This document shows positions 1 to 64,000 of a stretch of DNA of 64,000 nt, piece by piece. This stretch comes from Moniliella sp. 'wahieum'. Its lineage: Eukaryota. The translations under genes were made by a program, and so were the position numbers. How positions within the stretch are numbered: position 1 is the stretch's first letter; the number at the start of each line of letters is the position of its first letter. Under the pieces are notes generated by a model. That model was given only the letters and a program-made list of their open reading frames with translations. It was not told the origin of the DNA and ran no database searches. Location: assembly GCA_003971905.1 (NCBI GenBank), contig RSEE01000005.1:992001-1056000 (forward strand). The letters are read 5' to 3'.

Positions 1-191
1 GCAGGCGGGGTTCTTTCTACGACGCTGTCCCGCAGCCGGAGAAGCATGGCTGCTGACTGCTGGCTGCTGACGCCGACAGCCAACGACGGCTAAAAGTGCT
101 GCGCTCTGCCTGCGGCCGTCCTGTGCCCCTCCTTTCCTTCTCGCCACCGCCCCCCCCCCCTCACCACCACTAGCCCCCTTCCGCATCCGCC

Positions 192-1666
192 ATGCCCACC
201 CCTCCATCTGCGTATTCCAGCACCACACCCCCTACGAGGCCTCCGCCCCCTCGGACCCCGTCAGCCCCACCCACGTCTTTAGCGCCAGCACCCTCCCGCG
301 CTCTCTCGACCCGCCCGCCCGCGCGAGCCTCGACAGTGTCTTTGCCTACTCCCCTGCCCCCCTGTCCGCCACACCTCCGTCTCCACTGGCCCGCGCTGGG
401 CCGCGTCGATCGACAATCTGCGTGGTGCCTCGCAGACGCAAGCCTCGCATTATGCGTACTCGGGGTACCCCTACCCTTATGGCGATCCGGCCGCGGCCTT
501 GGCTCAAGCGGGTGCCGACGACGACATTATTCCCAACGCGATTGTCATCAAGAACATTCCCTTTAGCTTGCCTAAGGAGGCGCTCTCGGCGCTCATGGCC
601 GAGCTAGGCTGCCCCAGCCGTACGCATTCAACTACCACTTTGATCAGGGCCTGTTCCGTGGCTTGGCTTTGCTAATTTCCACTCGGCCGAGGAGGCGGAC
701 CAGGTGGTGGTGGCGCTGCAGGGCTTTGATGTGGCGGGACGCAAGCTCAAGACCGAATACAAGAAAGTGCTTCAGGCGGGGGAAAAGGAACGGATCGAGA
801 AGGAGAAAGCCCTGAAGCGCATGCAATCCCTCCAGATGGAAAAGGACAACGAACAACGTCGGCGCCAACGGCTTAATGCGCTGCAGATTGGGCTTCCCTC
901 GCTGGATCCCCATCCTGCGTCGTACTCGCCGCTTACCTCGACCCCTGTCACCTCGTCGCTGGGCATAAGCGGTGTGCCGGCCACGAACGCGGCGGCGCCG
1001 TCCCATCCCCTCTCATTTCATTCCAGGCAAGAAAGATGAGCTGAACATGAACGACCCGACCACCTTGGACATTTACTCGCGCGTGGTCATCTTTCAAGAC
1101 GATCGGATGCGCGACGAGTTGGCATTTAGCAAGTCTCTGTCACCGCTGGAGCGGAGAGTGGTACACCTGGTCGCTCAGCGGCTCAGTCTGTTCCACTATT
1201 CGACCGGGGTGGGAGAAGAACGCTGTGTGGTAGTGAGCAAGGTTGAGCCACCTAACCGCGTCCGCACGCATCAAGCCAAACCCGCCGTCTGCGGACTAAA
1301 CCGTCCACGTCAACGCTGCCTGGTACGCCGAATGCGGCGGTGGGCGCGCTACCGTATGGCCCTATTCCGGACCTGGTCGCGTCCCAAGCACGAATCAATT
1401 CGATGCGCAGCTTTGCCGCCCTGCGCCGAGCCGCTGGCAGCTCCTACGTTCGTGATGCCCCGCCCGCGCTGCCGGAACCCAGTGCACTGCCATCGCTCTT
1501 GGCCGACTTGCGGTTGGATCCGACGTCGGACCCGCCGCGGCAGACCGATGGGTCCAGCCCCAGCCGGTCGCGACGCGGGTGTGAACGTCAAGGGCAGAGC
1601 TCTTGTCTTTTACTTAGCATGAACGATGGGGACGACTTTGAGCCGTCGCGCTACCGCTCTGCCTAG
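192..1666 (+). CDS. PIN4: RRM + R3H RNA-binding protein (Pin4/Cip1-Cip2 family), frameshifted in the assembly
   Basis: Stitched frames give 'PTAIVIKNIPF', 'YAFNYHFDQGLFRGLA', 'LQGFDVAGRKLKTEYKKVL' (RRM) and 'LNMNDPTTLDIY..LSPLERRVVHLVAQRLSLFHYSTGVGEERCVVVSK' (R3H). The start codon is uncertain. Confidence 0.8.
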
Positions 1667-2622
1667 ATACAGATACCGAGATACTTGATACGACCGACCA
1701 ACACCTTGCGTTTTTTCCCCTCTGATCACGATGCCGTTTTCTTTTGTTTCTTTACGACCGTTGAACGTGTCCTTGTTATCGGGCTCCGTATGGCCTCATA
1801 TGCCCCTCGCCCCTCCTCTCGCCGTCCCTCTTTGACTCATTTTCACGCCCTGCCCCTGCATTTTCCCCTTCCCGCTTCGGTTTACACTTTTATGATTCCA
1901 CTCATGCACGTGGTTTGGCCTTCTCTTTGCCCCCAAAGGGGCAAGGGTGCCGATCCCGCAAGGTATGAGACTGATATGGCACAGGGCGCCACACAGGTCC
2001 GCATGCGCATATCGATAGCCACATAGACAAACCAGTTTGACACGGACCCTTCAGCTGCGGCTTGGGGAGTTAGAGAGGGCGGGGTTGCACGAGATTCCTT
2101 TTTTTACTTCAGTTAGCATACATCATGCAGTTGCCTCTCTTGACACCTTCCAACGTTCGCTGCGTACGGTGCTACGCCGGAAAGGGTGCCCGAACCAGCT
2201 CAATGCTGCCTCTTCAAGCTTCAGAGGCGAACTTTGTTGATCGGGGTGCCGGGGTCCTTGTTGCTCGGGTCGGGAAGCTTGTTACAGTGGACTTGCTGCG
2301 TCAAGACTCAGGGAGCGGAGCAGAGGAGAGGAGGAGCAATGGAATGTGCCGGCGGGTGCGTCCATGCCAGTGGGTTTATGTTCCAGTAGGAGAAATGTGG
2401 ATTGCCTCCGCCGTCAGATGGACGATGCCAGGTTAACTGATGCCACGTATAATTGTCAGACCCGAAGCGCTATAGCAAAACCTCAGATGTTCTGCACACG
2501 CCAGTAACGCAGATTGTGAGAAGGACCATAGTATACGCATGACGACTGGCATGTCTGGATGGCATATCGTTTCTGCTGTCTACGGGCAGCGTTGCAAAGG
2601 GAATGGACAGGAGGGTGACGCA

Positions 2623-4162
2623 TTAGTACTGACGGATCTTTTTGTTGTTTTTGGTGGGCTTTGCCTTGCCTCGCATTGGTTTACCATCGCGCGAGTCCTC
2701 GTCGCGGTCCATTGCGTCCCATTTCGATTCCTTGTGTTTCCTCTTATGCTTCCCGCCCGTCATGGCTGATCTTTCAGATCGAGCTTGGCCGCCGACCCGC
2801 CTCAGCAACCCTCGGCCAACATGAGATCGCATCCGTATCGTTCCCACCTGGGTACAGACTCAACTTGACCCCAATCGCGCCTCGATTCGTTGCAGCAACT
2901 CCACGTCGTACTGCGAAACCAGCGACACTGCCTTTCCCGACCGACCTGCACGAGCGGTCCGTCCAACACGGTGAATGTAGTCCTTGGAGTTTCCGGGCAA
3001 GTCATAGTTGACTACCAAGTCCACCGCGGGGATGTCGAGCCCGCGTGCAGCCACATCTGTTGCCACCAAAATGCGTGGTCCCCCCGACGCGCCAGCGCTA
3101 CCCCCGCGGAAGCGCTGGAGGGCGGCAAGACGAGCCTCTTGAGGCATACTGCCATGCAATGGAATGGCCCCAAATCCCAGGATGCGCAACAAGGTGGCAA
3201 TCCGCTGGGCGTCCGAGACCGTGCGAGTAAAGACAATGGTGGAAGCGGCCGCGTTTTCGTTGGCCAACCAGACCAGGTACACCTCCTTACGCTCGTGGGG
3301 CATGAAAAGGTAGTACTGAGTAAGATTATCGGCAGTGCGCTGGTCGCCTTTGATGTCAACCCGCACGGGTTTGTGTAGACTGGCACGTTGCAGGCGTGCG
3401 ACCTTGGTCGTCATCGTCGCACTGAACATCATCGTCGTCCGATCCCGCGGAAAGAGGAGAGCAGTTTGTCGATGATCGGACCAAAATCGAGGTCCAGCAA
3501 ACGGTCCGCTTCGTCGAGAACAAGGTACTTGAGCTTTCGCAGACTGAACCCCTTTGTGTTCTCTAGATGATCTTGCAGCGACCTGGAGTGGCAATGACTA
3601 CATGCGGTTTCTTGGAGAGCGCAATCGATTGCTGCATCATGTCCATGCCACCGACAAGGGTGGCGGTGCGGACCTGGATTTGTGAGCCAAGCGCTTCAAT
3701 TTGTTGGCCAATCTGGTACGCCAATCACTGCATTAGAGGGCTAACGGTTAGAATCCACCATTGCACAGTGGGAGGGGCGTACGCACCGAGTTGGTGCCAG
3801 AACACAGGCAAACAGCTCTTGTGGCGCATTCCACAATGCTTGCAGGACAGGGATGGAAAAGGCAGCTGTCTTGCCCGAGCCGGTCTGGGCAAGACCAATA
3901 ACATCACTTCCCTGGAGGGCAGCTGGGATAGCCTTGGCCTGGATGGGGGTGGGCGCCTTGAAACCTAGGGCAGTACAGGCCTCGCAGATGGGCTCGATCA
4001 CGCCTAGCTCCTGGTCTGAGCAGCGGGTGGGGCGTCTTCCCCCGCTTCCGAGTCTGATGTTGAGCTAGATGCATGGGAGAGATACGTGTCCTCTTCGGGG
4101 GTTCCCTCTCGCGATGCAGATGGCTGCGGGGCAGGGGCCGGCTTGAGTGGTTTGAAAGCCAT
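2623..4162 (-). CDS. RRP3: DEAD-box rRNA helicase Rrp3/DDX47
   Basis: Q motif 'GFKAPTPIQ', '[11 protein letters not shown]', 'LAPTR', LDEAD (3508-3522), 'FSATMT', '[12 protein letters not shown]', '[17 protein letters not shown]'. Intron at about 3728-3786 (GTGCGT..CTAAC..CAG). ATG 4162 (MAFKPLKP). Confidence 0.92.
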
Positions 4163-4508
4163 GGTACGATGGTGTTGCTAGATATGCCGGGTGCCAAACG
4201 CCCGGTGTGGGAGGCGCAGAAATTTGGTGCCCATGCCAAAAATCCCCAGACAAAAACGGCAATTTCAAATGCTGGTCCGGGTAAAGTGGTTCGGTGCAAA
4301 GGCCGGGGACATCATCCCAAAGTCCGCTTGAAGAATCGGCAGTTCCGCAGTCTACTAAAATTTGTAACGCACCTTGCCGCACTGCCCCTGTGCGGCCAGG
4401 TGGTCCCTGCCCCAGTTGCTGTTCCAAAACGGACCGGGGCCCCTCCTGGCCGCGTCGAAAGCCCAGTTTGCCACTTCTTCCCCACCACCTGCTCTCTCTC
4501 TGCCCACT

Positions 4509-6368
4509 ATGGTCTCCGCTTCCAAGGCAAAGCGCCAAGCCGAGAAGGCCGCCAAGAACCCCAAGGACTCCAGTTCGTCTAAGACGTCCAAGTCGAAAGT
4601 TCCAAGGCCTCTAAGAGCACCGAGGCCACGGCTCCCGACGAGGATGCCGCCGACCAGATGAAGAAGCTGGAGCTCGCTACCGATCGCAATGCTTCGGGTG
4701 TGCTTACCTCCGATGTTCAGTCGCGCGACGTGCACATCGACAACTTTACCATGTCCTTCCACGGTCGCCTCCTGCTGGACGGCGCCTCTCACGCTCAACT
4801 ACGGCCAACGCTATGGCCTGTTGGGCGAGAATGGATCGGGCAAGACGACGTTGCTAGAGTCATCAATGCTCGTGATGTCGAGATTCCCGAGCACATTGAT
4901 ATCCACCTTGTCCAGGGCGAGGTGGAGCCTTCGGACATGAACGCGCTCGAGTACTGCATTGCTTACGCGAAGGAAAAGGTGGAGAAGTTGGAGAAGCGGA
5001 TCGAAGACATTTCGGCTTCGGACGATGTGGACGAGTTGCTGATTGAGTCTATGTATGAGGAGCTGGATCCCTGGACCCTTCTACTTTTGAGGCCAAGGCT
5101 TCTTCCATCCTTCACGGTCTTGGCTTCACCGTGCAGTCGATGAAGAAGCCCACGAAGGACTTGTCTGGTGGCTGGCGTATGCGTGTCTCGCTTGCCCGGG
5201 CTCTTTTCATCAAGCCTCACATGCTCCTCCTCGACGAGCCCACAAACCACTTGGATCTCGGGAGTGTTGTGTGGCTTGAGGCCTACCTCGCCAAGTACCC
5301 GAACATTCTCGTTCTCACGTCCCACTCCGCTGACTTTATGGATGAGGTGTGCACCAACATCATTGACTTGACGATGGACAAACAACTGGTCTACTATGGC
5401 GGTAACTACTCGACGTATGTGCGAGTGAAGAAGGAGAACGAGGTGAACCAGATGAAGGCGTACTACAAGCAGCAGGAGGAAATCGCCAAGATCAAGCGTT
5501 TCATTGCCTCGGCCGGTACTTACGCCAACCTTGTCAAACAAGCCCAGTCCAAACAAAAGATCATCGACAAGATGGAGGCGGCGGGCCTGATTCAGCCGGT
5601 CCGGGAGCCGAAGAAGCTGCGGTTCAACTTTGAGGATGTGGCACGTCTGCCGCCACCCAACATTGCCTTTTCCGATGTGGCCTTCTCCTATTCGGGTAAG
5701 AAGGAGGACTATCTCTACAAGGGTCTTGAGCTGGCTGTCGACATGGACTCCCGCGTTGCGATTGTTGGTGCCAACGGAACGGGCAAGTCGACCTTGCTGA
5801 ACCTGATGACGGGCGCCCTGACGCCCGTCGAAGGCACGGTCAACCGGCATCCGTCAATCAAGCTGGCCAAGTACTCCCAGCACTCGGCCGACCAACTGCC
5901 ATATGACAAGAGTCCACTCGAGTACATGGAAAGCAAGTACTCTCAAAAGTTCCCCAACAAGGAGGTTCAATTTGGCGTGGCCAGATTGGCCGCTTTGGCC
6001 TGACTGGCTCCCACCAAACGTCCCCCATTCGCACCCTGTCGGACGGGTTGCGTAACCGGGTGGTATTCTCAATTGGCCATGGAGTCGCCCCACATCATTC
6101 TCCTCGACGAGCCCACAACCACTTGGACATGACCTCGATTGACGCCCTGGCTCAGGCCATCAATGAATTCTCCGGCGGTGTGGTGATTGTCTCCCACGAC
6201 TTCCGCTTGCTCAAGGCTGTGGCCAAGGACATTTGGGAGGTGCGCGATGGACGGATCGTGAACCTGACCAAGGAGGAGAACATGGACATCGAGGCTTACA
6301 AGAAGAGGCTTCATTCGGAAACGGCCGAACAGATCAAGAAGGCCGAGCTGCTCACCAAGCGGAGCTAA
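4509..6368 (+). CDS. ARB1: ABC-F family ATPase Arb1/ABCF2
   Basis: N-terminus 'MVSASKAKR'. Two ABC cassettes: 'YGLLGENGSGKTT', 'LSGGWRMRVSLARALF..LLLDEPTNHLD', 'IVGANGTGKSTLL', 'LSDGLRNRVVF', 'VVIVSHDFRL'. No transmembrane domains. Confidence 0.93.
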
Positions 6369-7475
6369 ATCCTTCCTCTCTTGTTCTCCTCACCGAGTGC
6401 TTCGGTTCCTTCTTTCACCAGTACCTTGCCGCATCGGTACCTATGCATGCACCGTGTTGCTGGCGATTAACAACACGCATTGTCCTTCACGCCTACTTAT
6501 GAGCACCTTGGTGAGAGTCATCATCAACTGCAATGGTCACGGCGAACTTCTCGTGCGATCTAGCAATAAATGTTGCGAAGAAAACCATCTATTAAAAATG
6601 GATAAGCTGGTGGAGCAGCAGAGATATAGACGAATTAAATAGCTCCAGCTGCAAGAAGGCGAAAGAAAAGGCAAAAAGACAATAACAACGAGCTTGAAGG
6701 AAGAACGCAGCGGCTTACTGACCATCCCGACCGTGCCTGTGGGGGTGAGGTATGGAAGAGCTGTGCGGGTCATTCGTTACCTACTGTTTTGCGAGATGTG
6801 TGGCAGCAAGAAAAGTACATCTCAAAAGGACAAAAGAAAAGATAACCGGCCTCATATAAGGCCCAATAGGTCTAAGGCATATAACAGCCCTAAGATGTCT
6901 AGCACTTATATAGGCCCTTTGGCCTTTCAGGCTATAGAAGGCCATAGGCCTTCGGTCTATCTTCTTCCGTCCTATACATACGCATGGACATACCCTGCTC
7001 TGCTCCGCTCGGAGACACACATGTGATTCTCACGTACGGGTTGGTGCGAATCACGCCTGTCATCTCGTATCATATATCATAGCTGCTCAGTGTGGGACTC
7101 AGTGGGTGTATTTGTGCATACACGCGCCTAGCGTAACTGTACAGCAAAAGGATGTTTGCGGGAGAATCGTGGCATATGAGACACACCCTCTCCTGCGGGA
7201 CGTTTTGCAGAGACGGTCCGTCACGCGTCACTCGCCACTAATCACTACGTCACATACTCGCCCTTGGCCTACGCCTTCAACTTGTTCAAGCTTGATCTCG
7301 ATAATCGCTGATCCATCATTGATGAGATAGATGGCCTTTTTGCTTTGTCCATTGCTCCACCTTGCACAGGTCCTTCCTTTACCGTACCCGCCACCACCTC
7401 GGTCACCGCCACCCTGCCTTCCCTTTTACCTATTCCCCCATCCCACCATCCCCGCCTCGTTCGCATCATCCTATC

Positions 7476-10400
7476 ATGGGTGCAAACGACATTGCGGGCA
7501 ACGGCGATGGAAGTTCCTTCATGATTGTGCCGTACCGTTTCCAATGTGACGTCTGCAATGCCGTCTTTCGTCGCGCGCTGTGCTCTGCGGCGCCACCAGC
7601 GCATCCACACCAACGAGCGCCCATTTGGATGTCAACATTGTTCCCAACGCTTCATCCCCACCGACCTTCTCCAGCGCCATGTGGCTCGTTATCACTCGGA
7701 GCGCAATCGCCAGATGTGGGGCGACGATGACAATGAGCAACATCAGCATCAGCATCAGCGCGAACATCAACACCAGCAACCATCTCAACCACCCCAGATC
7801 GCAGCTATCCCCAGCCGCAGCCGCAACCGCAACCGCAACCGCAACCGCAACCGCAACCGCAGTCCCAGCCCCAGCCCCAGCCTCAGCCCCACGCCCAATA
7901 TGGACTTCCAACTTTTCCTCCCCCTGTCCCACCCCAGTTGCAGCTCCAAATTCCCCAAGCGCCAATCCAGTTTGATTCGTTCTTAATGACTCCGACAAGT
8001 ACGCAGCCTCATCAGACACACCTTCAACCTCAACCCCAATCTCATCCTCAACCTCAACCTCAACTTCTACCGCCACAACATCCCCAACCCCAACTTCCAC
8101 CTCCACCGCAATTTCAGCCACAGGCCCAACGGCAGCAACAACCCCACCCCAATCTCGGCATGAGTCTTTACTTTTACCCACCCTTCGACCGAATTCTCTC
8201 ATCCGTTCCAGCCTCAGATTGGCGGACCATTAGGTGTACCTTTATGTTGAACGCATTGGCACAGTCACCAGCACCGGCACCTCTGGCCACCTCTTCTGCT
8301 TCTACTATTCATCTCAGCATCCCTACTTAGGTCGTTGACTGATTCATCTACCATCTTTGGAGACCGCAATACCAGCGTTTCTACCGGAGTAATAGCCGAA
8401 GGGACTTCCACGATCCATGCGTCTCGATCAGCCGCTTCATCCTTCTCATCAAACTTGTCAGAGGAAAGACAAATGGATTGACGCCTCCATCATCGGTGTC
8501 ACTTCAAGCCCGGCCGTGCAACGCGACGCTCGAGAACCCTCGGTGCATCAGCTGGTTCGCCAGCTGTCCAGCATAATTGACCCTGATCGAGGGCCAAAGC
8601 TGCAAACATCGGCATTGTTGCTCCCTATCAACGGAGGATGGAGGACATTGTTCTTGCTGCCATATTAAGCCAACGTTTATCCGACCCTGATGCCATGGCG
8701 GGGGTGGATTCTATTGACAATACGTTACGCTTAGTGTACGCGGCACGCACTTTAGCCTTACCAAGCCAGGCGATTCCTGTGACGGTCCCCCAGCCTTCAC
8801 TAACAGGTTGGTCGGGAGCAGGGGGGGTCAGAAGCAATCCGCTGTCCTGTTCCCACCTCCCGAGCAGAGACTGACTTGGTTTTGTTCACCGCCGAATTCA
8901 GCGTTCACATGCCCTTTATCCATGAGCCCAAGCTTTTCTACTCTCAAGCCTCCACGGTTCTCCTTGCTCCACCCGCTCCGCTAGAAGCTAGCGGATTGAG
9001 CGGCAGTGCCCCACCCGATGATTCTGGTGAGTTGAATGAGGCGGAGGGCGACTTGGTTCGTGCGATGGCCATTGTGGGCCGCTGTTATCGCGACACGACC
9101 CAACCTGCTAATGCATCGGATGGGAAACGGCGCACACCCGAAACCTGCCCTACCCAGTACTATGGGAACGATGTTCTTCGAATGAAGAAGATCCATGAGT
9201 TGGTACGTCATACCTCCTATGTTATCGAAAGTCTTCTCTAACGTTTTTCCTCCTCCAGACGACCCAGGACAAGGAAGTTTCCCTCTTTGGTCTACCCCGT
9301 CACCTTGCGCAGCACCGTCAGCAACGCATCTTGATGCGCCGAATCCAAACGTTGATTCTCACCACGTTGGCTGCTGATTTTGGTCCGAAATCAGCAGCAG
9401 GAGATAAGGATCCAAGCCAGCAGGAGAAGGTGTCCGAGAGGCAATCTACTTCGGTTCAGTTCACGGATGGCGCATTGATGCATGCCTCGTATCAACTCAT
9501 GTGTATCTTCGTCGAGATTGATCGGGCTGTGTACAACGGATTTGACTTGCATGTTCCTTGGCACTTGTGGCTTGAGAGAGAAGAAACCTTGCGCACGTTG
9601 TGGGCGGCGTACACGGTGGACGTCCTTTTTCACTGGCCTATAAGTTTAAGCCTTGGTTCCCCAACCCAGATGCGTTGACGGACATTTGCTGGGAACAGCT
9701 CTGGAAGGCATCAAATGCGATGGAGTTTGCAGCGGCGAGCAAAGCATACGATGCAGTCGCGAGCGAGGCCAGAGTGCCCCCGCCCGACCCAATGCCCAAC
9801 TCTTCGTCCATTAAGGTGACGCCGCAATCCTTCTCTGACGCTGAGCCGCCATTCAAGCGGATTAGATACGAAGATCTCAACAATGAGAAATTATTCCAAC
9901 CTACTGGCTCTGGAGCCAGGGGACTTGGCACAAGCGAGCGCATGGACCGTGACACGCAGTTGCGAGGCGAGTGGGTGTGTGTGCCTGCGCTGCTGCGCGA
10001 ACGATCCCCAAGTCTGTGGGATGTGGTGGGAATACTGCTCCATTCGGATGAGTCGGATGATGCCGTTGTCGCGGCCGTGACGGCGTTAGCAGGGTTAGAA
10101 CCTGGCCATGGAGCCACCCCTACCCCAGAAGCGTCTTCTTCGACTCATCCCGGATTTGGTTCCAATAACAACATGGGTGGTGCAGGAACCGTGGTTAATT
10201 CGAAACCACCACCTCCCGCTCTTTCTACCGGGGCGGGTCCAGCCGAACTGCCGCCGACCCTAGGTGAGGAATCCATGGCCGAGGGCGGTGTTCCTCCTAT
10301 CCACACTGTTGGCGGTGTTACGGGGGTTTATGTGGGATCAAATGATCGCCCCCAACTCCAGCGCCGGTTGAGTGCGACAGGCTACTGCCTTATCCTTACC

Positions 10401-12285
10401 CAGCTCGTATCCAATGTGGCCGAACTATTGGCCGCCGATACTGAGACGCGTCGGCGGCTCTCGTTGTTGTTCGTGAAGCGGAGCTAGTCTACGGAAACTG
10501 GCCCAGATGCCCGCGGAAGAAGGAGGCATATGGGACACGGAGCTCCGCTCGGTTGACAAGGCCCTCTTCTCGGTTCGTCAGAAGATGCATCAGGCTAATG
10601 CCAACTTAGTGGCCCATACACCCCGGTTCCAACGTGCCATGGCGCGATGGCAAAAGTCTTTCACCGCTGCTGGTCTTCCCAGCCCATGCGCTCGTCCCGC
10701 GCATCCGCCGGAAAAGCTTATGCCTTGGGGGAGACAGACAACTGTCTTTTTCCGCCAGCCGTTTTGGCGCGAGCCTTTCTCGCGGTACTGGTCCTGCCTG
10801 CACCACATCTTCCGCATCCACAAGCGCATCGAGACCAACCAGCGCAAGATGAGCCGCCAAGGGCATCTTATGGTTGACACCCACAATGGGGCTGCGACTG
10901 ATGCAAATCCTACCCCTTCTCTGAGTATTGCTGATGGGCTGGCCAGCTTGATCTCTGTCGATCCGACTGCGGGGGAGTGGGGACGATCTGTTTGGCATCA
11001 GAAGCAGCATCAATCCCAGGGGACGGGGCAACAGAACCCGTGCCAAATAAATCTGCAGAGGTGGAAGGGGACTTGATGCCTCTGCCTCTGCCTCTGCCTC
11101 CACCCCTGCCTCCACCCAATTTGGTTGAAAATGGCGATAGCAACACGAACGAAGATTGGTCCAAACTCTTGCATCTCGATGGTTTGGGAACCGACACACT
11201 TAACGCACTTTCTTTGGGGACCCCACCTCAACTTCGGCTCAGGCGTCCCCGCGTCAATTACTTCTTCTCCCTAGTCGCTTCCTTCGTCGCCATGCTCAGT
11301 GGATCAATTGTCGCGCCGCTTGAGGCCGAGCTGCAGGACTTGTCTTACCTTCAGGACATCTGCACACCTCTCCCATCGGATCACACCAACAGTTCGAAAA
11401 ACCGCCTACATCCCGAGTCGGCAAGTACTGCGGCGGGGTCCAACATTTTTGAGAAGCTTCTTCCACTGCCCACGTCAACAAAAGAAAAAAGTCAAGATGG
11501 AGGTGTCTGCCCTGGTCAAGCGAAGGAAGCATCTGGATAGGCAGGTGCGCTTACTGAGGAACGCTTATGGCCGAAAGCGGACCTACCCGGCCTATGGTCC
11601 AACAGGTACAAATATCGATGTGGTAATGGCCGGGAGTAAGGATGACCACCCTGCTCATGGCGCTGAGGAGAGTACTGAACACCAGGCCCAAGGCAAATCA
11701 GCTGGTGGTGCACCTAACGTTAACGTGGGCCCCGGTGATGTTAACGTCGGTGATGCCAGTGAGCATGGGGAGGTTCATGATGATGAAGATCATGATGATG
11801 GTGGTGACGACGATGATGAAAATGTCGTTGACGATGGCGGAGAGGATGCTGCGGATCCTTGATGATGACGAGAAGGAGGAAGAAGAGGAAGAGGAGGGGA
11901 AGAGAGGAGGAAGAGGAGGAAGAGGAGGAAGAGGAGGAAGAGGAGGAAGAGGAACAAACTTCTCCGGGTACAGGGTCATCAGACGATCATGAAGGCCTGC
12001 TATCGGATCCAAGTCATGTTGGGTGTAATTCGACTGCACGTATACCTGCGCGAGGCGTTGTTCGGGACGGATGGGGGGGCACAAGTTCCTTCGGTGGTGG
12101 GGTCGGACGAGCAGATGATGCACATCTTGCCTAGCCTGACTTCGCTCGACATGTCTAGCGCGCTGACGATGCTCTTCCCAAGCTACAGCTGTAATATAGT
12201 ATCGCCCCTTTTTCTGTTGTGCATATGTACAAAGAAGTATGGATCTCAGATCTCAGATCTCATTGCAAATTGCACCCCCGTCTAG
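7476..12285 (+). CDS. C2H2 zinc-finger transcription factor with fungal-specific TF middle region, Q/P-rich and acidic tracts
   Basis: Two fingers 'FQCDVCNAVF..LRRHQRIHTNERPFGCQHCSQRF..DLLQRHVARYH'. Downstream 'FSVHMPFIH' and 'WHLWLEREETLRTLWAAYTVD' resemble Fungal_trans regions. Many frameshifts make both ends approximate. Confidence 0.75.
7822..7860 (+). repeat. (CGCAAC)n hexanucleotide microsatellite inside the TF gene
   Basis: About six tandem CGCAAC units, followed by CCCAG(C/T) units. Confidence 0.9.
11873..11955 (+). repeat. (GAGGAGGAA)n/GAR repeat encoding poly-Glu
   Basis: Tandem GAGGAGGAA units are directly visible. Confidence 0.85.
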
Positions 12286-12605
12286 CGGTAATCGATTGAT
12301 GGTTAAGATGTAACATCCAGGGGTTCTTTCCCAGATGTACTACAGGCGGATGAGCGAGACCTGAGGCCTGATGCATGCGATGTGTAATACTTCTTCCTGC
12401 GCCCCTTGAACCTGCGATGATGTCATGATGATGGTGACGCCCGCAGCCGTGTTTGGTAATTGACGCTTCGCGGCTGCAGCGTCTGTGCGCAGCTGAAATT
12501 CTGAAAGCCGGAGTACTCAACGCTTAGCGCTTATCAGCGCCGGTGTCAGTCAGACTCACATCGGTGGCGGCCCCCCCGCAACGCACCGCCACCACCTCTC
12601 CGTCC

Positions 12606-15435
12606 ATGCCCTTCCACTTTACCGTCCGCCCGTGCGGGGCTCTGGCCAGCCTCGTCAAGACCCTTACCCCTTCCGGCCACATTGAAACCCCATCCAAGTG
12701 TTCGAGCTGCCGCCGCTGCCCGCCCTGCCGTACCCCCTGCGTCGTCCGAGCCGGAGCGGTGGCAGCAACTTCAGCAGGCCCATCAGGCTTGGCGCCAGCT
12801 CATCTTGGACAAGTACCCCTTTGCTGGGGTGTCGTATGGGGTGGGACCAATTGTGTCCCGCCTCAGCAACAAGCCGCTGGTCGCTTTCGACCCCGACAGC
12901 ATCACCATCCGCTGGCGTTCTAAGAGTGCGCTCGACGGCCCCTGGATAGATGAGCTGAGTATCCTGAACATCTCCGCTTGCGCCAGTTTGAAGGCTCTCA
13001 AGAAAAAGTTGAAGAGATCAGCTATGGAGGCGTGTGTGTGGTGAGTAAGGACCCTCTCTTGCCCAAGTTTGATCTCAAGCGGCCTGTTACCCCCCAGCCT
13101 GTCCAACCTGACCATCGAGGCAACCATGAGGACATCCGACCGCAAGACGGTAGTGCGCAGTTTGCCACCGCTGTCGGTTTGCGTGTGCGCGACAAAGATG
13201 TCCTTTGCCTCCGCCTCAACCTTACCCACATTCTATGCAACTTAAACCATATCGCACCCACTACTGACGTCCAGCTGTTGTGCCGCAAGCGTGTCCGCCT
13301 CTGGTTCCATCACCTCTTCCCTCGCATGGACACCAACACCCATTAATCTCCTGGTCGCAACCATTTGGTCAGAAGCAGCCATTTCGAGTTGCTTTGGTTT
13401 TTTGTCCGGGAACGGACCGGCCCCGCCAGTCTTCCGCGGCCTCCCCGCCGGTACCGAAGCCGAGGTATGTTGCTCCTTCCAAACCTGGGCGGCTCAGCCG
13501 CGTCTACAGTATGGATTCACGTATTGACTTCTCAGAAGCAGGATCCCTGAATCCTCTAGCCAGGTTCAGCCAAGCTCACATCGTGCCAGCGTCAAGGTAG
13601 CGGACAAACGCACCGTGCCCGTGCAGCAGCCTCCAACCCTTAGTAGTCCTGTGGTTTCTGTACCCCCTACGGTACACGAGGGGAGCGTCGCGCAACCCGA
13701 TCTGGCCGCCTTGATAACCTCACTTCGGGACTTGGTGTCTGAAGAGCATCGCAAGACTCGATCGCAGATCACCATAATGCAAGACATGGTTGGGCCGTTG
13801 CTGGAACGTATGGATCAGACGGACAAACTGGCTACCCAGCTCGATCTGCTCACGACGGAAGTGAAAGCTGTGCGTGCAACAGTTGATTCGGTATACAGTC
13901 ATCTTCGTCGCACAGGGATCGAGCATCCTCAAATCTTGTCAAGTCTTGCCCCCACGAAGAGCCAGGTGCCAGCCTCACAAACGAAATCACCCGCTTCATT
14001 TGGCCGCGGATGGTACCAGTCAGAATTACCAGCCCCTGCTGAACTACCTGAGTGCACTCTGCCACATCTGTCGCTTCCAACTTCATCGATGGATGAGATG
14101 AAGTTACCGCAACCCAGCTCCGTGCTGAGTATGCAAGGAAGCCCTGCTCCCTCCATCGATGCTGAGTCGAGTAGCCTGCGGCGGACACTTCCTGAGCAGA
14201 CGGGGCACATCCAAGCTGGCACACATACCGAGAGAGATGCGCTTTGCTTTCTTGTCTAGCCCCCACTTGGTTTCATCTCTCACGCAATCACCGCCACGCG
14301 CTTTGAACGAGGGGGTCGAGGCTTTGGATTTGGCCCAAGTCCTACATTTCCTAGACGGAGCTGTTCGCCCCATTTCTCGGACTCGCAGCCCTGCACAGGA
14401 AGATATGTGTTCAGCTCCTCGGGCTACAGAAACTGCCCAGGAAGTTGTCACTGCCCCTACTCAGGACAACGTCACAACCCCTGCCCAGAACATCACTACA
14501 ACCCCTGCCCAGAACATCACTACAGCACCTGCCCAGAACATCACTACAGCACCTGCCCAGAAAGTCGCCACAACCCCTGACGTTGTATCAAGCTCTACTC
14601 TAGAGCACCCACATTTCCCTGGCTTTAATTCTGAGTGTGAACGCGAGCGCAGCACCACGCCGCTTGCGTTCACTCTCGAGCCTGAGCGTGACCCGAGCGG
14701 GACGTCGGTGCTTTCTGAGCCCAAGCAGGAGCGATGCCCAACGCCATTGACGCCTCCAATGGCAGCATCAGTCACGTCGCTTCTGGATACTGAACAAGTT
14801 CTTAGTTCGGAGACAGTTCCTACCGCTGAGGCCACCCTTTCGGCCGATTCCAACTTTGAGCTTACCCACCCTGCGCTGTCCACCTCGGCTTCGACAACAT
14901 CTCTGTTGGATACGGAGCACGTTCGTGATCCGTCGAACACACTGTTGATGGAAGGACCCCGTCGAATGATGATGAGCTAGGCGGTAGCTCACTTACCGTT
15001 CCCTCCCGTGTCCTTGCGCATGTGGCCCCGTCTGTTGTCTCGAGCCAGGATTTGGAAGAGACGGTGGGGCAGCTTGTCTCAACCAGCTTGTATGACTCTC
15101 ACCCATCGACGGTAACATTGGACATGTCGGGATTGTCATCAACGGTGCAGTTGGGTCAATTTACTCCGGACATGCAGGCCACTACCGAGTCGTATGTGTA
15201 CCCCGACTCGGATGTCTTTTTCCGCTCCGATGGGGAAGGAGATGAGAACGAAACCGATTATGAATTGGTTAGTCGCCCGTCTTCGGTGGCCAGCTCATTT
15301 GCGAGTGCGGGTAGGCATGATTACTCTTCCCTCTTGTTCCTTTTTGACGGTTTGCTCCTCTTTTCCCATCCGCGATTACGCTGGCTTTTGGTTCTATTCC
15401 CATCAGGGATTCCGTTGTTTTGGGGCTCTGTATAA
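12606..15435 (+). CDS. Orphan protein: N-terminal globular region with a degenerate HNH-like segment, a coiled coil and a long S/T/P-rich tail
   Basis: Consecutive overlapping + strand ORFs (12682-13044, 12978-13346, 13291-13527, 13615-14259, 14159-14980, 15022-15435) with protein-like composition. Coiled-coil segment 'LLERMDQTDKLATQLDLLTTEVKAV'. Confidence 0.5.
14479..14561 (+). repeat. 24-bp coding tandem repeat (PAQNITT[T/A])
   Basis: CCTGCCCAGAACATCACTACA(A/G)C(C/A) three times plus a partial fourth copy. Confidence 0.85.
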
Positions 15436-15593
15436 ACAGACTACATGTATAGACATGACGCTCCTGCCCTCCGCCCTGGGGGGGGGGGGGGGGGGGGGGT
15501 GAGGGCCATGCCCATTTTAACTCCAATCCATCATTTGTTTCAACCCAACCTGAATTGCGAGTGGAAACGGGAGCGTATTAAGAAAGTGGTGCA

Positions 15594-16446
15594 TCATGCC
15601 CCCTCTTGGCTGCGCGTCCAACCATCAAGGATCTGGGAAACTACAGAAGCCCCAACCAAATCTTTCAACCGTTCCTCCTCTTCGGGCGTCAACTCGGCCT
15701 GGGCGTTGGGGGGGCGGTAGGGTGCGCAGCGCGGAAGCGAGCGTCAGCGGCTTGCATGATCTGTTGTACCGCCGCATAGAGCGCCTCTGAACGTTCCTCA
15801 GTCTTGCCATCCTCAGCAGATGTACCATTGGGCTGGCCGGACACGTGCTCGGCTGCGGCCAAGTCCCGAGCAATGCGCGCGTCTTCCTCGTCCTCATCGT
15901 TAGCTGGTGCCAAGGGACGGGTAACACCCGTCTTTGCAGCCAGGAGCTCCGCCACCTCAATGTGGCCATTCTCCAAGGCACTATCTAATGCCTGAGGGGA
16001 TAGAGAGGAGGGAGGGGGGCTCAGTACACCACTTTCAATAAGTACAAATAAAAGAAAAAAAAAAACATACCGTTTGTCCCTCGAGATTTTTGTGTCCTGG
16101 GTCAGCGCCGAGTTGGAGAAGAACGTCTGCGACCGGCGCCTGCTCCACAACAAACAAGGGCGTTTCACCATCGTCGTCGGTCACATTGACACCGTTGGGA
16201 GGGCAAGAGGAATGTGTGAGGAGGAAACGTAGAACGTCGATGTGTCCATATGACGCAGCAGCGTGGACCGGGGTGTAGGTGAACTCATCCGGGACAGTTG
16301 GGCTTAGGCCTGAGCACATGGGGTTAGCGAAAGCCCGCGAGCGCCAGAAATTGCGGGTCCATGTACAAACCCTCCGTCTCGACCAAGTGGCGCACACGGG
16401 GCAGGTCACCCTCTCCTGCCGCAATCCAAATGTTCTTGGCCGACAT
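15594..16446 (-). CDS. Small ankyrin-repeat protein (YCR051W-like)
   Basis: 'MSAKNIWIAAGEGDLPRVRHLVE', 'DEFTYTPVHAAASYGHIDVLRFLL', 'VNVTDDDGETPLFVVE', 'KNLEGQT|ALDSA'. Two GT-AG introns with CTAAC/CTGAG branch sites. Confidence 0.85.
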
Positions 16447-16752
16447 TTCTTGTGGTAGCCCCAGTCGTCCAGTGTCGAGGGTGGGGGAAGCGGTGGTGGC
16501 CGTGGCAAGGGCCGATGTTGTCAAGGCTTATGTTGGTCTGCTGCGACCGACCGATCGACTGGGAGGTGCCAGTTACGTCAGGGCGTTCACTAGGGTTGGG
16601 TGGACACTGCCCCTCGGCTGTTCCGAAACCCTTTTTTTCTCTTCTCGGGGCCTGAAGCGAGGGGATCTGAAGCGTTTGCCGCCGAGGTGGCCGACGTTGC
16701 CGCCAAACTCACCACCACGCTCTCCCCCCTCCCATACCCCTAGGTACTCGAG

Positions 16753-19700
16753 ATGGGAAAGAAAAAAGGAGGCCGCAAGGCTGCCAATGACGATTGGGAG
16801 GCCGAACTCGGAGAAACTATCCCTCCTGCGCAGCTTGCCGCTGAGGACACCGACGCTGCTCCCGCCCCCGCACCTCCTGTGGCAGAGGACGACGACTTTG
16901 GTGGTGGCCTAATGGCCAGTGTCCAGGCCGCGTCCAAGAAAGGCAAGAAGAACAAGAAGAAGAATGAAGTTAACTGGGACGAGCTTGAGGCCGAAGCAGC
17001 AGAAATTACTGGCGATGCTCCTCCCCCTGCCGAAACGGCGGAGGAGACGCAACCCCCAGCTCCAGCACCCAAGCCTGCTGCGGCCGAGCCGGCCAAGCCG
17101 GCTCAGGAGGATGAGGCTCCGAAGGTACGTGACTCTTACAGATGGTTTCAAGTGTGATAAAGTACTGACTGTATGTGGTGTGTTTCTAGCTTCTAACCAA
17201 GAAGGAGAAAGAGCGCTTGAAAAAAGAAAAGGAGAAGGCAGCTAAAAAGGCTGCTGCGGATGCCAAGCGCGCTGCCGCGGATGCGCAGCCCAAAACAGAA
17301 TCATCTCCTACGGCTGGGGATGCGGACCAAAATGAAGGTGATGTCTCCTCTAATTCGAAAAGCAAGAACAAGAAAAAGAAGGGTGCCGGGGGGGAGACAA
17401 GGCACCCGCGGGTGGCAAGAAGCCAACAGGTGCACTGGCTATGCTCCGTGCTCAGATGGAAGCGCGTAAAAAGGCTGAGGAGGAGGCTCGTTTGGCTGAG
17501 GAGGCAGAACGCAAGCGGATGGAAGAGGAGGAACGCAAGGAGCGTGAGGAAGCGGAGGCCAAGGAGGCTGCCCGCTTGGCCAAGAAGGAAAAGGAGCGTC
17601 TCAAGAAAGAGCAGCTGCGTAAGGAAGGCAAGCTGCTCACCCCGGCCGAAAAGAAGAAGCAGAAGGAGGCTGAGCAGCGACTGAAGGCCATGATTGCTGC
17701 AGGTCAAGTATCGGCCGATGTGCTCGAGCGGCGCAATCCTTCCGCGGACGGGGGAGAGAAGAAAAAGCGCGTTGTGTACGACAATAAGAAGAAAAAGAAG
17801 ACGCCCCCTACAGCCGAGGAAATTGCGGCGCAAGAAGCTGCTGCGGCCGCGGCAGCCCGAAAGAAGGCCGAAGACGAGGCTCGTGAGCGTGAGGCAGAGG
17901 CCCGCAAGGCCAAGGAGGCCGAGCAAAGTAAGAAGCCAGCTGAGGACGACGATGATGGCCTGGATGATTGGGATGCCGAGTCAGACGAGAACGGCGAAGG
18001 GGGGGACTTGGACGACTGGGATGCCGACTCGGATGTGGAGGATAACCAAAAGACTCAAAAGCCTGCCACATCCGGTGCCCAAAAGGCCGCACCGCCTAAA
18101 AAGGCTGGGGCCAACGGCAAGAAAGCAGCGCCACCCCCTTCAGATTCAGAGGAGGATTCGGATGATGACTCAGACGAGGAGAGCAGCTCAGACGAGGAGT
18201 TGACGACTCGGCAAAAGATGGAGCAAGCACGCAAGGAGGAGGCTCACGAGCGCAGGCTGAAGCGGCATGAGGAAGCGATGCAAGCCCGGTCCAAGGATAA
18301 TCTTCGGTCGCCTATCTGCTGTATTCTGGGTCACGTCGACACGGGCAAGACGAAGTTGCTCGACAAGATCCGTCAGACCAACGTCCAGGAAGGCGAAGCA
18401 GGTGGCATACACAACAAATCGGTGCCACATACTTCCCCGTGGAGAACATCAGGGCCAAGACTCGTGTGATTGACCCCAAGGGCGAATTCGAGTACAAGAT
18501 TCCTGGTCTCCTTGTTATTGACACGCCTGGTCACGAGTCGTTTACCAACCTCCGCTCCCGTGGTACTTCCCTTTGCAACATTGCCATTCTTGTCATTGAC
18601 ATCATGCACGGTCTCGAGCCCCAAACTCTGGAGTCGATCCGTCTGCTGCGGGATAGTAAGACCCCCTTCATTGTGGCCCTCAACAAAATCGATCGTCTCT
18701 ATGGTTGGAAAGCGACCCCCAACAATGGCTTCCGCCTGAGCTGGGACAACCAGAACAGGGGCACTCAATCCGAGTTTGATGATCGCCTCAAGGCAGTCAG
18801 GGTGGCGCTCGCCGAGCAAGGGCTTAACGCGGAGCTGTACTTCAAGAACAAGGACGTTCGCAAGACCGTCTCACTTGTTCCCACATCGGCTCACACTGGA
18901 GAGGGTATTCCCGACATGCTCCAACTACTCACGGAGCTTACCCAGACTCGGATGAGCGGAGCGCTCATGTACCTCTCAGAACTCGAGGCAACAGTGCTCG
19001 AGGTCAAGGTCATTGAAGGGTTGGGCACTACGATTGATGTTGTGCTCAGCAATGGTATTCTCCATGAAGGTGACCGGATTGTCGTGGCTGGATTGAATGG
19101 GCAAGCGATCGTGACCCAAGTGCGTGCACTGCTCACTCCACAGCCACTCAAGGAGATGCGGGTTAAGGGCTCCTACGTCCATCACAAGGAGATTAAAGCG
19201 GCGATGGGCGTCAAGATTGCGGCCCCTGATCTGGAGCAGGCTGTGGCTGGGTCCCGTCTTCTCGTCGTCGGCCCTGACGATGATGAAGATGACCTGAAGG
19301 ATGAGGTGATGGGTGACCTTACTTCGCTCCTCAACAGCATTGACCGCTCGGGTCGGGGTGTGTCGGTGCAGGCTTCGACGTTGGGATCGCTCGAGGCGCT
19401 ACTCGAGTTCCTCAAGCAGAGCAAAATCCCTGTATCAAGCGTCAACATTGGTCCTGTGTACAAGAAGGATGTGATGCGCACCGCAACCATGCTGGAAAAG
19501 GCGCCTGAGTTTGCTGCCATGCTTTGCTTTGACGTGGAGGTGGACAAGGAGGCCGCTCGTCTGGCAGAGGAGCTGGGGATTCGCATCTTCCAGGCCGACA
19601 TTATCTACCATCTCTTTGATGCCTTCACCGCTTACAACCAAGAGATCTTGGCACAACGTCGTGCCGCTGCCGCTCCTGTCGCGGTCTGGCCCTGCCGTCT

Positions 19701-20094
19701 TCGCATCCTGCACGTGTTTACCAACCGTTCGCCGTTGATTCTCGGTGTGGACATTATCGATGGTTCGCTGCGCGTGGGAACGCCCTTGGCGGTCGTCAAG
19801 GTTGACCCGGCAACAAAAAAGAAGACGACGGTGGACTTGGGACGGGTAGTATCACTACAGATTAACAAGACGGACAAACAACTGGTGACCAAGAAGGGGT
19901 GGGTGCTGGTGTGGCCGTCAAGATTGAGAATGAACAAGATTGAGGTGGGCAAACAAATTCTCGAGTCGGACGAAATTGTGTCCAAGATCTCTCGGGCGTC
20001 GATCGACAGCTTGAAGGACTTGTTCTGGGACACTGTCTCGACCGATGAAAAGAGGCTGATCAAGAAGCTCAAGGGTGTGCTCGACATCCCTTGA
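16753..20094 (+). CDS. FUN12: Translation initiation factor eIF5B
   Basis: Charged K/E/D-rich N-terminus, '[36 protein letters not shown]', '[16 protein letters not shown]', 'NKID', 'SAHTGEG', '[13 protein letters not shown]'. Intron at about 17125-17189. Confidence 0.96.
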
Positions 20095-20460
20095 TTGCTG
20101 GCTTCACTCTTCATATCTCAGTGATCATATGCCCCATCTCCTCTACGCTTCCATACTATCCGATGTGCTTGTATACACTGCTGCTCGCGCGCACTGGCAG
20201 AACGATGGTATATAGACATGGACATAGTACAGATGCGAGCCCCGCGAAAACGATGGCCGATCACCCTAGACTTGTATTCGGCACAGCGCCCCGTTGGAGG
20301 CAAAGCCTTGTTTTGGGTTATCGGACACCGTGGTCTGCGCCACCGCCGGCGCCACAGCGGGCCACAGCTCGCGCACACAGCCTTAGGAGTACAAGCAACA
20401 GTCACCACCCCACCACCATCCCACCTTCCGCCTTCACCCTTCACCTGCACCCCCGACCAA

Positions 20461-21845
20461 ATGGGCTTCAAAGACCACGTGTGTACTGGGGAGATCCGTC
20501 CTAGTAATCAGACTGACATTTATCCCCTCTAGTTTATCCCCAAGCCCCCGGGTGAGCCATCGTTGCCACCGGTGCGCTCGAATGGGTATGCACCGCGTTA
20601 CAATGTGCCGGCCAACCCTGGTGCCCGCAACCAACCGCTGCCTGGCGAGAAGCCCTCCGCCAACAATGGCCAGGATCCCAACGGCTACGATTCGCACAAC
20701 CCTCCCAAAGCGGTGTGGGGCAAGATCGGTAACGGTTACGACCGCTTTCGCCAGCGCCGCGATGCAGGCAAGATCCCGCCCGTCCAGCAGCCCAGCCGGC
20801 CGATGGTGGCTATGGCAACCCAGGTGGTTACGGCAATGCAGGTGTCTACAGTAATGCAGGTGTCTACGGTAACCAAGACGGTACGGACAGCCAAGTGGCG
20901 GTTATGGCCAGCAAGGTGGAGGGTACGCACCTCGACCCCTCAGTCTGGCGTGTCGGCGTACAATTCTTATGGCTCGCAACGGGAAGGCTATGGCTCTCAT
21001 TCACAGGCAGCAAAGACGGCCCAGCAGGAGCTCGAGGAGGAGTATGGCGCGACACCGGGCAATGCCCTAAGCGGGACGAATACGGGAACGAGGTGCAGAG
21101 GTGGAGCAGACGGAATCGGATGAGGAGGTGGAGGCAGTCAAGCAGCAAATTCGGTTCACCAAGCAAGAGACCCTAAGCTCGTCCGGAATGCTCTGCGCAT
21201 GGCTCGCGAGGCTGAGGAGACGGCGATGAACAGCATGATGCGCTGGGCGATCGATCAGAGTGAGAAGCTGGCCGACACAGAACGCAACTTGGATCTGTCG
21301 AAGGCGTATGCTCACCGCGCTGACGACAATGCCCGTGAAATTGAGCGGCTTAATCGGTCCATTTTCCGTCCCAACATTACCCTGAACAAATCGCACAAAC
21401 GTGCTGCTGAAGAGGCGCGGATCGTTAATCGTCACATTGACGAGCGTGAGGAACGTGAACGACTCCGCGCTGAGGCATATGGCGCTCAACGCCGGGTGGA
21501 TGATTCGTTAGGTGGACCAGGAAGCAGTTCCCGATTTGGAAAGTCGACTTTGCCTTCGGTCGTCACAAGGATTCTGCTACTGCTGACCCACAAGCCACTA
21601 AGCTGGCCCAAAGAGCGCGCTACCAGTTTGAGGCTACCGCCTCTGATGATGAGTTGGAAGACGAAGTAGACGACAACATGGACCAACTGGGCCAGATTGG
21701 CGGAAACCTGCACCGCCTCGGCGTAGCTATGGGTACCGAGATTGATGACCAAAACCGCCGCATTGGTCGTCTGAGCGACAAAGCGTCAATCGTGGACACA
21801 GATATTACTACATCCACCATGCGCTTGAATGGCATCAGCCGTTAA
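20461..21845 (+). CDS. SEC9: SNAP-25-like t-SNARE Sec9
   Basis: G/Y-rich N-terminus. Qb SNARE 'EEVEAVKQQIRFTKQE..NALRMAREAEE..QSEKLADTERNLDLSK..LNRSIFRP' and Qc SNARE 'EDEVDDNMDQL..MGTEIDDQNRRIGRLSDK'. Short 5' intron. Confidence 0.9.
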
Positions 21846-22964
21846 TTAGTGCCAGCTGGTTCTCTTCGCACATTTTCGGATTCAACGTATAACCCCTTTC
21901 CCTTACTCTCCCCGCTTACTTGAACTTCTGCGCCTGCTCCTGCCTCGTCCACTATTCAGCTTTCTGTATCTCCCTGCTAAAGCTTCAATCGTCGGTTCCG
22001 TGTTATGTTCTGGCTGCTGTATGCCCCCAGAGAGGTACTTGCTGTCCAACATTCATTACACCCATTGGTGTGAAGGGATCCTCTCGATTCGATCATTATA
22101 TCCCTCCATCTTTCTTAGTTGACAGAACCATCTGGCTAGCTTGGCTAGCTTGTGTTTGTATGGAGGGTCGGTTTGTATTAGAGCAAACAGCAGCGGCCAT
22201 CGACACAGGCCATCATCATATCATCACATGACGGATGTTGGACGAGAGCGGTAGTCTCCATTTTTTCCTGGCTATCTGTTGGTAGCCTTCTTTTTCGTCT
22301 ACCGCCTATCTCCTTCACAGTAGCTTTCCATTGAAATGGAGACGCCCTTCTGGGCCTATATACTGTTTGGGATACGTGTTTGTGCAGAGATAGTGGGATG
22401 CTTCTTCATCAGGCGAAGAGCAGAGCCCCCACTTTCATGACCTTCCGTGGCGGTGGGCTCGATCCCATACATGTTGGCCAGAACATATAGAGTTGGAGAG
22501 GGACGTGACATGTGACACGGGAGCAACCCTATAGCGGTAGTTCGGAGCCAATCAAAACTTGATTGTTTTCCATGATCTCGCAACAGAGGCAAAAACTCTA
22601 TCCTTTTCTCTTTTGAGGATAGACGCAGGTGTGACGGAGAGGAGCTTCCGTTTGCTTGAGCTGCCTCTGTGCTTTTGTTGTCATCAAGAAGAAGGTCGTT
22701 GGAGGAACCGCGTCTATGGGTAATTCACAGTAAATGTTGGTGCTGATGGGCGGATACATGACCGCGTCACAGCACCATATCTGCGTAGCAGTTCATTTGA
22801 GCAGAGTGGACAGTCGGCCCCCTTCCGCAGGGACTCGAAGTTGGAGGATAGTGCGATTCGTGGTGTCCACATTTTGTTAAGCGCGTCTTTATGCTGATGG
22901 TCCTGAACGATGTTACCTGATACGTGCAAAACAATGTAACTGCTGTTCGCAGGCGACAAAAAAA

Positions 22965-23058
22965 TCTCCCCTCTGGGAGTCGAACCCAGGACATTCAGAG
23001 CGGATGATTCCACTTGACCAATTACAATCTGACGCTCTTCCAACTGAGCTAAGGAGAG
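22965..23058 (-). tRNA. tRNA-Tyr(GUA) with a 21-nt canonical intron
   Basis: Acceptor CTCTCCT/AGGGGAG with C1:G72 and A73, D arm GCTC/GAGC, anticodon stem TCAGA/TCTGA, loop TT-GTA-A plus intron, T loop TTCGACT, followed by a T7 terminator. Confidence 0.93.
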
Positions 23059-23418
23059 GCTCATGGTAAAATTTTAAATTGCCAGTAATGCAGTCGTAGG
23101 GAATTAAAAGAAGAAAAAAGAAAGCAACAACCGCAAAATATCCCATCAGCTGCCCGCCTTCCTCCCAGCCAACGTGCTTTGTAAAGGCTTGCGTGTGATT
23201 AGAAGTAGCAGTGTCCGGCTATACCCTTGGCACACTGGAGTAGTTTGCCTCGCTACAATACCCTCCCCCCACAACGAAGGCGCAAATGGGGAATGCACCA
23301 CATGAGGAAGGCACATTGAAATTTGAACTGTTGGCGCAGTTCTTCTTGCTGGCGAAGTTGGAATTTGGATGTGCTGTCCGCCGCATTGCAGGGCAGGCTA
23401 GAACCCACCATCTTCGTC

Positions 23419-24036
23419 ATGCAAGCCCTCTTTATCCGTTCTCTGGCTGGCGCGCGCACATCCGCTGTGCGCGTGAACCTGGCCGCACGTCTGTCCAGTA
23501 CGCGCTACTCTTTGTCTGTTCATGCACTGATCATGTGGCGGTGTGCTGGCTGCAGCGTGCGCGGGTGTGCGAAGGCGACCTGTTTGCCACGCTCAAGGCT
23601 GAACGGATGACGGCGATGCGGGCCAAAAACTCATCGCGGGCCGGTGTCATCCGGTCGCTTCTGAGTGACTATCAATATGCCCAGAAGAATGCTCAGATTG
23701 CCGGGAAGGATCCCGAGTCGGTGGACCTCTTGTCGGTGGTACAAAAGGCACTTGTGCGTCGTCAGGAAGCTTCGGCCCAGTTCCGCGCTGGCAACCGGGA
23801 AGATCTCGCCACGAAGAGGAGGAAGAGGCTCAAGTGATTCAAGAATCCTCCCTCAACCGCTCTCAGAAGAAGAGATCTCTGCGATCATCCAGCAAGTTGT
23901 CGCCGAGGCTGGGATCGACCCCAAGGGCAAGGGCGCCATGGGCCAGATTATGGCTGCTGTCAACAAGAAGGTTGACAAGGTCCGTGCACCGTCCAAGACG
24001 GTTTCGGCTTTGGTCAAGGCGCTAGTTAGTGCCTAA
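23419..24036 (+). CDS. AIM41: Mitochondrial YqeY/GatB-domain protein (Aim41-like)
   Basis: Arg-rich presequence, 'LKAERMTAMRAKN..VIRSLLSD..VVQKALVRRQEASAQFRAGNREDLA', 'LPQPLSEEEI..KGAMGQIMAAV'. Confidence 0.85.
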
Positions 24037-24816
24037 CGGAGAGGACGTAGACGTTATCCAGGTCGGGATATCTGGTTTGGTCATTCGTCCGTCCTTCTAA
24101 GAGTTGATCGGCTTAATAGGTCCTCTCCAACAATGAACACAGTGTGGTGGCATGTCACTGCAAAGCCCTGCGCGGACCCTATCTGCATCGGGTCCTGCAA
24201 CGCGAACAGCAGAGGTGCGGAGCACATCGGGCATGTGTTGATCCCTAGCGAAAGTTGTGATATAACGGTACAGAGTACGGCGTTTGGCTACCGCCCATAG
24301 AATGCTAATACTTCAAAGAGGGAAATCAACAGGGAGATTCTCATGAATGGGCACTATATATGCTGCTGGCTTCGATCACAAGTAAGGAAAAGGTTATGCG
24401 CGAGTTTGATCGCCTACACTATCGGCCCACTAGGTATAGGAGGTGTATCGCAGCTGTGGGTGCAAACGCTGCCATACCGTTAATTGATTATCTCGCCCCC
24501 CTGATGGGAATGACAAAAAGGAAGTATGATAGGGCGACTTTCCCCCTTATTTGGGTGGAGTGAGATTAACAAGGGATGGACACGGGGAAATAAGGCCGCC
24601 TTGGGGCATGGGGTGTGGTGCAGAAAGAGAAAAGTGGACGTTGCACACAAAACGAAAACCCGCCGGTTTGCTCCACTTTCTCGTCGTAAAATAGCCAGGC
24701 AGACTCGTGTTGCAAATCAATATCGTTATCCTGGTGCGGCAGCTGGCACAATTGAAACAAAGCGTAATGGTAAATTGCATGCTCGGCGGAGCGAAAGTAC
24801 AGCTCTCATAAAAAAG

Positions 24817-24933
24817 CACGCTTCGCAGTCGTTTAGTGAAGTATACCACCATCGCCACGCTTCGCAGTCGTGTAGAGAAGTCTACCACCATCGCCACGTT
24901 TCTCAGTCGTTTTGTGAAGTATACCACCATCGC
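24817..24933 (+). repeat. 39-bp tandem minisatellite, three copies
   Basis: CACGCTTCGCAGTCGTTTAGTGAAGTATACCACCATCGC at 24817, 24856 and 24895, with a few substitutions and no spacers. Confidence 0.9.
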
Positions 24934-26265
24934 CATCTCGCACAAGGAATGTCCAAACGCAGCTCTGGCCCTGGCCCCTCGGAGCCTGCACCATCGTACA
25001 CGCCCATCGCAAGTCCCGCCGAGGTGGCGGCAGCACATAATGCTTCGCTCGCCGCTACAGTCCCTGTCACTCCTGCGCATGCTGGCGCGTCTTACTCTCC
25101 ATACAGGTCCAGCAGCTTTTCCCCATTCCTTTTCATCACCCTGCTCCTATGCATCGTACGTTTTTTCTTTCTCTTTCTCGGTATACCATATTACCCCCAG
25201 TATGGTACTTACATCGACACCCACTTTGTGAAGACATCTCCTTTCGTGGGGGGCCCGGGGAGAATACCTATACCCCACTCCCCTTCCTGGCAGGCGAGCG
25301 AGAACGGAAACGCCATTGCTGATCGACTTTGAGGCATCGCGACGGGCGCAGCGGATTCTTTTCAAAGCGTACCTATGGGCTCTATTGATCTGGTTTTTGC
25401 TCGGCATGGTGACGACGGAGATCACGTTTGGCGCACATGGGCGGTCCTGGTTGCGTTAGGCATACACGGCACCCCAAACCAAAGACGCTCTCTGAGTTCG
25501 AGTACTGATGCCAGTCATTTTCTTGGCATAACGCGCCATGCGTATCTGCCCTTTCTTCCGTCCAGTGCGGAATGATGCTTCACTTTTGGCCCGGCTATCC
25601 AAGGAGGTCGCAATGACATTATTCGCCTCCTTCACCGTGACTTGCGCCATGTAGAGGGTGGGGTCGCAGGTGGTCCGGAGTGTGCTTGAATATGACTAAA
25701 CATTGCAAGAACAAATAGATATGATGAGCCTGCCTGTTCATGGAAGGCCTGTATGGCTATAGTAGCTGGATTATCGATCTAATGGGCGTTCCCCAGACGA
25801 ACAAGAGCACAAGTTGCCAGGAGGGTGCAAAGGCACGCGACGGATATACACAACGAAGCTAGACCAGAGATAACCCTCCGTTCTCAGCTAAACAAGGCGC
25901 CAGCAGATTTGACCAACTTCAAGATATCCCAGCAACTGTGACCAGCACGGCCTGGAAGTAAAGAAGGGAAGACACTATGCGTCCAACAGCCCTAGGCCGA
26001 AGATAGGGTAACAGATAAAAAATGGCAGTCGAAACAACGAAGAAGGACGAGGATACAGCATAAAAAAGTGCACAAAGAAAGACCACAAGAGAACGGCGAA
26101 AGGGGAATCAAGACGTAATGGTCAGAGTCGACAAGAAAGAAGGATAAAGGGATGAGTCCACAGCCATGGCGCCTAGCGAGGCAGGCGGCTGGAGGAGGGG
26201 ACGTAACAGTGACGAGAGGTATAGGCGGGGGGAGGGGAGAGGAAGAGGGTGCGAAAAGTAGGAAA

Positions 26266-28400
26266 TCAACCTTCCCGCGGAACGTCTACGCGCCCGCGTT
26301 CCACTTCACGTACATCTCGACCTTCGGAAGCAAGCTCACTCGCAAGCAAGGCTTGGGCGGTGATGTCGGTCGAATGGATGGCAGAGGGAACGCTACGCGG
26401 CGTACCCGCTAAGGGACTGCTCATGGATCCGGACCATTGTGGTCGGTGCCCAACAGAGGTAAGGATGGGGGTAGGTCTCTGCGGCAACTTTCCTGATCCA
26501 GGCTGAGGGTTTGTTGTAGTCGCAGGTGAGTCCTTGGGGTCTACAGGGGATGCAATGGAAGAGCCTGGTCCGCCAGATCCACTCACCCCTCCGGCTGCCC
26601 CGGCTGCCCCGGCTGCCCCGACCGTAGCCCCGACCGCGGTCGCTGAGCTCAAGGCAGGAAAGTCAGGTTGCCTCAATGCTGCGCGGAACGCGTCAGCCAT
26701 ACGTGTCGCCTCATCTGAAGTAATGCCTGCGTCCGGCGAGAAAAGAGAGGCAGATCGATCGGGATCGATGGCGGAGGGTTTGGGTTCTCGATGTGATCCT
26801 ACTGCAGCTGCAGTTGCCGCAGTTGCCGCTCCCGCCACAACTCCAGCGCCTGTGCCGGCCTCAGTTATTGAACCAGGGTTGCCAGTTGGTGTGGATAGTG
26901 AGGAGCTAGGATGATTTTCCGCGTCTCGCATCATGGGTGTGTTCGAATCGGAGGAATCCATGGCGGTAGAAGGGGCCAGTAAGCCTATCTGTCTCCGGCG
27001 CCACCAACGCAGAATAAGGTAGGCCATACCCAGGGCAAGCAGCAGGGCCAGGGCACCAAAAACAGAGATGAGAACAATTGCGTACACTGGCAAAGCGAGA
27101 TGCCTCGACTGGGACCCATTGAGTGATCCACCATTTGCCTCGGCTGTTGCAGTCAGTGTGATAACCGAACCACCAGGCGCCACGGTGGTTAACGTCGCAG
27201 CTGAGGTTTGCGTCCCACTCTGGCCTTGGCTCCTGAGCGAGGAAACGATTCCCGTTGAGATGGAGCTGATCACAGAAGATTCCCATGAAGTGAGTGAGGC
27301 TCCAGACAACCCGCTTGTCCCCCCAGGTGGTAAGACGGAGGTGCCAGACACAGGTACGACCGTAGTAAATGTCGAAAGTGAACCCGAGACGGTCGTGAGG
27401 CCGGTAGTGGTGGAAAGACTGATCCCTGTGCCAGAGGAGACACTCACACTTAGGGATGACAGAGAAGCAAGAGATGCCGAGCTTGCGGAAGCTGCACTGG
27501 CGGAGGAAGCACTGGCAGAGGCTACGCTGGCGGAACTGAGGCTCGCGGCCGAGGCAGAAGAACGGGATGATACAAACGACGAGGGAAGCGCAGTTTGGAT
27601 GGCGGACCAGGTGGAGAGGCGGCTATAGCTTGAACTCAACCCCTGGCCCGCCTGGGTGATCACAAAGTAAAAGGCCCACGTCTGGTTAGCTCCCGGGGCG
27701 AGCGAATCAGCATCCGGCATGTCCTGCCACCAACCATCATTGGGGGAAAAGGGAAGCCGGCCGAGATTATTGTTCTCACTAAGCCAGGAGGCCTGGACGG
27801 TATCGTGTCCTGGCGGAAAAGGTAGACGTCGACAGCTCCCCGCTGACGAAAGAGGGGATAATTTGATTCCAGATGAACTCGCTCCAAGTGCCCTGGACTA
27901 CTTCAGTGTCGGCAGTTGGGTAGCATGACAGGATCTGGTTGCCCACAAACATGTGTTGCTGTGCTGGTGTTTGTCGGCGAGGAAGCGTGGCAGTCGCATT
28001 AGGAACCAGTACAGAGAAGGTGGCTCCACAGGCTCCTTGAGCTCCAAAGGAAGGTCTGGTCGGATAGGAGCCAGGGGCAACAACGGCTCGTACCCACAGT
28101 TTTGGCGGTGCTGAGGACATCTGCTGGCGAAGAGGCAAGGAAAGGCCCAACGATGCGTGTCCCTGACTGGCTGCTGGAAATGGCCTCCGCGCGGGACGGA
28201 AGACGTCGTCGGGACGCGCACGTGATGGAGGAGAATATCTGCTGTTGCGTCGTGCACTACACGCGGGGCCGGAGTCGCCTTGGGCCGGGGGACAGGGTGG
28301 GGGGTGGGGCGGTGGCGGTGGCTGGGGCCGGGGCATGAGTGGCACTTGACATGGAGGGCGCCTGGACGGAGCTGGAGCACACGTGGGCGTGGCAGCAGCG
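26266..28400 (-). CDS. Single-pass type I membrane protein with S/T-rich stalk (Mid2/mucin-like architecture)
   Basis: 484-aa ORF with an S/T-rich region, TM 'YAIVLISVFGALALLLALGMAYLIL' and RWWRRR stop-transfer. An upstream Cys-containing ectodomain lies in adjacent frames. The 5' end is uncertain. Confidence 0.7.
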
Positions 28401-30441
28401 GCAGGGGAGAGGGACCAGCGCCAACTCGGCTGCTCTGCACACCTGATCTGAGAGCCGTCGCGGCGGCACGAGGAGGGGAGACGTCGGGGGAGAAGGTGGT
28501 AGGAAGGGCCGAGACGGACGCACAGACGCCGAGTGGGGTGCGCTGGTGCGCTGCGGGAAAACATCCCGTTCGTGTCGTCGATTTTGCCCATCTCCCCTGA
28601 CCGCCCGCGCATGGAGGCAGCACTAGGCCACATCAGGCCGCATCAGGCAGCGCCTCGGGCTGCTCAGTACGTCGGCGCCGGTGGGCCGCTGGGGCGGCCA
28701 AACTGCTCTCGTGCCATCCGCAACCTGCCAGGGTGCGAACGGGTCACCCTCCGCACTGCGCCAGCGTGCTGCCCGCCCAGCTCAGCTTCGCTGGCGCAGT
28801 GCCTGCCTATCTCTGCACATCATTGCAGCCCAGCGCCAGTGTGCCTTTATGCCGCTCTCCCTCTCTCCATCGCCCTCTCGCAAAGCCACCCTGAGGAGCA
28901 CAGCTTCCATGGTCCGTGTTACAGTCCGAATTGGTTTGGATCGCCACGCCTTGCCCTACTACATCCACGCTTCGTCCGGCCTCAGCGCCTCAGGCGGGGT
29001 CCTCTCTTCTGCCCCGTCACTGGTGTGACAATCCCACCCCCCCATATCAGTTTTGAGCCTAGTACTGAGAGTACTGAGTGGGGCACTCATGTACTCAGGC
29101 CTCCTCTCCTCAAGCCATTCTTGCCACGCCAAAACCCAACCGCGCAACCACATCAGAACTAGGTTTTAGTCATTAATGCCGCTGTTGTCCACACATTTGC
29201 GCCCCACACACGTCATATTCACTGCCTCATACTAGCGTTTTGATTTGTTCAGTCTGAGCGGCCAGCAGGGGCTCGATTGAAGCTCTGAAGGAACATTGAA
29301 GGCAAGTGCAGACAAAGCGTGGCTGAGCCGGTCAGGCTTACGGCGCTGAGCGCTGACTGACCGCTGACCAGTTCGATCTCTAGCGCCCCGCTAGCACGCG
29401 AAAGACTACTGGGAATAGCAGCAGAGAACCTGAGTACGAAACTGATGTGCCTATGGCAGATGATTCATATGTAGGCCTTCCACATTGGCAAGAACCCCCC
29501 TCCCCAAATCAAAACAAACTGTACATATAGCAGGTCCACTCGCGCAGAGACGCTGATGTCCTCTATTAGAGGTGATGGCGAGGTCCTTTGCAGTGTATAT
29601 GGGCAATGCGAAGCAGGGTGGATGTCCCAGCACCGAGAATGTGGGAGGTCTACACTTTTTATTTTTGACACGCGTCTATTTCAGCGAGCATCTCATTGCA
29701 TCTGCCGTCGGCGCACTCAGCCCGTCCCACTGCTCTCGGTCGAAGGAGAGCAAATCACAAGTGTGGTCGGCTTTTTCGCGACCGTGCCTTCATCTTTTCT
29801 ATTATTAGGACCAAAGGCCAAGCGCTCCATCCATTCATCCCGCTCTTCTCCCGCAATAACCGCCCACACTATAGTAACGCACTGATCACTGAGCTTCAGC
29901 AAGACTGTATAGGAGCAATAACATGCATGGCGAAATCCATTGTGAAGATGAAGGAAATGCATCTGGGTGTGAAAACTCCATCAGAGAGATATGGCGATAG
30001 AAGAATGGAAAGAGCGACTACCAGGAAAGAGGAACGACTGCCTAGAAGCACACTGAGCATCTACATCATGCGCCAGCAGGTGTGCCGAGGAACTAACCCA
30101 AGTTCGATGGGAGTACGCAAATGACAGCCCCACCGGGTCCTGGCCATCATATCCCTCGGCAGTTAACATCGCCGACCAAAACAAATTATGCTAAGATCTC
30201 TCCTCGTTCGAAGTTTTTGGAACCGGATACCCAGTTCAGCCAAGTCAGGGGGGGAGGGATGGAATTGGTTGGACGAGGACAGCAACCACACATGGCCTCT
30301 CAGGCGGAGTGCAGGAGGAAGAAAAGGAACGAGCCAGACATGCGAGGCTGTATGGTAGACAGTGCTACGAAACAGTATGGCGGCATCGTTGTCCAATCGC
30401 AACTCTGAGGTCATCAATCCTCTGTACCGCGGGTCATTCGA

Positions 30442-31038
30442 TTAGCAGAAGTTGTGCTTAAAGGTGTAATGCGGTACGTTCTTCGACACGGCACCCACAG
30501 GGTTGTCGAGGGGGCTCATAGAATCAAACACATGAGCCAAGGTTAGCAAAAAAACATATTTCTCAACAAAGAGGAAACAGGGAGAAAGTAACATACTAAG
30601 GCTGGTGGAACCTATGCTTGGTGGGGTTCTCCATGGATTGGAAGAAGAGCATGAGCTCCGCGCGTTCCCGTTCGGCGGAGTAGGTTTCCACACTCGACGC
30701 CAGCGACTCTTCGCGCGTCTCGCTCATGGTGCTTACTGCGTTCTGGAACGATTTGATCAAGTTGTTGACTTTGTACCACTTGTCCTCCTCAATCTTGGAG
30801 TCAATCAAGTGGACATACAGCACAGAGCCCACCACGGGACCAGCCCACTTCCAAAACCACATTGGTTCAACGAAACCGGCACGGCGGCCCGATCTTGAGG
30901 GGTAGTTTTGACATGGTCGCCAGCGGCATGGCTGTGGGAGTCGGCTGACTGGACCCGTGCGCTGGTTGAGAGCAGCCGGGGCCCAAGTGCGGCGGGGCGG
31001 AGCGCTGGTCGCAGCGAAAGCAGTGCGCGCGAGGCCAT
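30442..31038 (-). CDS. Small mitochondrially targeted single-TM protein, possibly a complex I accessory subunit
   Basis: Presequence 'MASRALLSLRPALRPAALGPRLLSTSARVQS', TM 'WFWKWAGPVVGSVLYVHL', GT-AG intron at about 30520-30597 with GCTAAC branch. The specific identity is only inferred. Confidence 0.55.
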
Positions 31039-34000
31039 CGTATCGCCAATGGTGGTCGAACTCGGCGACGCTAACGGCCTTGGACCTGGGCGAGGACCAG
31101 GTGTAGCTTAGTAATGAGTGACATTTCATTCTTTCACCTTCTCTTCTCGGTCACGTTACGTCAGCAAGAAATCACCAGATTGCAGGTTTTTAAATGTTCT
31201 GAACTTAACCTGTTGAACATTCAGTGTTCAGTTGAACATTGAAGTTAATGTCGTGACGCGTGACGCGTAACGCGTGCGCGTGACACGCGATAAGTGATAG
31301 GATAGCAGGCCAAGCCAGCCAAGCCACTTTTGCGGGCTGTCCCGCCGCCCCTCGTCCCTCTCTCGCATATGCATGTCCTCTCCCTTTTACCGCCATCCCC
31401 CTTTCCTGCTCTCCATTTAGTACTTGAATCAATACTTGCTGGATCGTGTGTTTGCAGGTCGTGACTCTCTGTGTCTTTTCGCTCTTCTACAGATCGACCG
31501 TTTTCTCGTGTTCATTCAGTAGCATGTTGAACAACAACCGAATGATATTAAGTCTCCGTCGTACAGACTACACATCCACATTCACAACGAGCCGACTGTA
31601 GCGGACGACGATGGGACGAGACATGGGAGGAAGGTGATGAGTACTGACTATATCGAGTGATGGGACCTGGAGCAATCGGAGGATCAGGAATGAAGGTGGA
31701 CTGTTGGGACCCGTGGTCCCGTACTTAGGCCAAGGCGCCTCATCACCCTTCACCCCTGATTTGTCCTCCGAAGCCTCCACGTGTATACTCAGGCTTGTCT
31801 GAACCCCTGTCTCTAGGTGTGGCACAAGGCTTAGACCTCAACCACCACCATCGCGATTGCATTGCTCTACATTTCCAGAGGTTCTTCACCCAATCCCTTG
31901 GGTTCCTCCGGTCTTACATGGACTGCACGTTACACGGGACTCGTGAACACAGGAGAGGCGATAGCTGCGTACCGGGGAGGGTGGTGCACGAGAGGACTGC
32001 GACGCCTTTGGAACGCCGGGAGAAGGAGCTGCTTCAGTTGCTGTACCAATTAAAGCAGAATGCGACAAGAACGCCAAGTGCCAGTGATGCACCCAAGAAC
32101 CCTTCTTCCCTTTGGTTCTGACGACGCGAGGGTACTATGCCACCAAGACGGCGAGAGCAAGGTGCTTGGGAACTGGAAGGAAGTGACTAGGATTGAGATT
32201 GTTCATCAGTCACCGTTCGGATGTTTACCACGTTCATCCGTATCCACACGCGCTACGGCGGGCATGGAACGGATGGCGGGCATCACTGAAGGTCCTGATC
32301 TGTGGTGGCGATTCTCCTGATTCCCTAAATGGGTTTTTGGCGCCCATCAACATGCTGCTATTGACTTTTTTGTGAGAGGCGAAACGTTTTGGAGAGAGCG
32401 ATTTCTGTTCTTTGTTGGTACGTACCAAAAATGCGATTTTATTGCAGCCCATATGGATGCACAGCTGCAACCTATTGCAACACCTTCAACACACACCTTC
32501 GCGCGGTATATACGCGCCTCCATCTGAATAAAAAAGCCATGGCGTCCGCCATGACGTGCCACGGCCCAAAACGTGTCCAACACTGTGCGGGCACGCGTTG
32601 AGAAGCACAAGCAGGGGCGTACTGGACTACCGAGAGCGGTGTGGCCACCATGTGGTTGCAATCAGAACATGTGGAGAGGGCGCGATGGAGATGCGACGCC
32701 AGGGACACTTTAAGACACACCTCGTTGGCATATGAGAAGTACGTATAAGTTTCCGGCGGGAGCTCCAACAGTCCTGTCTGACAATGTCTCGGATAGTCGA
32801 TGCAGAAGTACCAGGTAGTACAGGGTGGTACTGGGGTAGTACCCTGGGGGCGATCATCGATCGGTCAGCTTCCGCATTGGATTAAGGATTTGTCACCGGT
32901 AGCCGACGTTAAACGTTTTTAACGGAAAAGCCCGACAATCGATACAGTTTGATAAGACCCAAAAGACAAGGAGCATTTATATACTTGGTCGGGCACGAAG
33001 AGTATACACGTAGCGACGAACCATTCTCCCATTTACCAGATTGCAAGGTCCCCGATGGTCGAACGGGCGCCTTCCCCGGAACAACAATGGCTAGAAACTC
33101 GGAGGTCCGAGTCCTGAAGAGTTCTGTGGGAGATCCGAAGGCCTGAGGCTTAAAGCTTAAAGCTTCAAGTTTTAAAGCTTGCTCCTGCGCTTAAAGCTTA
33201 CATTGGCTTAACTGAGTTCCAGTTTTTACTACTTCAGAGCGTTAATACGTTGAACTTACGTTGAACTGATTCAAACCCCTTTCCCACGCAGGCCGGAGGA
33301 CTGCCCCTGGCTGCTCATGATTTGGCTGTCTTGGCCTTTGGCACGGGGGCCCAGCGGACACAGCTATCTCCGTGGTGTGGAGGGAGAGTGGCAAGTCTGC
33401 GTCGTGTCAGGGTCGTGTCTGGGAGATGTAAGCGCTAAGCGTAAGCAGCTAAGCGCTAAGAGAAGTCACCGGTCACCGGTCACCGGTCAGGGCATAGCAC
33501 ACTGCTGGGGGGCTACTAGCTCTACTACTAATGCCCACACTGCGATCGAGACAGATGCTCGCTAGCGCGTTCACATGCAATCGATGCAGCAACTGGCAGC
33601 ACAGCAGGGGCACACATGCATTGTGCCCCCCTAGCCACATGAGCACATGATGCAGCGCGAACACCTGTGGAGAACGTCAATACTGGCAAACCATGCTCAT
33701 CCTACTCGCATCTCTCAGCATCCCGAGCATGTGCCACCTCTGTTCGCGTCCCCGGCACGAGGGGAGCACCTGTGAGCGCTCTGAGATCTGACGCCCCCGG
33801 GCCCAGCTCAGCGTGTTGAAGCTAGCGCATTGAAGCAAGTTCAACTAAACGTTCAGCCTGACTGGCCAATGGGTCTGAGAGGGCGAGGAGAGAATGTAGT
33901 CATTTTGGCAGAGGCACGAGCGTGAGAGGCTCGCTGACTTGCTGTGCTACTCTCGACAATCGACAAAAAATCGATCACATGACATGACGAGCGGCTAGCG

Positions 34001-34537
34001 GTTAGCGATTAGATCACCGCGGTTCTACTAATGGCTGCCGGTTATCGAGGTTATCGATTATCGATTCGGGCAGACTGGGGGTGTATGGTCGCAGTCGGGG
34101 GAGATGAAGGGTGAGCTACGTATGGGGTCTCTGTGGAGGAGGGTGCCATATGTACATACACTGGGCGCCACGCGTCCAACACCTATGTCCAAAACGTCTA
34201 ATTTACTCAACGCCGTCGTCCATTCAGCGCTCAGCTTCGCCAACGAGGGCCTAAGCTCTAAGGCTGCGCCTCTCGGGTGCAGAGCGTGCTGAAACGGGTG
34301 GCGGATGACTGCTATCAAGAGCGGGTCCACCTCCTTTAGTCTGTGCCCCACTGCCAGTCCCATGTCCAATCGCATTCAGTCAGCGTACTCGGCTGCTGTT
34401 GTGTGGAAACTGCATAGTGGTGGCGATCATAGTCGACCAAGGCGCCGCCCACTATTGCTCGCGCTTCTTGTCCTCTCCCTCACCACGCCTCCCCCCCCCC
34501 CCCCCCCCCTGCTGCTGCTGTCAATCCGTCCTCTGAT

Positions 34538-37500
34538 ATGCTGCTCCCAACATCGCCAGCAGCGGCGGCCTCGAGGACGACGACAATACCTCCTCCTCCG
34601 ACACCACCTCCCTCGCAGGTCGCCGCCGCGGGGGTGAGCTCCATCGCTCTAGCCTCCCCATCGCCCTCCCTGACCAACCATTGTCAGCTTCCCAAGTATC
34701 CACCCACCCTACTCCGGTCAGCATGGTCCCGCGCCGCTCCTTTTCTCTCTGGCGACGTGACGAGGCCGCTTCCGCTTGCTCGGGTAATAATCCAGCTACC
34801 TCTGCCCGCAAGAAACTATTTGGCTTCGCCCGTCCCGAATTCCGTCCCTCGCTCTCGCCCCCCGACGTAGGCGCATCTGCTAATTCGCGCCGTGCGAGCC
34901 TCGGTCGCCTGGGCCGTCGTTCTACGTGGGGCTCCGACGCCAAAGCGCAAGCGTCCGTCAAAACTCCGACCATTTCCGAGCCTCGTACCCTCTCGGTTGC
35001 TGCCCCAACTGCTCTTCCCATCCTGCCCACATGTTCTCAACCGGAAGCGGCGGCCATGACGGACCGCACCCACTCGGAGCACAGGGTTGAATCAACTACT
35101 GCCACCACATCTTCCCTCCTCGGCTCGCCTATTGCGCCCACACTGACAGCACGGGCACCTCTATGTCTTCCGATCTCTCGCTGAGCCCAACCGATGGAAT
35201 CGCACAGACTCACCCGCGCATTTCCCCTGATTCTGAGCCTGACAATGGGACGCGGGGCGGCTCGCCCCTTCCCGTTAAGGAAACAGGAGAACGAAACAAT
35301 TCCCTGGAAGGTACTGTCGTACCCAGCCCAAAGGCCCCCAGTGGGTCGGAACAGCAACCCACTTTGGATTCGAGCACTAGCTCCCACAAGGAAGGATCGC
35401 GTGGCTTGACGCTGAACTCCCTTCCGCCTGTTCCACCTGTTTCCGTTACTCCGCTCTCGGTTGCACAACGCATTCACTTGTGCCACCGGCGCCCTCCCCG
35501 ACTGGCTCAGACTCGTCGCAGAGCTTCGCCTCCATCCGTCGGTCTTCTACGTCGCCAACGGAAACGGCATGTGCATCCCCCTCGCCCTACGCTTCCCCAG
35601 ATCGCATGTCTCCTGTGGCCGAAGGAACAACATCGGAAGTGCCTTCACCCGAAGCGAATGCTCCTGGAGTCGCTCCAGGGCCATCGAGTGAGTCGGGCCT
35701 TGCCCATAACCGTCCCGTTTCAATCTGCGTTTCGGAGACGGAGCATTCGATCGGCCCGAACCCGGTACCTTGGGCGCTCCTACACGAACAACTAGTCCTT
35801 TCAGACGCCCGATTCGCTCGCCGCTGCGTAGGAGCCAAACAGTGGGCAGCTACTCACCACTCACAGGTTCCTCCGCTAATCAGATGGTGAGGGCACAATC
35901 TCTTTCTCCGCCTGATGGAAGGAACATGTTCCAATCGTTCAGAGCGATTGGGAGGAAAAAGGATGGAAATTTTGCCGACCAGGACCGAGTCACCTCCATT
36001 CATGACATGGAAGCCTGACCGGCACCCACCATCCCATCCACTTCTTCCCCCTATCCCAACTCCTTGGTCGTTCAGTGAGGGGGAGTCAGCGGGCGATTCA
36101 ACTGGCGGAGCCAGCAATTCAGCCGCACATCATTCGAGCCAATCGGGAGCAGAGTCCCCAACCCAGCTGATCTTTTCCCTCTTCTCTCTCCGATCCCACC
36201 CCAATGACACCCGTCTCAGATCATTACGACGCATCTGGAATGTTCCCGGAGTCCGTTGCATTTCCTACTGATTGCCGGCCAAGACTCCTCGCAAGTCGCC
36301 GACACCTTTTTTCCCCGAACCATCTTATCCATACTCCCTCATACTTATCGACCAGCATGGGTTCAGAGGACTTGGGGCCTTGTACCGTCGCTGCTACCCC
36401 CGAGACCGTCGCAAGTATAGAAACTGGCGCGGTTTCAAATGGGCCACTGTTTCCCCGATCCCGATTGGTGCCCTGGTACACAAGGCCCCTTCCTCGTGGG
36501 AACAAAAAAGCCGACGGTTCACCCAACCGAGCAATCTCTTCTCCCTCAACTCTATTGTCAGCCGGGAAAACTCGATGCCGGCCATGGCGTGGGGACGATC
36601 AAATCTGCCCTGCCTATGTTCCGATCGTCCTCTCCGTACAGTAAGACAGGAACAACGTTTGAGCGCGGCAAGGTGCTGCGGATGGTGCTGAATCCATTTT
36701 TGAAGTTGGAGCAGACTCGACCGTTGGTTCGTCCTGACGATCCTGTGCCTTTCTCTACCCCTGCCAGCGGATCCAGAATCAACTCTTGTCCCCCTTCCCC
36801 GGGAGTCAGCAGCGCTGCCCTCAGCACGCTCAGCCGGCAGTCTCAAACCACCCTTTCCTCCACGTCCGTCGCCACATCCGTTTCTTCGACAGTTCAAACA
36901 CCACGTACGCGTATGTCAGAACACACATATGAGCACTTCAAGCTGCCGCAAAACCGCCGGGCACTTCTTTATGAGTGGATTGGTGAGCTACTGAGGGCGA
37001 TCAAGACCGCCTACAGCACCTCGGACCGGCGTTCCATCTTGGAAAGCATCGGGATGCTGCTCGAAGCGCGCAATTTGAGTGCAGCTGTGTTTAATGCCCC
37101 CGGCACCCCTGTGGAAGAGAATCAGAAGTACCACCGTACGCTGTACCAGTGCCTTGTCTATGCCTTGAATGAGCTGAACAAGAATGGAGCCTACCAGAAC
37201 AATCTCGTCTTTGCCGGGCGCATTTTGGCCCAGGCCTTGTTCCGTATCCCATCGGTAGGGGAGCAACTGCTGAGTGGGCTTCCGGTACACAAGGCTTCGC
37301 TTGAGCGGGTGGCCAACGAGGCAGGATGGAACGAGAAGAAGCCTGTGGGGGAGGCGTGGGAGTCGTATCTTGCTTGTTTTCCTGAGCATCTACGGGCGTT
37401 TTGTTTTCAAGACGCTCGCACCTACCTCGCGCAGGTAAGGCTCAGCCCGGGCCCAAGGTCCCTGATGAAGAAGGCAACAAGAGTCCGGCGCACGGTGCCC

Positions 37501-39560
37501 ACTTACCTCGTCCAGTGCGACGGGGGCGGGATTGAGATGAGTGGCAACTGGCTTCGAAGGTGGCAGAGTGACGACTCGGAACTCGTGTTTAGTTTTTTCC
37601 GTAACTTTCACCGGCAAATGGACCGGTTGGTCCAGACTGCTTGCCCACCGATGCGCAGGGCCTTTTCTTTGGTGCGCCCGCCTACGCTCACATTGCAGCG
37701 TCGATTCACCACAAATGCGTCTCCCTCGTGCACCGTTCCCTCAACTCAATCACAACCCAGCATAGCCAGAGCACTTTGTACGTCTCTTTCTCTCTTTGGG
37801 TCGATCGGATATGTCTCAACCGACCCTTAACTAACACATCATATGGGCGTTACAGCAATTTGGGCGATACTGCCAACGTGCTGCTAGGAAGCTCGAACGG
37901 AAAGCCGAAGCACCTCAATATGGCGACTACACAATGCGTTTCTGCTGTGGTCGACTCAGTGACCTATGGCGAGCCGCGCCTGTATTACGAAAGGCTCCCA
38001 GTTTCCTTTCCAACATCCAATTGCACCTCACCTGCTTGGTCAAGCAGACTCTCTCTACGATGTCCAGGCATCTTTTGTCTGTGGGATTGGATTGATGCTT
38101 TGATGGAGCAGATTACGGCAGTCGGCCTGCCCATTCCATTGGTCATGGATCTGGATGAGATCATTCGCGTGGACACGCCTGATCTTGCTCGAGGCGGACC
38201 ATGCAGTGGCGCTGATACGAACGCTGGCGTTTTGTTATGGCAACTTTGGTCTATTTACGTCGACAGTCAGCTTACGGAAAGCACTGATTGATGAAACGCT
38301 GCTGGCACCGCCTATCTTTACCAAGCTCTTTCTATCGTGGTCATACACGATCCGTGCCTACTTTCTCCACACCTTGGTGTTTCGATTGGGCCACATCACG
38401 GACTTTTCGCCTCCCTCGGATGATCCTACCAACACTTCTGCCAGCCATATTGCCCCAGCTTCTTCATACACGGCTGACGATGTGCGCACATGCTACGAAG
38501 ACTTTCTCTCAGACTCGGAGGGAAGCAGTGGGAGCCATTCGGGGCGCAGTCGATCCCTTCGATTTACTCGGCCATTCGCAACACTATTGTTCTTGGCACC
38601 TCTCCCGGCGCACCCGCGCACCTTGCCACCGACGTCGACTCGGATACCGACGCATCGTATTCCAACGATTCGCTCCCTCCACATCGCCGGTAAACACGTC
38701 TCTGGGTACCCCTACCTCTCCATCGGTACTGGGGAAGGGCGAACGGATCTTGGGGCTTACTGAGGACACAATGTGGAGCCAAGCAAGCGGCGATGGTTCC
38801 GTGGCTTAGGCAAGTGGCGCAAGGACAGTTCGGCCTCGTCCAGTAAACCCCAAACAGTCAGGAGTCGAGCGCCACATCGGAAGGGATGCAACGGACCTCT
38901 CGTCCATTCTGCCTCCCCCTCCACCTCGCCCTCAGCACTCAGCCTGCTCTTCCCCTGTATTGGAGGCACAACGCCCCGGCAATCCTGAACCTATCCTACG
39001 CAGCACCTCGCTCGCAACGCATCCTTTGATCTCCAATCCGACCGTGCGCCCGCAAACGCAGCAGCGTCGTACCTCCGCGCCTCGTTGGAAGAGGGAGGGA
39101 ACCGAAACTGCTCCCCAACCCCTCGTATCACGCGATTTTGCTAGTCGTCCCAGTTTGGTCCCAGGCCCAGCGGCCGAGTGGTAGCAAGCGATCGAATGGA
39201 CGACGGACGCGTCTTAGCAGTTCTCACCCTCGCACCGCGGCCAAGGAAGAACGAGGATTCCCCGCTCACTTCAGCGTATGCGCTTGCAAAGTTTGCGCGA
39301 GTACGAACAAACTGTCAATGTACGTTTCCCATCCTTCTTTTTCTTCTGGGTGGATATGACCTCTTCTCTCACCCTCTCCACATGTCACAGGAACATGTGA
39401 GTTCATGTCCAGTCTGCCAGTGGAGCAGAGGACAGATGTGGCTTGTTTGACGGGCCTGGCCGGCAATGTGGCAGGGCGAGTGATTCTGTCGCTCAGATCT
39501 TCCTCTTGCCTCTGCCTTGTCCCCTCCCACATTTCTCCCCCGACTCAACCCCCTGTCTAA
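34538..39560 (+). CDS. DUF1765-family protein with a long S/P-rich N-terminus
   Basis: 'GNWLRRWQSDDSELVFSFFRNFH', 'FAGRILAQALFRIP', 'FTKLFLSWSYTIRAYFLHTLVFRLGH' resemble fungal DUF1765 proteins. Intron at about 37778-37855. Ends approximate. Confidence 0.7.
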
Positions 39561-40183
39561 ACATACCCCTCACTTGGTTTTCATAACCATAACATCTTTC
39601 CCTGTTTCCTTATTGGCCATACGCCCCATCCTTGCACACAAGTGCACTTTCCTTTTGCCTCTTCACTGCTGATATATCTGTTTACCTGTTTACTTGCCTT
39701 CCCTCTCAATCGCTCGACATGCGCGGCGAGAGAAAACTAAAGGAAGGTGGGTGGCCCGGCTACGTATGATGCGCGTTGAACGTTGATGATCATTATCGAG
39801 ATGAAGAGATGTGATTCAGACGAGAGACGAAGCCAAGTTGGATGAAATGTATTTGCTTCGCTTTCCCATTATTGCGTGTGCGGCTTGGTTAGCCTGGGAT
39901 TACACCATCGACAGATTCCCCACCCAGGTCGTTGGGCAAGGTGGACGGTGAGGGGAAGTGAAGCTTTTTTGTGTCTACGACGGGAACATAGACAATGCCA
40001 AAATTGACATGTGACATGTGACCTGCGTTGTGCATTGACCCAGACCCCGACTCTTGCACCGATCCATTCCCCTGCCTGTTTTTTCTTTTTTTGGCCAGCC
40101 TAGCTGATTGCACTGATTGCAGCATTCGATAATTAGCCCCCGACCCAACGGTGCCCGCCACCACCACTGACTCCCCATTTACA

Positions 40184-42311
40184 ATGGTGGCCACAACCAA
40201 CGGCAAGGGCAAGGCATCTGCCCCTGGTATTAAGAAGGTCAAGGGAGAGAACTTTTACCGCGACGCGAAAGGCGCCCGTCGTGTCAAACTCCTCTCCAAG
40301 GATGGCATTGCTAGCAAGGGCATCCGCGACCGCAAGGGCAACCTCCTTCGCGCCGCCGAGTTTCAGAGCAGCGAGGCAAAGCCGGGTCGTGTCCAGCCAG
40401 ACCGCCGCTGGTTTGGAAACACGCGTGTGATCAGCCAGGATGCGCTCACTCATTTCCGTGAGGCGCTCGGATCGCGGTGAATGATCCGTACAGTGTCCTT
40501 CTCCGCCGCAACAAGCTTCCTATGAGTCTGATACCGATCAAAAGCCCAGTGAGACCACGCAAGGGATCGGTGGATCCCGCCTCACGGAGGTGGAAAGTTT
40601 TTCCGATACGTTCGGGCCGTCGTCCCGCCGCAAGCGCCCCCGCTTGGACCCCAACGCAGTCGGCTCCTTTGCTGACTTTGCGCGTCGGGCACGACAGCTG
40701 TTGAGGCCTCGGAGGAGAAGGTGCGCGAAGAGGAGGAGAAGGCCCGAGGTGCCCACCTCGTCTCGGACGACCGCGAGATCCCCATTCTCGCGCCGGATGA
40801 GAACCCGTACGAAATCCCTGTGGAGCGTGGTCGCTCTCAGCCAGCCTACTCCAAAGGCCAATCCCGCCGAATCTGGGCCGAAACTGTACAAGGTCATTGA
40901 TTCATCCGATGTCGTCATTCACGTGCTCGACGCTCGTGATCCCGAGGGTACGCGCTGCCGCACTGTGGAGAAGCACATCCGTGAAGAAAAGCCACACAAA
41001 ACCTTGTATTCTTGCTCAAAAAGTGGACCTCGTTCCCACGTGGGTCACCGCTAAGTGGGTCAAACATTTATCCAAGACAGCACCTACGCTTGCTTTCCAT
41101 GCTTCGATCAACAACTCGTTCGGAAAGGGTTCGCTCATCAGTCTCCTTCGCCAATTCTCCCGTCTGCATTCCGACAAGAAACAGATCTCGGTCGGTTTTG
41201 TAGGATACCCCAATGCTGGCAAGAGCAGCATCATCAATACCCTCAAGGCCAAGAAGGTCTGCACTGTCGCCCCCATCCCAGGCGAGACCAAGGTGTGGCA
41301 GTACATCTCGCTCGCTCATGCGGCGCATTACCTGGTTGATTGTCCCGGGATTGTGCCCGTGGGGATGAAGGATACGGAGACGGCGACTGTCCTCAAGGGT
41401 GTGGTGCGAGTGGAGAACCTAGAAACGCCTGCCGAGCACATTCCCACTCTCATGACCAGGGTAGAACCGGTGCACCTACAAAAGACCTATGGACTGGCCA
41501 AGTGGGCGGATGCCGAGGATTTCCTTGCCCAGTTTGGCCCGCAAGATGGGCAAGTTAGTCAAGGGGGGCGAGCCTGACCATCAGGCAGCAGCGAAGATTG
41601 TACTTAACGACTGGATTCGGGGCCGGATCCCCTTCTTTGTGCCCCCGCCGGGTTTGAGCAGATGCCATCCAAGTTCTCTAACAAAGCTGCCAAGGCCGAA
41701 CTCCTTACCGTCCCTCGGTCTCGGCCAAGGATGTTACTAAATTCGCCCAAAGTGCTGCCTGCAGTCGGACGCTGAGGAAGTTGGAGGCGAGTTTACCAAC
41801 TTCAGCGATGAGGGTGACCAGGAGGAAGTTTCGCTGAAGAGCAAGAAAGCACGATCACGGCGATGAAGTCGAGGACACGCAAGAAGAAGATTCAGACGAC
41901 GAGGATGGTCTGCAAAGTTGCAGTGGACGACGTATTTGGTGCTGGCACTAATACCTCGACCCTTCTCGCAGATGACGAAGAAGATGGAGACGACGATGAG
42001 GAGGTTGATGTGGATGTGGAGCTTGACCCTAGCGATGAGGAGGGACCCGTGAGCGCCGAGGTGACTACGATCACTGAGTCTGGAATGAGTGGGTCAGAGG
42101 AAGAGTCACGACCACAGAAAAGGCAGCGCGGATGACCACGTCGAAGCGCAAGGTGGAAAACTACTATACGCACGCCAATGTCAAGAATAAGAACCGTGCT
42201 CGGGCAGCGCAGAATGTGGATCGGGTACGCCACGCTCAGGCCGCTCGTCCTAATCGGGTCGGTGCCAACGGTCGGGCAGCCCGGACGCAAAAGAACAAGA
42301 AGCGCAGGTGA
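40184..42311 (+). CDS. NOG2: Nucleolar GTPase Nog2
   Basis: NGP1NT '[35 protein letters not shown]', '[20 protein letters not shown]', '[19 protein letters not shown]', '[11 protein letters not shown]', 'DCPG', '[13 protein letters not shown]'. Confidence 0.95.
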
Positions 42312-42750
42312 TCATCTCTTTCTACGACAACTGCTTGTACCCATTTGATTTGCGTATACCTCCTAATTGGCAAGATGTTTCAAGCGTAGCAGACTGTTGG
42401 ATGAGAACATGGAGATGAACGAAGCTCCATGATTGATAGCATCAACTGCATGATATCAAATTACGACAGGCGTTCATCACGTTCATCGATGTTCCCGGTT
42501 GTCAGGGTGCAGAAAAACGAGATTAGCACGCACACCGCGACCCTCTGAATCATAATAGAATAGACTTTCTGGTTTTTCAGGGCTTGTCGCGCTGAAGACA
42601 TAAACTGATGATTATATGTCCTCCTATGCTTGGCAGTACAGTCCTATGGAAAGCAAGCCGAAAGGAGAAATCTATGACTAATGGTCTTGCCTTTAGCCTC
42701 CATCAGAGAAATAAGGCGCCCAGTGCAACACTAACATGGAAGAAAAATGC

Positions 42751-43948
42751 TTATTTGTCAACATCAAGGACAATGCGACCGGCAAGCTTGCCGCGGCGCA
42801 TGTCGTCGTACACCTGATTCAGCTCCGAAAGGCCCTTGATCTGGTAAATCACCTTGACTTTACCCCGTTCCGCGAGGCGGAGTGACTCCAACGTGTCTTG
42901 CCGGTTACCCACAATCGACCCAACAATCTTCTTGGCAGTGACGGTGGTCTCAAACACGTCCGCTTCTAGCACAGTACCGGGTGGCATGCCGACCATGACG
43001 AGGGTGCCACGGGGACGAAGATAGGCGAGGCCTTCGGCGTAGGCGGAGGCGTTGGCCGCGGCCACCACAGCGCCATGCGCCCCCAAACCGCCCGTAAGCG
43101 CCTTGACGTCGGCTATTGTCCTTGGAGACTTTAAAGTCGAGCCAAGCATCCGCACCCAGCTTCTCTACCAATGCCTTTTTTTTCGCTCCCCGTATCAATC
43201 GCAATGACGCGGTAGCCGAACGCTGAGGCATACTGTACCCCCAAATGACCCAATCCTCCCCCAGCGCCCGGGATCACCACCCACTCCCTGCTTGTAGGTT
43301 GGCCTCTTTCAAGGCACGGTAGATTGACGCCAGCGCAGAGGATGGGCGCAGCTTCGACCAGCGCCAAACCATCGGGGATCTTGGTCACGTACTTGGCTGA
43401 GGAGACGACGTACTGCTGGAACGTGCCATCGACTGTATATCCCGAGTGTTTGACGTGGTCAGCTCGCTTCCAGCCCACGCGACAGTATCGCAGTTGAGAC
43501 AGACATCCGCAAGCCACTTGACGCCCACATCTCCCCGTGCGACCCATTGGTCCGCACCAGGACCAAGCTTAAACCACCACACCGGCACCCTCGTGGCCAC
43601 CAACCAAGGGTCGCCCGTGGCTGCTGTTTGTTGGGTACAGGCCATCACCAATCATGGCGTGCAAGTCACTGTGACACAAATGGTATCAAATCATGTCAGA
43701 AGATACGGGTGTCATCACACCACAATGAGAGAAAGGAGGAAAAAAGGCTAGACGACGAAAAGATGAAGATAAATAAAGGAGAGTGGCAGAGAAGACCATA
43801 AGAATATACGCACGTGTGGCAGACACCCGAGGTGATGCGCACTAAAACCCTCGCCTTCTTTAAGTTGGATGCCCGCCGGGTTGTATTGCACAAACTCAAT
43901 CGGACCGCCAGCCTGGGAAAAGACGGCCTTGGTCGCCGTCTCGGGCAC
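42751..43948 (-). CDS. ADH1: Zn-dependent alcohol dehydrogenase (Adh1-like)
   Basis: 'GVCHT|DLHA' across an intron, 'GHEGAGVV', 'VGVKWL..CLNC..C', '[11 protein letters not shown]', 'APILCAGV', '[14 protein letters not shown]', '[10 protein letters not shown]'. Confidence 0.92.
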
Positions 43949-46900
43949 ATCGAGTTGCTTTTCACGGATATCGACAAGGCCATTGTGGTAGTTGTATCAG
44001 TCTCGGTACAGATGGTGATGGGAGTAGCAGTAGGGCTCGGGCGCGGGGAGATGTTGTCGCAGAAGAAAAAAAGAGATGCCGCGGATGTGGATCGAGGGAT
44101 AATGTGGGAATGTACGGATGTGTGTGGGTGGCTATATATAGGTACATTGAGTTTGGGGACCCCAAACGAGGGTGGGCTCTTGTGTAAGATTGCCGCTCCC
44201 AGTGATACGGAGCTGCTGCTACGGATGCAATGGGGGGGAGTTTAATCGCTTTCGGCACCTGCCAATGTGTGGGTAAACGTGGTAACGTTATAAACAACTA
44301 GTAATAGTCTCGCCCACTGTAATTATATCCACACTGGCCCCGTGCACTCGGTGTGGGGCTCCGCTTTCCCCCGCCCTCTCATTAATTCATTATTTCTTGT
44401 AAAGCCGCCGTGGGCGGCAGCGGAGAGGGTGAAGCGGGAGACGTGCAGCTGTGACCGACATCGCCCACCTCTCCAACTAAGAACTCTTCGGACCCCATCA
44501 GGATACACACACACTACACCATCTTCTCGTGTCTCCAAAAATGTGCCTTCTCTCCCCCCCCTCCCCCATCACACTGAGATAGAACCCGATCCACAATTCT
44601 GGCCAGCGCAGTGCTGCAATATGAATACAGAATTGAATGCAGTATCGGAAAGAGCACACAACACCCTCCTCTGATTTTTCCTCTCCGTCCCCGCTTATTG
44701 GTATAAGTGACCCTCTCCACCTCCCCATACCAGACTCGTACTTACTACAGCAATTTTAAGAGGGAGTACTGTGAGTGTGAGAATGCGTGACTCTCAGAAC
44801 CAATCTGGAAGTGTGGCGTAATGCGTGCGCGTCCCTTTGCAGGACACACAGTGTATGACAAAAATGCGCTGAATAAAGACAACAGCCGCAGCGGCTACCG
44901 TCACAGTTGACTCCGTTTACCGGCCGTCTTAAAAATATAGGATGACAATCGATGACACCATATCCCATTTTGCTTGTTACATGTGGCTTCAATGACACTC
45001 TTTGCCGAACACCACACATATTCACTGTGTATTGTCAATGTGGGGCTCACTCTTGTCGATCTGTCCACAATGTATCCGATTTTTACCCTACTACTCTGCG
45101 CCCCAACCTGCGCCCCCTTATAACTCGGTCAAACCCCGTCGGATGCACTTCCTGTCGGCATCCTACGTTCTCCACACACGTCGGAGCGCTATTCTCTTAC
45201 TCCACTCAAGCCTCAGGCCCCACTTCCCCGTTGTCAGTGCATAAATCCGTCATGTGCATCAATATGCTGTGAGATCCCCGAAAAAGGGCTTGCTGCGAAG
45301 AGTTTACTGTACCGTCGTCGTGCACTCCAGGGGCCGGTTGGACTATTCGCGTCGCAACCATTCACGCCACACTGCCGAGCATCCTCTGACGGAAGCAACG
45401 AAAAAGTGGCCAGTACGACAACCGTAGAGCCCGTTGATGACCACTCGGGTCCAGACCCGTCTCTCGGTCTTCAGTGACACGCGTCAGGCACTCATTGCAT
45501 CGGGCCGCGCGCGTTCCGGAACTTTTCCACAGTAGCCTTCCGACTTTTTCGGAACCACCCACTGGTCTATATCCCTCCTTAGCTCTCTCTTCAATACGAT
45601 CTCTCAATGACCTATCGCCAAAAACATCGCTAATAAATGCCTTCCACGGCTCCGGCCACAGTGGCCTCTGTTAGATCCCCACTGTGACCAGATGTGTGCG
45701 TGGCAATATCATGCGCTCTCTCTTCGTATATATGTTATTGTGTTCGGTGTGACATGTGATCATATAGTCTTGCTCGCGTCCGTCGTGGTCTTGTTGATAG
45801 AATAAGGCCTCTCCTCTTTCACAGAGCGATGGGAACCCGGTTTCATATCATCGATATCATCATGCTGGTGCAGCTTATGCGCTCCTGTGATAGTATAGGT
45901 GGTTTTGTCCTTCCTTCGGGCCTATCAAGACCACAGTGGTTAGGCACATCAGGCGGCATCAGGCCTCAGTTTTGCCATTCTTGGTCAGCGTTGTGCGGCT
46001 GCTGGTGACTACCCCAGCTTGTGACTCAAGCTAACTAATATACGAATAAGTAGTTTTGTACTTGTGTATGCTTGGCATTTTGTAGCGAGACACAAGCATA
46101 TGCTTAGCGCGCTTAACCCGGTGCTTATATATATCAATCGTGACCAATATTGATGTGACTGTGACCCTATGAAGACGCGATATAGCCAATTGTGGAAGAG
46201 CAGGGCGAAAGGAGATGGCGAGGGGGAGAGAGCTGGAGGAGATATATATCGATGTGACATCGTGCGTGAGTGAGATCTCGAACAATTAAGATGTGTTTTG
46301 GTGATACAAATTGATGAGGCCGTGGGGCTGGGCAGTGGGTTACCATTTTGCCCGAAGCATTTTCTGGTACGTCTAGGCGCCCGCGAAAACCAAGGCCCGA
46401 AGCCAACAGCCCCCTTTTCACTTGCGCTCACCAACGCCCGCAGCTCGGGATGGTCCGTCCGCTGGGCCGCATGGCAACCCGACCCAAGCATGTGCTTGTC
46501 ACATGTGATATTGCCACAACCCTAATCATATATCACCGCCATCGCCATGCGTCCACCGGCATTGGGCCGAATGCACTCTGATGCATGATGTGGCGAATCC
46601 ATAATGCATGATGCATCGACTATTATGTGGACAAGGCCTGTGGCGGAGATTGGGACATGGGACACCACTCTCCCGGCGGGCACACCTTGAAGCTTGAGCA
46701 CACCCCCTGACTTGGGACTACTAGATCCAGATGCCAGATCCCAGACCATATCTCAGTCCGAGGGGTACGTGCTGTGCCGACGGTGGGGGCAGTGAGCTGA
46801 TGGTCCCTTGTTCGGGGGGCATACATTGGGCCCACTGGGGCCGGGGTTTGTGTGTGTTGGTGTGTCTTAAGTCCTGCGGCACACAGCCCACTGTGCTTCC

Positions 46901-47351
46901 GTCCCCCCCCCACCACTTTGTAGACTGTTTCCCCTGGCAATTCCTGTGTCCCATTTCACAGCAGAGCGTGCGGTGCTGTGCATGGGAGAGCTGCCGCCAG
47001 CGCCGCCACAGTTTGGCTATGTTTCTGTGTCGTCTTGACCCCCCCCTCCGCCTCCTGCAAGGAGAGGCCTGACTGCTGACCTCGGTTTTGCCTCTTGTTT
47101 GGTACAGACTCGCACTGAAACGGCCTGAAAGGCGACGGCTCAGCGCCCCACCGACATCCCTCTTCCCCATCAACCTGTCGCCTAGAAGACTGCAAGATTG
47201 ATCTCCCCCCCCTGGGTGAACGATCTCTTGACTGGCTCGGTGTACATCCTCGTCTCTTTCGTACTCTCCTCCCCAAAGACTCCTTCTCTGTCTCTGTCCT
47301 TTGCCCCCCCCCACCTCTTCTCGCCTTCCCACCCACATTTCATATCTCAAC

Positions 47352-48592
47352 ATGACTGTTGAACCCCGCCAAACCAGCATCTTTGCCAGCACCACTGCCT
47401 CATCCAGCGAAAACCGTGGCATCTCTTTCAGCTGCCACGATGATGACTACGTTACCTTCCGCCCACATTCTCCCATCTACGCTGGCGAGGGGGCCAAACC
47501 AGCATGCGCACGTGCATAGCCGAACTCGACCTGAGCCTTCCAACACCGTGCTAGCAGCACCACAGCCGCGGCTGTCAACCGTAAGCCCATCCAGGACAAA
47601 CGAGCGAACCACAATGCGATTGAGCGGGCTCGTCGCGACAGTTTGAACCAACGATTTTTGGTATGCATGCTTTCTCTCCTTATTTTCCTTTTCGTGCTTC
47701 CATACAGGGGGGTTTTTTTGACTGACGATTGGTTTCGCTGCGCCTTCTTTGGGATGAATAGATTTTGGCATCCAAGATCCCCTCTATTTCGAATGTGCGA
47801 CGCCCGTCCAAGTCTTTGATTGTCAACCGTTCGCTTCAGTTTCTCCGACTCGCTGGCGCGCGAGGCGACGTACCGCACGATGCTGATTGAGCTGCACGAT
47901 CGTACGCGGGACTGACGGAGCAGCTGAACGAGTATCGTCTCGCCAATGGGCTGCAGAACTATGTCGAATCCGTACCGGACTTGGTGTTGCCTGTAGCATT
48001 GGCGGACGTGGCCAAGGACAAGCCGTCGGCCCGCATCCTCAGCCGAAAGGACACCGTGAACGTTCCTGGCTCGATGGCCTTGAACGGGCCGAGAACGAAA
48101 ACGGGGTAGAAGGATACGACGATGGCCCCTTCCCCACCGAGGACGTTGCTTGTCAGCAGAGAGACCCTGCCTCTCGGCCCCGGATCTTCTACCCCCGTCA
48201 AATTGACACCGACGCAATGCCGCTGCCAGGGTCCCATGACAAACTTTCTATCCATGTACGCCTCGACCCCCGCTGCCCTTGGACGTAAATAGTGCTTCGT
48301 TTTCCATGCCCCACTATCAGCGTCCTCGCTCAGCTCATCACCCGGAAGCCAAGCAGAACTGACTGCATCTCCCTCTGCCGGATCGCCCTACCGACTTGGC
48401 CTATAGCCCCGGTGCACTGCTCCGCACCAATTTGAGATGCCCAACCCGGTGGATAATATGTTCTCCATGATCCCCCTCGACACTGGAGATGGTGCTGGGT
48501 CATACGCGACGCCGTTAACGCCGGCGACAGATTGGGGTTCGATCCTGAACAGTACCCAACCTGCCACGCTTAACCTGTGCTCCCTGTGTTGA
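47352..48592 (+). CDS. bHLH transcription factor (H-E-R class, E-box binding)
   Basis: 'KRANHNAIERARRDSLNQRFL|ILASKIPSISNVRRPSKSLIVNRSLQFL' across a GT-AG intron at 47661-47761. The 3' end is uncertain. Confidence 0.8.
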
Positions 48593-51500
48593 TCCCTTTC
48601 GGGTGTCCCTTGCTCCTGGTCGCCCGTCCCTCCCCTGTTCCGCCCTCGTGTTTCGCCTTCCACATCGTTGATCCATGATGGACCTTTGGTCTTCACGCCC
48701 CCTTCGTCACGTCCCTTCGTTTTCTCCGTCGGGCAGGCACCTGCTCCTCCTACCTGACCTCCCCTCCCATGTATTACCACCATGTTCCACCGTTTACCAT
48801 TCCCTCCCCTTTGCTTTGGTCACTTGATCCCGTCCCTCTTCCCGCTCGAACCGATCGCCCCTGCTCCTCTGAACATCCCATGTCAAGATATGTCCTATCT
48901 TACCTGGCGCACGCGGTGCTATGATCCTTTTTGTGCTGTAGCGCGATGTATGACCAGCTGGCCTGGCCACAACTTGCCTTGCACCCAGCACCACACGCGC
49001 ACTTATTTTTACTTCCCATCGACTTGCGCTACCATGCTCTCTTTATCTTTCTCGGCAAGCTACAGTGGTGGCGGCACCTTGATGGTCCGTCAGACCGACT
49101 GCCCAAGAAAAGGATGGGAAGAACCATATATGGAGGACAAGGCTCCAAGGGGCAATACAGGTAGATGGAGGCGAAGAAGCTTGGACTTGGGCCGTAAGCC
49201 ATGGGATGTGAGGCAATTTCCCTAAGAAGGACGAAAGAGCAAGAGACAAGTACGTTGTGGGTTTTTGGGGATGAGTAGGGGCAACCAGAATCGTCCCACG
49301 CCGTGGCGTGGTAAGGTACGAATGTGCTCACTGTGGAAGGTGGGCAGGGTGGTCTGCTCCACGCCTACCAACGGCCGACAGAGCCAGCAGAGCTGGAACG
49401 AGATGCCAAGGGGGGTACGTCGCCGGTGGCACGTCACGTCTTGGTCTGGGCCGGGGGTGGAGGGGAGGGCACGATGGGAGGGGGAGGGGGGAGGAAGGAT
49501 TCGGGCCAGAGATGCAATCGTGTGCCAGGAAGGAGCATGGTGACGGAGGTGGAGGGGAGAAGGGGGGAAGGCGTGGACAGAAAAGTGGTGGGGGCAGCAC
49601 AGTTGGCTTTTTGTGGTACAGCAGAGGAAAATGAAGACTTCGATCTCTTGGTGGCTGGATTTGGTGGGCCCGTGGGGCGGCAATTAAAGTGTGAGGCTAC
49701 GGACTTTAGTAGCTATAGAACCGTCCCAAGAACCTTGTTTCTCTTTACTCTCTTCAAGGTTCAAGCTTCAGAAGGCCCTAATGAGCCTCTACTAGATACT
49801 AATCTCACTTCAAGCTTGAACTTCAAGCTTCAGCATCACCAAGTCAATTGACTAGGGTCTAGTGACTAGCTACTAGCTACCGGCAGGCACCATTACTCTT
49901 CCCTTCAATGTCTTCACTGGCCTCAGGCCTCACTTTATCGCAACATCAAATTCATTATCAGAAGCGTACCAGCAAGGATCATGTGGCCCGAGCGGGACGA
50001 AGCATAATGCGTAAGTATAGGATACGGAAGAGGCGGCTTCATGCAGGTCCTCAGTGCACTAAAGGGCCTCGGCCTCACATGCCTCACAGAACCAAAAATA
50101 TTCGCTCTCTTTTTATTCTTGCAAACAACAGGAGATATGCAACAGGAGACGGTACAACAGGAGGATGGGGTTCACTTGTTTTGAAATGGCAAACTAGAAT
50201 GTGGCCCTGAGGCTCAGGCCTGAGGCTCAGGTTGGAAGAACCAAAACACGTCGAATACGAGAGGTGGGTGTGGGGGCGCCCTCCTGTTGTTGCGTCGGTA
50301 GGGATTATCGAGTATCGATTACCGAGATACAGAGTACTGGTTACTAGTTACTAGTTACTAGTTACTGAGTACAGTTCTGGGAATCTCAGACCGAAGGTAT
50401 TTTTTAGCTTTAATTTAAAGTACAGGACCCTAGCGCACCCTAGGCTTTCCCCCTGTCCATTGATTAATGATTGGTATGTATTGAACAGCTGTCGAGCTCA
50501 TGTCGAAAGGAATCCAGTAGAATATCGAGGGCTGTCACGCGTCACGCTGTTATGCGGCACATAATAGTGCGTAATGCGTAATGCATAATGGCAGGAACGG
50601 TCGGATGGATATGATCGATGATCGATGAGCTGGCGCAGGCTGATGCGCCGATGGCGTCTACTGTGGGGGCGAGAAGGTTTCCCCAGGTTTCCCCTGTCCC
50701 CTACTCAAGTTTAAGCTTTCTTGCATTTAAGCTTTCTTGCAAAGGATGTTGGACGCGGATTCGAGGACCCTCTTTCCCGCCTATTTTTGGCTTTGAGAAT
50801 GCATGAATGTGGCATTCACGTGTGACGCCCTGTATATCTAAAGCTTTTTTTGTCTACTATATGTCCGAACACCTACCTGCTCTAGTATGTAATCGTCGTC
50901 GAATGTCGACCTCACGACCCACGACAGCCCTCGACGCGACGCACGACCTCCCGCGACCTATGATAATCGATAAAACGATGATCGATGACCACAGCCGCCT
51001 TGGAGCTTGGACTGAGGGCCCCATGCCTCAGACCGTCTCAGGGCCTCAACAATGATTAATGACCTCAGTATATCTTCCTCAATTGCCACCAGCTATCCTC
51101 TCTCGCCACGCGCCACCCGTCTTCCACCCGTGTTTGAGTTCAACGTTCAACGCTTAACGTTTTCACTCTGAATCCGTCCATATATATGGGATGGTGGGTT
51201 GGGTCCAACCCGGTCTGTGCAATCAGTGTATCAGCTCATTGAGCTCAGCCCAGATTTCCCCACGTACAGAGACTAGCAGTAGAGCACTGGCCCAATGATT
51301 AATGAAGCTTGAAGCTCAATGCACGAAGAGGCTCAACGGTCTCTGAATTGTAACCATGGCGCCCCCCCTTCCCCTTGCACCTGCAGAGTCCCCGGTTTCA
51401 TCGAAGATTGATCAGATGATCATACCATTTGTGTGAGTGTATAGTGGTGTGAGCGCATGTGAGCGCGAGCCTCATTGCCCACGGGCTGATGGGTGTTGAA

Positions 51501-51922
51501 CGTTGATTAATGATTGTTGATTAATGATTAATGATTGGACGAGCCATCAATCGAACATGGTGTAGGCTTTTTGCTGATGCACTGATGCGCGGAAGCGATG
51601 ACGCCCCATATCAAATTGAGTATTGTTCGAGAAGAGGCACATAGCTTCGTTGGTGTGGTTTCTGGTTGTCTGTACTCTCGCTGTAGGTATTCTTCGGCTC
51701 TATACAATTAGCTTCGAGCTTTATCGATTACGGATTATCGATTAGCACGCTACATCAGTCCACCATCGGCATCATCTATACCAATCAAAAAGCGGGATGG
51801 AACAGAGATGATGATAATTGATCATCCGATCAATTCGGGCCAGATCGATGGGGGTGGTAGACACACATCACCCATAGGGATGTGAGAGGGTACAGCCCGG
51901 GGGAAATAGTGAGGAAAAGAAG

Positions 51923-51994
51923 AGACTCGAATGGGATTCGAACCCATGTCATCGCCTATGGGCCAGGGATGCGTTACCACTACGCTATCGAGCC
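51923..51994 (-). tRNA. tRNA-like gene with a non-canonical anticodon arm (nominal CCC, identity undetermined)
   Basis: GGCTCGA/TCGAGTC acceptor with U73, D arm GCGT-AGTGGTA-ACGC, T arm ATGGG-TTCGAAT-CCCAT. The anticodon arm TCCCT-GGCCCAT-AGGCG has a C:C mismatch and G33. Confidence 0.7.
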
Positions 51995-52320
51995 GGGATA
52001 AGAGCAGCTGCAGGATCACAGTCTAACAAGGGATAAGAAAACAACCAAAAAGGGGTCATAATTGTGGGACAGGCGGGGGAGCGGGGGGGCGGGAGGGGTT
52101 CCGTAAAGGCGGGGAACCGACCAGCCATCGAGAAAAAGAGCAGCCAAGTAGGTTGCCATATGCGAGGTATCTAGGTGAAAAGAACGGTAGGAGAAAAAGC
52201 TCATCGTGCTTTCGTCCCCATTAGAAGGAGGAAAAGGAGAAGGAGGGGCGTCCGTGGTGCAGCCGAAGTGGGAACAAGAGGGGGAGGATGAAAATATCCT
52301 GGTGTGGGGTTCTAGTGCAC

Positions 52321-53585
52321 CTAAAAGCAACCCACATCGAATTTCACAGCGCTAGCGATCAGAGGCGAAGCGGTGTACACATTCGGGGGCAAGCTGATGG
52401 TGCCTTTGACGGGGTGGGGATGAGGAAGGGGAGGCGAGTCGAGACTGCTGGTTGGGGACGAAGCATCTTTATTATTTAGCCCACCAGCTTTTGTTTCTTC
52501 CGATGCACTTGATCCAAAGCTTAATCTCGGTATCGACTCGACGGATGGACGCGGATGAGAAGCGAGGCGATGAAGAGGAAATTGAAGATGAAGGGAGGCG
52601 GAGGGAGGCCAGGCGGGGGGCAAGCTACGTCGTAGACTGATATATTGAACGGCGACCCGGGCTTGCGATAACTCGACCCCCACAGATACCGAATCGACTT
52701 TGGATCGGCTTTTGAGGTGGGACACCCCGTTTCGGTCAATACCCAAAGTGGTAAAAGCAGAGGGAAAAGGATTCACAGCCAGGCCAGAGGCGGAAGATTC
52801 TCCCACTGGATCGGATGGGGAAGGGGGTTGATTTCGGCTTATCGGAACGGGCCAAGACGAGGCGCCTTTACGATGGCCGAAACGACGGGGGGGGAGAAGG
52901 GAAACGATCCACTGTCCGGAGCAGCCAAGGGAACGGTGCGATGAAGTGCAAGTTCGCTCGATGGATTTTGGGGTGTGGCTTGTGGGAGGGGTGATCCAGG
53001 GGGGTTGGAAACGTGCGGAGTGATTCGAATCCCTTGGAGATCGAGACAGAGCCGCTGGAACTGTGGGACGAAGGGGAAGCATGCATCCTCCCTGGCCCGA
53101 GTTTGGTTTCATATGCGATTCCCGGCGTAGGGGGTAGGAGCCATGCGTTGGAGACACTGGACCCACGCCGCGTTCGCCCTGCGCGGCGAGGCGACGTACG
53201 CCCCCCTCCGGAAGCCTGCACTGGGTTAACAGAGATGTAGGCACTGTACACCAACAGAAGGAGGGTCAGCATTCCGAGACGCAGATCATGGTGGGGGGGA
53301 GGGAATGACGCACTCGGTCCATTTGGTCATGGTGCGGGCAAGTACATCATCGGGGACGGTGGAAGGGGTGCCAATGTGGGGCTAGGCACAATGGGTGTGG
53401 TAGATAGGCCGGGTGAAGATGCACCAACATGGGCGGAAGAAGCAAAAGGGGGTGGGACAGTCAAGTGATGCGGCAGGTGATGGGGCCCAGAAGCCTGGGT
53501 ACCCGGGCGGAAGAGGCAGGGGAAGAGCCAAGTGAGCCAGGTGTGTTGGGTATTGTGGTGAGAAGTGTAGAGGCTAGAGGGCATG
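52321..53585 (-). CDS. Possible S/P-rich hypothetical protein
   Basis: Long overlapping minus-strand ORFs (307 aa and the end of a 349-aa ORF). No recognisable domain. Confidence 0.3.
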
Positions 53586-55019
53586 GAGCCAGGCGTTGGA
53601 AAATATGGGTTGGGGAGAGAAGGAAATACAGAAAAACACCCGCAATACGCACAATAATAGTACTGGCGTAGCGGCGCACAGACAGCCGGAGAGAAGGGTG
53701 GAAGAAGGTGGAAGAACGACTTGACAGAGAGAACCTCGTTTGAGGTAGGCGATTTAAGGAAGGCAAAGTGGGTGTAGGAGAGACAAGGACGGGAAGAAAG
53801 GTGGTGTGGAAGAAGACGATAGGAGGATGGAAGAGGTGTGTGTATGAGGAAGGAAAGCAGATCAGATGATACCAGATGGGCAGCCTCGTCGCGGGAGATA
53901 TGAGGACAGCACACAGGCAGTAGGATGGCATAATTATTCGCTATCGCAAGCGATTTCGATATCGGGATGGGATGACCGCGACGATCGCGATCGATGATGG
54001 ACGAGCAATACATCGGTAGAAACCATACTTGGGGCTGGCTGACTTGGACCATGCATGTCGTGTCACTGTGACATGTGCCCTTTTGCGGCAGGCCGAGCAC
54101 GAACTCACAATGAGATCTGAGACTGACTGGGGTGGCAATTGGGTGCACGACAGGAGTGTCCTGCCTGTCAGAGCTGTCAGATCTCAGATCTAAGATGCCG
54201 GAGAGAAGCCCCGCTGAAGCACCCCACCCCACCAGAAAAGTTGGGGGTGGCAGCCCGGGCAGCACGACAGTGGCACACATGCATGGGGGAGGAAGGGTGC
54301 GTGCGCCAGAGCCCTGCACCCGCCTGCGCCCCCCAGGCGGTAAGATTGGCAGCAACCGGCAACCCGCCACTCTCACGTCCTACCAAGAGACGTACTACTG
54401 TATTAGAAGCGTACTTGCACGTACTGCACTGCGCCAGGGTATAGTGCTTGGAGAGCGCAAGGCTGCTTGAAGCTTAGCGTTCGGAAGGTGCCCTCTATTG
54501 CCAGGAACTGACTGAGCGAGGATGGTGAGTAAAGCTAGTAAGTACAGAAGAGCACTGAGGTACTGAGTTGAGTTCATTATCATTGAGTACGTTAAAGATG
54601 TGCTGAACGTTGAAAATACAAGCAGATACGGATGATTCGATGATGTGCTCTGGCGCACACATGGGTCTCTACAGCTTTACCTGCTCTATGTGGTGCTCGC
54701 TTGCTGCCATTTCTCCCACTCACCACTATTCAGCTGAGTCCTCCGCGTACTCAGCATTCGATATCTCTCACCGGCCTCCAGATTGGCCTGGAGGCCAAAG
54801 CATCGAACAGCTTTATATTGGTTCACATGCACATGTCACGCACGTGTCATCCGTCACGTCAGTCACATGACATGCTGCCACATTATGCCTTACGTGATGC
54901 AGCCATCCGCGTCTTCTTGAAACGTTGAACATCGAGCTTTGAAACCATCGGATGTGGGTAGTTGGGACGCGTCGCGACCTCCTCCAACCCACCAACCTTC
55001 GGTTGCCTCCAAGGCTGCC

Positions 55020-56677
55020 ATGTCTACCGCAGTCGTCAATCGCGGTGTGTTTACCGTGCGTCCACACACCTCCACCCAACCGTTAATATCCCACGGTGGT
55101 GCAGTGGCGCTCCCATCCCTCATAATCTTCTTTTCCCTGCATCCGATCATTAACACCCCCCTCCCCTTCTGTCACTCAGGCAACGTATGCCCAGACGAAC
55201 GTGTTTGAGATGGTTATCAATGGCACCCCTGTTATACGTCGTCAAGATGACTCGTGGGTGAACGCGACCCAGCTTCTCCGCGCTGGTGGCATTGACCGCC
55301 CAACACGCACCAACATTCTGGACAAGTACATGGCCTCCGAATCGAGTCACCGCCGTGTCCAGGGGGGTTCGGCAAGCTCCAGGGTACCTGGGTCCCTCTC
55401 TTTGCTGCCATCGAGCTTGCCAACCAGGTCCATATTGCGACCGAACTTCGGCCGCTGCTTCAGCCGACTCCACTTGTTGAAAAGGATCAGCCATCAGCCT
55501 CGGTGCCGCGTTTTGACAGGGAACCCCCGTGCGTCGCACTCGTCCTCGAGGTCGCCCCAGCGGGAGCGCTCGAGCCAGTCTCGGCGTCATTCATGCTTCC
55601 TCCCATTCTCCTCAACCTGGCGTGACGGGAAGCACCTCCCTACCGCCCTTCCATTCGGCCTCGCCCATGCCGATGGCGATGGTTCCCATGGGCATGCACG
55701 TCCCTCTGCCTGCATCGCCCCTCCATATGCTCCCTACCAGCTCTACCCTCGGGCAAATGGCCCGGCATCTTATCTCTCTGTTCCTGGACTCCCATGCTCT
55801 CCACCTCGCCCCCTGCACAGAGCCCAGGTCCCCCCTTTGTTCCGGCGCATTCCGGGCCCTACCTGCCGGCTAGCCTCCCCGCCAGGCCCGACATGCGCCA
55901 GCGTCCCTCCCCCATCCCAACACCCGATTACCCTTCCTATGCGATCCCCCAGCCCGCCCCTACCGAACAGATGGCCTTACTTAACGCGATTATCGAAGCG
56001 GGCGAACGAGGGGAAAGATGGCCCGTCCTTCCTTCCGGGGGGGATGTGACAGCGCCTCTAGATGCCGAAGGGAACACGGCACTGCACTGGGCTGCCGCTT
56101 ACGGGCTGGCGGAGGTGGTGGAAACGCTGGTCCAGCGTGGTGCGCTCCTCAACCAGCGCAACCGACAGGGCCAAACCGCCTTGATGATGACGTGTCGCAC
56201 TGCCTATGCCAGTGAGCGAGATAGCTTTCCTGTCTTGTTTCTTGCCTTGGCCAAGTGGGCCAAACCACCCACCCGCTTCGCCCTGGCCTGGGCCTATGAC
56301 CAGGACGGCAACACCTTCTCCATCACATTGTGCTTCTGGCCCGGACCCGCCCGGAGGTGGCCGGGACGTACATGACCGCTGCTGGCGGCACTGAAACAAG
56401 ATGCCTTGGGCAGCGCAAGTACGACCGCTGGTTCGCCCACGGGCTTGCAGCAGGTGGAAGCGTTGTTGAATTACCAAAATGCCGCCGGTCAGACTGCACT
56501 CTTGCTTGCTGCCCGGTACCAGCGGTGGGACCTTGCCAACAGCCTCGTTGCCGCTGGGGCCAGCACCACTTACCTGATCTGTATGGCGTGGTGCCTGCTA
56601 CGCTCTTACCCCTGCAGGACGAGGCACCTGCTGTCGCCCCCCCGGCCGCCGTCATCCCCGAAACAGTAACGGCGTAA
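55020..56677 (+). CDS. APSES/KilA-N DNA-binding domain + ankyrin repeats (Mbp1/Swi4/Res-like), short form
   Basis: Exon 1 'MSTAVVNRGVFT', phase-0 intron 55056-55179, then 'ATYAQTNVFEMVINGTPVIRRQDDSWVNATQLL..VQGGFGKLQGTWVP'. Ankyrin segments 'LDAEGNTALHWAAAYG', 'NRQGQTALM', 'DQDGNT', 'LLNYQNAAGQTALLLAAR'. Confidence 0.85.
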
Positions 56678-57978
56678 TCAAGTATCGTGTTGTATCAGTT
56701 ACCATCCCCTTTGTCAATTCTAAAGCATAGGACAACCATCTATGCCCACGGTAGTGCGGCTAAGGAAGACAAGTAAGCCTAGACAGAAAGGTCGGTAGCC
56801 GAGAAGAAGGCCAGCCAAGCGTGGTAGGGTGGTCGCGAAAGGATGCATTTCACAAGTGTAGGGCGTTTTGCGTACTCCGACGGCCACAGGTACTGAGGAA
56901 AATGTGCTCTAGCTGGTCGCTCACGAAGAGCGGCACAGCGAGCGACGGCATCCAAGACGGTCAAAGCGATTGTATAACCCACGTGCCGAAGGCCGAGGGG
57001 GTACGAGCACAGCATACCTGCCAGTCGGACAAGCCGACCCACAGCCAGCGCGCGTCGAGTACCCCCACCAGTTCAGACAATGCTTACTCTGTGGACGTTG
57101 CAACAAGCAAAGACTCTCCTCCTCAACGCAGGTAGAAGTGCCGCGGAGGGGGCTAGTGTGTCCGAATTGATGGAAGAAAGCGATCCTTGTCTGCGCCGGC
57201 TATCGACGTTGAATTTTTTTTTGGCGGACCACTGGACGCATGGGCGTGTTGCGCCTCCGCTGGGCACAATTCCGCCGCCGGAATGCAGGAAAGGGCTTGG
57301 GCCTGCGCGAAAGAAAATGCAAAGAAACGCGAACCACGTAATGCGCCTTCTCAAACGTTGGAATTCTTGCTGCCAGCCACGCCATGCCAGGCCAGGCACC
57401 ATCCAGCGATGCCGAAGGATGCAACGGATGCCCCAGGAATTCATGCGTCCGCTCCCGCGGCTCCTGCGTCGCATGCATCACCTCGGGCGCCTGGCCACTG
57501 TTTACTGTCACCGGCCACCCCAATCGAATCATCGCCCACAGGGCCAGAGCGCTTGAGTGCATGCGCATGGAGCCCTTGCAGCATCACGGCTTGGTCACAG
57601 CCAACTTCACACCAGCCGGCGATGCAAGCGGATGGCCCGACAAACAACCTCCCCCCTCCGGGACGGGGGCAGTGTGCGCGTGCCAGCTCGCGCGCGCTGG
57701 CTCGGCGGCACTGCTGGCGCGTAGCCTGCGCGCGCAGGCGCTGCAGGGCGCGGTTGTCGCGCATCCTCCGTCTAGCTCAGCGGCCGGGCTACACTGCCCC
57801 TGCGCTGCCCCCCAGCAAGCCGGGTTGTTTTGGTCTTCTGCGCGTCGGGTGTCGGCAGTGGCGATCGTCCGCAGCCACTCAGCCGGCCAGGTCACCTCCG
57901 TGGCGTTCAGCGTCCGTGTTTGTTCACCCACCCCCACCACCTCCGTTTCTCTTCCCCACCCTCCCCCGTATCTCCACC

Positions 57979-59065
57979 ATGGCGCGCGACCGCTTGGCCG
58001 CCATGCGCGCCCAGCAGCAAGTCCACGGGACACTGGGTACGACGCCCCCTCTGCCGGTGGCTATGCTGCTCCCAACTACGACTCGCCCGCCGCTGCTCCT
58101 ATGCCCCGACGCAGGCCTACGGTGCTCCGCAAGAGTACGAGATGCGTCCTGTCGATGGTGCTGGTGGCGCTGCGCCCAATGCCGCCGTGTCGTTCCTCAA
58201 TGAGATCACCGAGCTCCAGACTACCCTCTCTGCCATTGACGGCAACATTGCCAAGATTGCCGATGCCCACTCGCGCAGCCTCAATGGCGCGGACGAGGCT
58301 GCTTCGGCGGCCGCCGAAGCCGAGTTGGTCACGCTCACTTCGCAAACCCGCGGTCTGACCAATGCGACAAAGACGCGCATTCAAGTGCTCGCCACTGGCC
58401 AACAAGCTCCCTGCTGGCAAGGATAAGAACATGCAAGAGTCGCAGTTGAAAGCGATCAAGAGCCGGTTTAAGGATGCCATCCGTCGGTACCAGCAGTTGG
58501 AGAACGACTACCAGCGCAAATACCGTGCGCGCGCCGAGCGGCAATTCAAGATTGTCAACCCTTCCGCCACCCAGCAGGAGATTGACGCTGCGATGGACGA
58601 GCCCAACTCGCAGCTGTTTGCTCAAGCGCTCCTCTCTTCCAACCGACATGGCCAGGCTACTTCGACGCTGCGCGAGGTGCAGGACCGTCATGCGGAGATT
58701 AAGAAGATTGAGCAAACCATGGCTGAACTTGCCAGCTCTTCAACGATGTCGACATTCTTCTCACTGAGCAAGACGAACAGATTGACGTGGTTGCTGGCCA
58801 CGGTCAAGACGTGGAACGGCACATGAACCAGGGCTTGGATTCCACCAAAAAGGCTGTCGTGTCTGCCCGCAAGGCCCGCAAAAAGAGGATCATTTGCTTC
58901 TGGATCGTACGTTCGTGTTGTCTACCTCTCCAAGAGAATGGCTATTGACCTTTTTGCATTTGCTTGCGTCCTGTCCTCTCAGCTTGTCATCCTGGTGGTC
59001 ATTATTCTCGCTGTTGTCTTGGTGCGGGTGTGGGGTCGGGCAACTGCGGCAGCCACCAAAACTAA
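57979..59065 (+). CDS. SSO1: Plasma-membrane syntaxin Sso1/2
   Basis: 'MARDRLAAMRAQQQ', Habc region 'YRARAERQFKIVNPSATQQEID', SNARE 'LREVQDRHAEIKKIEQTMAELA..EQDEQID..AVVSARKARKKR'. The TM segment is split by an intron at 58907-58982. Confidence 0.92.
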
Positions 59066-59934
59066 TCCCCCTTCCCTCCCCCTATTCCCCCTTTCCACCT
59101 CGAAGTGGGGACTAGGTCGTCTCGTGCCCTTGTTCTGTGCTGTTTCTTTTCTTCTGCACTCGTTTTCTATTGCGGGCCCTGTCCTTCCTCTCGCTTCCAC
59201 TCCTCTAGCAGAGGTCCGCGCGCGCCCTCTTGCTCTGCCAATCGTTTTTTTCGTGGGGGGCACACCAACGGGTATACCCGAGGCCCGATACCTGGCTTGC
59301 CACTTATTTCTATCCAAGAACGCTCCTGTTGTCCCATGTGGGTGTATGTTGCCATAGAATCGTTTTTTTCTCTTTCTTTTTCTGTTTTTGCCCCCGACAG
59401 TTGCTGATCCGTGTACAACGCCCCCCAGCACAATCCGCCTTTCAGGTTGCTGTGAGGCTGAGATATATCCCCCCGCCCCTCTACTACGACGGATGTTCTT
59501 CTCCTCCCACTCCTTCCTCCCACTTCCTTCTTAATGCGGTTCTTGGTACTATTCGAAGTCACGGCTGGGTCAGCGTAGCTTATCTGCCTGCCCCTTTCCC
59601 TTCCTTCCTGCCGAAGCATCTTAGATAGCACGTGGATGGGCCTGGATCGTGGACTGGTGTCCCGTCTCCGGCTCCCAGATGCCAGCTTATGTTTCTTCTC
59701 CGCCTGCGGAAGAGGGCGAATAAAGACGCATGGTAGGCCCGCCATGTACCGCAGCAGCTGTGTGACATGTGACGCCGTGCATTCGTTCTTCTATCCACTA
59801 GCTGCAAAGCGTACCACACACGCGAGGCCGCAGCCGGCACGCAGAGTGGGACTGAGACGGATCTGCTACCTTGTTGGAAAGTAAGGTTCAATGCGATGGC
59901 ATGGCTATTCACCCTGTTTCTCCTGCTCAACAAA

Positions 59935-60030
59935 GCGGCTGTAGTTTAAAGGTAGAATTTTAGCCTTCCACGTTGGTTCTCAACCGGCAGGGGGCAGCTG
60001 AAGGTTCGGGTTCGATTCCCGGCGGCCGCA
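59935..60030 (+). tRNA. tRNA-Gly(UCC) with a 25-nt canonical intron (59971-59995)
   Basis: Acceptor GCGGCTG/CGGCCGC with A73, anticodon stem TTAGC/GCTGA, loop CT-TCC-A plus intron plus A, T loop TTCGATT, downstream T tracts. Confidence 0.92.
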
Positions 60031-60496
60031 CCTACTATTTTGTCTTTTTCTTTCGTCAGGCACACAAATTACTTTTCTTTCCCCATCACCCTCTCCACCT
60101 GCCAGTAGTGCACCCAGTCTACATCCCTTCGGTCCGCAGTCGTTCGCAGCGAAGCAGGGAATTCAGTGGTTGGGGGGACGCCGCGCGTTGACGCCATGCA
60201 TCGAAGAGGGGATGGAAATTGCTCGAGTAGGGGGGGCACAAGTAAGGAAGTGGACACTCTGGCATATGCGTGACAGCAAGGGAAACACGATTGAAGGGAG
60301 GACATAAAAACCGGGGATTGGACGGGTGCAGCAAATTGTTCAGCGTAGACTGGGCGATTCGAACAAGTGATATAAGATAGAGGGAACGGAAGATCATGAC
60401 CGTAAGGCTCGTCGGGCGACTGGGCGAACGATGGGAACAGTGGAGGTGATGGCGGTGGGGGTGGTGGCGGACCAACTGCGCCGAGAGTGGGTGCTA

Positions 60497-61675
60497 CTAT
60501 TGTCGGTGTTGGGTTTGTTGAGAGCAGACTCCCTTGGAGCACAGGGTGGCCACCACAGCCACTGCAATAAGAATAGCGGCAACAAGCAGAATACTGAGGC
60601 GCGAGTCAATTGCCACGACCAACAGAGCGTGCCCACTCACGGGGAAAGGAAGGCAGGAGGAAGCAGGGGAGAGGCTTAGGAGAAAAAGACTTACATCAAA
60701 CAGATCCAGCGCTTTTTGCGCGCTTGACGAGCGGCGAAAGCAGCTTTGCTGCTGCGCCGCTGTCCCGTCTCGATATTCTGGTAGTTTGTTTGAGCGCTGG
60801 AGACGGGTTGTGTCGATCGAGGTGTCCCCTTCCGGCGGAAGCGCATCCACATCCGCACCTAGATGCGCCATCTCCGCTACTGTCTCCTCCATTTTGCGCA
60901 TCTCGGTTAGCAAGGCGTACAGTTCACGTTCGGCAGCGTGGTCCGCCGGGTGGCTAGTGACAGGTGGCTGGGAGGGGGACCCATGCCCCCATAACCCCCC
61001 TCCATCGCCTTGGTCAGCTCGGCCTCGGTAGCACCCGGATGGAGGATCTGATACTGTTGCTCGGCCTGTGCCCGCATCGTACCGCGGTATGCAGTTGCCA
61101 CGTCGGTATAGCGCTGAACGAGCACCTTAAATTGAGTCGTGAGCATGGCGAGTCGTTTGGCTTGGGCGGAAGCTACTGGCGTGAGTGGGGCACGGGCAAG
61201 TTGAGTAGCGATTTGCTGGATTCGGCTCTTGATTTGGGCGGCCAGGCCACGGGTTTGGGTCTGGGCTAGGTCCATTTGGTCCCATGGTCCTGCTGTGTTC
61301 CGACTTTGACCCAGGGCCTTCTCGAAGGCAGCGATGGCATGTTCCAACTCGGTGACAGGGCCTGCACCTCGTCCACCTCATCCCACAAGGTCCGTGGCGC
61401 AGCCGATGGTTGTGAAAAGCTGGTCAACTCCATCGTACTGTCCCCCTTTCCTTCGGGTCCACCGAGGGAAATGCGAGATGCAAACTTATCGTCCTCGTCG
61501 TCGAGGGGGGGATAGGAGGTGTTGTACGCGTGGTGCGTGGGACTGCTGTCGTCGTAGCCATAGCCGTAGCCGCGGTAGCCATCCGAGTCTGGCTCGGCGT
61601 GGGACAGCTCGGGGAAGGAGACCGCGGGCGTGGGGGGACGATGCCCGTGGGAAGGACGGGGCGGACGGGCTGCAT
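60497..61675 (-). CDS. Divergent second Sso-type syntaxin
   Basis: 'QTRGLAAQIKSRIQ..QFKVLVQRY..MRAQAEQQYQILHPGATEAEL' parallels the neighbouring Sso1. Also 'EMRKMEETVAEMA' and a C-terminal TM 'LSILLVAAILIAVAVVATL' after an intron. Confidence 0.75.
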
Positions 61676-62682
61676 GGCTGCCGAGAGGATGGGGGGGACC
61701 CAGGAGCGGAAGGAGGGCCTGCGTGGGCGTGGGCTGTCGTCTGGGCTGTGTAAGCGACGTGCCAGTCGGGTTGCTGTGTAGGGCAGGTGGGCGGGTGGGG
61801 CGCGAGGGTGCGCTGCGGGCGGCGAGCGGCACCGAGCGCGCACAGCGGCAGGGGGGCGGTGTGCAGGCCGAACGCGAACAGGTAGTGTGCTGGCTGCAAC
61901 ACAAAAGAACAGCATCACGGATCATGTTAATCATGCGCCACGCTCCACGCCTCGAGCACCAGCAGGCACCAGCGGGTGGACACGTGGGCACGTGAGCGTG
62001 GGGTGGATCCAGCTGCCAGCTTCCAGCTTCCAGGTTGCAGCGCGCTTACCTTTCAAAACGGGGGCATGGGGCACTGTAGGCGTTGGCGTGCGCCCAGGCG
62101 GCAGGGCCGATGGGGAACAACGCATGGGGCCGCCCACTGGCCGCACGTGACATGTGACATGGGCAACACCCGGTGGTGCGTGTGGGATCTGCGGTGGGGC
62201 AGCCGGCTGCTGGCTGCATCGGGGGCGGCAGGCAGCATGCAGCATTCGCACTGCCCCCATGCCGCATGCGAGCCAGGCAGCCCGGAGGTGCCTTGTGCTG
62301 CGTCGGCCCATCGTGCGTCTGGCCCTGGCGTGCTGCACGTTGCACCTACAATGCAGGCCCAGACGCCCCACCATGCACCACGGCCCACTCACCGGTGACG
62401 TCACCTGCTGGGCCCCCGGCGCCGCTGGGGCAGGCGGGGTGTAGCAACGCTTCTCAGCGCGCACTTGCGGAGGTTCCGACAGAGACGCCATTGCATGACC
62501 ACCCTAGGCGGTGATCGTTCGGTGATCCGGCCAAAGAATGTGCAACGAGAATGCACAATCGCCCACATGCTGCTTGGCTACCCGCCGCTTGCTGACTAGG
62601 ACCCGCAGCTCCTGACTGGCACGACAGCTGGCGACCTGTCTTGCTCCCACCACCCCCGCTGTCTCTCTTTGCGCCATTCCCC

Positions 62683-63741
62683 ATGGGCTGTACCGCTTCA
62701 CGCCCACGAGACGGATGCCACCGCACGCAGCGATGCGATCGATGCCCAGCTGAAGGCAGACCGCTTGGCGCCGCCAACGAGGTCAAGCTCCTCCTCCTGG
62801 GCGCCGGCGAATCGGGCAAGAGCACCGTGCTGAAACAGATGAAGCTGATCCACCACGGTCCCTACTCGGTCCCCGAACGCGAATCGTACAAGGAGATCAT
62901 CTTTCCAACACGGTGCAGAGCATGAAGGTGCTGCTCGAGGCGATGGAAGTGTTGGATTTGCCGCTGGCGGACCCCAAGCTGTGCCGGCGGCCCAGGTGGT
63001 CATTGCCGCCCCAGCCCAGGTCGAAACGACCGTGCTCCCACCCGCGCTGTACCAAGCCATCAATGTGCTCTGGCACGATGCCGGTGTGCTTGCCTGCTTT
63101 GCTCGGGCTCGCGAGTTCCAGCTGAACGACTCGGCGCCGTACTACTTTGATGCGATTGCCCGCATTGGTGCGCCGGACTATGTCCCGACGGACCAGGACG
63201 TGCTGCGGTCCCGGGTCAAGACGACCGGCATTACCGAAACGACGTTTCAGATTGGCAGGTTGACGTACAAACTGTTTGATGTGGGCGGGCAACGCTCCGA
63301 ACGCAAAAGTGGATCCACTGTTTTGAGGCCGTCACCGCCGTCTTGTTTCTGGTAGCCATCTCGGAGTACGATCAGGCGCTGTATGAGGATGCCAATGTCA
63401 ACCGGATGCAGGAGGCGTTGATCTTGTTTGATTCGATTTGCAATTCGCGATGGTTTCTCAATTCATCCATCATCCTGTTTATGAACAAGGTGGATCTCTT
63501 CCAGCAAAAGCTGCCCATCTCGGCCCTGTCCAACTACTTTGCTGACTTTACCGGTGGATCGGACTACAATGCCGCTCTCGAGTTCTTGACCAACAAGTTT
63601 GTCCAACTCAACAAGAATCCAGCCAAGCAGATCTATACTCATTACACGTGTGCGACGGATACCCAGCAAATCAAGTTTGTCATGTCGGCAGTGAATGATA
63701 CGATCATCTCCAACAATTTGAGGGAATGCGGGCTGCTCTGA
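62683..63741 (+). CDS. GPA1: Heterotrimeric G-protein alpha subunit, Gi-like fungal group I (Gpa1-like)
   Basis: MGC lipidation motif, '[20 protein letters not shown]', '[12 protein letters not shown]', '[10 protein letters not shown]', 'NKVD', 'TCATDT', C-terminus 'NLRECGLL'. No intron seen. Confidence 0.95.
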
Positions 63742-64000
63742 GCAGGGAGGGTGCTTCAATTTCCTTTTCATCGTTCGCTTCCTTTTTGGTCCACCGACCA
63801 CTCATATCCGCACGGGGTGCACCTTTACAATCGTGGGCAGATGGCGATCCCCTCCTTTCTCTTGTCCACTCCCCTTTTCCAGCCCGGTCCAGCCCGTCTG
63901 CCTCATTCTCGGTCGGAGCAGCATTCGCTCCCGGGAGCAGAGTTGGTGGTGGTGAAGGTGGGGCGGAGGGGCGGGGGGCATACGCTCTTAGCCGGTGGAT

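Follow-up and report, generated by a model that had tools for sequence, protein, structure and literature searches.

Palindromic 7-bp insertions at TNA sites between the genes of Moniliella sp. 'wahieum' are probably excision footprints of a cut-and-paste element

The window analysed in this study comprises 64,000 bp of the genome of Moniliella sp. 'wahieum', a smut-related fungus. In the DNA between its genes lie short units of the form TNA-core-TNA, in which the core is a 4-bp palindrome; single units are called scars in the following, and units repeated every 7 bp are called arrays. Two groups are located outside the coordinates of the original prediction: at 2140..2223, an empty site near 2144, which carries a scar on the second haplotype of the assembly, is accompanied by a scar at 2214, and at 7070..7295 three units with the cores TATA, CGCG, and AGCT are found upstream of a zinc-finger gene. 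An array with two copies of TCA-GATC (12242..12262) has one unit more than the second haplotype, visible as a 7-bp indel at 12242. At 12362..12400, the core scan revealed a scar with the core GGCC, and a haplotype indel pointed to a TAA site near 12383 that is empty here but scarred on the second haplotype. At 12522..12535, where the second haplotype is empty, a single scar with the core GCGC from the left flank exactly fits the insertion rule described below and is not an exact tandem duplication. The core scan also detected an array with the core CGCG (31254..31284), a cluster of scars and arrays with the cores AGCT, GCGC, CCGG in three copies, GATC, ACGT, and TCGA (33151..34233; a +9 product lies on the second haplotype at 33864), a scar with ACGT and an array with two CATG units upstream of a NOG2-like GTPase gene (39777..40021), seven clustered units with palindromic cores (45750..46697), a scar and an array with the core GATC (54111..54193), and scattered units at 59763, 62148, and 62389 (59763..62398). 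A hot spot at 49761..51744 contains 21 of the 50 strict units of the window, as defined below, and differs from the second haplotype by six clean 7-bp indels and one 9-bp indel. At 51294..51314, a mixed array at one site combines two cores, TTAA taken from the left and AGCT from the right flank; the second haplotype is empty there, resulting in a 14-bp indel.

The original prediction had described hexamer palindromes starting with A and ending with T that are repeated at a 7-bp period in non-coding DNA. All 11 cited examples were found where they had been placed; for AACGTT at 51142 and 51156 the positions hold, but the spacing is 14 with a one-mismatch unit in between, and these are not adjacent period-7 copies. 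The window contains 263 A..T palindromes (mean 186, maximum 232 in 100 local Markov shuffles) and 17 pairs of them at lag 7 (shuffle mean 0.45, maximum 3), which bears out both the excess and the period. The proposed control, palindromes starting with C, G, or T, gave 1, 0, and 2 lag-7 pairs, i.e., the shuffle level. Among 192 TNA-N4-TNA sites of the window, 71 have a palindromic core, and 15 of the 16 possible cores are used; the corresponding counts for control triplets were 10/140 for ANT, 17/328 for CNG, and 26/366 for GNC. The middle base N is identical on both sides in 57 of the 71 units. Describing the pattern as a hexamer palindrome plus N missed the register, the true one being a 7-bp site NN-TNA-NN with the same N on both sides, and it missed that the core is copied from the two neighbouring bases.

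A strict unit was defined as the same triplet present twice, with a palindromic core of which one half equals a flank. By this definition the window contains 50 units, compared with 0-1 in 20 Markov-3 simulations. Since 48 of them lie outside the gene blocks (29.5 kb, marked by hand) and the other two, at 40005 and 40012, precede the start codon of the NOG2-like gene near 40184, none of the 50 is located within marked coding sequence, in agreement with the scarcity of arrays in coding sequences originally noted by eye. Scars are clustered (variance/mean 5.6) and occur at 0.6-0.9 per kb in the sampled stretches; young insertions contain almost none (1 in 25 kb). Their frequency was about 100-fold lower in 80 other eukaryotic loci. 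An ascomycete locus with nine apparent scars was rejected as an AT-rich, RIP-like stretch in which the ANT control was as high (43/234 versus 39/211).

The second haplotype was compared over 408 kb of alignment. Clean indels between the haplotypes numbered 37 (5 bp), 48 (6 bp), 94 (7 bp), 24 (8 bp), and 29 (9 bp), with the peak at 7 bp, and 56 of the 94 7-bp indels exactly follow one rule: a site ab-TNA-cd gains a copy of TNA together with a 4-bp palindrome consisting of one flank and its mirror. Random insertions fitted this rule in 13 of 20,000 cases and random deletions in 147 of 20,000. The polarity of the indels as insertions was deduced from the information in the inserted bases. Of the 56 events, 24 are also compatible with exact tandem duplication; in the remaining 32 the length change is not the exact copy of an adjacent unit that slippage at a microsatellite would produce. 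The centre is TNA in 44 of the 56, and 11 of the other 12 retain the T or the A. Exact fits were also found among longer clean indels (8 bp, 5/24; 9 bp, 7/29; 10 bp, 1/19). The +8 class was first suggested by one example and counted afterwards: TNA-centred +8 products numbered 44 in C5 and 52 in C27, and +9 products 27 and 42, compared in both classes with no more than 8 at each of the other complementary centres, while +10 products numbered 5 and 0, and no +11 product occurred in these counts. Among readable cases at fully non-complementary sites, a single flank accounted for the entire core in 118/161 (C5) and 133/176 (C27). Simple 7-bp duplications lacking mirror bases were not enriched at TNA (28 and 44, versus 34 and 32 at ANT), and 3-bp TNA duplications not clearly so (11/109, versus 6 at ANT).

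These products also bear on template switching during replication or repair, in which snap-back at a T-N-A mini-hairpin would create the insertion with neither nuclease specificity nor a transposon. Such a process would be in line with the ability of T and A to pair around N and with inserted bases that mirror the flank, but the equally foldable centres ANT, CNG, and GNC are not used, sites with complementary flanks show no preference (both pairs at 17/189 sites versus a background of 9.4%; 26 degenerate-array sites were dropped), and the mirrored stretch always measures 2 nt, with the +7 to +10 products sharing one 7-bp register. Moreover, where the centre is near-cognate (CGA, GTA, TAC, TGG, and others), the copy reproduces the deviating base as it is and not a templated one, which disfavours plain fold-back synthesis at TNA, one of the mechanisms originally offered. 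We therefore regard template switching as very unlikely.

A selected protein-binding or chromatin-shape signal, the 'grammar' of the original prediction, or ordinary microsatellites would suit units that are non-coding and clustered in long intergenic regions, for instance upstream of a KilA-N/ankyrin gene, and also the 24 events that can be read as tandem duplications; the 32 events that cannot, and the occurrence of all 16 cores among the units, do not fit. In addition, 95 of 276 and 159 of 348 units (34-46%) are gapped between the haplotypes. The mismatch rate inside units was 0.043 and 0.036 compared with 0.050 and 0.045 in the flanks, i.e., ratios of 0.86 and 0.80; since units are defined as intact on one side, even neutral DNA should give a ratio of about 0.5. 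Divergence is thus not reduced below that of flanking non-coding DNA in the manner of a conserved cis-regulatory motif. The scars show no sequence constraint and are not a regulatory code, and in annotation these motifs should not be taken for transcription-factor sites. Selection or microsatellite origin is accordingly highly improbable as an explanation of the pattern.

The assembly is noisy: the 408 kb contain 3,574 one-base indels, and conserved genes show frameshifts, which could suggest an assembly or sequencing artefact. On the second-haplotype contig of the window, which was assembled separately and is 3.2% divergent, 31 of the 50 strict units are identical, 9 have diverged, and 10 show a gap of at least 5 bases. 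Units avoid coding sequence and young insertions, and sequencing errors would not account for flanking bases that are copied and mirrored exclusively at TNA, so an artefact is hardly credible. The 69 exact rule fits, set against 12,715 substitutions between the haplotypes, correspond to at least one fixed scar event per about 185 substitutions.

Among the mechanisms considered in the original prediction, hairpin-resolution footprints of a TNA-targeting DNA transposon are the best-supported reading in the light of the haplotype indel rule, and the units are probably excision footprints of a still putative cut-and-paste element. At the junctions, a duplicated target is combined with short inverted (P) copies of the flanks, as in footprints of flank hairpins. 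The element would insert at ab-T(C/G)A-cd and duplicate these 7 bp, and its excision would seal both flanks into perfect, even-centred hairpins. Judging from published enzyme behaviour, the hairpins may then be opened by a host nuclease of the Artemis/Pso2 type at a position 2 nt 3′ of the tip, so that palindromic overhangs of 4 nt (cd-d'c' and b'a'-ab) remain. For Artemis, the predominant product is reported to be a hairpin opened at +2 that carries a 4-nt 3′ overhang (PMC2175297), and Pso2 is described as cutting 2 nt 3′ of the apex and as repairing Ac hairpins in yeast (PMC3299998). End joining would overlap the two overhangs by 4, 3, 2, or 1 nt, with one overhang winning, which matches the sequence rule and would yield the +7 (most), +8, +9, or +10 products. 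Because each scar holds two new TNA targets, further hits and slippage could build both homogeneous and mixed period-7 arrays, of which the mixed ones are directly observed; this would be a way to seed and grow tandem arrays by neither slippage nor selection. Scars would survive only outside coding sequence, since +7 shifts the frame. Because the products are highly uniform, the cut positions can be read from the sequence alone, and the genome would represent a large natural record of hairpin-end opening and joining in a fungus. Models with a 3-bp (TNA) or 5-bp duplication were dropped because 7 bp are preserved on either side in the +9 class, and an odd-centred hairpin at N was dropped because N and the near-cognate bases are copied unchanged. 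Counting against a footprint origin are the scar density, which is very high for footprints, the missing +11 product, the missing TNA excess of plain 7-bp duplications, and the blank element searches described below.

RAG and Transib duplicate 5 bp of their target, which disagrees with the full 7-bp duplication retained in the +9 class. The +7 to +10 products agree with their geometry of an even hairpin, opening at +2, and a 4-nt overhang. Coding joints of V(D)J recombination, which involve RAG hairpins and Artemis, are likewise described with even-centred hairpins that mostly open 2 nt 3′ of the tip, with palindromic 3′ overhangs of 4 nt, P nucleotides, and end joining; the scars differ from the joints as described there by a 7-bp duplicated, TNA-centred target at both ends, by a far more uniform product, and by being heritable and genome-wide (PMC2175297). 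Transib is reported as absent from fungi (PMC5751038). Ac/Ds, a hAT element (PMC5873905), and the MULE Muta1 (PMC5499845) resemble the scars in target duplication, flank hairpins, short palindromic insertions, and, in fungi, reported repair by Pso2 and end joining. Counting against a hAT-like footprint, those reported for Ac are odd palindromes with a single unpaired base at the centre, which is complementary to the base adjoining the element, and Ac duplicates 8 bp and leaves far more heterogeneous footprints (28 types in 128; PMC5873905), whereas the cores here are even, with N preserved in 57 of the 71 units of the window. Muta1 excisions are described as mostly precise (PMC5499845).

The inferred 7-bp duplication is not that of canonical 8-bp hAT elements. 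Its length fits hAT7 of Puccinia and Kyakuja (KDZ) of Laccaria, basidiomycete DNA transposons with known 7-bp duplications, the latter having a KDZ transposase and CA..TG ends without TIRs and being comparable here by duplication length; the accessible descriptions of both mention neither a TNA-centred preference nor such footprints (PMC12730594). Tnp2-like genes, as in En/Spm (CACTA) elements, occur in this genome, and ATENSPM3 is reported to combine a high excision rate with many footprints (10.1101/447870), but fungal EnSpm and Plavaka elements are listed with duplications of 2-3 bp (PMC12730594), unlike the 7 bp inferred here. We found no description of the flank-copy TNA pattern in the open-access literature, nor of the combination of 7-bp duplication, TNA centre, and even hairpins predicted for the transposase. 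Within the smut lineage, small and numerous intergenic 10-bp repeats of Ustilago maydis have been proposed to be footprints, and the TNA-core-TNA unit is also 10 bp long; set against their published description, which gives neither sequence nor rule, the core here varies over 16 palindromes and is templated by the flank. This old proposal can be tested directly with the same rule.

An element with a 7-bp TNA-centred duplication was not found in 964 kb (1.4% of the assembly): a scan for TIRs plus duplication gave only seven weak matches, most of them inside arrays, none of 39 large haplotype gaps inspected by eye had such a duplication, and a Tnp2 profile search of the same stretches yielded nothing. 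Pfam comparison of 92 of the 107 open frames from haplotype-specific insertions returned one reverse transcriptase and one F-box and no DDE transposase. Searches of this genome for MULE, Harbinger, hAT (two profiles), and KDZ/CxC2 families were blank, with the positive control silent for 4 of 6: the controls were silent for hAT (PF05699, PF14372) and KDZ (PF18758, PF18803), and that for MULE (PF10551) was positive in 3 of 14 genomes, the assembly being frameshift-rich. Two candidates were rejected. A P-like 3.36-kb TIR element (G000:C5:946143-949503) has, in the three copies with both ends seen, 8-bp duplications that start with G and end with C and do not match NN-TNA-NN. An apparent 5.4-kb inverted repeat (G000:C5:1120400-1125807) resembles a pair of oppositely oriented solo LTRs, and its best Tnp2 match (E 0.008 among about 150 queries) is at chance level.

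Two EnSpm-like genes (PF02992, Tnp2) with long open frames are located on C17 and C34 among scarred host DNA; a third match, on C62, is a frameshifted allele of the C17 gene. No convincing inverted ends were detected in 13 kb and 12 kb around the two genes or at the C62 allele, and a genome search with the nearest outside Tnp2 (P0262) returned known genes only. These genes, together with the very high scar density and the failure to find an element in 964 kb, would suit the same chemistry without lasting insertion, in which a domesticated host or hit-and-run DDE enzyme makes a 7-bp staggered intermediate and gap filling leaves a junction 3′-OH that hairpins at once, so that one enzyme or element could write thousands of scars. 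The allelic copy of the C17 gene and the acidic residues kept at two aligned aspartate positions of the C34 gene agree with this alternative, but in the C17 gene His occupies the first of these positions and no direct link connects either gene to the scars; we consider it unlikely compared with excision footprints of a cut-and-paste element. Speculative and rather unlikely is also an undescribed hit-and-run DDE enzyme that combines a stagger of 7 bp and a T(C/G)A target centre with even hairpins of the RAG type. It might be of EnSpm-like lineage or a domesticated copy, would have left tens of thousands of near-identical scars (44,000-63,000, assuming the sampled density throughout the 69.5 Mb), and might be shared with the 10-bp repeats of Ustilago maydis. 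Such an enzyme would be one of the main causes of length change in non-coding DNA and would provide a new way of forming tandem repeats.

All 11 examples cited by the original prediction, which had described hexamer palindromes of the form A..T repeated at a 7-bp period between genes, were found in the window. Such palindromes were in excess (263, compared with a mean of 186 and a maximum of 232 in 100 shuffles) and formed 17 pairs at a spacing of 7 bp (shuffle mean 0.45, maximum 3). Palindromes beginning with C, G or T gave 1, 0 and 2 pairs, as in shuffled sequence. A palindromic core was present in 71 of the 192 TNA-N4-TNA sites of the window, with N identical on both sides in 57 of them, and the flanking dinucleotide equalled the matching core half in 34 of 47 single-core units. 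The same held for 242/338 units in 524 kb of C5, the contig carrying the window, and for 259/333 in 440 kb of C27, the contig with the second copy of the region. Strict units, i.e. the same TNA triplet twice with a palindromic 4-bp core between and a core half equal to a flank, numbered 50 in the window, where 20 simulations gave 0–1 each; C5 has 328 and C27 has 399. They avoid coding sequence, as had been noticed by eye: none of the 50 was located inside hand-marked coding sequence. The densest stretch (window 49761-51744) contained 21 of the 50 and belongs to the long non-coding region before a gene for a KilA-N and ankyrin protein (window 55126-57500), which we take to be Swi4/Mbp1-like.

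The assembly comprises 69.5 Mb in 223 contigs. C27 is collinear with the window region at 3.2% substitution divergence; therefore, the assembly contains two haplotypes or subgenomes. The eIF5B encoded in the window shares 74% identity with Tilletiaria anomala and 70–72% with Ustilaginales, Malassezia and Tilletia, and in a one-gene tree it forms a long branch within the Ustilaginomycotina, weakly grouped with Tilletiaria (support 0.84). The C5/C27 alignment (408 kb) holds 3,574 one-base indels, ~1 per 115 bp, and conserved or housekeeping genes are frameshifted. This points to an unpolished long-read assembly, and gene-level claims require care. That the units are an artefact of this assembly is extremely improbable.

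For analysis of the 7-bp polymorphism, an indel was considered clean if its 14-bp flanks were free of gaps and no more than three mismatches occurred, which applied to 94 of the 146 7-bp indels. Clean indels of 5, 6, 7, 8 and 9 bp numbered 37, 48, 94, 24 and 29, with the peak at 7 bp; the longer allele was on C27 in 59 of the 94. Writing the site as ab-TNA-cd, with primes for complements, 56 of the 94 followed exactly the rule ab-TNA-[b'a'ab]-TNA-cd or ab-TNA-[cd d'c']-TNA-cd, 24 of them being tandem duplications as well and 32 lacking an exact duplication. Four more followed it with one mismatch, 18 were duplications within one mismatch and 16 were neither. By chance, the rule was matched by 13 of 20,000 random insertions and 147 of 20,000 random deletions. 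In a mixed array (window 51294-51314), the haplotype comparison revealed one empty C27 site corresponding to two C5 cores, one per flank. The centre of rule-matching indels was TNA in 44 of 56 cases, and T or A was retained in 11 of the other 12. Since the odd base at such near-TNA centres is copied unchanged, TNA represents a target preference, which speaks against the T being templated by fold-back. Template switching as producer of the units is therefore quite unlikely, and this part of the originally proposed mechanisms is disfavoured.

If two palindromic overhangs of 4 nt overlap by 4, 3, 2, 1 or 0 nt, the predicted products are +7 to +11. In C5/C27, TNA-centred cases of these numbered 328/398, 44/52, 27/42, 5/0 and 0/0, and the maxima at other complementary centres were 13, 8, 8 and 1 for +7 to +10. 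The model was matched by 5/24 8-bp, 7/29 9-bp, 1/19 10-bp and 0/8 11-bp haplotype indels; the 9-bp indels retained the full 7-bp duplication plus two mirror bases. The absence of the +11 product and of any enrichment of plain 7-bp duplications at TNA count against the simple reading. At readable non-complementary sites, the core came wholly from one flank in 118/161 (C5) and 133/176 (C27) cases. N was C or G at 76–80% of sites, and no other base preference was seen. When 26 and 29 sites within degenerate arrays were removed, fully complementary flanks (17/189 and 14/207) were not preferred over the 9–10% background.

Probably, the scars are transposon excision footprints formed via flank hairpins, as the original prediction had also suggested. 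An element would insert with a 7-bp target duplication, its excision would pass through even-centred flank hairpins opened 2 nt 3′ of the tip, and in end joining one overhang would replace the other. Each scar would create two new targets, so that arrays could grow through further hits and slippage. Units are clustered (variance/mean 5.6 per 5 kb) and almost lacking in six young insertions, whose 25 kb hold 1 unit; this fits a process active over a long time, with local hopping or a preference for open chromatin. Selection for a periodic chromatin or DNA-shape signal was not borne out. Mismatch inside units (0.043 and 0.036) compares with 0.050 and 0.045 in flanks and exceeds the approximately half rate that neutral DNA would show if units are defined by being intact on one side; moreover, 95/276 and 159/348 units are gapped between haplotypes. 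Selection or plain microsatellites are thus very unlikely, and the units carry no sign of function.

The feature is real and in outline explained as hairpin-type excision footprints, a class already known; unusual here are their uniformity, density and target, and the enzyme is a predicted one. In working, the scars resemble V(D)J coding joints or Ac/Ds footprints. They are not classed with hAT, Transib or canonical EnSpm elements: Transib elements make 5-bp and canonical EnSpm elements 2–3 bp target duplications, unlike the 7 bp proposed here. Artemis is described as opening hairpins mainly at position +2 (PMC2175297), as is yeast Pso2, an enzyme that repairs Ac hairpins (PMC3299998). Flank hairpins are reported for hAT, Transib, RAG and the MULE Muta1 (PMC5499845), whereas hAT palindromes are described as odd-centred (PMC5873905) and the scar cores are even. 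Transib is listed as absent from fungi (PMC5751038), hAT7 and Kyakuja are known to make 7-bp duplications (PMC12730594), and a high excision rate of ATENSPM3 is stated to leave many footprints (10.1101/447870). The nearest published observation, likened by description rather than sequence, are 10-bp repeats of Ustilago maydis proposed as footprints (PMC4081816). No description of the rule or density of such scars was found in the open-access papers searched.

Scanning 964 kb for inverted ends within TNA-centred 7-bp repeats gave 7 weak matches, mostly inside arrays. Among the 39 large haplotype gaps are LTR elements, which have duplications of 5 bp, as well as inserts resembling Helitrons and a single P-like element. 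A solo LTR of ~217 bp with a 5-bp duplication (window 31703-31918) is absent from C27, and a full 5.56-kb copy of its family is located at C5 1099616-1105175. Haplotype-specific insertions with Helitron-like ends lack target duplications (C5 868678-872169, 892397-893696 and 1232600-1236366); one carries a reverse transcriptase frame. The P-like element, young and 3.36 kb long (C5 946143-949503), has terminal inverted repeats, copies on C19, C98 and C117, and ends 97–100% identical; its nearest Atlas clusters carry PF21787/PF21788. It was rejected as source, because the 8-bp duplications around three copies are of a different type. Fungal P elements are reported to be rare (PMC5751038). Searches for the hAT, MULE, KDZ, CxC2 and Harbinger families found nothing; in four of the six, the control gave no signal either. 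A PF02992 search detected two EnSpm/Tnp2-like genes, both having long open frames and lacking clear ends, at C17 556000-558800 (allele on C62) and C34 513200-516700 (no allelic copy found). Both sit within scarred host DNA and are possibly domesticated; that a hit-and-run or domesticated enzyme writes the scars is an unlikely alternative to excision of a resident element.

A survey of metagenome contigs covered 80 eIF5B loci (925 kb in total), which by best match belong mostly to ascomycetes and include no close relative. It detected 15 strict units, none of them in three Malassezia-like loci (41 kb). Nine came from a single RIP-like, AT-rich stretch (positions 1-6250 of an ascomycete contig, L135), in which the control centre was equally frequent; this degenerated repeat adjoining eIF5B was rejected as false positive. 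The other 6 in 903 kb correspond to a density ~100-fold below the Moniliella genome.

A TG..CA element of ~148 bp, flanked by target duplications of 5 bp, was found at window 51881-52036, where it is absent from the other haplotype, at C5 903138-903284 and near C5 986726. It carries a tRNA-like sequence (tRNA-Gly by ARAGORN and Rfam) and resembles a very small LTR-type element that has captured a tRNA. Intron-sized tRNA matches by Rfam were located at window 22965-23058 (unassigned by ARAGORN) and 59935-60030 (missed by ARAGORN). Two closely spaced, convergent syntaxin-like genes occupy window 58050-58850 and 60497-61700, and tandem repeats were observed at window 24817-24935 (39 bp × 3.1) and 14454-14579 (24 bp × 4.4).
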